Shown here: piece by piece, positions 1-36,238 of the stretch
Layout: the number at the start of each line of letters is the position of its first letter
Position numbering within the stretch: the first letter of the stretch is position 1
NCBI GenBank assembly: GCA_900321575.1
Contig: ONWT01000047.1
Coordinates: forward strand, 1-36,238
Length of the DNA stretch: 36,238 nt
Direction of reading: 5' to 3'
Source: an uncultured Lentisphaerota bacterium
GTDB lineage: Bacteria > Verrucomicrobiota > Kiritimatiellia > RFP12 > UBA1067
The notes under the pieces: generated by a model
The model's input: the letters and a program-made list of their open reading frames with translations, nothing else
Database searches by the model: none
What the model was told of the DNA's origin: nothing
Program-made: the position numbers and the translations under genes

Positions 1-762
1 CCAGTCCCTCTCGACGCGGAAGAACATGTCCTGAGCAATCGGGTACTTCTTCGGGTTCTTCTCCTTGATGGCGCGGAAGAGGCTCGCGACGCCCATCTTC
101 TTGCCGACGAGCGTGCCGGCCGTCGAGCCGCCGATCGCGTCGACGCGCGGCAGGGTGGCGGCGGCCTCCTTGAGCCCGGCGGTGAGCTTCGAGTAGTGGT
201 ATTCGGGATCGGGATTGTTGCGGGGATCCCACGGGAACTCCTTGGAGAACACGACCTTGCCTTCGTTGAGGGCCGAAATCTTGAAGTCGCTGGCGCCGAG
301 GTCGAAGCCGATGCGGCAGCCGTCGGCGACGGTCTTCACCTTCGTGAGAGTCTCGTTCATCTCGGGCATCTTCTTCAGAGGCACGATAACGGTCTCGACG
401 GGACGGCCGTAGAGATCAGAGAAGAAACCGTAGTCGAACGCGCGCGAGCCCTTCTTCGTGTAGGCCTTGGCGACTGGCTTCACGACGGCGTCGGGACCGG
501 CGAGATAAAGCTTCCATCCGCCGGCGGACCAGACGATGAACTTCGCGATCCTGTCGACGACATAGCTGACCTTCTTGGCCGCGGCCGGATCGAGACGCTG
601 CGGAATCGGCAGATCGTAACGGAATATCTTGCCGTCTTCGCGCTCCCACGCTATGGCGACCACATCGGCCTTTGAACCGATGCCTTCATATATCTCCCAG
701 AGCGCGCTCATAGGGGCGACGAACTCGGTATCGCATTTGCACTTCTTGCACGAACAAGCCAT
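1..762 (-). CDS. ASKHA/ROK-like sugar-kinase family protein, N-terminal 254 codons (3' end runs off the window)
   Basis: This ORF is absent from the ORF track because it is open at the window edge. My reverse-complement translation from the ATG (complement of 760-762) reads MACSCKKCKCDTEFVAPMSALWEIYEG...GCRIGFDLGASDFKISALNEGK...VDAIGGSTAGTLVG...RVERDW with no stop down to position 1. An AAGGAG sits 8 nt upstream (complement of 771-776). DLGASxxK and GGSTAG resemble the actin-fold phosphate-binding motifs. The 196..675 + ORF is its antisense shadow. Confidence 0.7.
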   Translation of the reverse strand, partial: MACSCKKCKCDTEFVAPMSALWEIYEGIGSKADVVAIAWEREDGKIFRYDLPIPQRLDPAAAKKVSYVVDRIAKFIVWSAGGWKLYLAGPDAVVKPVAKAYTKKGSRAFDYGFFSDLYGRPVETVIVPLKKMPEMNETLTKVKTVADGCRIGFDLGASDFKISALNEGKVVFSKEFPWDPRNNPDPEYHYSKLTAGLKEAAATLPRVDAIGGSTAGTLVGKKMGVASLFRAIKEKNPKKYPIAQDMFFRVERDW

Positions 763-879
763 GACCTATTCTCCTTAGTTTTAGTGGGTTGTTGAGTTTA
801 TCTTTTTCAACTGTGCGTAAATTGTACCATAAAGAACCAAATGTGGCAAGAAGGCGGCTTCACGGAGCGCTGTTTTTTT

Positions 880-888
880 TGGTATACT
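880..888 (+). promoter_or_regulatory. Extended -10-like element TGgTATACT immediately upstream of the GTG start at 896
   Basis: TG lies at 880-881 and TATACT at 883-888. The hexamer ends 7 nt before the start codon, there is no SD, and a T8 tract (873-880) lies directly upstream. This is a motif match only. Confidence 0.3.
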
Positions 889-895
889 ATACACC

Positions 896-1753
896 GTGAA
901 GATTGTGTTCCTTTTCATAGACGGCGTCGGGCTTCGCGAAAACGCGGCGGACAATCCGGTGAACCCGGAGGTGTGCCCCACGCTGTGCAGGCTTATCGCG
1001 AAACACTCCAAGCCGATCGACGCGTGTCTCGGCGTGGAGGGGCTGCCGCAGTCTGCGACGGGCCAGGCGACAATGTTCACGGGCGTGAACTGTCCGAAAG
1101 CGATGAACCGCCATTGCGAGGGCTTTCCGAGTCCATCGCTCAGAAAGATCATCGAGGACAACAATCTCTTTCTCCAGCTGAAGCGGCGAAACAAGAAAGT
1201 ACGTTTTGCCGACGCGTATCTGGTTGATACCCCCGACGAGCTCGCCGCAAGGCGATTCAAATCGGTGACGACCGTGATGGCTCTCACCTCGCCCGACACC
1301 ATTTCGACGGTTGACGATCTGTTCGAAGACCGCGCGGTAATGCAGGACATAACGCGCGAAACCATACAAGACCGCTATCCCGACGTGCCGGTGGTGTCGC
1401 CGCAAAGCGCCGCCGAGCACCTCTTCGGTATCGCGCTCGAGAACGATTTCACCCTTTTCGAGTTCTTCCAGACCGATGTATCCGGCCATTCGTTGGATTA
1501 TTCGCGCGCGTGCGCTGTGCTCAGACTCTTCGACGCCTTCCTGTCCGCGCTGGTCAGATATACCGAGACGGCTGGCATTACTCTTGTCGCTACATCAGAC
1601 CACGGCAATGTAGAGGCGATGCAGGAACGGGGACACACGAGAAATCCCGTGCCGTTTATAGCGTTTGGCCACAAGGAGTCGTTTTTGAGGGACCGTGTAG
1701 AGTCCCTGATAGACGTGACACCCGCATTATTGGCGGCTTTCGACTCCATTTGA
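896..1753 (+). CDS. Alkaline-phosphatase-superfamily metalloenzyme (cofactor-independent phosphoglycerate mutase / phosphopentomutase-like)
   Basis: The 285-aa ORF starts with GTG, and no other in-frame start follows the upstream stop at 830-832. Motifs are FLFIDGVG (metal-binding Asp), SATGQATMFTG (nucleophile region), DVSGH and ATSDHGN, all typical of the metalloenzyme/alkaline phosphatase core. Confidence 0.75.
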   Translation: MKIVFLFIDGVGLRENAADNPVNPEVCPTLCRLIAKHSKPIDACLGVEGLPQSATGQATMFTGVNCPKAMNRHCEGFPSPSLRKIIEDNNLFLQLKRRNKKVRFADAYLVDTPDELAARRFKSVTTVMALTSPDTISTVDDLFEDRAVMQDITRETIQDRYPDVPVVSPQSAAEHLFGIALENDFTLFEFFQTDVSGHSLDYSRACAVLRLFDAFLSALVRYTETAGITLVATSDHGNVEAMQERGHTRNPVPFIAFGHKESFLRDRVESLIDVTPALLAAFDSI

Positions 1754-1778
1754 GCGCTTTCTTTTCCCGTTCCACAGC

Positions 1779-1799
1779 TGTTGATAACTGTTTGATAAC
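1779..1799. promoter_or_regulatory. DnaA-box-like pair: TGTTGATAAC (perfect copy of the 10-mer) followed by TGTTTGATAAC
   Basis: The reverse complement GTTATCAACA contains TTATCAACA, an 8/9 match to the canonical TTATCCACA box. The site is intergenic, and an AT-rich stretch follows about 100 nt later (about 1915-1965). Confidence 0.45.
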
Positions 1800-1974
1800 T
1801 GTTTACATCAGTTAATCTTTTCCCTCTTGACAAAACCGGGCAGAGCGTATCAAACCCCCATTTTACTAGGGTTTCGCGTATTTTTGCCTTTTGCAATGCG
1901 TCGTATAACCGTGTGTTATTTTTTGTTCACAATTATCATTATAATTATGCTATAATTCAAACCGCAAAAAACCT

Positions 1975-3954
1975 ATGACAAATATATCAACATACGACAC
2001 AATCATAATCGGCGGAGGGCATGCCGGATGCGAAGCGGCCTTGGTTTCGGCGAGAATGGGAGCCAAAACGCTACTGGTTTCGGCGCAACTTTCTTCCCTC
2101 GCCCAGATGCCATGCAATCCTTCAATCGGCGGTCTGGCCAAGAGTCATCTAGTGCACGAACTGGATGCTATGGGCGGAGAGATGGGAGTGAATGCTGATA
2201 GAACGGCTCTGCAGTCCAAAATACTGAACAGAAGCCGCGGCCCGGCTGTGTGGGCGACGCGAACGCAATGCGCAAAGAAAGAGTACGCTTTGAGAATGCA
2301 GCAGGTGCTCGCGCAGCAAGATAATCTCTCAATTCTCGAAGACTCTGTTGTCGGTCTGGCAGTCGAAAACAACCCACCATCCAGCCCACGCCAGGGAGAT
2401 GCAGCCTCAACGGTCCCAATGACTGGCGATGCCATCACAGGTAAATGTACAGGCGTAATCACAAAGAGCCACGGCGCAATCAGTGCAAAGTGCGTTGTTT
2501 TAACAGCAGGCACAAGTCTTCGCGGCCGTATTTGGATAGGTAAAGAAGGTCATGACAGCGGCGGCGACGGGCGCCCCGCAGTTAACGAACTATCGGATTC
2601 TTTATCTCGTCTTGGATTCAGATTGATTCGACTTAAGACCGGAACCCCGCCACGGCTCAAAGCGAGTAGCTGCAATTTCACAAAATGCATAGTTCAATCC
2701 GGCGATTCACCACGTCCATTGTTCCACGTGGAACAATATAGCGAAACACTTGCCAACAACCGCGGTGTGTTCCACGTGGAACATTCCGGAAATGTGGATG
2801 GACAAACGCATGTGTTCCACGTGGAACATTTACCGGAATACCCTTGTTGGATGACACATACTACCCCTAAAACGCATGAAATAATACGGTCCAATCTCGA
2901 TAGATCCGCCCTTTACGGTGGCGCAATCGAGGGTGTCGGTGTGCGTTACTGTCCGTCTATCGAGGATAAAATTGTCCGTTTTGCAGGCGCTGAACAGCAC
3001 CATGTAATGCTAGAACCTGAAGATTCGAGCTGTAAAGTAATCTATCCTAACGGATTGAGTTGCAGTTTACCTAGAGATGTGCAGGAAGAGATGGTACGAT
3101 CCGTCCCCGGGCTCGAACACGCCGAGTTTCTTGCGTATGCATACGCCATCGAATATGACAGCATTGACGCACGGGAATTGAAGCATTCACTTGAATCTAA
3201 GCGCATTAAAAACCTGTTTTTTGCAGGACAGATCAATGGCACAACCGGCTATGAAGAAGCCGCTGCTCAAGGATTCATGGCCGGAGTCAACGCTGCTTTC
3301 TCCGCCCTCGGCAAGTCCCAGCTGGTTTTAAGCCGCCAAGATGCTTATATTGGCGTGATGATAGACGATCTTGTCACTAAGGGAACCGATGAACCCTACC
3401 GTATGTTTACGAGCCGGGCCGAGAGGCGGCTTATACTTCGACAGGATAACGCGAGATATCGTCTGGCCGACGCGGCAGATATAATTGGAGTAAAGAGCAA
3501 AACATTCCGCAATGAAACTCGTTGGATGATGCGAGTACTGTCTATTGCGCTAGACCATGTCTCTACGGGAGGCAAGAAAACAGCCGCAATGGCGTCCGCA
3601 GATCTGGTCAGAATGGCGATCGAAACAGAGAATAAAGAATCCTATTCTACTGTACAGGCTGCCTCAAATGAGGAAAATACCATATCAAAACTTGCGGAAC
3701 AACTAGATATTATGCGTCAATACGCGCCGTATATCGAGCAGGAAACAAAAGCTGCCGAGAGGGCAAAGAAGGACGAAATGCTGGCCATTCCGGCTTGGTT
3801 GGACTATGACAGCTGCACAGCTCTGCGTTTTGAGAGCCGTGAAAAACTCAAAGCCCACCGCCCCGAAACTCTGGTTCAGGCTTCCAGAATACCAGGAGTT
3901 AACCCTTCCGACATAGCCATTCTTGCAATCTATATCAAACGCGGCCATGCTTAA
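1975..3954 (+). CDS. mnmG: tRNA uridine 5-carboxymethylaminomethyl modification enzyme MnmG (GidA)
   Basis: The 659-aa product has an N-terminal FAD motif [16 protein letters not shown]. It also shows [55 protein letters not shown] and the C-terminal [13 protein letters not shown]. It carries extra loop insertions, described under the parS finding. Confidence 0.95.
2720..2735. other. parS-type centromere site 1, TGTTCCACGTGGAACA (perfect 16-bp palindrome)
   Basis: It matches the Firmicute-type parS consensus tGTTNCACGTGAAACa, each half being the TGTTCCAC half-site. It lies in frame in mnmG and encodes L-F-H-V-E-Q. Confidence 0.7.
2768..2783. other. parS-type centromere site 2, TGTTCCACGTGGAACA
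   Basis: The 16-mer is identical to site 1 and lies 48 bp downstream of it. It encodes V-F-H-V-E-H. Confidence 0.7.
2813..2828. other. parS-type centromere site 3, TGTTCCACGTGGAACA
   Basis: The 16-mer is identical to the other two and lies 45 bp downstream of site 2. It encodes V-F-H-V-E-H. Confidence 0.7.
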
Positions 3955-3959
3955 AGAAA

Positions 3960-3984
3960 GTTATCAACATTTTATGTTGATAAC
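3960..3984. promoter_or_regulatory. Inverted pair of DnaA-box-like 10-mers (GTTATCAACAT-TTT-ATGTTGATAAC) upstream of dnaA
   Basis: This perfect 11+11 inverted repeat sits 6 nt after the mnmG stop and about 90 nt upstream of the dnaA ATG. The position fits DnaA autoregulation and/or an origin element. Confidence 0.55.
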
Positions 3985-4071
3985 TTGTTGACATATGAAG
4001 ATTACTTATTTAGCACATTAGCCGAAAAATTTGGTATTATATGTGCGACGATAAGAGAAAGAAGATTCAAT

Positions 4072-5490
4072 ATGAGCGAAACAATAGATACACTTTCTAA
4101 AGACGCCTGGGAGAGGGCGAAGAAAATATATCTTTCTACACTGCCTACACCTGACGAACGTGGGCAGGCCGAGCGCCATTTTTCGATGATAACCTCTGTT
4201 ACTGTCGAGAACAATACATTTACGGTTTATACGTCAAACAACTTTGCCGCAGAGCTTCTCAGGTCTTCATACGAGAACAAACTCAAAAACTGTTTGAGTC
4301 TTGCGGGGGTTCCCGAGCCTGTAAATATCGAATTCAAGTTCGACGTAAGCTCGCGTCCGGCGATTATTGTGCCGAAAATGCCCGAGACTTACCAGCATAA
4401 CGGCGCAGAAGCGAAGCACCAGAACTATTTCGTCTCGACGATGCCTCTCAATGAAGAGTACACGTTCGATGAATTTGTAGTGGGTCCTTCGAACAGTTAC
4501 GTGTATGCAGCAGCGAAGGGCATAACGCAGGAGCCAGGCAAAAAGGGGTATAATCCTCTCTTTATCCATGGCGGCACGGGTCTTGGCAAGACACACATAA
4601 TGCAGGCAATAGGCAATGAAATAAAGAAAAAGAATCCTATGGCGGCAGTGTGCTATCTTACGGCCGAGCGTTTCATGAATGAATATGTCAACGCTCTTAC
4701 GAGCCACGAGCTGCAGCAGTTCCGCGACAGATACCGCAAAATCGACGTAATGCTCGTGGATGATATCCAGTTCATGAGCCAGGGCAAGCAGTTTCAGGAA
4801 GAATTCTTCAACACTTTCAACGCCCTTCACCAGGAAGGCAAGCAGATTGTAATGACTAGCGATGTGGCGCCAAAAGATCTGCCAAGAATAGAAACGAGGC
4901 TGATATCGCGCTTCGAGTGGGGTATGGTTCAGGAGATCGAGCTGCCAAGTTACGAGACGCGTCTCGCCATCTTGAAGAAGAAATCAGAGACCATGCGCCC
5001 GCCTATTCACGACGAAACTCTTAAATTCATAGCGCAGAACATAAAAACTCATGTCCGTGCAATGGAAGGCGCTCTGGCTAAAGTGAATGTAATGATGCAG
5101 ATGAACCCATCTGCCATTATGACGAGCCAGATTCTTTCGCATCTTCTCAAAGACTTCATCGAAAAGGAACAAACCCAGAAAAAGCTGACCGTCGCCGAAA
5201 TACAGAAGGCAGTGGGTCAGAAATACTATGTTACGATGGAGCAGATCGTCTCCCCTGAGCGCACGGCGACGCTGGTAACTCCGAGGCAGCTCGCTATGTA
5301 TATCGCAAAGAAGTTCACTAACAAGAGCCTTCCCGAGATAGCCAAGAGCTTCGGCAAATCTCACGCCACCATAATACATGGAGTGAAGACCATCAACAAG
5401 AGACTCGACGTGGAGCCGGAACTCAAGGAGAACCTTATTTCAATAATATCGAGTTTAGGGCTCACTATGGAAGATAAAGTCGACTCGTGA
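4072..5490 (+). CDS. dnaA: Chromosomal replication initiator protein DnaA
   Basis: Motifs are Walker A GGTGLGKTHIMQAIGNE, Walker B VMLVDDIQF, sensor and box VII regions, and the C-terminal DNA-binding helix LPEIAKSFGKSHATIIHGVKTI. The track ORF opens at a TTG at 3985. I prefer the ATG at 4072 (MSETIDTLSKDAWERAK) because an extended -10-like TGgTATTAT at 4032-4040 lies inside the longer ORF. The start remains uncertain. Confidence 0.93.
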   Translation: MSETIDTLSKDAWERAKKIYLSTLPTPDERGQAERHFSMITSVTVENNTFTVYTSNNFAAELLRSSYENKLKNCLSLAGVPEPVNIEFKFDVSSRPAIIVPKMPETYQHNGAEAKHQNYFVSTMPLNEEYTFDEFVVGPSNSYVYAAAKGITQEPGKKGYNPLFIHGGTGLGKTHIMQAIGNEIKKKNPMAAVCYLTAERFMNEYVNALTSHELQQFRDRYRKIDVMLVDDIQFMSQGKQFQEEFFNTFNALHQEGKQIVMTSDVAPKDLPRIETRLISRFEWGMVQEIELPSYETRLAILKKKSETMRPPIHDETLKFIAQNIKTHVRAMEGALAKVNVMMQMNPSAIMTSQILSHLLKDFIEKEQTQKKLTVAEIQKAVGQKYYVTMEQIVSPERTATLVTPRQLAMYIAKKFTNKSLPEIAKSFGKSHATIIHGVKTINKRLDVEPELKENLISIISSLGLTMEDKVDS

Positions 5491-5753
5491 ACATGTGCCT
5501 TCGAAAAAGTGTATACAGAGTGTAGAGAAGTGGCCAATTGTCTACAACGGATCAGAAAGAATGAACACCGATGAACATATCTCAACAGAAAAGTCAACAG
5601 CCGGAAAAAGCCCCGACCATTGCAAAAAGGGGCTTTCGCGAGTTGTGAACATTATCAACAAACCTAATAATATTATAATATAGACTCTTTTAATTATCCG
5701 TATTATTTGATACAATCTACACCAAGCCAGAAGTAAGGAAGAAAGGATACGCA
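5491..5753. other. dnaA-dnaN spacer: candidate oriC segment (DnaA-box-like sites plus an AT-rich tract)
   Basis: It contains ATTATCAACA at 5651-5660, TTATCCGTA at 5694-5702, and a nearly pure A/T tract AATAATATTATAATATA at about 5666-5682. This is the classical location of oriC in many bacteria. No replication evidence is available from sequence alone. Confidence 0.35.
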
Positions 5754-6848
5754 ATGAAATTCTCTATAGTGCGCTCGAAGTTTCTAGAAGCAATCAAGTC
5801 GGTGCAGAACATTGTCGCCGGTAAAGGGTCGCTGCCGATCATACAGAACGTGTTGATCGAGGCCAATGGCGGCGAGCTTCGTTTGACCACGACAGATCTC
5901 GATATTTCCATAAGGAGCACGGTCAAGTGCGAGATAGAGGAAGAGGGCAAGACGACTCTTCCAGTAAAGATACTTGCTAACCTCATGGTCAAGGCCCCCG
6001 AAGGCGCGGTCAACGTCAGCGTCGACAGAGAAGAGCTCGCGGTGATACGCGCGGGCAGCGCGAGCTACAGGCTGAAGGGCAAACCCGAGGCTGACTTCCC
6101 GAGGCTCAATGTAGATGAAGAGAGCAGCGAATATGTGATGCCCCGCCAGACTCTTCAGGAGATGTTGCGCAAAACTTCGTATGCCGCTTCCCAGGACGAT
6201 ACGCGCCGCACGCTCAAGGGTGTTCTCATGAGCTTCAAGGACAGCCGCCTTACTATGGTAGCCACAGACGGCCGCCGTCTCGCTCTTGTCGAGAAGGAGA
6301 TGGAGTTTCCGAAGACTGCCGAGCGCGACATCGTGCTGCCGTCGAAGGCCGTGCAAGAACTGCAGCGCTCTTTGAACGGCGAAGGCGACGTAAAGATCAA
6401 CGTTCAGGCGTCGAAAATCTCCTTCACCTTCGGCGATGTGGAGATCTACTCGAAGTTGATGGATGACGTCTACCCCAACTATCGCCAGGTAATACCTGCA
6501 GAATGCGCCGAGAAGATCGTCGTCGACCGCCAGCTTCTTCTGAACGCCCTCGATCGCGCGAGCGTAATGACTGTAGACGAGGCCCATTCCACAAAGCTCA
6601 TTTTCGAGGCTAACAGGCTTACAGTTACCTCTGCCGCGACAGAACTCGGCGAAGCCAAGGACGAAGTGCCGATCAAGTACGCCGGCGAAAAGATCGAAAT
6701 TATGTTCAATCCCAATTATGTGATGGATCCTTTGAAGGCTATAGACGACGACGAGATATCCATAAACATAAACAACGGCCACTCTCCTGCCGTGATAAAG
6801 TGTTCGATACCTTTCCTCTATGTGCTGATGCCGCTTCGCATAAGCTGA
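5754..6848 (+). CDS. dnaN: DNA polymerase III beta sliding clamp
   Basis: The 364-aa product starts MKFSIVRSKFLEAIKSVQNIVAGKGSLPIIQNVLIEA..LRLTTTDLD and ends with the typical ...YVLMPLRIS. Its position immediately after dnaA fits, and an AGGAAGAAAGGA RBS lies upstream. Confidence 0.95.
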   Translation: MKFSIVRSKFLEAIKSVQNIVAGKGSLPIIQNVLIEANGGELRLTTTDLDISIRSTVKCEIEEEGKTTLPVKILANLMVKAPEGAVNVSVDREELAVIRAGSASYRLKGKPEADFPRLNVDEESSEYVMPRQTLQEMLRKTSYAASQDDTRRTLKGVLMSFKDSRLTMVATDGRRLALVEKEMEFPKTAERDIVLPSKAVQELQRSLNGEGDVKINVQASKISFTFGDVEIYSKLMDDVYPNYRQVIPAECAEKIVVDRQLLLNALDRASVMTVDEAHSTKLIFEANRLTVTSAATELGEAKDEVPIKYAGEKIEIMFNPNYVMDPLKAIDDDEISININNGHSPAVIKCSIPFLYVLMPLRIS

Positions 6849-6909
6849 GAAAATCCTTCTTACGGTTAGAAAGAAGTCCGGGCAACATCGAAAGGTCAAT
6901 GGTGAACCG

Positions 6910-8142
6910 ATGAGAATTTGGACAGACAGGAACTATCCGATAATAATTTCCTGTGCGAAAGAGCTTTCGCGCTGGACTGAGATAGAGGTTCTTGAACTCG
7001 GCTACAAGCCTATAGAAGTTACCGAGAACACGGTAGTAGTAAGAGGCGACATGAGAGACGTCATGCGCCTCAACCTGCGCCTTCGCACGGCCCATCGCGT
7101 TCTTGTGCCGCTTTTGAGGACACAATGCCGCGGAATACGCGACCTTTACGAAGCTGCGCTTTCGATAGATTGGGAGAATCTCATAGAAGCTGACGGATAT
7201 TTCTCTGTGTCGTCGATAGTGCACAACTACACGATACGCGATACGCGCCTGCCTTCTCTCTACACCAAAGACGCTATCGCCGACAGAATGCGCGAGAAAT
7301 GCCAGCGCCGTCCCGACTCCGGCGGAGAGAATCGCGGCGCCGCTGTTTTCGTATATTGGGAACGCGACGAGGTCATCATATATCTCGACACCTCGGGCGA
7401 GCCTCTTTCGAAGCGCGGCTACCGCAAGATACCCGGTTCTGCGCCTATGCAGGAGACTTTGGCCGCGGCTTGCCTTATGGCAATGCACTGGGACGGCAAA
7501 ACTCCGTTCGTTTCTCCTATGTGTGGCAGCGGTACTCCCGCGATAGAAGCCGTGATGTATGCGATGAACAAGGCGCCTGGGTCTCTTAAGGGACACTTCG
7601 CCTTCCAGTCCATAAAAGGCTACGACAGGATAATTCCCGGCGAGAAAGCCCTCCGCGTCGCGCCGCGCCAGAGAGCTGGCGCCACGCCCGACCAGATTTG
7701 GAAGGAGATGCTTCTTGAGTCCAAAGATCAGGAAAAGACCGAGAACCTTCCGCACATAATAGCTACCGACATTTCGCCCGAAGCTGTAGAAAACGCTCAC
7801 ACGAACGCAATCGCTGCCGGTGTTGCGCCCTACATAGACTTCAAAGTCTGCGATTTCGCCGAAACTCCAATTCCGGAAGAAAAGGGCTGTATATTCTTCA
7901 ACCCCGAATACGGCATACGTCTTGGCACTTACGAGGAATTGGCCCCCATATATGAGCGTATAGGGAGTTTCCTCAATGAAAAGTGCCCAGGCTGGATGGG
8001 TGCGCTGATAACCGGCAACCCCGATCTCGCTCGTTGCGTAAACCTTTATTACAGAACTCGCATTCCGTTCTTTAACGGCCCGATAGATTGCCGTCTGTTC
8101 ATATATCCGGGATGCGAACTCAAAGGACAAAATAACGCATGA
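6910..8142 (+). CDS. THUMP-domain class I SAM-dependent RNA (rRNA m2G-type, RlmL/YpsC-like) methyltransferase
   Basis: The 410-aa product has an N-terminal THUMP-like region (LNLRLRTAHRVL), the SAM-binding motif PMCGSGTPAIEA, and the catalytic FFNPEYG (NPPY-type) motif. Confidence 0.8.
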   Translation: MRIWTDRNYPIIISCAKELSRWTEIEVLELGYKPIEVTENTVVVRGDMRDVMRLNLRLRTAHRVLVPLLRTQCRGIRDLYEAALSIDWENLIEADGYFSVSSIVHNYTIRDTRLPSLYTKDAIADRMREKCQRRPDSGGENRGAAVFVYWERDEVIIYLDTSGEPLSKRGYRKIPGSAPMQETLAAACLMAMHWDGKTPFVSPMCGSGTPAIEAVMYAMNKAPGSLKGHFAFQSIKGYDRIIPGEKALRVAPRQRAGATPDQIWKEMLLESKDQEKTENLPHIIATDISPEAVENAHTNAIAAGVAPYIDFKVCDFAETPIPEEKGCIFFNPEYGIRLGTYEELAPIYERIGSFLNEKCPGWMGALITGNPDLARCVNLYYRTRIPFFNGPIDCRLFIYPGCELKGQNNA

Positions 8143-8825
8143 ATTACGAAGAATTTCTAGAGAAAAAGGATGTAATGCCTCAGGCGGCAGGGTCTGTCGA
8201 CGCGGAGGAGTCCGTGCCGGAACCTGAAGAACTCGATGTTCAGAAGGCCGTGGTCGAGGAGCTTGCAGCCGACAAGGCCAAGCTTGACGTGCAGATGCAG
8301 GAAATGGGCCGCCGTATAGAGAGCCTCGAAGCGCTTCTTGCTGCCAAATCGCGCGAGCTTGACGAGGCTCTGGCAGACAAAAAGGTGGCTGTAGAAGAGA
8401 TAGAGGCCTCTTTTAGGTCGAAAATAGCCGAATTGGAGCAAAAAGTCGCAGCCGAGCAGGAAAGACAGTTTGACGAACAGGCGAGAAACCCCAATGCTCT
8501 GGCGCTGTTGGATAGGGATATGGAGCTGCCCGACCGCTTCCCAGGCGAAACGCGCGACCATGTGCTTGAAGTCATAAAGGAGGCGCGCGACGCCGCCGAG
8601 GCCGAAGGGCGCCTGCGCCGTGCTCAGCTTCTGGAGGGTGTTCTCGTCGCCAACGAACCCAATGGAGAGCTTGTCAACAGACGAACAGCCATGAAAAAGC
8701 TGTTCGACGATAACGGCAATATACTATCCGGCCCAGTGATAGAAGAGCTGAATCGCTTCGGAATTTCGTATAAGGACGGTGAAAACTACCTCCTTACCGC
8801 CGAAATTCTCAAGCGGACCTATTGA
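8139..8825 (+). CDS. Hypothetical acidic coiled-coil protein
   Basis: The 228-aa ORF has an ATG that overlaps the methyltransferase stop (ATGA at 8139-8142). Residues about 30-110 are E/A/K/L-rich with heptad-like character. I recognise no family. Confidence 0.65.
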   Translation: MNYEEFLEKKDVMPQAAGSVDAEESVPEPEELDVQKAVVEELAADKAKLDVQMQEMGRRIESLEALLAAKSRELDEALADKKVAVEEIEASFRSKIAELEQKVAAEQERQFDEQARNPNALALLDRDMELPDRFPGETRDHVLEVIKEARDAAEAEGRLRRAQLLEGVLVANEPNGELVNRRTAMKKLFDDNGNILSGPVIEELNRFGISYKDGENYLLTAEILKRTY

Positions 8826-8827
8826 TA

Positions 8828-8902
8828 ATATCAACAGAAGATATAAACAAAGTAATGAACACGTGTTCATAAGTTGATAAGTCTGTTGATAGTGTTGATA
8901 AC
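8828..8902. promoter_or_regulatory. Cluster of four DnaA-box-like elements
   Basis: The elements are ATATCAACA at 8828-8836, AGTTGATAA at 8872-8880, TGTTGATAG at 8884-8892 and TGTTGATAAC at 8893-8902, the last being a perfect 10-mer. An AT-rich stretch follows at 8916-8940. Confidence 0.45.
8855..8870. promoter_or_regulatory. Perfect 16-bp palindrome ATGAACACGTGTTCAT (candidate operator)
   Basis: The palindrome can be read directly from the sequence. It has a CACGTG core like parS but different arms, and it sits 40 nt upstream of the putative -35 of the XRE regulator gene. Confidence 0.4.
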
Positions 8903-8909
8903 TACCCCC

Positions 8910-8938
8910 TTGCAAGTTTATAAAATAAAGTCCATAAT
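8910..8938 (+). promoter_or_regulatory. Sigma-70-like promoter TTGCAA-17 nt-CATAAT for the XRE gene
   Basis: The -35 is at 8910-8915 and the -10 at 8933-8938. The -10 ends 8 nt before the GTG at 8947 and there is no SD, which implies a leaderless or near-leaderless mRNA. Confidence 0.4.
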
Positions 8939-8946
8939 ATCCACCC

Positions 8947-9417
8947 GTGACAAACCTTAATCCAGAATTCTGCCGCAAGATAAAGGAAGCCCGCCGCGAG
9001 GCGAAGATTTCTCAGGAGGAGTTGGCGGCCGAGGTAGGCTGCAAACAGTCTGCCATATCGATGTTTGAAAAGGGCGACGGCACAAAACTCAATGACGAGT
9101 GCATAATCAAACTTTCGAAAAAGTTCGGCATTGAGATATCGACAGGCGTCGAAGAGATCGAGCCTGTGCCTGCGCGTCCTCTTGTTATGAGCCCACATAC
9201 GGGATTTTGTCCCAACCCGGAGTGTCCCTCCAACTCCAGGTACCAAGTCGAAGGGCGTCTTCTGGCTAGGCCGGACAGGTCGGCGGCCGACCCGGCGGGC
9301 GGCAGGTTCTGCGCCGTCTGCGGCGAGGTGCTTTCGCGGCGGTGTCCGAACTGCGGCGCCGAAGTGCACGATGGCGCGGTTTGCACATTCTGCGGCGAAC
9401 CTTACGTAGCCCTGTAG
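8947..9417 (+). CDS. XRE-family helix-turn-helix transcriptional regulator with C-terminal double zinc-ribbon
   Basis: The 156-aa product has the HTH signature IKEARREAKISQEELAAEVGCKQSAISMFEKG. Its C-terminal half carries four Cys pairs, CPNPEC...CAVCG...CPNCG...CTFCG. Confidence 0.85.
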   Translation: MTNLNPEFCRKIKEARREAKISQEELAAEVGCKQSAISMFEKGDGTKLNDECIIKLSKKFGIEISTGVEEIEPVPARPLVMSPHTGFCPNPECPSNSRYQVEGRLLARPDRSAADPAGGRFCAVCGEVLSRRCPNCGAEVHDGAVCTFCGEPYVAL

Positions 9418-9448
9418 AGAGCCAAAATACAGGCCGCCGGTCTGCCGT

Positions 9449-9470
9449 TTTTTTCTGCGCGCAGAAAAAA
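9449..9470. terminator. Palindromic hairpin TTTTTTCTGCGCGCAGAAAAAA (bidirectional-terminator-like)
   Basis: This perfect 22-nt palindrome lies 32 nt after the XRE stop. U/A tracts on both sides would allow termination in either direction. Confidence 0.45.
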
Positions 9471-9496
9471 TCCTTTCTGCACGCAAAAAAGATTCT

Positions 9497-9517
9497 TTCT
9501 GCGCGCAGAATTTTTTT
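9497..9517 (+). terminator. Rho-independent terminator-like hairpin TTCTGCGCGCAGAA followed by T7
   Basis: This is a second copy of the CTGCGCGCAG palindrome (9497-9510), followed directly by TTTTTTT (9511-9517). A degenerate third copy, TTCTGCACGCAAAAAAG, lies between the two. Confidence 0.55.
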
Positions 9518-9575
9518 CGTCTCCTTGGAGAAGGAAAACACGCTTTTTTCGGTGGCGGTCTCTGCGCTGTTATGC

Positions 9576-9604
9576 TTGACGGAAATCATGTTATTTGATA
9601 TTCT
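9576..9604 (+). promoter_or_regulatory. Sigma-70-like promoter TTGACG-17 nt-TATTCT for the first giant-gene cassette
   Basis: The -35 is at 9576-9581 and the -10 at 9599-9604. It is followed by a roughly 35-nt leader with a strong GGAGGTG RBS (9636-9642) before the ATG at 9645. Confidence 0.4.
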
Positions 9605-9644
9605 ACCATCATCAAAACAGGTCTAAGAAAGGGCCGGAGGTGAA

Positions 9645-10097
9645 ATGACAATGTTCACGAGCAAAAATCTCGTGGCGGTTGCTGTCGCAGCAATCGTCTG
9701 TTTGGTCGTTGTTTTTTACGGATGCTCGCGCAAGAACGAGCCTGCGCCCGAGGGTGAGAACAAACCTGCCGCCGAGGGTGAAGTCGTGTATCGCCTAGAA
9801 GACCCGCAATACCGCGCCGCTCTAGACGAGAGGCTCGATGCCCAGAAGGAGTTGACCAAGCTGCGCTACCGCCTCGTTACGGAGATGCAGGCGAAGATCG
9901 CCGCCGCTAAGGAGCGCCTCGCGACAGAAGACGAAGCCGTGCTGAAGGCCGAGCTTGAAAAGGACCCCGAATGGAACTCTCTTTATAAACGTGTCGAAGA
10001 TTTGAACACCGCGCTCGAAGACGAGCGCAAGCGTGCCGAGGCAGTCGTGCGCAACCGCATAATGTCCGACGCGCAAAAGGAGTCCTCCGGAAAATGA
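9645..10097 (+). CDS. Small N-terminally anchored (possible lipoprotein) helical protein, partner of giant protein 1
   Basis: The 150-aa product has a hydrophobic helix LVAVAVAAIVCLVVVFYG|C, a possible non-canonical lipobox. The rest is charged and helical, with the motif LEKDPEWNSLYKRVEDLN. It has a strong RBS, and its stop overlaps the next ATG (ATGA at 10094-10097). Confidence 0.8.
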   Translation: MTMFTSKNLVAVAVAAIVCLVVVFYGCSRKNEPAPEGENKPAAEGEVVYRLEDPQYRAALDERLDAQKELTKLRYRLVTEMQAKIAAAKERLATEDEAVLKAELEKDPEWNSLYKRVEDLNTALEDERKRAEAVVRNRIMSDAQKESSGK

Positions 10098-13000
10098 TTT
10101 TAAGTTTCAGGAATTTTGCGCTTGCCGCCCTGCTCTGTCTTGCGCCACCCGTGGCCAAGGCTGAAGATTGGGGCGAGAGCTACAACAGCTCGGTCGAGCT
10201 GACGATAAAAGGGCAGAGCGAGGCTCTCACGAACTTTCCCCTGCTGGTCAGGATATCCGAGGCGCAGCTGCCCGGTTTCAAGTATGATGCAGAGAACACA
10301 GCCAGCGATAATCTGGCTTTCGTCGCAGAAGACGGCACTGCGCTCAACTACGATGTCGATACGTGGGATACGAGCGGAGAATCCACAATTTGGGTAAAGA
10401 TACCCGAACTGCCCACAACCGGCACGACAATCACGATGTACTGGTCGCTCAAAGAGGGCGAGACGGCGCCAGAAAATAACAAAACGGCTGTCTGGAGCGA
10501 CTATGCTGGCGTCTGGCATATGACTGACGACTCGGCTGCCACGGCGAACGCACCTACAGCAACTCAAGGCGCAGATAATGTATCGACAAATGGCGTGTTT
10601 GGTTATGCGTTTGCTACAGTTAAAGACGGCGAACCAATTTTGGTTGTCGACACCGATGATCAGATCAATAACCTGACGAACGGAACCTTCACCATAACTT
10701 TCTGGACATATCTCAATTCTGTGTCTGACGGTGGCACTTCTCAGCAATATCTCTTTTCGCGTCGCGAGACATGGGCAAATGATGGCTATGCGGTTTATCT
10801 GCACCCGCGAGCACCTAGCGACAGCGTTAATATCGGTTTGGCAGCTGGCGATGCTGGATACAAGTGGTCGACCACGGGCCCGGTCAATGGGGTGATTCGC
10901 GACGGGTGGATGCAAAACGACATTGTGTACTCGAAGGAAGACACAAAATTCTACTGGTATATCAACGGTATGCTGGATAGCACGCATGGTTTTTCAATTG
11001 GTATGCTTGACTATGCCACCCGTCCATTTGCCAATGGTGCCCAGGATAAGATCGCAATCGGCGGTCGACTTGTTACCGGTTCCGGCGCAGACAGCAATAT
11101 CAACGGTGCTATCGACGAGTTTCGAATGAGGGTTGGCGCGACCGACGCCATCCGCGCCGGTGCAGAATACGCCAATGCGGTGCAGGCGGCTTATCTTAAT
11201 TCGACAGATACTGATTTCATAAAGACCGAGCTTGTTTCGACAAACGGTGTTATTGTCGATTACTGGGCCACGCAGCCGTCAATATCGACTCCCTCTTGGA
11301 TTGCCGGCACTCTCGACGAGTCTGGTTTTGCAATAAACAGCGGTGCTTTGAAGAGCGGCGCGGCGGGCGAGGTATACAAGTGCACGTCCAAGAACGGTAG
11401 CTGGTCCACGAACGAGGTTACGGCGGCTTCGCTCAATGCCCTTGAGCCTGGCGAGTATTTGATTTACTTCCGCCGCACGCAAGATATCGCCTACAGCGCC
11501 GATGACGCCACGGTTGCGATAGAGGTGCAGGCGGACGCGGGCGGATTCTTCGATGACAGCGTTACCTTTACCGTAAAGGGTGCCGGCACGGACCTTGATG
11601 ACTATCCCGTCCTCTTGAGGCTCTCGGAGGCGCAGTTGCCCGGCTTCAAGTATTCCCGTGCCAATCAAAACGAGCTTTCGTTCAGCGCGGAGGGCAGCAA
11701 TGTGCCGCTCCCGTACGAAGTCGACGAATGGAACGAGTCCGGCGAGTCTCTGGTCTGGGTCAAGCTGCCGAAGTTGCCGGCGGCTGGCACGGTCATAACG
11801 ATGTACTGGTCGCTCAAGGAGGGCAAGACCGCCCCGGGCAACGACCCTACCAAGGTCTGGAGCGCCTACGCCGGCGTTTGGCACATGGCAAGCGCCAAAG
11901 ACTCCTCCCCCGGCTCTGCGAGCGGCACCAAGTCGTCTAGCTCCAGCTATATTGACGGTTTCGTCGGCAAGGCGCTCGGCAACAACACCAATGCGGGCGG
12001 ACCTTTCATAACCGCGACTCCGACCGACAGCATCAACTCGCTCACTAACAACGGCTTCGTCGCATCGTTCTGGCTCAATATCAACAGCTTCGACGTCAAT
12101 AAGGCCTTCCTGTTCGGCCGGCGCACGGCGCGATACAATACCGACGGCTACGGCGCCAGCTTCTGGACGGAAGACGATATTTCGCAAATTGCCCTATTCC
12201 CCGGCAATCAAACGCAATATTTCCGCCACTGGCTGCGCGGTTTGACGACCAACGAGTGGGTGCACCTTGATATCGTCTTCGCAAAGCGGCGCTTCCAGTG
12301 CTGGGTCGACGGCGTGTTCCAGACTATGTCGAACGCCCCGAACGTACCGGCGCCGACATGCGGCGACAGCGATTTCGCCATTGGCGGCGCTCCCGGCAGA
12401 ACCACCGATCAGGCGCTCAACGGCGCGATCGACGAATTCCGCCTTATTCCGTATGACGCGTCGAGCTATAGTGCCCGCATCGAGGCGGAATACGCCAACA
12501 TGACGCAGACGGACTATATCGGCGCTACCGACGACAGCTTCATAAAGCCCGGCATGGTCAAGAGCGGCGATGAAGAGTTCGACTATTGGTCCGTTCCGCT
12601 CGAGGTTTCGACTAATACGTGGACGGTCGGCCAAATCACGGCGGAAGAAATCTCCGTCGATAAAGTGCCCGTCCTGCGTAGCGGCAAGGAGGTGGAGTAT
12701 TATTATCTGGATACGCTCAACCCGACCAACTGCCCGATAGCGTCCGTGGACGACATCCCCGCCAAGCTCGCCGCTTTGCCCGAAGGCATTTACAGGCTCT
12801 GCTATGCGAGCAAGGAGACCAATGCCGAGACGGGATATGTCGAAATATACGTGCGCTTCGACATGGGCAATTATACAGACTGGGTAGATCTGACGCTGAA
12901 CGGTATAGCCGAAGACACGGTCATAACCAATTATACTCTCCTCGTCCGCGTCAGCGAAGACAATCTGCCCGGCTTCAGATATTCCCGCGCCGGCAACGGA

Positions 13001-16000
13001 ACGAAGCTCGCGTTCGTGGACGAGACTGGCGCCAAGCTCTACTATGATGTGGATACGTGGAACGCCCAAGGCGAGTCCATCGTCTGGGTGAAAGTGCCTT
13101 TCGCCCGCAAGGGTAGCGTAATAAGGTTCTATTGGGGCATAGACGGCGCAGTTTCCGCGCCTTCCAACGACGGCAAGATGGTGTGGAGCGACTACGCGGG
13201 CGTCTGGCACATGGAGAATACTGTAGTAGACGCGGCCGGCAAGTCCGAGGACGGTACCAAGCATGCAAAGGCCGCCTATACGGGCACCGGTATGTTCGCA
13301 GGCGCTTTGGGCCGCAACGAGACAGGATCCAATGGGCCGATAGCGACAGTACCTTCCGGCGACGCCATCAATTCCATCAGCAATGATGCGTTCACGGTTT
13401 CGGCATGGGTGCGGCTTAAGTCTACCGCAACGAATTGGGCGTATATCTTTTCGCGCAAGGCAATCGACGGCACGGTCTCTTGGGGCTTGCAGTTCAGGGG
13501 CAACGGGAATGCGGGAACATACGATGCTCTGCAGGCGTGGTATGACGGGAACAGCAACAGGGCCCTATTCAGAGACACGACTGTCTTCGGCACGGCAAAC
13601 GAGTGGGTCCATGTAATGGTTGGCTACATGAGCGGCGAAGCCAAGCTTTGGCTGAACGGCGTGCAGTATTCGACTGCGGACATTCCCACAGGTTTGCCGT
13701 CGCTCGACCCGACGATGGATTTCTACATAGGCGGTCTTCTCTCCGGACACGGTACGCTCAACGGCGATATGGACGAAGTCCGCATAAAGGTCGGCGCGGT
13801 AAATCAAGCAGAAGTCGCCGCCGCCTATTCGAATGCGACATTGAGCGCCTACCGCAACTCTACGGACGAAACCTTCCTCAAGACAGGGCTCGTGCATGTC
13901 GATGGCGAGCCGGTAGATTACTGGAATCCCAAGCTGTCGCTCTCGTCCTCCGTCTGGGAGGCAGGCAGCGCGCCCGAATCGCTGGCGTTCACAAACGGAG
14001 TCCTGCGCAGCGGCGCGGCGGTCACCAACTGGTGCGTAAACCTGACTACCGGCGAAACAGCGCTCGAGAACGTCACTGTCGACGGACTCAAGGCTCTCTC
14101 GGAGGGCTCGTACCGCATATGGAACAAATCCCTTGGCGACTATGCAGTCGCGGATGTCTCGCTCGACTTTACCGTGACGAAGTCGTCAAGCGTGCCTGTT
14201 GTCGGCGAAACTTCCGACGGCCGCATATTGCTGATGAACCACGACTGGTCGCAGACGAAAGAGATAACCGGTCAGGGCTGGGCGTGCACGAATGTGTCGA
14301 AAGCTACTTTCTGGGAGCATAGCGAGACGAACGAGGTCGCCAAATACAATCTGAAGAGCAGCTATATCTCCACGCTCTGGACCTGGGACGAAGGCCACAC
14401 CGCCACCAACCGCCTCTGGCATCTCGACAACTGCCGCCACGGCAATACTTTCCCGTCGGACAATGAAGAAGCCCTCGCCCCCGATCAAAACTATCTTCCC
14501 TTTAGCGCAAAGTCCGGTAGCATAGATGATGATACAGATTCGACCTCGCCGACCGACCGCGCGGGCGTCGGGCAGATTTTGATGCAGAACACCGACACCG
14601 CCATCGTCTATTCGCCTTGCTTCGACGAGGGTATCGGCACCATATATTTCGATGCAGTGAACATGATGACGAATATCGTCTCCGTTTCTACCGACGGCTC
14701 GCTAACAAACGACTGCTCTTACCGTATCGTTGTCGAGTTCGCCACAAATACCACATTCGACTTGCCGCCGACCGAGGCGAATGCCCATGTTTTTGACGAG
14801 GTGACGAAACTCTATGCGAAGCTCAACGATGAATGCTGGCATCCTTGCGAAAGCTATATGGTCAGCGTGAGCAACTCGACGATGACGCTTGTCGGTCACG
14901 GGCAGAATATCGATCTCAATGTCACGACTGGCGGGAAAATGGACGAGTTCTACCGCATTTATGTTCCACTTGAAATACGCCAGCCCGTTCGTTTCAGGAT
15001 AAGGCGCGTCTCGACGGACCTCGCCAAAGTGGACGACCCTGACGACTCGTTTGTGCTGATCGACAATATAGTCGCGTCGTATCCGCGCATGACCGCCTCT
15101 CTCGGCAACCTCGGCTATTACGACACGGCCAAGAAGGGCAGCGAGATTCTCGGCTACGAGGACGCATTCGAGCCGAAGTTCCCCGCCGTAGGCGACCAAG
15201 TCCGCGCCAGGGCCGGCATTTCGCGCTATGTGAACTCCGGCGCGGAGTATGGCGAGCCGTCGAGCTTCTTCGCCTCCGCGAAGATGCATTACCGCTGGCG
15301 CTACCTCAACCAGGTCGTGGGCGACTGGAAGGTTGTCGAACTCGTCCCAGTCGAAAACAATCGAATGGTGGCGAAAGAGAACGATACGCTGGTCCTTCCC
15401 GGCCAGGCCGGCGATGTCGAGTACTGGTTCGAGTCCGTCCTCCAGGCGCCGTACTACCGCCATGTGGACTATTCGGGCAGCAATCTGGAGGAGGCGTTCA
15501 ACAGGATATACACAGAGAACAATCCGGTGGTCGTGACCAACGCCTCCGACTCCAGCTATATTGCGACGTGCGGCACCAACTGGTTTGTGCGTCTCAGAGA
15601 GGGGCACAGCGAATACGAGAGCATGTCCATCATCACGAGGGCGGCCGGCGACACCTCCGTCTGCGAGACGAATGTGATGTCGATAGTCTCCGACGGCAAA
15701 TGGCGCGGCTTCGTGAAGACGCGCAGCGCTCTTGAGGACGGCCTCGAATTCCGCTTCGAGGGCGTAAAGCTCAATGATGTCGTGGAAGGCGTACCCTTGC
15801 GCGAAACATTGAAGTGGACCTCGCAAGTGCCGATGACTAACAGCCTGCCCGCCACAGGCGGCGCAGTTTTCAGCGACGGTGAAAAATGGGAGAAAGTGCT
15901 GTGCGACGCCGCGACAGGCTATCTTATATTCACCTATGACGAGTCGGGCACGATAGGCGTCGGGCGCGGCGATCACCAGAACTTCAATTCCTGGCCGACC

Positions 16001-19000
16001 GCCGCCGCGAAGAAGGGGCTCTTCGTCGGTTCGCAGCTTGACGTAAACACGTCCAGCTACGATTCGACGGAGGTCGATTCTGATATCGCGAACTGGGCGG
16101 TATCTTCCGCCACGAACAAGAACTGGCGGGAATCGTTCTCGGTGGGTTCCGGCCAGATAGCCGCGAAGATATATCCGCGCGACCAGTCTTTCTCGGTGAC
16201 CAACCTCGCGAGCGGATGGACGGCCCACAACGCTTCGTGGACGTACGAGCGCTGGGCGTGCGATTTCGCGCAGAACGGCGTTTTCGGCGGCAAGACAGCT
16301 CTCCAGCTCGAAGGCTGCGGCCGCGGCATATTCTCGCTCGAAAGCGCGAGCGACTATCCTAACGGACTCGACACCGTGCGTTTCAAGGCCCGTGTCGCAC
16401 AGTTCAACAATTTCAACGATTTCGCATACTACAACCAGGCTACCTACGACACAAGCACACACAAGATAGTCAACGCTTTTAAACAGAAGAATTACGCGTT
16501 CGCGACTTATACCGCGCTTACCCTAAACAATGACAAGGCCGGTTACGACGGTGACGGCTCGGTCTCGTTGATCGCCTGTTACGACCCGACATATGGCGCG
16601 TACGAAGCGCGAGTTTCGCGCGGCGGGCAGAACGGCGAGAACCTGAGGTTCACGCTCTACAGGTGGTCGGTCAATAACGGCGCGATGACATGCGATGTGC
16701 TTGGCACGAACGACTTCCCCTATGCCTCGGTGGCGGATCTTCACCGCGACAACGACAATGTGGGGCTGATGCCGGTATTCTACATTTCCGTCCAGGAGCA
16801 TGTCACGGAGAACAGCGTAGCCGGAACGCTCATTCACGCTGGCGTAAGCACCAAAGCGATCAACACGAGCACCTCGCTCACGGCCGGAACGCTCAACAAC
16901 CAGACTTTCGATTCGAGCGTCTATTTCGACACTTCCGACAAGCGTCTCAAGGCGGGAACGGTCGGCGTGCTCGCGCGGAATTGCGCCGGAGCGTTTCTAA
17001 AACCCGTTAAGCTGTCCGCCCCGATATCCCATATCGGTAGCCACGACATGAGCGGTTGGGAGACGCCGAACAAGATAAACCGCTACACGAACGCGCGCGT
17101 GACGTTTGAGGGCTCGCTTGATATAGAAACATGTGATTCGTCCGACCCCGACGAATATTTTAGCTGCTGGTCGTTGCCCCCCGGCCGCACTCTGAAATTC
17201 ACCAAGGGCAACAACAACGTGTTTTACTGGGGCTTTACCGGCATCACCAATGTTTCGCAGAGAATCGCCGTTCAGACGGCCACGCACTCCAAGTCGAACA
17301 CGGGCACGCACCAGGAGACCGACTGGACGACGGTTACCAACATAACCGTTACAGGTTTCGCCGACCAGACTTTCGATTGTGCCGTCCGCAACCATGAGCA
17401 GTGCGACGTGCGCCTCAAGGTTCTCGGCGGCATAAACGACAATCGCCTTGATGTGACGATCGACGATGTCGAGCTTACGCAGTGGAACGGACAGTCGACG
17501 CCCAACTACGACACAAATAGAAACAACGGCTTCCCCGAGAAATATGTCTACACGTCAGCCTGGATAAACCAGGACAACAACGAGCTCAAGACCAAGGCGG
17601 TGAAGCTGCAGCCCGCCAGGGCGGCGAAAGCCTCGACACCCGTCTCGATACGCACGCCGGCCATGAAGGGCGTGGGCGCATTCCACATCAGGTGGCGCAA
17701 CGCCGACAGCCGCGCGAAGTTCCTCGTGCAGCAATGCAAAGACACTCCTGCGAGGGTGGACAGCAACCTCATCTCGCTGACGGATGCTGCGGCCGACGAT
17801 ACTTCGCTCGGGTGGGAGACTATAGAGACGCTCGACTTTACCGACCCCGCCTCCGACTACTACGGCAGGACGGACGGCAGCGAGACGCTCTTCTTCACCG
17901 AGCGCTATGACGAGAAAAACAAGACCAACACCGTCTTGCGCCTTGTCGCCGACCAGTCCGTCGTCGCCACCATAGCCGCCGACACGACAATCGCGCTCAC
18001 CGACCCCGAATACGGCTCTATCGAGATTCTCGAGTCTTATGTCTGGGACCTTCCTCCCTACGACAAACGCAGCTGGAGCGGATGGAACTTCAGGGCCGAC
18101 GGCTGGGCGGGCGAGCCTTCGATGTGGGCCAGCCTCGGCGACGCCACTACCGGACTTTCGGGGCTCCTCAACAACACCGTCGAGGACGAGAGCTGTCTCG
18201 CCGATTCTAAAGACTATTATCGCGGCAACAAGCCTTACATACAGTCGCCGACGTTCGAGGCGAACTGCATAGGGTCCGTCGAGTTCCGCGCGAGGCTCTA
18301 CGACCCGGTGTTCGATATTTCCGCAGGCCATCCCGCCGTAGTTTCTGTCTACGGTGCGAACGAGATCGACAAGGAGACGGGCGAGCCGGCCAGCTGGAAT
18401 CTGGTTACGAATGTCATCGTAGACTCGTCTTCGTATGTTCTCAAGTCCGCCAAGTTGGGCGAGCAGTATTGCGCACTGCGCTTTGCCGTCGACGGAGTGC
18501 GCGGCATAACGGGCGACGCGGGCGAACCGGAATACGACCCGCCGCTAAGGGTCGCGATCGACGATATATGCGTAATTGAGCAGCCGATACCGTCCATCCG
18601 CTTCAGGACGAACTTCGTGCGTCCGTTCCGCAACGACGAACTGTTGAAGAGCGGAGACCTTATCGGCGACATAGATTCGTCCGCCGAGCAGCCGATTATC
18701 GGCGAGTCGTTCGGCTTCCAGGCCGAGGTTGTCCTGGACGATATCGAAAACGAGATTGTCGTCGACGACCCCGAAAAACCTCTTCGCGTCTATCTCGCCT
18801 ACTGCACGTCGGCTTCGCCGTGGGGCTGGCGCAACTGGATAGAAAAGGCGGAGCCCGTCGAGCTCGCCCGCGTCGAAGATGCCGACGGCCGTCTTGTCTA
18901 CCGCTCTACAATCTCAAGCCCGAAGTCGATCTGTCCAGCGCAGTTCATAGGCGGCGACAGCGCGCTCTCCGGCAAGCAGTACAGACTCGTGCAATACCAT

Positions 19001-20809
19001 CTCTATGCCACCTATTGGGACAAATCGGGCGAGTACCATGAAGGAAACAAAGCCCACAATCTTTCGGCGAGCGAGTGGACCATGCCGGAATGGGACGAAG
19101 GGTTCCAAGACCCCAATTCGTCCGAGAAATCGTTCTCGGCCTTCACGCTTCTTGAGCCGCTCGCCCCCAAGCAGGCGTGGATAAACGAAGTGAACCTTTC
19201 CGAACCGACGAGAGCGGCATCTCAAACCAACCAGTGGATTGAGATTGCCGTCCCGAGCGGCGTCGACATGACCGGCTGGAAGCTTCGATTCATAAACAAG
19301 GAATTTCACGACGGCAGCCTTTTCACATTTGGCGGGGCGACCGCCGACGCGAAGGTTTCCAACGCCACCGAAGCGTCTGGCGACTATTCGTTCTATCTTT
19401 CCCAGAGCGTCAACACCGACCTTGCCGGAGCCAATGCAACATGGTACAAGAATCTCTCCACCAGCGAAGAGACGGGGGGCGCGCTGAACTTTGACAGGCC
19501 ATACGGTTTTGAGCTAGTGAGACCCACCGGCATCGTTGAGCATCGGGTCGTTATACAGGGCAAGAACCAGTACGAGGAGCGCGAAGGCTATGAAGATTGG
19601 GCGGTAGCTCTTTCCGGCACCAACCTTGTAAAGAATCTCAAAGAGAATGTCAGCGATGGCTGGATCTGGGGCGACAAGGATTGGTATCTTATTCCCGATA
19701 CGACAGTCGGCGTGACAAATGGCATGGGGGCCGTGCACGAAGACTGGTATTCGCCAATGGGGCGCACGCCGGGCGCTCTCAACGAGAATCAATATATTGC
19801 CCCCGGTACGTTCATAAGGCCCAACGGCGGGTATGTCTGGATATATTCCAGTCTCGAGGGCGGCAACATACGCCAGAATTGCGGCGGCGAAACCGATACG
19901 GGAGTCACTGTGACTATGGCCGAGGGCGGCACGACGAATATCGTGTTTTCGGTCGACAAGTGGTACAAGCTCGCCTGCACCGTGGAGCCTGATGAATATC
20001 AAGACTACACGCTCTCCGCTCCAAGCGTTCAGCCTGACGGTTCAATGGACTACACGCTTACGCTAAACAATGCGAGCAACAGGATAGCCGTGACCTCCCG
20101 CGCAGAGATCGCCGACGATGTCGCGGCGCTCATAAACGAGAAGGGCGAAGCATATATCCCCGCGATAATGAATTGGCTCGCGGCTGGCGTGACTCGCGAT
20201 GGCGATGGCAATGAAACGCCGTTCGAGGGTAATACTCTGACCAACGCAATCTATCGCGGTTCCGGCGACCAGAATTCGCCTATCGACCTCGTCGGCATGT
20301 ATTGGCTAGACCTTGACCCGACGAAACCCGGGTGGGAACTTTGGGGCGGCAACAAGGAAGCTGTCACGACAGTTGTGCGCGAATCTGAGAATTTCATTCG
20401 CACCAACCTTCAGGTCAAGGTCTGGCTGATGATAACGAATACGGTTGACAATACCGCATATCCACCCTATCGTCTGCAAGGGCTCAACAACGAGAAGAGC
20501 GACGAATATACAGACAATGATTGGTCGTCGGTGAACTTCAAGATATTGATGTGCAAGAACATTGGCGGCAAATGGTTTGCCATGCGCCAGTTCGTATTCG
20601 ACAAGAACTCGTTCCATCCCGCAGACGGCACAGAGGATGCTTTCTCCGCGCTCATCGAGGTGGCCGATCCCAATACGAAAGCGTCTCCAGCATATGTGGA
20701 CGAGTGGTGGAACGACGATGGCCCGGTGTTATCAAAGTGGAATCTCGACGGGGCGATTTCGCCAATAGGCGTTTCGACCTTGAAGGAGAACGATGTTTTG
20801 AAACGGTAA
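10094..20809 (+). CDS. Giant secreted protein 1 (3571 aa): signal peptide, 3 x [DUF2341-like + LamG + Ig-like], ~1650 aa unassigned beta-rich region, lamin-tail-like domain, C-terminal region
   Basis: A single uninterrupted 10.7-kb ORF. The signal peptide is MILSFRNFALAALLCLAPPVAKA|ED. The repeated motifs are FPLLVRISEAQLPGFKY...YDVDTWD..GESxxWVKxPxL...ITMYWS...VWSDYAGVWHM (DUF2341-like) and NGAIDEFRM (LamG tail). Confidence 0.9.
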   Translation: MILSFRNFALAALLCLAPPVAKAEDWGESYNSSVELTIKGQSEALTNFPLLVRISEAQLPGFKYDAENTASDNLAFVAEDGTALNYDVDTWDTSGESTIWVKIPELPTTGTTITMYWSLKEGETAPENNKTAVWSDYAGVWHMTDDSAATANAPTATQGADNVSTNGVFGYAFATVKDGEPILVVDTDDQINNLTNGTFTITFWTYLNSVSDGGTSQQYLFSRRETWANDGYAVYLHPRAPSDSVNIGLAAGDAGYKWSTTGPVNGVIRDGWMQNDIVYSKEDTKFYWYINGMLDSTHGFSIGMLDYATRPFANGAQDKIAIGGRLVTGSGADSNINGAIDEFRMRVGATDAIRAGAEYANAVQAAYLNSTDTDFIKTELVSTNGVIVDYWATQPSISTPSWIAGTLDESGFAINSGALKSGAAGEVYKCTSKNGSWSTNEVTAASLNALEPGEYLIYFRRTQDIAYSADDATVAIEVQADAGGFFDDSVTFTVKGAGTDLDDYPVLLRLSEAQLPGFKYSRANQNELSFSAEGSNVPLPYEVDEWNESGESLVWVKLPKLPAAGTVITMYWSLKEGKTAPGNDPTKVWSAYAGVWHMASAKDSSPGSASGTKSSSSSYIDGFVGKALGNNTNAGGPFITATPTDSINSLTNNGFVASFWLNINSFDVNKAFLFGRRTARYNTDGYGASFWTEDDISQIALFPGNQTQYFRHWLRGLTTNEWVHLDIVFAKRRFQCWVDGVFQTMSNAPNVPAPTCGDSDFAIGGAPGRTTDQALNGAIDEFRLIPYDASSYSARIEAEYANMTQTDYIGATDDSFIKPGMVKSGDEEFDYWSVPLEVSTNTWTVGQITAEEISVDKVPVLRSGKEVEYYYLDTLNPTNCPIASVDDIPAKLAALPEGIYRLCYASKETNAETGYVEIYVRFDMGNYTDWVDLTLNGIAEDTVITNYTLLVRVSEDNLPGFRYSRAGNGTKLAFVDETGAKLYYDVDTWNAQGESIVWVKVPFARKGSVIRFYWGIDGAVSAPSNDGKMVWSDYAGVWHMENTVVDAAGKSEDGTKHAKAAYTGTGMFAGALGRNETGSNGPIATVPSGDAINSISNDAFTVSAWVRLKSTATNWAYIFSRKAIDGTVSWGLQFRGNGNAGTYDALQAWYDGNSNRALFRDTTVFGTANEWVHVMVGYMSGEAKLWLNGVQYSTADIPTGLPSLDPTMDFYIGGLLSGHGTLNGDMDEVRIKVGAVNQAEVAAAYSNATLSAYRNSTDETFLKTGLVHVDGEPVDYWNPKLSLSSSVWEAGSAPESLAFTNGVLRSGAAVTNWCVNLTTGETALENVTVDGLKALSEGSYRIWNKSLGDYAVADVSLDFTVTKSSSVPVVGETSDGRILLMNHDWSQTKEITGQGWACTNVSKATFWEHSETNEVAKYNLKSSYISTLWTWDEGHTATNRLWHLDNCRHGNTFPSDNEEALAPDQNYLPFSAKSGSIDDDTDSTSPTDRAGVGQILMQNTDTAIVYSPCFDEGIGTIYFDAVNMMTNIVSVSTDGSLTNDCSYRIVVEFATNTTFDLPPTEANAHVFDEVTKLYAKLNDECWHPCESYMVSVSNSTMTLVGHGQNIDLNVTTGGKMDEFYRIYVPLEIRQPVRFRIRRVSTDLAKVDDPDDSFVLIDNIVASYPRMTASLGNLGYYDTAKKGSEILGYEDAFEPKFPAVGDQVRARAGISRYVNSGAEYGEPSSFFASAKMHYRWRYLNQVVGDWKVVELVPVENNRMVAKENDTLVLPGQAGDVEYWFESVLQAPYYRHVDYSGSNLEEAFNRIYTENNPVVVTNASDSSYIATCGTNWFVRLREGHSEYESMSIITRAAGDTSVCETNVMSIVSDGKWRGFVKTRSALEDGLEFRFEGVKLNDVVEGVPLRETLKWTSQVPMTNSLPATGGAVFSDGEKWEKVLCDAATGYLIFTYDESGTIGVGRGDHQNFNSWPTAAAKKGLFVGSQLDVNTSSYDSTEVDSDIANWAVSSATNKNWRESFSVGSGQIAAKIYPRDQSFSVTNLASGWTAHNASWTYERWACDFAQNGVFGGKTALQLEGCGRGIFSLESASDYPNGLDTVRFKARVAQFNNFNDFAYYNQATYDTSTHKIVNAFKQKNYAFATYTALTLNNDKAGYDGDGSVSLIACYDPTYGAYEARVSRGGQNGENLRFTLYRWSVNNGAMTCDVLGTNDFPYASVADLHRDNDNVGLMPVFYISVQEHVTENSVAGTLIHAGVSTKAINTSTSLTAGTLNNQTFDSSVYFDTSDKRLKAGTVGVLARNCAGAFLKPVKLSAPISHIGSHDMSGWETPNKINRYTNARVTFEGSLDIETCDSSDPDEYFSCWSLPPGRTLKFTKGNNNVFYWGFTGITNVSQRIAVQTATHSKSNTGTHQETDWTTVTNITVTGFADQTFDCAVRNHEQCDVRLKVLGGINDNRLDVTIDDVELTQWNGQSTPNYDTNRNNGFPEKYVYTSAWINQDNNELKTKAVKLQPARAAKASTPVSIRTPAMKGVGAFHIRWRNADSRAKFLVQQCKDTPARVDSNLISLTDAAADDTSLGWETIETLDFTDPASDYYGRTDGSETLFFTERYDEKNKTNTVLRLVADQSVVATIAADTTIALTDPEYGSIEILESYVWDLPPYDKRSWSGWNFRADGWAGEPSMWASLGDATTGLSGLLNNTVEDESCLADSKDYYRGNKPYIQSPTFEANCIGSVEFRARLYDPVFDISAGHPAVVSVYGANEIDKETGEPASWNLVTNVIVDSSSYVLKSAKLGEQYCALRFAVDGVRGITGDAGEPEYDPPLRVAIDDICVIEQPIPSIRFRTNFVRPFRNDELLKSGDLIGDIDSSAEQPIIGESFGFQAEVVLDDIENEIVVDDPEKPLRVYLAYCTSASPWGWRNWIEKAEPVELARVEDADGRLVYRSTISSPKSICPAQFIGGDSALSGKQYRLVQYHLYATYWDKSGEYHEGNKAHNLSASEWTMPEWDEGFQDPNSSEKSFSAFTLLEPLAPKQAWINEVNLSEPTRAASQTNQWIEIAVPSGVDMTGWKLRFINKEFHDGSLFTFGGATADAKVSNATEASGDYSFYLSQSVNTDLAGANATWYKNLSTSEETGGALNFDRPYGFELVRPTGIVEHRVVIQGKNQYEEREGYEDWAVALSGTNLVKNLKENVSDGWIWGDKDWYLIPDTTVGVTNGMGAVHEDWYSPMGRTPGALNENQYIAPGTFIRPNGGYVWIYSSLEGGNIRQNCGGETDTGVTVTMAEGGTTNIVFSVDKWYKLACTVEPDEYQDYTLSAPSVQPDGSMDYTLTLNNASNRIAVTSRAEIADDVAALINEKGEAYIPAIMNWLAAGVTRDGDGNETPFEGNTLTNAIYRGSGDQNSPIDLVGMYWLDLDPTKPGWELWGGNKEAVTTVVRESENFIRTNLQVKVWLMITNTVDNTAYPPYRLQGLNNEKSDEYTDNDWSSVNFKILMCKNIGGKWFAMRQFVFDKNSFHPADGTEDAFSALIEVADPNTKASPAYVDEWWNDDGPVLSKWNLDGAISPIGVSTLKENDVLKR
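10181..11533 (+). repeat. Giant 1 protein-level module 1 (DUF2341-like, LamG jelly-roll, Ig-like), about residues 30-480
   Basis: VELTIKGQSEALTNFPLLVRISEAQLPGFKYD...VWSDYAGVWHM...FTITFW...NGAIDEFRMRVG...EYAN...DYWATQPSISTPSW...VAIEVQ. Boundaries are approximate. Confidence 0.6.
11546..12859 (+). repeat. Giant 1 protein-level module 2, about residues 485-922
   Basis: VTFTVKGAGTDLDDYPVLLRLSEAQLPGFKYS...VWSAYAGVWHM...FVASFW...NGAIDEFRLIPY...EYAN...DYWSVPLEVSTNTW...YVEIYV. Synonymous sites have diverged from module 1, so the duplication is old. Confidence 0.6.
12872..14182 (+). repeat. Giant 1 protein-level module 3, about residues 927-1363
   Basis: VDLTLNGIAEDTVITNYTLLVRVSEDNLPGFRYS...VWSDYAGVWHM...FTVSAW...NGDMDEVRIKVG...AYSN...DYWNPKLSLSSSVW...LDFTVTK. 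Confidence 0.6.
19170..19560 (+). other. Lamin-tail-domain (LTD)-like segment of giant 1
   Basis: QAWINEVNLSEPTRAASQTNQWIEIAVPSGVDMTGWKLRFINK... matches my recollection of the LTD signature (INEv...-WiEl.N...vdlsGw.L). Boundaries are approximate. Confidence 0.45.
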
Positions 20810-20818
20810 TGTGAAGTG

Positions 20819-20847
20819 TTGAAAAAAAACGGATAAAGTGGTAAAAT
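20819..20847 (+). promoter_or_regulatory. Candidate internal promoter TTGAAA-17 nt-(TGg)TAAAAT for cassette 2, with an A8 tract in the spacer
   Basis: The -35 is at 20819-20824, the extended -10 TG at 20839-20840, and the -10 at 20842-20847. The -10 ends 7 nt before the ATG at 20855 and there is no SD. The A8 run spans 20822-20829. This is a motif match only. Confidence 0.35.
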
Positions 20848-20854
20848 ACAATCA

Positions 20855-21259
20855 ATGAAACTCGGTAAAGGTACGCTAATCACCCTGGCGGTGGTTGTGG
20901 CGGTCGCTGTATTGGCGGTCGCTATCGCGCTTTTGCCGAAAACGGGCGGCGGCGAAGGCGCTGGCGACGCTACGGTAGAAGTCTCGGCAGAAGCGTATAA
21001 TCAAGGCATTGCCGACATTGATTCGGTGCAGCGGGCTATTGTTGCGGAACGCGCCGCAGTCATACGGCAGATGTCGGAGATAAGCGTTGCCAAGGGCAAT
21101 GACGAAGAGGCGATTCTTGCCGACCCCGAGTGGCGCAGGCTTGAAAAGGAGTTCGCGCGGCTCAACGCCGGATATGAAGCCGCGCGCCTCGACATGATCG
21201 ATTTCAGAAAGACACGCGTCGTAAAAGACGCACCAAACGCGGAAGAAGTTTCGAAATGA
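20855..21259 (+). CDS. Small N-terminally anchored helical protein, partner of giant protein 2 (distant paralog of 9645..10097)
   Basis: The 134-aa product has one TM/signal-anchor helix, LITLAVVVAVAVLAVAIALL. The rest is helical and charged, with LADPEWRRLEKEFARLN aligning to the DPEW motif of the first small protein. Its stop overlaps the next ATG (ATGA at 21256-21259). Confidence 0.8.
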   Translation: MKLGKGTLITLAVVVAVAVLAVAIALLPKTGGGEGAGDATVEVSAEAYNQGIADIDSVQRAIVAERAAVIRQMSEISVAKGNDEEAILADPEWRRLEKEFARLNAGYEAARLDMIDFRKTRVVKDAPNAEEVSK

Positions 21260-24200
21260 GGAAGAACACCATGAAGATCAAAAACCTCGCTAAGATGACA
21301 GTTGCGGCGTTTTCGCTGCTTGCTTCGGTGACACTCGCAAAGGCCGGCGACATCTACTCGATAGATCTCGTGAGCACTTCGCTGTATGGTGGCAGGGTGC
21401 CGACCAAGGATTCGCCTCTGCTTGCCGGCGAAAAGGCCGTCATACGGGTGAGGATGGTCAATCGGGGGTGGGATGATCCCACAGCATCCGGGGGGAGGAC
21501 TTGGTATTTCAGCCCAAAGGTCGCCTTTAGCGATGAGATGGTGAAATCGCCAAGTTTTGCTCCGGCATTTGGCTTTTTGCTTGGTGGCAAAGCCATATAT
21601 GCGACATATCTTGATACAGTGAATGTCTCGACTACATATACCGATATCTTTTTTGAATATACCGTCCAGACTGGCGATCTCGCCTTGCCCGCCCTCTACA
21701 TGGGAAAGGACGGTGATCCTGTCACGAGCGAAAGCGTTACGCCAGAATACAGTTTGCGCAATTCGCTTTATTGGGCGCTGACGAATGACAAGAGCGAAAC
21801 AGCAACGCTTTCCTTTGCGGCGGCGGAGGTTTATGACGATATTACGAAGCCGACGGACCAGCCTGGTTCGCCGAACTCCGAGCCGACGGGTGATGCACTC
21901 GGCCTTTATGTGAAAACCGTCGATTTTGACGAAAACTATTCCGATCCCGATAACGCGATCTGGCGTAGCGTCGGCTACAACGATACCGATACCTCTAATG
22001 GCGTTCAGCCCTCGATAACCGTAAAAGGCGGCGTCGCCGAATCTGCGACAACTGTGTATGTCTGGGTTGAAGACGAGACCAAAGCCGAGCCTTATCCGCG
22101 CAAGTCGGCGACCCAGCCCAACGGGGCGGAAGGCTACGACGACGGCTATGGCGAGCGCCTGATTCTGCCGGTGACGATCGCCGCAGGTTCGCAGTCGCAG
22201 ACATTCCTGCTCAAGGGTCTTGCGCTTGACGAGACGGCGACCGTTTGCATGAGCTCCTCGAAAGATCGTATTAAGGTGACAGGCGGCTTCAAGACGACTT
22301 GGGTTTCCCGCAAAATAAATATCGTGCAGCTTGAGCCTTCGGTCACCCTGACTCTTAGAGATCTCAACGGCGATGCGACATCCGAACTCCAGTGCTCCGA
22401 CAATTATAAGGAGTATATAGCGACCTTGGATGTCAAGCTTTCGACGACCCCGACCGGCAACATCGATGTCGATATTTCAGCCGACCCGGATGTCCTCAAA
22501 ACGTCTCCGACGAACATTGTGCTTTCGACATCTTCCGACAAAGCGCTGAATCCGTGGGAAAGCCCTGTCACCAAGGTGTCGTTCTCGGCGGGCGACGCTA
22601 ACCCCACGAAGACCTTGTTCGTCTATGCGCTCGGCAGCTCCGATCAGATCGAGAATACAGCCGCGACATTCACACCCTCGTCGACGAGCGCCGCCGCGAC
22701 CCAGTTCACCAAGTGGAACTCCTGCAAGATGACGCTCAAGCGCGCATCGGCGACCGTCAAGCCGCAGGATAGCCAGAGCACCATCGACGATATGGAGCTT
22801 AGCAGCGATTACGATCTTACTCTCGTCGTCGGCGGCAGTTACAACGACCTCCGCAATGTCGGCGGCAATTGGACCGTAAAGTACTACTTCAAGGACGCTA
22901 CTGGCAAGATACTTGGAGGCAAAACCATCAAGAATCCTTACACGGCTACTGCGCCCGCGACCGTCACCGGCGGCGACCTGACGGGTACTTTGCTGCTGAC
23001 CATTCCGTCGGACCACATCAGCGCCGACGCCGCCTCGCTGGAGCTCTGGGTCGTTTCGCCCAGCGGCTCCGTGTCGGACCATGCGGTGATTTCGATACCG
23101 GAAGGGCCCTCTAGAGGAATGGAGGCGTTTGTCGTGGATGCCGACACGGAGGAAAATCTCTATGAGATAGAAGCCAATGAAGGCGACGTCAAGACTTTCA
23201 AGTTCAAGCTGTCCGAGAAATACAACAATGTCGCCTATGCCTTCTTGAAGCCGCAGGAAGATAGCATGACGAACTCCATATCCTGCTCGTTCTATGCCTA
23301 TGACGGCTACAAGGGCGTCACCATCGATTTGAAAAACGGCGTCTCGCGCGTTGCGAAGATGACCATGCTCGACGGCGAAGCGATAGGCAGATTCGAGGTC
23401 GTAATCTGCTCCTCCGAAGAGTATGATGCGACTAAAAAGCTCGACTACAACAGCGGCGCCGTTCTCACGGTCGCGGCGGCCAATGTGGAGCCGGTTGTTC
23501 GCGAGGTCAGGTACGGCAGCACTTCCGTAGCTCCCGGCGGAAAGCTCTCCGTGGCGCTGCCGCTCAATATCGACAGCACGTTCAGGGCTACTATCTACGA
23601 GCCCGGCAAGGGCGATCTCGCCACCTTCGAGACGCAGTGGTACTTCGACGACGATCCGTACGGCGGCGTCAACGGCGACGGTTGGTACTCCGTCGTGGGC
23701 GACCCGTCCAAGACGAACATGACCCACAAGTTCAGCTCGTCCGGCACGTGGTCCGTCAAGGTTCGTTGCCGCGACAAGGAAATGGCGGCTGAAGACGAGT
23801 GGAGCGACGAGTTCGCGTTTACCGTCAGTGTGGACGACGAACCGGCTGTAATCATCACCCCCCGCACTGGCGGATATACTTATTACGAAGACCAGACGGG
23901 CCTTGCCGAAAGCGCCTTTGATGTGAGCCTCATCGGCGCACCCGTGATATCGGCAGGCAACGATCCTCTCAAGGTTCGCCTCACGGTGCAGAATCTCGGC
24001 GCAAGCGGCCTTGTCGAGCTTTCGACCAACCTGGTCACGTTCACCACCCGCCAAGACGGACGCAGCGGCAACGACGCGCTCTCACATAGCTTCTATTTCA
24101 AGGCTCTTAACGGAACTATCGATTCGGGCAACGAGGGCTTTGCCATCACCGCGACCGTTGAGAACCCGGAGGTTGACACACTGGGCAGAACGTGGAATCC

Positions 24201-27200
24201 GACAACGATGAATGTGTTCATCCTGAACCGTCCTCCAGTGTTGAACAAGCCCGAGGAGCGCAACGACAGCGAGGGCAAGCCACTTGTCACTACGACGCAT
24301 ATCGGCGAAACAATCACTATACCATGGGCCGTCAACGATGTCCTTGCCGACAAGACGAACCTTACGGTGACCGCCACGACCGACGAAGGCAAGACATGGA
24401 CGACCAACACCTTCACGGCCGGCACCTCGGGCCAGTTTGAAGTCAGGTTCGACGAGGCCGGCGCCTCGAAGACAATTACGATAACGGTTACCGATCCCGA
24501 GCTCGATTCAAACTCCGCCACTCTCTACTACACCATTGCGGCTTCCAAGGTTCTCAACATTGCCGCGACCGGTCCCTCAAGCGGCGACGCGTCTATCGCA
24601 CTCTCCAGCCGCTATGCCCGCGCGAAGGGTCTGGGTGCAGGCCGCGTCTTCGTCAGCAAGAGCGACGCCACGTTCGCACGCGCCGAAGACTTCAACCTCT
24701 TCTGGAACTGCGGCATGAAGACGACTGTCTATGCGTATGGCTACGGCTATCAGCCGGACGATACGGACGACGGCACCCTTATTGGCGATCTCGACATAGC
24801 GCTCGACGAGGATGGCAATACATATGATATCGGCGACAGCTACTACACGTACAACCCCGCCGACAACTGCGGCAGCTTCTTCTACGGATGGTTGAAGGCC
24901 AAGGAAGCGGGCGGCAAGGATTATGAGCTGACGCCGTCCCCTGAAATCCGCAGCGTGAAGAACGGCAAGGTAAAAGCTACATCTACGCGCGGTTCGATAG
25001 ACCTGCCGCAAGACAAGACCGAAGACGAGCAGGGCTATGCGCAAACTTACGCAGAGGCCGTCTTCGCGAAGGAATATAAAGAGTCCGACAATATGGGCGA
25101 CATCAATGCCGATGGCGTTCCGGACTACTTCGCCATACTTGACTATGCCAACGGCCGTCTTGCTGAGCCCGATGGCCAAGGCGCGGAACTCGCCGCCGTC
25201 AACGCGCTCAACGATGACGAGGACTATCTGCCCGGCAACGCGCAGATTGTCGGTGCCAGCTTCATACCCGGCGAGACCAGCGGCTGGTCTACGCGCGGCG
25301 CTCCCTTCACCGCCCGCATGGAGATTCGCGGTTTCGGCGGAGCGGACGAAGGCGGAGCGGACGAAGCCGAAGATCTCAACGCCACAGCATATGGCGGCCT
25401 CAACTACGGCATGTTCAAGTTCGGCGCTGAACTCGAAACGGGATGGGTTTCCGACTTGGATCTCACCCAGAACGAGAAGATTTCCCTCCTGAACCATGTG
25501 TTCGCCCGCCGCGATGCCATCTTGAACAGGCGTTACACGCAGCGCCCGGGTGCAAACAAGTTTGATGGCGGAGACTGGGTTGTCGTCACCAACCTGCTCT
25601 CTACTCTCATCCGCAGCGATACTAGCTATTACGAAAACGGCGCTAATGCCAGAAAAGCCTATATTGCAGGGTTCAACGATTCTGGCGAGGATGCCATAGA
25701 CGGGTGGAACGAGGGCTTGGGCTTGGGGCACAAGATTCTTGTCCCAGTCACAAATGTTGTTGCTGCCGTCATCGGCAAGGAAGAGCTGTATCCGGCTATA
25801 ACAAATGTCACAACCAACGTCTGCTGGGTCTCCGAGTCGTATACGACTGCCGGCCATGTCCCGAGAGCAATCACAAACACTGTTGAAGTTGTCACAAACA
25901 TCTACACTGTCGGCACGACGGTGACGACGAATCTCTTCTGGCGCACTCCGTACGACAGCATTACGATCGCCGATGTCAATGTCGGCGAGTGGCTGAACCG
26001 CAAGGCTTCTGAGACTGCGTTCGATATAGCCCAGAAGGCCGCAAAGGAATACATAGACCACATTTGGAGCCATTATCTCAACCGCGATACGTCCGAATGG
26101 GGGTGGACATGCGAAAACCGCACCGATCCCACGCTTGACGACACCGACGGCGACGGATTCCCCGACGGCTACGAATATTATATCTGGTACAGCGCCGTCG
26201 TCGGGTTCAACGGCAATACGCTATCGGGCTACAGGCTTGACGTTGCCGACCGCGACAGCAGAGGCATCCCGATCACATCCGACGAGATCGCCCGCCTCTA
26301 CAACCCGAATGTCGAAGGCAACATCCATCGCGATACGGATAACGACGGCATTGCCGACTACGAGGAAATGGTTCTCGGCACAAATCCGTTCGACTGGGAT
26401 ACAGACGGCGATGGTCTTAGCGACGGGTATGAACTGACATACAATATGGATCCTCTCTCAGCTTCCGGAGAGCATGGTTGCGACATGAACACGGATGGCG
26501 ACTTTATGGCGTTCGTGGATGTCGCCGACAACAACGAGCGAGAGGAATTCAAGAACCTCCTCCAATACAGATACATATATACAGCTACAAACGGGACAAC
26601 CTGGGCGTTCTCGACGAATCTTACCGCCGAAATACGCTACATTGCGCAACGCTACCCGGCGACAAACGTCTTCGAACTTGCGGGCGTCAAAGCTTTCAAG
26701 GTCGGTAAATACGGTGTTACTAAGTATACCGACGATTCGGGCGTTACCAAGTACTATGACGACTACTACATACCTGCTACGGAAAAGCTCGACAAACTGC
26801 TGGAGTTCTTGGATCCTGACGCGACGGCATATGAGTTCGATTCCGCCTGGACGAACGCCGCCACTTTCGTGATCAATCCGCAGATTGCGCCCGTCACGCT
26901 CCGCGTTGATAAGCGCAATACCGGCCTTCCGGAGCCGCCTGACGTGGCTATGGGTCTATTCCATCATCAGGTGCACAGTGCGCTCGGCTTCGACCCCCGC
27001 ACGGGCTGGTACTCCAGCGGAAACGGGCTTTCCATGACGTCTCGCTGGAAGAACAATGCGGGTAGCGTTGTTCCCGGCGGCGCCCCGCAGAATACGGTCG
27101 CTTACACGGCCAAGTACGAATACAATTTGCCGAAGTACCTCAAAATTGTCAACAGCGACGTCGTATGGAACCCGACCAATCCGGGCGTCCCGTACGAGGC

Positions 27201-30200
27201 GACTTCGGAATCGGAAGATGGAGAGATTTCCCATTACATGACTCAGCACGGCGCCGATACCGACGCGGACGGCGTACCTGACGGATGGGAGCTCTACATT
27301 GGCGTCGATCCGGGTGTGGCATTCACCAGCGACGACGAAAGCGCCTACAACAGCATAAGAGACATTGACAAGGCCGACGGGCTTACCCTTGCCTATGAAT
27401 TCGCCGGTACCGATTCTTGCGGCGTTTACTCGGAATGCGCGTCTATATACAAATATCATCCGAGTCAGGATGAGGGCACGATGAAGAACTGGTACAACAA
27501 GTTCTTCCCGACCGATCCTCGCGAAAGCGATACCGACGGCGACTCGATAGACGATGGCGCTGAGGGTAAGAACTGGAAGGATACACTTGTCATCAACCGT
27601 ATTCCTCAGACGGACGAGGCCGGCGTGCTGATAAATTACTTCTCCATTTACGGGTCTCCTGCTGATGACGGCACGACCTCGATTCGCGGCGGCGGCTACA
27701 ACCCCTGCACGATCGATACCGACAGCGATGGTCTGCCCGACCCGTGGGAGCGTCAGTTCACAGGCGTGCTCTTCAATGGCATGACGATTTCGGATACGGA
27801 AGGCATGTCGGTCTTCGGAGAAGGCGGCGGCAAGATCGACGAGAGTGTGCGCAAGGACATAAAGGCTGCAATCGTCGCATACGATATACCGACTAACGTT
27901 CTCGCCGGTGCTGAATTCTATCACATACTCATGGGTATGGACGGCACGGTCGCCGACGCCGCCACCAGCACCGCCCTAGGTGCTTCCGATCTTGACTGGG
28001 ATGGCGACGGTCTGCAGAACTGGCAGGAGTACTTGGTTCAGGCGATGCGCCAGTTCCGCTACGACGACGACAAGACTCCGCTTCTCGGCCGCGACTGCCC
28101 GAATGTTACGGCAAACGGCGAGACGCCGGGCAGTTGGAACGGCGACAAGGGCTTCTTGAAGGTCAGCTATACCGAGCCGTTCACGGATGTTCAGCTCGAC
28201 TTCATAGGTGAAGAACTCGGCTACACCAACTTCGCCTTCTGGGCGAAAAACACCGAGAACTATTTGAAGGACCTAGGCTACTTCATAGATCCTCCCATGG
28301 CGTGGGACCATGCGCGCAATACGCTCCACCAGAAGTATATGCTGCCGCCGGCCAACATAAGGTACTATACCTACGCCAAGGGCAAGTCGCAGGCTACGGA
28401 CGGCTACGGCCATGCAATCTATACGTATGAGCTTCTGGGCAAGACGTATGAATTCACCAATGAAGTCAGCGGTACAGTCATCAGCGGTTATGGCGAGATT
28501 AACGGCAAGTGGCGTAAACTCACACCTAAGATGGTTGACAATGACCTACTTGCTATGGACACCTATGTAGTTTCGCCCGGCAAGTATTTCTCTACCGATC
28601 CTCGCCGTTGGGATACCGATGCCGACGGAATGGATGACTACTATGAGCTCTTCCATGGGCTCAACCCGATTCTCGGCGAAGTGACGCGCGAGGCCGGCAT
28701 GCACGGTACATACTCGAGAAATAGGGATATAATCGCCAGGGCTACAGATGGCAAGGTCAGCCCGGGCAACAACGCTTGGATTGGTTGGGCCAACGAAGAA
28801 GCTCCGGTGTACGATCCCATACGCTATCCGTGGTTGATGGGCGCCGGCGAGTGCGATGCCGACAGCGACGGTTTGCGCAACTTTGAAGAGTCGTTGCTGG
28901 CCAATGTGACATCGCCCAACGCGATGCATACCGACCCGACGCCGCTGTGGATGACCGATGCGTCTGTCAAGACTCGTTCATCCAAGATAATCATCACGAC
29001 AAATACGCCTGTGTTGATCGATATCGGTGGCGGCAATTTTGTGCCGGTCTGGGACTACGATCCGAAGACGGGCGAGGAATTCCAGGTTTACCAGACGACA
29101 ACGGTAGATACCGACGAGAAGGTAGACCTTGTCGACACGCCTTCGTACACCGCCCTCTTCTATGAAAACGAACTTAAGGGCAAAGGCGTCAACAATAGCT
29201 CCGCGATGGCGTCGCTCCCTTATGGCGGGTGGAATCTGAGTGATTCCGCCTACGCCTTCTCGTTCGAGCAGAACGAGGGCTATGACACAGACAACGACTG
29301 GCGCAGCGACGGCGTCGAATTGAAGAACACGGCCGAGGGCGCGAGCGATCCTCTGAACTTTGCCGACCCGCAGCGCCGCCAGAGCGTCTGGTTCGGCGGT
29401 GTCGGCGACGAGGGCATGCTCGTAAGCCGCGAAGACGGCAAGCGCACGGCCGGTGGGGCCGACCTCTTCAAGCAGTTCACGGTCGAGGCCTGGGCGCGTC
29501 CCGAGAATGCCGCCTCCGGCAAGGACCAGTATATTGTCAGCCGTGCGGTGTATTGCAGCGGCTCCAGCCTCGTCAATCCTGAAGCGCAGGTGCGCCTGGA
29601 TTTTGCGCTCGGTCTGGACGGGAACGGCAGGGCCTTTGCCGAGATCATGAACTCGGTCGACGTGTCCTACCGCATAACCGTGGCGACAAACGTGCTGGAC
29701 AATATCTGGACTCATCTTTCTGCAACATTCGACGGCTCGACATTCGTTTTCTACGTCAACGGCAACCCTGTGCAGGCGCAGGAGACAACCATAATTCCCG
29801 CTAACGGCACAACGGCCATTTTGCAGAATCCGCACTTTGTCCGTATGGAGGGCGGCTCCTACAGGCAGAGTCCCAGCATGATAGCGGTTGGCGCGCGTCC
29901 TGTTGGCGAAACGGTCTTCAATATCGCCAATGTGTCGTCTTCGACCGTTTGGAGCGATTTGGCGACCGACTTCTTCAAGGGCAGCGTCGACGAAGTGCGT
30001 TGCTGGGACGGCGCACGCACGGCGGACGAAATCAAGAGTGACTACCGTACGCGCTACACGCCAGAGCGTGTGAAGGAGAACCGCCTCGCCGTCTATGACG
30101 CCTATATAGCCGGTGGAAGCCGCAACGACACCAACGGCAGAAAGATTCTGCCTCCCGAGTTGATACACCACTACGACTTCTCGACTCTCGCGGGTGCCCA

Positions 30201-33200
30201 TGAAGCTGCGTATGTACAGCAGGTTCCCGCCGGTTTTGGCAGCAAGCTGCTCGATTCCGTGCGTCGTCCCGACACAGGGGCGCGCATGGATGAACTGGTC
30301 GAGGTTGGCTGGTGGCGCGGTGTCGTCGGCCATCCCGATATTGGCTCGAAGGTCTACACGTCCCCCAATGCGGTGCCGTGGGTGCAGGATACGGTCGCGC
30401 ATCTGCCGAAACTCTGCGGCAGCGTCGCCGATAGCGTGTTCTGGAGCGAGAACTTCGCTGGCTATGTCGCCGCCGAAGATAACGGATTGTCGACGTATTC
30501 GTTCCCGAATTCGATGAATCCGTACAATGTCGTCGAAACGCTGAACGAGTATTCCTATCTGCGGGCCAAGCTCGCGAAGGTAAGCAACACGACGAACGAG
30601 ACGGCAAACCTCTATCCGGAGATGTCGCTCATGACGAATGGAACCGTCTTCGCACGCTTCTATTACGACAACCGCCGCGGTTTCTCGGGCAACTCCGATC
30701 TTGTCCCGCTCGGCAGCGCTTTCGCCAAGCGTCTTGAGGAAAGCTGGGATGAGCAGGGCTCCGAAACTCCGTGGGCGATAACCACAAACGGCTCTTCTGT
30801 CGACGGTGATTCTGACGATGACGGCATACCCGATTGGGCCGAGGATGCCGGATATGCCTATCCGTTCGACTATCTCAAGGCTCTTGCCGGCGGACTTCTG
30901 CCGGACGGTACGACAAATCCTGCGTTCGCCAACGAAGAGGACTTCGATGCGGACGGCGTGCCAGACTGGTGGGAGAAGTACTATGGCGTCTACCAGTACA
31001 ACGCGGATGACGATACCGACGGTGACGGACTCTCCAACTATCAGGAATATCTGATCAGCGTCAAGTATACGAATCTCGACCCGCATTACAATCTCAATCC
31101 AAAGAGTGCGTATTCGGCCGGTACGGCTGTTTCGGACTACTTCCTCCGCTACGGCAACCTCTATTACGGCGAACTTTTCGCAGACCATGACCACATCGAA
31201 GACTGGTGGGAAGACGCGCATCAGGCCGAGTTCACGCTTGGCACGACGCGCCTCGCCGATTTCTCGCGCTTTGTCTACGATGCGAACCGCGATGTCTTGG
31301 GCGACGGCAGAAAGAATTGGGATGTAGCCCGGTTGGCCGTCCGCTTTGGCGAGGAGGGCATCTATTCCAAAGTCGTCAACACCATTACATTGACCCGCTC
31401 GAAACCTACCGAGGCCGAGTTGGACGATTGGGTTGAGGCTCTAAGGCAATCCAGTGATGCCACCGCTTCTGTTATTTCCTACACGACTACGGTCGCTAGC
31501 GATGACAGTTCGAGAACTGGAGTCATGTATACCCGAACAGTGCAGATTGCAATACCGACAACAGTCTTCAGCACGATGGAAAACCGCCACTATCCTGAAA
31601 TTGACGCATCGTTCATCTATAGAGGCGGTAGGCATGATATTGCTACGAATTCCGTACTTGTGTTGAGCGCATGGTGCAAGTCGAGCCCGATAACCGGCAA
31701 TCCCGATGCCCAGTGGGTTGTCAATGTAGGCGATATTTGCGATACCCTGACTCGAGCCCAGCTAGGCTCTCAGCCGCAGCAAGGCTATCTCAGACCTGGC
31801 CCGAATACGTTCACGGCCTATATCGTGCCCGCTGCAGACACAGAAACCATACCTCCCTACAATGTCGGGTTGCCTTTCGGCGTTGTCACCGATGTCGAGG
31901 TCGGCAGCATGGCGGTCGAGCCGTTTGCGATAGAACTTACCGACACCAATGCGTCCATGCCGCGTATTGACATTGTAAACGCGCTGAAGCTTCAGGATGT
32001 TTACGCTCAGGCTGCCGGTGCGGGCAGTGATGACGCGTTGGTCCTCTACAAGGAAATGTCCGAAAAATGCACAGATCGCGGTTACTTTGGCGAATCCGAC
32101 GGCCTTAGGCAGTCCGACTATGTCGGCCTTGATACGCGCGGCGCATCGACCAATGAAATAGACAAGGTGCGTGTGAGAATTCTCCGCTCAGGCGTCAACG
32201 GCCAGTTTGTGTGGAACGGGGTCGATTTCGCCAGCAGCGAACCCGTTCTCGATACGGTGTTGCCGGTTGGAGTGCATGATATCATAACAGAAGCGGACAT
32301 TCTCTCCGCCTGTTCCGACGCCGACCTTGATTGGGGCGCCGTTCGCCAGATATGCATAGACAATCGCCTGCAGTGGATCGATATCTCGAACATCAGTTAC
32401 CGCATTGTTCTGTTCGACGGCACAACCGATCGCACCATTGCGACCAACAACAACCTGTGCGTTATGTTCGTCAACCGGTTCGAAGACGAGCTGACACCTG
32501 TCGCGAATATGGATGTTCGTACCTATAGCGGACAGCCGACATTCAGCTGGACCCACGACAACACTATCGGCAAGGAGTATCCTGCTTTCCAGTTGCGCGT
32601 GTGGGAAGTTGACGGCTCGACGCTAGTCTTCGATTCGGGCGTCCAGCGTGCGCCTGCCCGCGATGCCGCAGGCCGCTACAACTGGACGGCTCCCCTCTGG
32701 GTGGGCTCGATTACCGACAAGGACATTGTCTTCGAGCCAAACAAGACCTACCTGTGGAGCGTTTCCATGCTCGATGCGAAATACATCAAGCCAATCGGCG
32801 AGACCAAGGTCAAATTCATGATGCAGGAGACTTCGCCTAGCGGCGGTTCGACCGACTACGGCATCATTCCCGTAACGGTCAAGTATCTTGGGCCAGGCGA
32901 AGTCGTCACAAACAGCCATGTTAAGTGTCTGCGCGTAGAAGCGTTCATTTCGCAGGACTTCACCGGGGTGCCGTTCGGAGTTGGCTATGTGGCCGACGAC
33001 ACAGATCTCCGTTCGATTTACAAGAACTCCGTCAACGTACACATTGCTGGTCTGCCGACTGACCGCGAGTACTACATCCGCGCATACATCGATACGAACG
33101 GCAACGGCAAGCACGAAGACTGGGAGAGCTGGGGCTACGCCTGCTACCGCGGCGCATCCGACCGCAATGACTACTATACGCCCCGTTCGTTCAAGCCGGC

Positions 33201-33846
33201 GAATGTCGAGCAGGCTGTTGATTGCGACATCTATGTCGAAGATGCCGACACAAACTGCAACATGGTGCCCGACATTCTGGAGTATCAGACCGACGGCAAT
33301 GGGCAGAAGTTGCTCTCGCCCTACATAGCCTACACGGCGAGCGATGCCTCCAAGATAGCTGCTGTCGACGATGCGAAGTCCGGCACCTCGGGCAATAAGA
33401 AGACGCTCAGGTCCGCGGCCCCGCTCTACGCATATGCTACCGCGCTCAATGCGATGGCCACTAGTGCCACGACGCCCGGTCTGCTTGCCGTCGCCACTGG
33501 CGGTGTCAACTACGAGAGCACCGACTCGACCCACATCAAGATCAAGTCCTTCTCGCTTGAAGAGGGCATCTCGCTTGAGGTTGTCGTTGACGAGGACTAC
33601 CAGGTTGTCAGCTACGGCTACGACACCGGCACGATCAAGGTTGGCGTCGAATATGCCACGACTCTCGAAAACGGCGGCGATTGGCAGAGTGCCGGCGAGC
33701 CTGACTCGATATCGTTCCCGCTTAAGGCCGGCACGACCGAAATCGGCGCCGAGAACCTGGACGCCATCAAGGCGGCAATCGAAAAGATCGAATCCAAGGT
33801 GGCCGGTGCGGCGTACTTCCGCGTGAAGGCCGTAGCCATAGAATGA
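21256..33846 (+). CDS. Giant secreted protein 2 (4196 aa): signal peptide, Ig/PKD-like N-terminal third, about 13 thrombospondin-type-3 Ca-binding repeats with an embedded LamG domain, unassigned C-terminal ~900 aa
   Basis: A single uninterrupted 12.6-kb ORF. The signal peptide is MRKNTMKIKNLAKMTVAAFSLLASVTLAKA|GD, with an alternative start at Met6 (21271). No anchoring signal I can recognise is present (no LPXTG, PEP-CTERM, T9SS CTD or autotransporter barrel). Confidence 0.9.
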   Translation: MRKNTMKIKNLAKMTVAAFSLLASVTLAKAGDIYSIDLVSTSLYGGRVPTKDSPLLAGEKAVIRVRMVNRGWDDPTASGGRTWYFSPKVAFSDEMVKSPSFAPAFGFLLGGKAIYATYLDTVNVSTTYTDIFFEYTVQTGDLALPALYMGKDGDPVTSESVTPEYSLRNSLYWALTNDKSETATLSFAAAEVYDDITKPTDQPGSPNSEPTGDALGLYVKTVDFDENYSDPDNAIWRSVGYNDTDTSNGVQPSITVKGGVAESATTVYVWVEDETKAEPYPRKSATQPNGAEGYDDGYGERLILPVTIAAGSQSQTFLLKGLALDETATVCMSSSKDRIKVTGGFKTTWVSRKINIVQLEPSVTLTLRDLNGDATSELQCSDNYKEYIATLDVKLSTTPTGNIDVDISADPDVLKTSPTNIVLSTSSDKALNPWESPVTKVSFSAGDANPTKTLFVYALGSSDQIENTAATFTPSSTSAAATQFTKWNSCKMTLKRASATVKPQDSQSTIDDMELSSDYDLTLVVGGSYNDLRNVGGNWTVKYYFKDATGKILGGKTIKNPYTATAPATVTGGDLTGTLLLTIPSDHISADAASLELWVVSPSGSVSDHAVISIPEGPSRGMEAFVVDADTEENLYEIEANEGDVKTFKFKLSEKYNNVAYAFLKPQEDSMTNSISCSFYAYDGYKGVTIDLKNGVSRVAKMTMLDGEAIGRFEVVICSSEEYDATKKLDYNSGAVLTVAAANVEPVVREVRYGSTSVAPGGKLSVALPLNIDSTFRATIYEPGKGDLATFETQWYFDDDPYGGVNGDGWYSVVGDPSKTNMTHKFSSSGTWSVKVRCRDKEMAAEDEWSDEFAFTVSVDDEPAVIITPRTGGYTYYEDQTGLAESAFDVSLIGAPVISAGNDPLKVRLTVQNLGASGLVELSTNLVTFTTRQDGRSGNDALSHSFYFKALNGTIDSGNEGFAITATVENPEVDTLGRTWNPTTMNVFILNRPPVLNKPEERNDSEGKPLVTTTHIGETITIPWAVNDVLADKTNLTVTATTDEGKTWTTNTFTAGTSGQFEVRFDEAGASKTITITVTDPELDSNSATLYYTIAASKVLNIAATGPSSGDASIALSSRYARAKGLGAGRVFVSKSDATFARAEDFNLFWNCGMKTTVYAYGYGYQPDDTDDGTLIGDLDIALDEDGNTYDIGDSYYTYNPADNCGSFFYGWLKAKEAGGKDYELTPSPEIRSVKNGKVKATSTRGSIDLPQDKTEDEQGYAQTYAEAVFAKEYKESDNMGDINADGVPDYFAILDYANGRLAEPDGQGAELAAVNALNDDEDYLPGNAQIVGASFIPGETSGWSTRGAPFTARMEIRGFGGADEGGADEAEDLNATAYGGLNYGMFKFGAELETGWVSDLDLTQNEKISLLNHVFARRDAILNRRYTQRPGANKFDGGDWVVVTNLLSTLIRSDTSYYENGANARKAYIAGFNDSGEDAIDGWNEGLGLGHKILVPVTNVVAAVIGKEELYPAITNVTTNVCWVSESYTTAGHVPRAITNTVEVVTNIYTVGTTVTTNLFWRTPYDSITIADVNVGEWLNRKASETAFDIAQKAAKEYIDHIWSHYLNRDTSEWGWTCENRTDPTLDDTDGDGFPDGYEYYIWYSAVVGFNGNTLSGYRLDVADRDSRGIPITSDEIARLYNPNVEGNIHRDTDNDGIADYEEMVLGTNPFDWDTDGDGLSDGYELTYNMDPLSASGEHGCDMNTDGDFMAFVDVADNNEREEFKNLLQYRYIYTATNGTTWAFSTNLTAEIRYIAQRYPATNVFELAGVKAFKVGKYGVTKYTDDSGVTKYYDDYYIPATEKLDKLLEFLDPDATAYEFDSAWTNAATFVINPQIAPVTLRVDKRNTGLPEPPDVAMGLFHHQVHSALGFDPRTGWYSSGNGLSMTSRWKNNAGSVVPGGAPQNTVAYTAKYEYNLPKYLKIVNSDVVWNPTNPGVPYEATSESEDGEISHYMTQHGADTDADGVPDGWELYIGVDPGVAFTSDDESAYNSIRDIDKADGLTLAYEFAGTDSCGVYSECASIYKYHPSQDEGTMKNWYNKFFPTDPRESDTDGDSIDDGAEGKNWKDTLVINRIPQTDEAGVLINYFSIYGSPADDGTTSIRGGGYNPCTIDTDSDGLPDPWERQFTGVLFNGMTISDTEGMSVFGEGGGKIDESVRKDIKAAIVAYDIPTNVLAGAEFYHILMGMDGTVADAATSTALGASDLDWDGDGLQNWQEYLVQAMRQFRYDDDKTPLLGRDCPNVTANGETPGSWNGDKGFLKVSYTEPFTDVQLDFIGEELGYTNFAFWAKNTENYLKDLGYFIDPPMAWDHARNTLHQKYMLPPANIRYYTYAKGKSQATDGYGHAIYTYELLGKTYEFTNEVSGTVISGYGEINGKWRKLTPKMVDNDLLAMDTYVVSPGKYFSTDPRRWDTDADGMDDYYELFHGLNPILGEVTREAGMHGTYSRNRDIIARATDGKVSPGNNAWIGWANEEAPVYDPIRYPWLMGAGECDADSDGLRNFEESLLANVTSPNAMHTDPTPLWMTDASVKTRSSKIIITTNTPVLIDIGGGNFVPVWDYDPKTGEEFQVYQTTTVDTDEKVDLVDTPSYTALFYENELKGKGVNNSSAMASLPYGGWNLSDSAYAFSFEQNEGYDTDNDWRSDGVELKNTAEGASDPLNFADPQRRQSVWFGGVGDEGMLVSREDGKRTAGGADLFKQFTVEAWARPENAASGKDQYIVSRAVYCSGSSLVNPEAQVRLDFALGLDGNGRAFAEIMNSVDVSYRITVATNVLDNIWTHLSATFDGSTFVFYVNGNPVQAQETTIIPANGTTAILQNPHFVRMEGGSYRQSPSMIAVGARPVGETVFNIANVSSSTVWSDLATDFFKGSVDEVRCWDGARTADEIKSDYRTRYTPERVKENRLAVYDAYIAGGSRNDTNGRKILPPELIHHYDFSTLAGAHEAAYVQQVPAGFGSKLLDSVRRPDTGARMDELVEVGWWRGVVGHPDIGSKVYTSPNAVPWVQDTVAHLPKLCGSVADSVFWSENFAGYVAAEDNGLSTYSFPNSMNPYNVVETLNEYSYLRAKLAKVSNTTNETANLYPEMSLMTNGTVFARFYYDNRRGFSGNSDLVPLGSAFAKRLEESWDEQGSETPWAITTNGSSVDGDSDDDGIPDWAEDAGYAYPFDYLKALAGGLLPDGTTNPAFANEEDFDADGVPDWWEKYYGVYQYNADDDTDGDGLSNYQEYLISVKYTNLDPHYNLNPKSAYSAGTAVSDYFLRYGNLYYGELFADHDHIEDWWEDAHQAEFTLGTTRLADFSRFVYDANRDVLGDGRKNWDVARLAVRFGEEGIYSKVVNTITLTRSKPTEAELDDWVEALRQSSDATASVISYTTTVASDDSSRTGVMYTRTVQIAIPTTVFSTMENRHYPEIDASFIYRGGRHDIATNSVLVLSAWCKSSPITGNPDAQWVVNVGDICDTLTRAQLGSQPQQGYLRPGPNTFTAYIVPAADTETIPPYNVGLPFGVVTDVEVGSMAVEPFAIELTDTNASMPRIDIVNALKLQDVYAQAAGAGSDDALVLYKEMSEKCTDRGYFGESDGLRQSDYVGLDTRGASTNEIDKVRVRILRSGVNGQFVWNGVDFASSEPVLDTVLPVGVHDIITEADILSACSDADLDWGAVRQICIDNRLQWIDISNISYRIVLFDGTTDRTIATNNNLCVMFVNRFEDELTPVANMDVRTYSGQPTFSWTHDNTIGKEYPAFQLRVWEVDGSTLVFDSGVQRAPARDAAGRYNWTAPLWVGSITDKDIVFEPNKTYLWSVSMLDAKYIKPIGETKVKFMMQETSPSGGSTDYGIIPVTVKYLGPGEVVTNSHVKCLRVEAFISQDFTGVPFGVGYVADDTDLRSIYKNSVNVHIAGLPTDREYYIRAYIDTNGNGKHEDWESWGYACYRGASDRNDYYTPRSFKPANVEQAVDCDIYVEDADTNCNMVPDILEYQTDGNGQKLLSPYIAYTASDASKIAAVDDAKSGTSGNKKTLRSAAPLYAYATALNAMATSATTPGLLAVATGGVNYESTDSTHIKIKSFSLEEGISLEVVVDEDYQVVSYGYDTGTIKVGVEYATTLENGGDWQSAGEPDSISFPLKAGTTEIGAENLDAIKAAIEKIESKVAGAAYFRVKAVAIE
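23560..23840 (+). other. PKD-like domain in giant 2
   Basis: FETQWYFDDDPYGGVNGDGWYSVVGDPSKTNMTHKFSSSGTWSVKVRCRDKEM...FAFTVSV resembles the PKD pattern W.FGDG....G....H.Y...G.Y.V.L.V.D. Boundaries are approximate. Confidence 0.45.
25336..25365 (+). repeat. Perfect 15-bp tandem duplication (GGCGGAGCGGACGAA x2), in frame (GGADE-GGADE)
   Basis: Read directly from the sequence. Both copies are in the giant 2 reading frame, since 25336 is a codon start. Confidence 0.9.
26137..31053 (+). repeat. Dispersed thrombospondin type-3-like calcium-binding repeats (DxDxDGxxDxxE), about 13 copies
   Basis: Examples are DDTDGDGFPDGYE, RDTDNDGIADYEE, DTDGDGLSDGYE, DTDADGVPDGWE, DTDGDSIDDGAE, DTDSDGLPDPWE, DWDGDGLQNWQE, DTDADGMDDYYE, DADSDGLRNFEE, DTDNDWRSDGVE, DSDDDGIPDWAE, DADGVPDWWE and DTDGDGLSNYQE. 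They were counted by eye and their DNA sequences have diverged. Confidence 0.7.
29380..30045 (+). other. LamG (concanavalin-A-like / Laminin_G_3-like) domain embedded among the TSP3 repeats of giant 2
   Basis: QSVWFGG..GMLVSRE...FTVEAWARPENA...QYIVSRA...WTHLSATFDGSTFVFYVNGNPV...FKGSVDEVRCWDGARTADEIKSDY follows the same pattern as the three LamG units of giant 1. Confidence 0.6.
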
Positions 33847-33874
33847 TCTAGACAACACAAGAGAAAGAAAATCA

Positions 33875-35011
33875 ATGAAGAAGACGATAAAGAAGGTTCT
33901 GGTCGTAAATTCCGGTTCCAGCTCGCTCAAGTACCAGCTGTTCGACATGTCGACGGAGACGCGTCTCGCGAAGGGTCTTGTCGAGCGCATCGGCGCCGGC
34001 GGCCCCGCCAACCATGCCGAGGCGCTCAAGAAGGTCGTTGAAGACTTGGGCTCGCCGAAGGATATCGACGCGATCGGCCACCGTGTTCTGCACGGCGCCG
34101 AGGTGTTCAAGGACTCCGTCAAGGTCGACGCGAAGGTTCTGGCGAAGCTCGACAAGCTCGTCAAGTTCGGTCCGCTGCACATGCCGGCGAACATCGGCGG
34201 CATCCGCGCGTGCCAGCAGATATTCAAGGGCGTGCCGAACGTGGCCGTCTTCGACACGGCTTTCCACCAGACGATGCCCGACTGCGCGGCGATGTACGCG
34301 ATCGATCCGAAGTACTACAAGAAGATGGGTATCCGCAAGTACGGTTTCCACGGCACCAGCCACAAGTTCGTGACCCAGGCCGCCGCAGCGCTTCTGAAGA
34401 AGCCTCTCTCCAAGGTGAACCTCGTAACGTGCCATCTCGGCAACGGTTCGTCGCTCGCCGCGATCAAGGGCGGTGAAGTGGTCGATACGACGATGGGGCT
34501 CACGCCTCTCGCCGGTCTCGTGATGGGCACCCGCTGCGGCGATATCGACGCGGCCGCAGTGCTCTCCATAATGGAGGCCGAGAAGAAGACCCCCGCCGAG
34601 ATGGACAAGCTTCTCAACAAGCAGTCCGGCCTGCAGGCGCTTTCCGGCGTGCCCGGCGGCGACTGCCGCGATATCGTGGCGAAGGCCGCGAAGGGCGACA
34701 AGGGCGCGGAGCTCGCGCTTGAGATGCTCGGCTACCGTACGGCTCTCTACATCGGCGCCTACAACACCATCATAGGCGGAGCGGACGCGATAATCATGAC
34801 CGGCGGCATCGGCGAGAATTCTTCCGAGGCGCGCGAGCGCATCGTCGGCCGTCTCGCCGCCTTGGGCATCAAGCTCGACAAGAAGGTCAACGCCAAGACG
34901 CGCGGCACGGTGACGGTAATATCGACAAAAGATTCGAAGATTCCCGTGATTGTGCTTCCTACAAACGAAGAGCTTATGATCGCCAAGGATACCGTCAAGG
35001 TTCTCGGCTGA
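33875..35011 (+). CDS. ackA: Acetate kinase
   Basis: The 378-aa product shows VLVVNSGSSSLKYQLFDM, IGHRVLHGAE, AVFDTAFHQTMP, YGFHGTSHKFV, CHLGNGSSLAAIKGG and TGGIGENS. The start lies only 28 nt after the giant 2 stop. Confidence 0.95.
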   Translation: MKKTIKKVLVVNSGSSSLKYQLFDMSTETRLAKGLVERIGAGGPANHAEALKKVVEDLGSPKDIDAIGHRVLHGAEVFKDSVKVDAKVLAKLDKLVKFGPLHMPANIGGIRACQQIFKGVPNVAVFDTAFHQTMPDCAAMYAIDPKYYKKMGIRKYGFHGTSHKFVTQAAAALLKKPLSKVNLVTCHLGNGSSLAAIKGGEVVDTTMGLTPLAGLVMGTRCGDIDAAAVLSIMEAEKKTPAEMDKLLNKQSGLQALSGVPGGDCRDIVAKAAKGDKGAELALEMLGYRTALYIGAYNTIIGGADAIIMTGGIGENSSEARERIVGRLAALGIKLDKKVNAKTRGTVTVISTKDSKIPVIVLPTNEELMIAKDTVKVLG

Positions 35012-35024
35012 AAGGTGATGTAAA

Positions 35025-36062
35025 ATGGACGCAATCAAGACAATCATAGAAAAAGCCTCCAGACTCAACGGCACGGTCGTTCTGCCAGAGGGCATGGATG
35101 CCCGCGTGGTTACTGCCGCATGCGCCTGCTTTGACCGCAAGATCTGCACGCCCATCGTGCTTGGCACGCCCGAGGAAATCGCCATCGCCGAGGCTTCGGC
35201 CGGCCTAAGCCTTGCGGCTCGCGGAATCAAGACCATCGACTACACCCAGGGCGATGCCGAGCTGGAGAGCGCCTATCTCGAAGCGTGGAACGCCAAAGAG
35301 TCGAAGAAGCCCGCCGAGAAGCAGAAGCTTATCGACCTCGCCGGCGCACAGAAGACGCTCAGAACGAAGCGCATCTATTTCGGCGGAATGATGGTCAAGC
35401 TCGGCAGGGTCAACGGACTCGTCGCCGGCTCGATCGCTTCGACCGGCGACATGCTGCGCGCGGCCTTCCACACGCTCGGCACCCAGAAGGGGGTCAAGAC
35501 GGCCAGCTCCTGCTTCATATTGGATCTCAAGGCCCCGACGCCGTCGGGCGATACCGTGCTGGCGTTCGGCGATTGCGCCGTCATCCCCAACCCCACGGCC
35601 GAGCAGCTGGTGGATATCGGCCTCAGCTCCGCGCAGACCTACCGTGAGCTGACGGGGAACGAGCCGCGTGTCGCGTTTCTCTCCTTCTCCACGAAGGGCA
35701 GCGCGGGCGGCGAACTGGTCGAGAAGGTCCAGCGGGCGGTGGAGCTGGCGCGGCCCGTCTTTGCCGAAAAGGGGATCAAGATGGACGGCGAGCTCCAGTT
35801 CGATGCCGCGATCGTCCCCGCCGTCGGCCAGCTGAAGAAGCCCGGCGGCGAGATCCAGGGCGATGCGAACGTGTTCGTGTTCCCCGATCTCCAGGCCGGC
35901 AACATCGGCTACAAGATCGCCCAGCGTCTCGGTGGCGCCACGGCGATCGGCCCCAACCTGCAGGGGCTGGCCAAGGCCATGAACGACCTCTCGCGCGGCT
36001 GCAGCGCCGAGGATATCGTGGGTACGATCTGTGTGACGCTTCTTCAATCGGCATCCAAGTGA
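35025..36062 (+). CDS. pta: Phosphate acetyltransferase (short PTA_PTB-type)
   Basis: The 345-aa product shows VVLPEGMDARVV, MVKLGRVNGLVAGS, FGDCAVIPNPTAEQL, FLSFSTKGSAGG, VFVFPDLQAGNIGYKIAQRLGGA.AIGP and DLSRGCSAEDIV. An AAAGGTGAT RBS lies upstream. Confidence 0.95.
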   Translation: MDAIKTIIEKASRLNGTVVLPEGMDARVVTAACACFDRKICTPIVLGTPEEIAIAEASAGLSLAARGIKTIDYTQGDAELESAYLEAWNAKESKKPAEKQKLIDLAGAQKTLRTKRIYFGGMMVKLGRVNGLVAGSIASTGDMLRAAFHTLGTQKGVKTASSCFILDLKAPTPSGDTVLAFGDCAVIPNPTAEQLVDIGLSSAQTYRELTGNEPRVAFLSFSTKGSAGGELVEKVQRAVELARPVFAEKGIKMDGELQFDAAIVPAVGQLKKPGGEIQGDANVFVFPDLQAGNIGYKIAQRLGGATAIGPNLQGLAKAMNDLSRGCSAEDIVGTICVTLLQSASK

Positions 36063-36238
36063 CGGCACTTTCTCCCATAGCGCGCGCGAAGCAGGTCTTC
36101 GACGTGGAGATCGCGGGGTTGACGAAGACCCGCGATTCTCTGGGGGAGAGTTTTGTCGCCACGGTCGAACTGCTGCGGCGGACGCTGGAGCAGGGTGGGC
36201 TGGCCGTCGTCACTGGCGTGGGCAAAAGCCTGCATGTC
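36059..36238 (+). CDS. KpsF/KdsD-like SIS-domain sugar-phosphate (arabinose-5-phosphate) isomerase, first 60 codons only
   Basis: This is my own translation from a GTG that overlaps the pta stop (GTGA at 36059-36062): VTALSPIARAKQVFDVEIAGLTKTRDSLGESFVATVELLRRTLEQGGLAVVTGVGKSLHV. The pattern E..AL..L...L...F..AV.LL......VVV.G.GKSGHI is typical of KdsD/KpsF N-termini. The fragment runs off the window and the start codon is uncertain. Confidence 0.55.
   Translation, partial: MTALSPIARAKQVFDVEIAGLTKTRDSLGESFVATVELLRRTLEQGGLAVVTGVGKSLHV

What the first reader, a model, noticed from the sequence alone, without database searches (positions are those of the whole stretch)
2720..2828. Three perfect palindromic parS sites encoded in frame within an expanded surface loop of MnmG
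- The 16-mer TGTTCCACGTGGAACA occurs three times, at 2720, 2768 and 2813, with spacings of 48 and 45 bp.
- It matches the widespread parS consensus tGTTNCACGTGAAACa and is perfectly palindromic.
- All three copies are in frame and give a peptide triple repeat, (L/V)FHVE(Q/H).
- From my memory of E. coli MnmG (...[23 protein letters not shown]...), this loop is about 25 aa shorter there. Copies 2 and 3 therefore appear to sit in an insertion whose main purpose may be to carry centromere sites.
- The sites lie 1.3 kb upstream of dnaA, so a ParB partition complex would nucleate inside an essential tRNA-modification gene next to the origin.
- No parA or parB gene lies in the window.
Basis: partly seen in the sequence, partly recalled or inferred. 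Interest (0 to 1): 0.6.

Follow-up and report, generated by a model that had tools for sequence, protein, structure and literature searches.

The report
Chromosome centromere sites written inside mnmG
Three exact copies of the bacterial chromosome-segregation site parS are written in frame into a floppy loop of the tRNA-modification gene mnmG beside the replication origin; relatives keep the DNA sequence there in all three reading frames, so a DNA-binding site dictates part of an enzyme's sequence.

Summary
TGTTCCACGTGGAACA occurs at 2720, 2768 and 2813, in frame in mnmG (1975-3954), about 1.2 kb before dnaA. These are the only copies (up to 2 mismatches) in the 1.44-Mb MAG.

The genome encodes a canonical ParB, a Soj-type ParA and SMC on other contigs.

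- **Conservation:** every mnmG I examined from relatives carries 1-7 such sites inside the ORF. That covers 29 loci of the same order, 39 class-level genomes chosen because they hold the exact 16-mer, and 10 families of other classes of the phylum.
- **Selection acts on the DNA:** the sites are read in all three frames (FHVE, CSTWN, VPRGT). Synonymous positions are frozen, while 143 invariant residues elsewhere in MnmG never keep a single codon.
- **Tolerance:** the host loop varies from 29 to 185 aa and AlphaFold gives it low confidence.
- **Added here:** two lineages switched all copies symmetrically to TGTGCCACGTGGCACA. Exactly those four genomes have Asn-to-His at the ParB recognition-helix residue equivalent to Caulobacter N178.

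Best reading: a genuine ParB-loading centromere embedded in a coding loop. The kind of site is known (nine of ten P. aeruginosa parS sites are intragenic), but I found no paper describing this arrangement. This scan has already reported it several times on other genomes. No binding experiment exists.

The parts
2720..2735 (.). parS copy 1, TGTTCCACGTGGAACA, read as (L)FHVE(Q). It overlays the position of the ancestral FS(W/F) motif of MnmG.
2768..2783 (.). parS copy 2, read as (V)FHVE(H), in the extra loop segment.
2813..2828 (.). parS copy 3, read as (V)FHVE(H), in the extra loop segment.
2719..2841 (+). Coding stretch for the variable MnmG loop (residues L249-Y289). Block-mean pLDDT is 43-73 over residues 251-290. 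The loop is about 26 aa longer than in E. coli MnmG.
1975..3954 (+). mnmG (gidA), an intact 659-aa ORF that hosts the sites.
3985..5490 (+). dnaA, immediately downstream (Bac_DnaA and Bac_DnaA_C domains).
3961..3983 (.). Two convergent DnaA-box-like TTATCAACA 9-mers in the mnmG-dnaA spacer. Further copies lie at 1779-1787, 5652-5660 and 8893-8901 (5 found against 0.27 expected).
5754..6848 (+). dnaN (beta clamp), part of the origin-proximal gene set.

Best explanation
The three 16-mers are the chromosome's parS centromere. The proposed steps are inferred by homology, not shown.
1. Dimers of the genome's single canonical ParB nucleate on each palindrome.
2. They close as CTP-dependent clamps and slide over neighbouring DNA, that is mnmG, dnaA and the DnaA-box regions.
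3. The resulting partition complex is moved by the Soj-type ParA and probably loads SMC, so the newly replicated origin region is segregated.

The sites lie inside a translated but structurally tolerant surface loop of MnmG. The enzyme simply carries whatever peptide the fixed DNA encodes in the local frame (FHVE here; CSTWN or VPRGT in relatives). Copy number changes by duplication or loss of loop segments.

Shown here:
- sequence identity to experimentally bound parS;
- uniqueness in the genome and proximity to the origin;
- presence of ParB, ParA and SMC;
- DNA-level purifying selection that is independent of reading frame;
- covariation between site variants and the ParB recognition helix.

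Why the sites sit inside mnmG is an inference. Close parS pairs directly flanking mnmG are common in other phyla, so the ancestral site probably moved a short distance into the gene, or the gene extended over it. There it stays linked to the origin region.
For: - **Exact sites, not chance:**
- **Unique in the genome:** these are the only sites at up to 2 mismatches in the 1.44-Mb assembly. The five 3-mismatch hits match my own estimate of about 5 expected by chance.
- **Known ParB target:** the 16-mer is identical to P. aeruginosa parS2/parS3, which ParB binds, and nine of ten parS sites there are intragenic (PMC4368675).
- **ParB:** 341 aa, with TIGR00180 above its cut-off and the Noc model below its cut-off. 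It has the GERRLRA motif and the HTH GKGRATVANAVRLL. R and G occupy the parS-type specificity positions 173 and 201, with no Lys at 179 or 184 (PMC7383237).
- **ParA and SMC:** ParA with KGGVGKTT; SMC.
- **Origin proximity:** dnaA and dnaN are adjacent and DnaA boxes are enriched. In near-complete relatives the mnmG sites lie 21-27 kb (four genomes) or 85 kb (one) from dnaA.
- **Same order:** all 30 loci (29 relatives plus this window) hold 1-7 sites inside the mnmG frame. There are 74 copies, 67 of them perfect, in all three phases.
- **Wider sample:** 39 of 39 class-level genomes, and 10 of 10 genomes from 10 other-class families, have sites inside mnmG.
- **Frozen synonymous sites:** none of 143 invariant residues keeps a single codon (mean 3.7 codon types). 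All 44 FHVE peptides use TTCCACGTGGAA, where codon usage predicts 0.025 per copy.
- **Site variants:** TGTGCCACGTGGCACA was found in 4 of 401 class genomes, only inside mnmG, and in two separate families.
- **ParB covariation:** those four ParBs have His at the N178-equivalent position. The 22 other genomes examined have Asn.
- **Tolerant loop:** low pLDDT in an otherwise confident model (mean 88.6, pTM 0.91).
Against: - There is no binding, ChIP or localisation data for any member of this lineage.
- parA, parB and mnmG lie on three different contigs of a fragmented MAG that is 82% complete, so further parS sites in unassembled DNA cannot be excluded.
- The three palindromes also give the mRNA a strong predicted fold (z = -4.5), so an added RNA-level effect is not excluded.
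- The class-level and phylum-level samples were chosen from genomes that hold the exact 16-mer. They show where the sites are, not how often they are absent.
- The covariation rests on two independent events only.
Confidence: 0.88

Rival explanations
1. The repeat is selected at the protein level. In this view an FHVE(Q/H) peptide motif, for example a metal- or partner-binding repeat in MnmG, is the functional unit, and the match to parS is incidental.
For: In this window all three copies are in the same frame and give nearly the same hexapeptide.
Against: - In relatives the same 16-mer is read as CSTWN or VPRGT within the same loop.
- All 44 FHVE peptides use one codon set, although synonymous sites elsewhere in the gene are saturated.
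- The loop has low model confidence and ranges from 29 to 185 aa.
Confidence: 0.02
2. The palindromes act mainly as RNA hairpins in the mnmG(-dnaA) transcript, controlling translation, stability or termination, and not as DNA sites.
For: The 151-nt segment folds much better than shuffles (-57.6 kcal/mol, z = -4.5). The variants found in relatives remain perfect palindromes.
Against: - An RNA stem would tolerate many compensatory changes, yet 67 of 74 copies in the order are identical in sequence.
- The sequence is the known ParB site.
- The only two variant types found covary with ParB recognition-helix residues.
- Close pairs of the same 16-mer also sit in untranslated DNA flanking mnmG in other phyla.
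Confidence: 0.05
3. The sites are bound by a different CACGTG-recognising protein, such as a transcription factor or a Noc-like ParB paralogue, and have nothing to do with partition.
For: A second, different CACGTG-core palindrome (ATGAACACGTGTTCAT, 8855-8870) exists in the window, so other readers of this core may exist.
Against: - Only one ParB_N-family gene was found in the assembly.
- It scores below the Noc cut-off and has parS-type specificity residues.
- The full 16 bp, not only the core, is conserved.
- Site variants covary with this ParB's recognition helix.
Confidence: 0.04
4. The copies are remnants of a small palindromic mobile or repetitive element (REP/MITE-like) that happened to insert in the loop.
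For: Copy number varies, and some relatives carry tandemly duplicated units (66-bp, about 90-bp and about 140-bp periods).
Against: - There are no other copies anywhere in this genome.
- The variant 16-mer occurs nowhere outside mnmG in 401 genomes.
- The spacers in this window are unrelated and Tandem Repeats Finder reports nothing.
Confidence: 0.01

Closest known systems
Pseudomonas aeruginosa chromosomal parS1-parS4, especially parS2/parS3 (Jecz et al. 2015, PMC4368675)
   Same: - The 16-mer is identical (TGTTCCACGTGGAACA).
- The sites cluster near the origin.
- Most P. aeruginosa sites lie within coding sequences.
- One high-affinity site near oriC is sufficient for segregation.
   Different: - There the sites are spread over about 16 kb in different genes, with six more sites elsewhere.
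- Here all sites sit within 110 bp, in one loop of one gene, and the loop has expanded around them.
- Here the position is conserved across a phylum, and the sites are read in all three frames.
Bacillus subtilis parS in the spo0J (parB) coding sequence (Lin and Grossman 1998; from my own knowledge, not read here)
   Same: A parS centromere site embedded in an origin-proximal protein-coding gene without inactivating it.
   Different: There it is a single site within normally folded coding sequence of the partner gene itself. It is not an expandable array in a disordered loop of an unrelated enzyme.
Intergenic parS pairs flanking mnmG in other phyla
   Same: The same 16-mer, the same close pairing (27-57 bp apart), and the same neighbour gene. 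The parS-mnmG linkage is therefore ancient and widespread.
   Different: In 26 of the 29 scanned loci that hold mnmG the pair lies wholly outside the ORF, usually within about 100 bp. Only the Kiritimatiellia and Puniceicoccaceae loci had it inside. One Bacteroidales locus had a site overlapping the 3' end.
ParB/Noc specificity switching (Jalal et al. 2020, PMC7383237)
   Same: Changes in a few recognition-helix residues accompany symmetric changes in the 16-bp palindrome.
   Different: The natural switch seen here (Asn to His at the N178 equivalent, with T4 to G and A13 to C) involves a residue reported there as conserved in both ParB and Noc. It occurs within bona fide chromosomal ParBs.

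Membership tests
Chromosomal parS (ParABS centromere) | 16-bp palindrome matching TGTTNCACGTGNAACA | tested here: met
   Three perfect palindromes, identical to P. aeruginosa parS2/3.
Chromosomal parS (ParABS centromere) | Cognate chromosomal ParB encoded in the genome (ParB_N with the GERRxRA CTP motif, and an HTH with parS-type specificity residues) | tested here: met
   G000:C70 ORF of 341 aa. PF02195 scores 91.5 bits and TIGR00180 181.5 bits (cut-off 58.45). GERRLRA is present, with R173- and G201-type residues.
Chromosomal parS (ParABS centromere) | ParA/Soj-type deviant Walker A ATPase present | tested here: met
   G000:C14 ORF of 288 aa with KGGVGKTT; PF13614 scores 193.9 bits. It scores below the cut-off of the NCBIfam ParA_partition equivalog, a plasmid-type model.
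Chromosomal parS (ParABS centromere) | Few sites per genome, clustered near the replication origin | tested here: met
   Three sites only, 1.2 kb from dnaA and among DnaA boxes. In near-complete relatives the sites lie 21-85 kb from dnaA.
Chromosomal parS (ParABS centromere) | Site and ParB DNA-reading residues evolve together | tested here: met
   TGTGCC-type sites go with His at the N178 equivalent (4 of 4 genomes, two families). All 22 other genomes examined have Asn.
Chromosomal parS (ParABS centromere) | Physical ParB binding, spreading and partition function | not testable with these tools
   Needs EMSA/BLI, ChIP-seq and genetics.
MnmG/GidA (TIGR00136) | Full-length match above the equivalog cut-off, FAD motif, MnmG fold | tested here: met
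   686.9 bits against a cut-off of 524.85. GGGHAG and 120 invariant columns across 43 orthologues. Foldseek TM 0.81/0.88 to Aquifex GidA.
Noc / NBS nucleoid-occlusion sites | Noc-type protein (Q173, K179/K184, R201) and NBS-type palindrome | tested here: not met
   The Noc model scores 208.9 bits against a cut-off of 315. The residues are R, A, E and G. The site is parS-type.
REP/MITE-like dispersed palindromic repeats | Many dispersed copies in the genome | tested here: not met
   No copy outside mnmG.

The most novel reading that the evidence does not exclude
The coding location may itself be selected and not merely tolerated. On this reading, placing the only centromere inside a translated loop of an origin-linked housekeeping gene gives Verrucomicrobiota a centromere that cannot be lost or moved without damaging mnmG, and it lets copy number be tuned by in-frame duplication. 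The lineage would also hold naturally orthogonal ParB-parS pairs (Asn/TGTTCC, His/TGTGCC, and a third GTTTCC type with a remodelled helix). Those pairs would reveal a simple recognition code at a residue so far regarded as invariant.
Probability: 0.3. Interest if true: 0.72.

Novelty: new variant of a known kind. Interest (0 to 1): 0.6.

Why it matters
- **A protein sequence set by a DNA site:** it is a clean natural case in which a protein-binding DNA site overrides protein-coding constraints. The same 16 bp is kept in three reading frames inside a conserved enzyme across a phylum.
- **A marker for uncultured genomes:** it gives a ready way to locate the centromere and origin region in the many uncultured Kiritimatiellia and Verrucomicrobiota genomes.
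- **A guide for testing MnmG:** it points to where MnmG may tolerate insertions, judged from loop-length variation and low model confidence, not from experiment.
- **A testable recognition rule:** the site variants, together with the Asn-to-His change in the ParB recognition helix, offer naturally evolved and possibly orthogonal ParB-parS pairs. These directly test how ParB reads position 4 of parS, and they could serve as DNA-labelling or plasmid-partition tools.

Tried and rejected
- **Tandem Repeats Finder** on 2600-2950 found nothing. The spacers between the copies in this window are unrelated, so there is no sign of a recent duplication here, although relatives show clear tandem units.
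- **RNA fold:** the fold is strong, but it follows trivially from three identical palindromes. I did not take it as evidence of an RNA function.
- **Literature:** searches for parS with mnmG, gidA, Verrucomicrobia or Kiritimatiellia and two papers checked in detail gave no description of parS inside mnmG. Livny et al. 2007 is not held.
- **Whole-collection scan:** It is a sample, not a census.
- **Synteny:** dnaA is immediately next to mnmG only in this genus and one other lineage (11 of 84 loci). The mnmG-dnaA adjacency is therefore not the conserved feature.
- **Solvent exposure:** I did not compute it from the model. Low pLDDT is used as a proxy.

Full report
**Observation.** The 16-mer TGTTCCACGTGGAACA is present at 2720, 2768 and 2813, with no further match in the window at up to 2 mismatches and none in 100 dinucleotide-preserving shuffles. 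The sites lie in the 659-aa ORF 1975-3954. That ORF is MnmG/GidA by Pfam (E 2.8e-144), by the NCBIfam equivalog TIGR00136 (686.9 bits, cut-off 524.85), by PDB sequence matches (E 8.9e-152 to Aquifex GidA) and by fold (TM 0.81/0.88). Each copy begins at the second base of a codon and reads (L/V)FHVE(Q/H). dnaA (3985-5490) and dnaN (5754-6848) follow directly. DnaA-box-like TTATCAACA 9-mers occur five times in the window against 0.27 expected, two of them in the mnmG-dnaA spacer.

**Own genome.** The window is contig C89 of a 1.44-Mb MAG in 119 contigs, 82% complete. At up to 2 mismatches the three sites are the only ones in the assembly. The five 3-mismatch hits equal the roughly 5 I calculate as expected by chance.

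- **ParB:** a single ParB_N gene sits on C70. It encodes 341 aa with GERRLRA and the HTH GKGRATVANAVRLL. It passes TIGR00180 (181.5 bits, cut-off 58.45) and fails the Noc model (208.9 bits, cut-off 315). Its best PDB relatives are chromosomal ParB/Spo0J proteins, the top one being the H. pylori Spo0J chain 4UMK.
- **Specificity residues:** counting from the GK(S/G)R motif, it has Arg and Gly at the positions that Jalal et al. 2020 identify as parS-type (173, 201). It has no Lys at 179 or 184 (PMC7383237).
- **ParA and SMC:** a Soj-type ParA (KGGVGKTT) is on C14, and SMC is on C18.
- **Linkage:** parA, parB and mnmG are on different contigs and are not adjacent to one another.

**Relatives.** All 29 related mnmG loci fetched (same genus plus eleven other families of the order) contain 1-7 copies inside the mnmG open frame. 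Counting this window, there are 74 copies (leaving out L036, which carries a variant site), 67 of them perfect.

- **Three frames:** spacings are often not multiples of three. The same DNA is translated as FHVE (44 times), CSTWN (15) or VPRGT (12).
- **Loop length:** the segment between the conserved GDxPxP and PCWxTHT motifs is 29-185 aa, against 29 in E. coli. It is low-complexity and in some genomes is made of tandem units of 22, about 30 or about 46 aa, each carrying one site.
- **Position of copy 1:** in this genus the first copy replaces the ancestral PPPLFSW motif (now PRPLFHVE). In the other families that motif is kept and the sites lie downstream of it.
- **Class and phylum:** 39 of 39 class-level genomes with listed exact sites have them inside mnmG. 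So do 10 of 10 genomes from 10 other-class families in the phylum. One has the site at a different place, near residue 530, and three have a second site just outside the gene.
- **Total counts:** where the whole-genome count can be set against the mnmG locus, the exact sites in mnmG account for all exact sites in the genome (1-3 in those genomes).
- **Distance to dnaA:** in near-complete assemblies the sites are 21-27 kb from dnaA in four genomes and 85 kb in a fifth.
- **Taxon:** record titles from the whole-collection scan place the group in Kiritimatiellia/Verrucomicrobiota. Locus L100, a Kiritimatiellia MAG, has the same 123/38-bp spacing as one family of the order.

**DNA-level selection.** Across the 30 orthologues, 143 alignment columns have an invariant residue other than M or W. 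None keeps a single codon, and the mean is 3.7 codon types, so synonymous sites are saturated. Yet all 44 FHVE peptides are encoded by TTCCACGTGGAA. Codon usage in the same genes predicts that combination at 0.42 x 0.39 x 0.26 x 0.58 = 0.025 per copy. Together with the three-frame usage, this excludes selection on the peptide.

**Structure.** An AlphaFold2 model built from 43 orthologues is confident overall (mean pLDDT 88.6, pTM 0.91). It has segments below pLDDT 50 at only a few places: the first three residues; residues 137-151, a second lineage-specific insertion; and residues 259-271 and 277-283, in the parS loop, where block means over residues 251-290 are 57, 43, 47 and 73. I did not calculate surface exposure. 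The low confidence and the extreme length variation are the basis for calling the loop tolerant.

**Wider context.** Among the 80 listed loci, 29 contained mnmG, and in 26 of these the pair lay wholly outside the ORF, usually within about 100 bp. These came from Bacteroidota, Clostridia, Acidobacteriota, Pseudomonadota, and Rubritalea among the Verrucomicrobiota. The pair lay inside mnmG only in the Kiritimatiellia and Puniceicoccaceae loci. One Bacteroidales site overlapped the 3' end. The parS-mnmG linkage is therefore old and general, and the intragenic position is the lineage-specific part.

- **TGTGCC type:** genome G032 carries three copies of TGTGCCACGTGGCACA in its mnmG loop and nowhere else. 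In the sister genus of this window's genus, three genomes carry the same variant.
- **GTTTCC type:** two genomes of that sister genus carry GTTTCCACGTGGAAAC, with up to six copies, again in the mnmG loop.
- **Rarity:** in 401 genomes of the class, the TGTGCC variant occurs in exactly those four genomes, in two genera of two families, and only inside mnmG.
- **ParB helices:** the four TGTGCC genomes have VAH or VTH where the 22 others have VAN, VTN, IAN or ITN. This is Asn to His at the residue equivalent to Caulobacter N178, which Jalal et al. list as a parS-contacting residue conserved in both ParB and Noc. The other 22 are canonical, near-canonical or GTTTCC type.
- **Third type:** the two GTTTCC genomes instead have an extra Lys before the helix and Gly in place of the helix Arg (GKKNRSSVANLVGLL).
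- **Independence:** the His change sits in two clearly different ParB backgrounds. One has, and the other lacks, a 10-residue insertion further along the protein. I therefore count two independent events.

This is comparative evidence that this ParB reads these sites. It is a small sample.

**Mechanism and its status.** By homology, ParB dimers would nucleate on the three palindromes, close as CTP-dependent clamps and slide over mnmG, dnaA and the DnaA-box regions. They would then engage ParA and load SMC. None of these steps has been observed in this lineage. Transcription and translation through the sites evidently continue, because the ORF is intact and all conserved MnmG residues are kept. 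Nine of the ten predicted P. aeruginosa parS sites likewise lie within coding sequences (PMC4368675).

**Rivals.** A peptide repeat, an mRNA hairpin, another DNA-binding protein and a mobile palindromic element are each addressed under the rival explanations. The RNA effect cannot be fully excluded as an additional consequence.

**Novelty.** The kind of element is textbook. What differs is the arrangement: the genome's only centromere sites packed into an expandable, translated loop of one conserved enzyme, kept across a phylum in all three frames, with co-evolving site and ParB variants. I found this in no paper I could search. This scan has already reported the same arrangement on other genomes (e1-2687823, e1-2873626, e1-4526149, e1-3333066, e1-2231045, e1-5101971). 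My results agree with those notes and were obtained independently here.

Noticed in passing
L226-L231 (G111, G242, G230, G105, G245) and L036 (G032); ParB loci L217, L235-L239: Relatives carry two alternative symmetric parS types in the mnmG loop, TGTGCCACGTGGCACA and GTTTCCACGTGGAAAC. Within each genome nearly all copies are the same type (G105 has one copy with a mismatch at the last base). The ParB recognition helix differs accordingly: Asn to His, or an extra Lys plus Arg to Gly.
   Followed up: yes
window 8855-8870: A perfect 16-bp palindrome, ATGAACACGTGTTCAT, with the same CACGTG core but different arms. It is unique in the assembly and lies among DnaA-box-like 9-mers, upstream of a small minus-strand ORF. 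Its binding protein is unknown.
   Followed up: partly
window 2371-2448 (MnmG residues 133-158): A second lineage-specific insertion in MnmG ([26 protein letters not shown]). It is absent from E. coli MnmG, has pLDDT below 50, and carries no parS.
   Followed up: partly
L026, L029, L035 (mnmG loops of same-genus relatives): In-frame tandem arrays in which each unit carries one parS: 66-bp units with 5 sites, 87-96-bp units with 7 sites, and 135-144-bp units with 3 sites. The centromere array therefore grows by duplication within the coding loop.
   Followed up: partly
L202 (G053, another class of the phylum): The single exact parS lies in a different variable region of mnmG, near residue 530, and not in the loop at residues 250-290.
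   Followed up: no
L038-L117 (whole-collection scan): Close pairs of the same 16-mer lie directly beside mnmG, in intergenic DNA, in many unrelated phyla. Some CPR and Acidobacteriota loci hold 5-8 copies within 1 kb.
   Followed up: partly
window 10094-20809 and 21256-33846: Two giant ORFs, 3571 aa and 4196 aa, on the plus strand downstream of the origin-proximal genes. I did not examine them.
   Followed up: no
window 1779-1787, 3961-3983, 5652-5660, 8893-8901: TTATCAACA DNA-box-like 9-mers lie in four separate intergenic regions around mnmG, dnaA and dnaN (5 found, 0.27 expected). The exact oriC is not resolved.
   Followed up: partly

Follow-up and report, generated by a model that had tools for sequence, protein, structure and literature searches.

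A family of small, predicted envelope-anchored helical proteins encoded beside giant exoproteins

How Gram-negative proteins of 3500-5000 residues are folded, exported and retained when they carry no known anchor or dedicated secretion signal is, to our knowledge, largely uncharted, especially in Kiritimatiellota, a PVC phylum that has received little study. The locus analysed here bears on this question: it lies in a window of 36,238 nt (the whole stretch of DNA under study), with the housekeeping genes dnaA, dnaN, ackA and pta as neighbours, and in it two small genes (S1 and S2) each stand directly ahead of a gene for a giant exoprotein (G1 and G2). What are the small proteins, and what might they do for the giants? 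The four ORFs proposed in a sequence-only reading, of 150, 3571, 134 and 4196 aa, were all borne out (Table 1; the 4196-aa form of G2 is 21256-33846), and together they do cover 24,202 nt, 67% of the window.

Table 1. Positions of genes and putative signals in the window
Feature	Position (nt)	Strand	Basis
Terminator-like hairpin with T-run, after the HTH/zinc-ribbon gene at 8947-9417	9430-9444	+	Consensus scan only
Three tandem 22-nt units, each with the palindrome TTCTGCGCGCAGAA (middle copy degenerate)	9452-9517		Repeat scan
Promoter-like P1, TTGACG-17-TATTCT with TG, 40 nt upstream of S1	9576-9604	+	Consensus match only
S1, 150-aa predicted lipoprotein of an undescribed family	9645-10097	+	Alignment, conservation, AF2 model, hhalign
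Coupling signal in the S1 tail	10077-10097	+	Comparison of related loci
G1, 3571-aa giant, predicted to be Sec-exported	10094-20809	+	Signal peptide by eye, Pfam, comparison with orthologues
Promoter-like P2, TTGAAA-17-TAAAAT with TG, 10/12 matches	20819-20847	+	Consensus level only
S2, 134-aa paralog of S1	20855-21259	+	BLASTP, hhalign, conservation
G2, giant exoprotein, likely 4191 aa	21271-33846	+	Pfam, NCBIfam, orthologue starts, public gene call

The small proteins and their family

S1 is predicted to consist of a signal peptide with a lipobox (FYGC, nt 9714-9725, Cys27), a Pro/Glu-rich linker, a helical hairpin and the tail KESSGK, and S2 of a hydrophobic anchor that would stay uncleaved and has no Cys, followed by a helical body. 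A charged helical body after an N-terminal hydrophobic segment, as described in the sequence-only reading, was seen in both proteins. The membrane helix that it proposed as their anchor stood for S2 and fell for S1: because G26-C27 is conserved at 90% or more among 79 diverse relatives and hhalign places the hydrophobic segment of S1 on the lipobox of E. coli Lpp, we read this segment as a lipoprotein signal peptide and S1 as a lipoprotein. The two small proteins had also been taken for distant paralogs, which held both in pairwise BLASTP (E = 2e-4 over 77 residues) and between their families (hhalign probability 96%, E = 2.5e-9). Their common C-proximal motif, DPEW, is real, occurring as ELEKDPEW in S1 (nt 9951-9974) and as LADPEW in S2 (nt 21116-21133), and S2 terminates in VSK (nt 21248-21256). 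S2 has thus lost the lipobox Cys and kept a predicted transmembrane anchor.

The family comprises at least 422 clusters at 50% identity (E ≤ 1e-3), to which a search with a broad family profile added few further homologs. Among the representatives of the best 150 of these 422 clusters, all are 63-193 aa long, 123 carry a lipobox (most of the others being N-truncated gene calls), and 126, a type that includes S1 and S2, have Lys as their last residue; 85 of the 150 end in SK and 61 in ISK. The tail upstream of the terminal Lys varies in length and composition, and the family signature is a lipobox Cys, a predicted helical hairpin with the ELEKDPEW turn and this variable, Lys-ending tail, whose final residues are usually [IV]SK. 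In 79 diverse members the positions conserved at 90% or more are G-C, L104, W110 and L113, and two DPx[FW] motifs are conserved as well; on this conservation we regard the family as real and under selection. Its hosts are probably Kiritimatiellota, probably of the gut or rumen, as judged from two genome matches (a human gut genome named Kiritimatiellaeota and an unclassified 'RUG' MAG).

The expectation that the small proteins would fall outside any characterised family was confirmed. Nothing above threshold was found in Pfam or NCBIfam with S1, S2 and their relatives, six family members had no match in PHROGs, and the named candidates Skp/OmpH, LemA and PspA did not appear in the Pfam scan even at E ≤ 1. 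Weak matches to PycTM, TrbI and BamD involved the hydrophobic N-terminus only, and a PDB sequence search with the family profile was empty except for the BamD signal peptide. We also considered a phage spanin and rejected it on the PHROGs result for the six members and on the housekeeping neighbourhood (dnaA, dnaN, ackA, pta). Taken together, the searches describe an undescribed, unannotated and fairly large family.

The AF2 model of S1 (pLDDT 82.8 overall and >97 across roughly residues 60-130) has helices at 54-92, 97-105 and 108-149. Foldseek of this model against the PDB returned generic long antiparallel helical hairpins (best E 0.17, not significant), and the modelled hairpin fold is, on this showing, generic. 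The likeness to PspA/Vipp1, ESCRT-III and UvsY is one of fold only, as long antiparallel helical hairpins (Foldseek E ≥ 0.17), with no Pfam PspA_IM30 match; these proteins are cytoplasmic, unlike the small proteins here, which carry export signals.

The giants and the order of genes across loci

The signal peptides of G1 and G2 both end in AKA when read by eye, and LamG domains are present in both (Laminin_G_3, E = 4.5e-36 in G1 and 8.8e-18 in G2), each as had been proposed. In G1 the signal peptide is followed by three DUF2341-LamG repeats (aa 1-1250, nt 10094-13843; Pfam above gathering score, Laminin_G_3 124.7 bits and DUF2341 59.6 bits, three stretches each), and orthologues conserve a middle region of ~1800 aa and, at the C-terminus, the last 500 aa (nt 19307-20806). 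In G2 a signal peptide and a mature N-terminus G-D-I open an N-terminal module of ~550 aa (nt 21271-22950) that is conserved in G2-type partners; Pfam on 11 such modules and a PDB profile search gave no family for these first 550 aa, and a single-sequence AF2 model of the module had a pLDDT of 33. TSP3 repeats (~nt 26086-26508) and LamG (~nt 29467-29814) follow (Pfam above gathering score, TSP3_bac 43.2 bits and Laminin_G_3 65.3 bits, the latter in two stretches). Neither full-length giant had a phmmer match in the PDB, and sequence inspection, Pfam and NCBIfam showed neither a hydrophobic stretch at the C-terminus nor any known sorting domain in either of them.

The proposed linkage of a small gene to a giant secreted protein held throughout the related loci examined. 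Across the window and 24 loci, half of which came from searches keyed on ELEKDPEW and several of which are mutual duplicates, 26 of 26 small-gene copies have a long same-strand ORF within -4 to +133 nt; some 25 distinct loci have, after the small gene, a same-strand giant ORF or one that reaches the contig end. Complete downstream ORFs measure 2674, 2689, 3157, 3571 and 4196 aa, and where 10 kb was available the remaining ones exceed 3100 aa and leave the contig. The same order recurred in nine of nine further loci of distant members, several of them contigs of about 1 kb, in which just the N-terminus of the downstream ORF can be read; in these short loci most downstream ORFs open with a G2-type signal peptide and a GD[IV]xSI-like N-terminus (NGIASI in L031).

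The notion of two tandem cassettes, that is, of a duplicated two-gene unit, did not survive: BLASTP between G1 and G2 gave no similarity, their paralogy was rejected, and comparison across loci indicates that only the small gene is duplicated, with a copy number and position that differ between lineages. By the same comparison, each giant belongs to an orthologous series of its own, and the two series make up a single conserved gene pair. The arrangements S-G1-S-G2, G1-S-G2, S-G1-G2 and S-G2 all occur, and L001 and L017 have a G2-type gene with no small gene ahead of it. Such variation in position and number fits an accessory of the whole pair rather than a strict one-to-one partner of the downstream gene. 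Small genes ahead of G1-type giants form a subclade, mostly with a KESxx[K/R/Q] tail; those with an [IVT]SK tail are found only ahead of G2-type giants.

In some relatives the operon is preceded by pilin-like genes, a cluster of them in L001-L003 and one N_methyl gene in L007. That the unit always lies within a pilin/T2SS locus was rejected, this neighbourhood being absent from the window and from L017, and no secretin gene was recognised in the window or in the scanned genes of L001, L007, L011, L012 and L017.

Expression signals and gene starts

The terminator-like hairpin and T-run ahead of S1 would set the 5' boundary of an S1-G1-S2-G2 unit. Between it and P1, the TTCTGCGCGCAGAA palindrome gives four matches at up to two mismatches against 0.26 expected; the palindromic repeats upstream of S1 were not found in 31 related loci, and they are possibly an operator. 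P2 ends 7 nt ahead of the S2 ATG, which suggests a leaderless or near-leaderless S2-G2 transcript, and the GTGGTAAAATA element recurs at the same distance in L010 and in the more remote L025. Transcription is predicted to start near 9610 and 20854.

An A-ATG-A is present at the 3' end of both small ORFs, as claimed; the translational coupling that it was held to effect is supported for the S1/G1 type and not for S2/G2. In S1, AAGGAG (10077-10082, coding Lys-Glu) stands 11 nt ahead of the G1 ATG (10094-10096), which overlaps the S1 stop (10095-10097). The pattern AAG GAG ... NNA TGA is kept in L001, L007, L014 and L015, with AGA GAG in L013 and the overlap only in L017; conservation of the overlap coupling appears confined to this type. 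For G2, a second ATG at 21271 lies 11 nt past the S2 stop and has its own GGAAGAA. Since G2 orthologues start at the position matching 21271, and since the public gene call has 4191 aa and the protein collection searched contains no 4196-aa version, translation probably begins at 21271 and not at the overlapping ATG (21256). Gaps before G2-type genes are mostly 6-41 nt (91 and 133 nt at two loci), and in G2-type loci with an [IVT]SK tail a Shine-Dalgarno sequence immediately follows the small-gene stop.

These signals bear on the idea that the small ORFs are mainly translated leaders, which would load ribosomes on the giant mRNAs or sense the state of the envelope for regulation. The ATGA overlaps or very short gaps ahead of the giants, the G1 Shine-Dalgarno sequence embedded in the S1 tail and a possibly leaderless S2 would all suit it, but the protein is conserved across 422 clusters (in its lipobox, its hairpin and two DPx[FW] motifs) far beyond what a leader needs, gaps of 41-133 nt occur in some loci, and the G2-type genes of L001 and L017 do without a small gene; we hold this idea to be very improbable.

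Candidate roles of the small proteins

From the anchors, the hairpin and the gene order we infer that S1 and S2 are envelope-anchored, periplasm-facing helical partners that would serve the giants as a dedicated escort or tether, a reading to which we give an even chance of being right. The sequence data themselves establish the family, its lipobox and motifs, the synteny and the matching of small-protein to giant subtypes, and from these we propose location, contact and role. Under it, a small protein and the giant that follows would be made from one transcript; Sec would export the small protein, and a lipid anchor (S1 and most of the family) or an uncleaved signal anchor (S2) would keep it in the membrane, the inner membrane being proposed solely because lipid and transmembrane anchors interchange. 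It would then present its ~95-residue helical hairpin on a flexible linker, with ELEKDPEW, the most conserved motif, at the predicted turn, and the hairpin would engage the giant as it emerges in the periplasm; lacking any recognisable anchor themselves, the giants would thereby be escorted or docked by a dedicated factor, or else lastingly tethered. In the ancestral form, which goes with G2, a second attachment, to peptidoglycan or to the partner, may come from the flexible, variable tail with its conserved [IV]-S-K end.

The escort reading has precedents in the membrane-anchored chaperones LipB and CpaB, which in the cases that the source describes are encoded beside T2SS substrates (lipase; CpaA in Acinetobacter) (PMC4713064). 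In the respects treated there, the small proteins resemble Lif/LipB and CpaB in being of small or medium size, N-terminally anchored (by prediction) and periplasm-facing, with a gene that adjoins that of a secreted protein, and the operons of some relatives lie beside pilin/T2SS-like genes, as in T2SS chaperone systems. They differ in having no sequence similarity to these chaperones (Pfam at E ≤ 1 and NCBIfam, no lipase-chaperone match), in that the candidate clients are giants of 3500-4200 aa, and in that most family members are lipoproteins. Omnitrophota have T2SS-like loci that adjoin giant genes with adhesion-type domains (bioRxiv 10.1101/2023.11.21.568195); common to both are the PVC group, giant secreted adhesion-domain proteins and, in L001-L003 and L007, pilin-like genes with class III signal peptides. 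Here, however, the giants are smaller (3.5-5.4 thousand aa) and the pilin neighbourhood is inconstant, and a text search of that paper returned no mention of lipoproteins.

The terminal Lys raises the question of whether tethering to peptidoglycan, in the manner of Lpp or OutB, is the main task of the small protein: an L,D-transpeptidase would link the C-terminal Lys to a stem peptide, so that the membrane anchor and the hairpin-bound cargo are stapled to the wall where the giants are exported or held. Lys ends 126 of the 150 representatives (best 150 of 422), S1 and S2 among those that do, behind a variable tail, and the [IVT]SK codons vary synonymously (ATT/GTT/ACT, TCA/TCT/TCG, AAA/AAG, with stops TAA/TGA), which indicates selection on the protein. 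Only six DNA examples carry the motif, however; the longer-gap loci and several short-gap ones lack the [IVT]SK tail, and a nucleotide-level cause is possible. The last codons of the S1 subclade are constrained by the AAGGAG/ATGA coupling signal rather than by the protein, and other endings occur: R in L007, L011 and L021-L023, Q in L014, L015 and L017, and G in L031.

Known wall-linked proteins offer partial parallels to such a tether. Braun's Lpp has a body that is a 56-residue trimeric coiled coil and is the product of a stand-alone, abundant gene. Like it, members of the S1 family are small helical lipoproteins with a lipobox Cys (absent from S2) and a conserved C-terminal Lys; unlike it, they have a predicted ~95-residue hairpin, long flexible linkers and a tie to giant genes, and some end in R, Q or G. 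The mature proteins show no homology to Lpp, hhalign of the family against E. coli Lpp aligning 22 columns, all of them signal peptide and lipobox, at a probability of 50%. OutB of the Dickeya dadantii T2SS has an inner-membrane anchor and is joined to peptidoglycan by an 'Lpp box' at its C-terminus, where the terminal Lys is necessary and sufficient and substitutions are tolerated (bioRxiv 10.1101/2024.09.03.610988). A lipoprotein of verrucomicrobial origin whose C-terminus carries Y..K has likewise been detected in the peptidoglycan fraction (PMC10260701). The small proteins share with OutB (GspB), itself tied to an export apparatus, a membrane anchor, a periplasmic location and a flexible, Lys-ending C-terminus, all predicted here, but they show no homology to it (Pfam, NCBIfam), their [IV]SK tail is unlike TKK or YRK, and their partner is a secreted giant and not a secretin. 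On balance, we consider the peptidoglycan tether unlikely as the main function.

The features of the giants would also suit a surface structure for which the small protein is a permanent lipid anchor, G1 and G2 being displayed through stable binding, whether non-covalent or covalent, in the latter case from the C-terminal Lys to the N-terminal G-D-I module of G2. Both giants begin with a signal peptide and have neither a C-terminal hydrophobic segment nor a known sorting domain, the ~550-aa module is conserved in all G2-type partners and the mature G-D-I is near-invariant (NGIASI in L031), [IVT]SK tails are confined to these partners, and G2 combines LamG domains with TSP3 repeats of the kind seen in the adhesion proteins CglD and MtsD. 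No covariation between the tail ending and the G2 N-terminus is visible, however, and the uncleaved signal anchor of S2 should keep that protein in the inner membrane, off the cell surface. A permanent surface anchor is in our estimate distinctly unlikely, and just as doubtful is the more specific proposal that the C-terminal Lys is joined covalently to peptidoglycan or to the G-D-I module, so that a very large envelope structure of G1 and G2 would be anchored by the small protein to lipid or wall.

If the Lys tail is indeed a peptidoglycan link, the family would add to the recent evidence for a wider covalent tethering of envelope proteins to the wall and would represent, for the PVC group, a tether of the Lpp-box type reserved for giant exoproteins. 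Whichever role the small proteins play, a small, easily expressed family that is constantly found beside giants offers an experimental handle on them, and a simple genomic marker by which giant-protein operons could be recognised when metagenomes are fragmented.

Small-protein family

The two small anchored helical proteins of the window, S1 and S2, had been read from sequence alone as distant paralogs belonging to no described family, and both points stood. S1 and S2 match each other by BLASTP at E 2e-4, and profiles of the S1 and S2 families, collected separately, align over 81 columns with 96% probability (E 2.5e-9), so the likeness of their motifs reflects real homology. Word-indexed searches returned 25 proteins related to S1 and 17 related to S2. 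In none of these does Pfam recognise a domain, and none is named informatively; the label on two of them is 'hypothetical protein'. With the joint profile, an exhaustive HMM search collected 422 clusters (50% identity) at E<=1e-3 and 193 at E<=1e-10; the best 150 of the 422 are all stand-alone proteins of 63-193 aa. Searches of Pfam, NCBIfam, PHROGs and PDB sequences returned nothing, nor did the papers found on giant genes or Lpp-like tethers contain anything similar, and on this basis the family appears undescribed.

The signature of the family, taken from an alignment of 79 diverse members, consists of a signal peptide that closes with x-G-C (conservation of G and C at least 90%), a linker rich in Pro, Glu and Ala, a YMxDPxFR motif where the first long helix begins, ELEKDPEW between the two long helices (L104, W110 and L113 at least 90% conserved) and a tail of variable length and composition with a C-terminal [IV]-S-K. 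For S1, AF2 with the family alignment predicts a confident helical body (helices 54-92, 97-105 and 108-149; pLDDT >97 over roughly residues 60-130) and a disordered linker; Foldseek matched this model to generic hairpins only (Vipp1/PspA, UvsY, CHMP4B), all at E of at least 0.17.

The expected layout, in which a charged helical body comes after a hydrophobic N-terminus, is present in both proteins, but the hydrophobic helix first proposed to anchor S1 has to be replaced. A lipobox is found in 123 of 150 representatives (the best 150 of 422 clusters), most of the others having been called from the Met inside the YMxDP motif, and in hhalign the only part of E. coli Lpp that aligns with the family N-terminus is its lipobox. 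Together these observations make S1 a predicted lipoprotein. The Cys is lost in all 17 collected S2 relatives (76-99% identical to S2) and in the more distant representative P0158, all of which keep an uncleaved hydrophobic anchor. Altogether, the comparisons show a conserved family of small proteins predicted to be exported and to be lipid- or transmembrane-anchored. Because the two kinds of anchor interchange, the small protein may sit in the inner membrane, where it would face the periplasm; that it is a permanent surface anchor appears rather improbable.

Linkage to two series of giant genes

The six-frame segments scanned with the HMM of the 79-member alignment came from the window and from 24 related loci, half of which had been collected through searches based on the ELEKDPEW motif. 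Among them were 26 small-gene copies, all with a long same-strand ORF within -4 to +133 nt on their 3' side. Where complete, these ORFs measure 2674, 2689, 3157, 3571 and 4196 aa; in the remaining loci for which ~10 kb of downstream sequence is available they exceed 3100 aa and run past the contig end. The apparent exception, a 394-aa ORF in L014, stops 20 nt short of the end of a 3-kb contig, and in L016, whose small gene is identical, it runs on for 898 aa or more. Among distant representatives, P0064 is joined by an ATGA overlap to an ORF of at least 2062 aa, P0137 is followed by one of at least 776 aa, and P0148 lies between a giant of at least 2768 aa and an ORF of at least 957 aa. In three of four ~1-kb contigs of distant members a signal peptide and GD[IV]xSI, or ADVYSI in L030, open the downstream ORF; the variant NGIASI occurs in L031, also one of the four. 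After merging of duplicates, about 25 distinct loci carry the linkage, with no exception. These data show strict synteny with two conserved giant proteins predicted to be Sec-exported, and for the S1 type also predicted translational coupling. Two genome matches, an 'uncultured Kiritimatiellaeota' MAG (Hadza gut) and RUG11810 (an 'uncultured bacterium' MAG, presumably from rumen, as we take the RUG prefix), place the family in Kiritimatiellota-type MAGs. In L027 (560-1936, minus strand), P0137 is divergently paired with a sigma-54 activator bearing an FHA domain, which hints at sigma-54 regulation of some of these operons.

Both giants, G1 (3' of S1) and G2 (3' of S2), have the expected signal peptide ending in AKA and LamG domains; in addition, G1 contains three DUF2341 domains and G2 contains TSP3 repeats. 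BLASTP found no similarity between G1 and G2: of the duplicated two-component cassette proposed by the sequence-only reading, the genetic pairing is retained and the cassette duplication is not. Each giant is collinear with its own counterpart in other loci. G1-type giants have a middle region of ~1800 aa and the C-terminal 500 aa in common (27-92% identity) and differ at the N-terminus, where some have DUF2341/LamG repeats and others Gly_rich_2. In G1, residues 1-1250 form three tandem ~450-aa repeats, each with DUF2341, LamG and an Ig-like part, which Gly_rich_2 replaces in, for example, L004 and L011, the remainder being kept. An ORF upstream of the G1-type gene in L011 (57-1088), without a family match, opens with the peptide ARPEPQFGAAVGA[GS]V repeated five or six times in tandem.

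G2-type giants have in common a signal peptide with an invariant G-D-I at the mature N-terminus, a ~550-aa N-terminal module and the region after it, to about residue 3400. Within the module, the consensus FxYTVxPGDxALP contains an invariant Y and an invariant G-D..P; two Trp, in the consensus motifs WR and YVW, are invariant too, as are several more positions. It matched no Pfam family and no PDB sequence; since profile libraries, PDB sequences and the same papers contain nothing similar, the module and the conserved G1/G2 operon appear undescribed. The calcium-binding TSP3 repeats of G2 gave sub-threshold NCBIfam matches to the Myxococcus adhesion/motility proteins CglD and MtsD, a likeness at the repeat level only.

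The order S-G1-S-G2 (S being any small gene) occurs in the window and very probably in 117-kb and 66-kb contigs of close relatives; G1-S-G2 in L004, L008/9, L011, L012 and L025 (in L008 the DNA ahead of G1 is non-coding for ~500 nt, with no small gene); S-G1-G2, without a small gene between the giants, in L001/2 and L017; and S-G2, without a G1-type gene upstream, in L027 and L028. What stays constant across these layouts, which vary between lineages, is that an operon with these giants has one small gene or more; S with a G2-type giant is the most widespread pair. Giant genes beside T2SS-like or pilin-like genes are described in Omnitrophota (bioRxiv 10.1101/2023.11.21.568195); such a neighbourhood also occurs in L001-L003 and L007, and is found neither in the window nor in L017. 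In L001 (1-9935; also L002, L003 and L007 2262-3179), at least seven genes with prepilin-type N-terminal methylation motifs lie directly upstream of the S-giant operon and weakly match GspG/H/K and proteins B, C and D of the 'Verru_Chthon cassette'; the same region in L001 and L007 encodes unannotated proteins of 744-1536 aa.

Gene map and expression signals

The window is the entire public contig (36,238 bp), and the coordinates and lengths first read for S1, G1, S2 and G2 are correct. The four genes have a G+C content of 0.53-0.59, close to that of the flanking DNA. The mnmG-dnaA-dnaN order coincides with low GC (0.46-0.47 around 3000-6000) and DnaA-box-like TTATCAACA sites flank dnaA, their count (8 vs 4 expected) not being significant alone; the contig probably carries a chromosomal replication origin. 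Long minus-strand ORFs (498-747 aa) lie within or overlap the giants and reach 3510 and 2097 aa in L011 and L012, those of L012 without a Pfam match; they resemble shadow ORFs from the giants' codon composition more than genes.

Features of the window
Feature	Position	Strand	Remark
mnmG	1975-3954		upstream of S1
DnaA-box-like sites	3961, 3975, 5652		flanking dnaA
dnaA	3985-5490		upstream of S1
dnaN	5754-6848		upstream of S1
RlmL-type methyltransferase	6910-8142		upstream of S1
unassigned ORF	8139-8825		upstream of S1
HTH/zinc-ribbon gene	8947-9417		upstream of S1
22-nt units	9452-9517		three, tandem
promoter-like site	9576-9604		ahead of S1; consensus match only
S1	9645-10097	+
G1	10094-20809	+
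G1 N-terminal repeats	10094-13843		first 1250 residues
promoter-like site	20819-20847		ends 7 nt before S2 ATG; consensus match only
S2	20855-21259	+
G2	21256 or 21271 to 33846	+
G2 TSP3 repeats	26086-26508
antisense ORFs	14702-16462, 22477-24054, 24577-26073, 28978-31221, 32623-34257	-	probable shadow ORFs
ackA	33875-35011		downstream of G2
pta	35025-36062		downstream of G2

The comparison of loci also shows that the small-protein subtype matches the giant subtype. Small genes ahead of G1-type giants form one subclade with a tail that is mostly KESxx[K/R/Q]; its DNA, AAG GAG ... NNA TGA, supplies the Shine-Dalgarno for G1 and then the overlapping start and stop, so it is the coupling signal that shapes how the proteins of this subclade end. 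Most small genes ahead of G2-type giants have the ending [IVT]SK. In the six DNA examples these codons are synonymously varied (ATT/GTT/ACT, TCA/TCT/TCG, AAA/AAG, TAA/TGA), and a separate GGAG-type Shine-Dalgarno follows the stop, with the ATG 10-25 nt beyond. The A-ATG-A overlaps reported at both small-gene ends are present. The conserved Shine-Dalgarno and overlap confirm the predicted translational coupling of S1 and G1; the coupling also claimed for S2 and G2 was not upheld. The second ATG (21271) is the start both in the public gene call and in the aligned orthologues, so the overlap at 21256 is probably incidental; the collection searched has the 4191-aa form of G2 and lacks the 4196-aa form. 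A mainly regulatory or leader role of the small ORF is in our view highly improbable.

Only 7 nt separate an extended -10-like element, GTGGTAAAATA, from the ATG of the S2-type gene. L010 and the distant L025 conserve this element, which is retained in a locus with a small protein of only ~28% identity. This spacing, with no Shine-Dalgarno between the element and the ATG (window 20819-20854; L010, L025), suggests a leaderless transcript. Neither the G1-S2 interval nor the DNA 3' of G2 shows a terminator-like site. The three 22-nt units, placed between the S1 promoter-like site and the HTH/zinc-ribbon gene upstream of it, are each centred on the perfect palindrome TTCTGCGCGCAGAA (2 mismatches in the middle copy; 4 window matches vs 0.26 expected). 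This element is absent from 31 related loci compared; the units could be an operator for the adjacent HTH/zinc-ribbon regulator.

C-terminal lysine and proposed role

Among the 150 representatives at 50% identity (the best 150 of 422 clusters), 126 end in Lys, 85 in SK, 61 in ISK and 16 in VSK. The Lys is kept although the tail before it ranges from none to ~30 residues, a constancy that suggests a terminal recognition or reaction site. The literature offers two precedents for a site of this kind. OutB of the Dickeya T2SS is inner-membrane anchored and joined to peptidoglycan by L,D-transpeptidases via a C-terminal 'Lpp box', in which the terminal Lys is necessary and sufficient and substitutions are tolerated; its authors suggest that the wall-tethered repertoire is larger than assumed (bioRxiv 10.1101/2024.09.03.610988). 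A verrucomicrobial lipoprotein with a C-terminal Y..K was recovered in the peptidoglycan fraction (PMC10260701). We nevertheless consider it unlikely that tethering is primarily what the small protein does. A universal link is at odds with several members that end in R, Q or G, with the lack of homology to Lpp and with the difference of [IV]SK from YRK and TKK. The longer-gap loci are also without the [IVT]SK tail, though so are several short-gap loci; given this and only six DNA examples, a nucleotide-level contribution to the motif may exist.

Our general model, to which we give about an even chance, makes the small protein an envelope-anchored accessory dedicated to the giants. It would act on them once Sec has exported them, as a dedicated escort, docking factor or tether, with the conserved hairpin turn as the likely contact surface and the Lys tail as a possible second attachment point. 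Such a protein would resemble, in kind, known dedicated membrane-anchored accessories of secreted proteins. The closest functional analogues, neither homologous, are OutB and LipB/CpaB, the last two being membrane-anchored chaperones whose genes adjoin those of their T2SS substrates (PMC4713064). The finding would gain in interest if the Lys tail were a covalent anchor.
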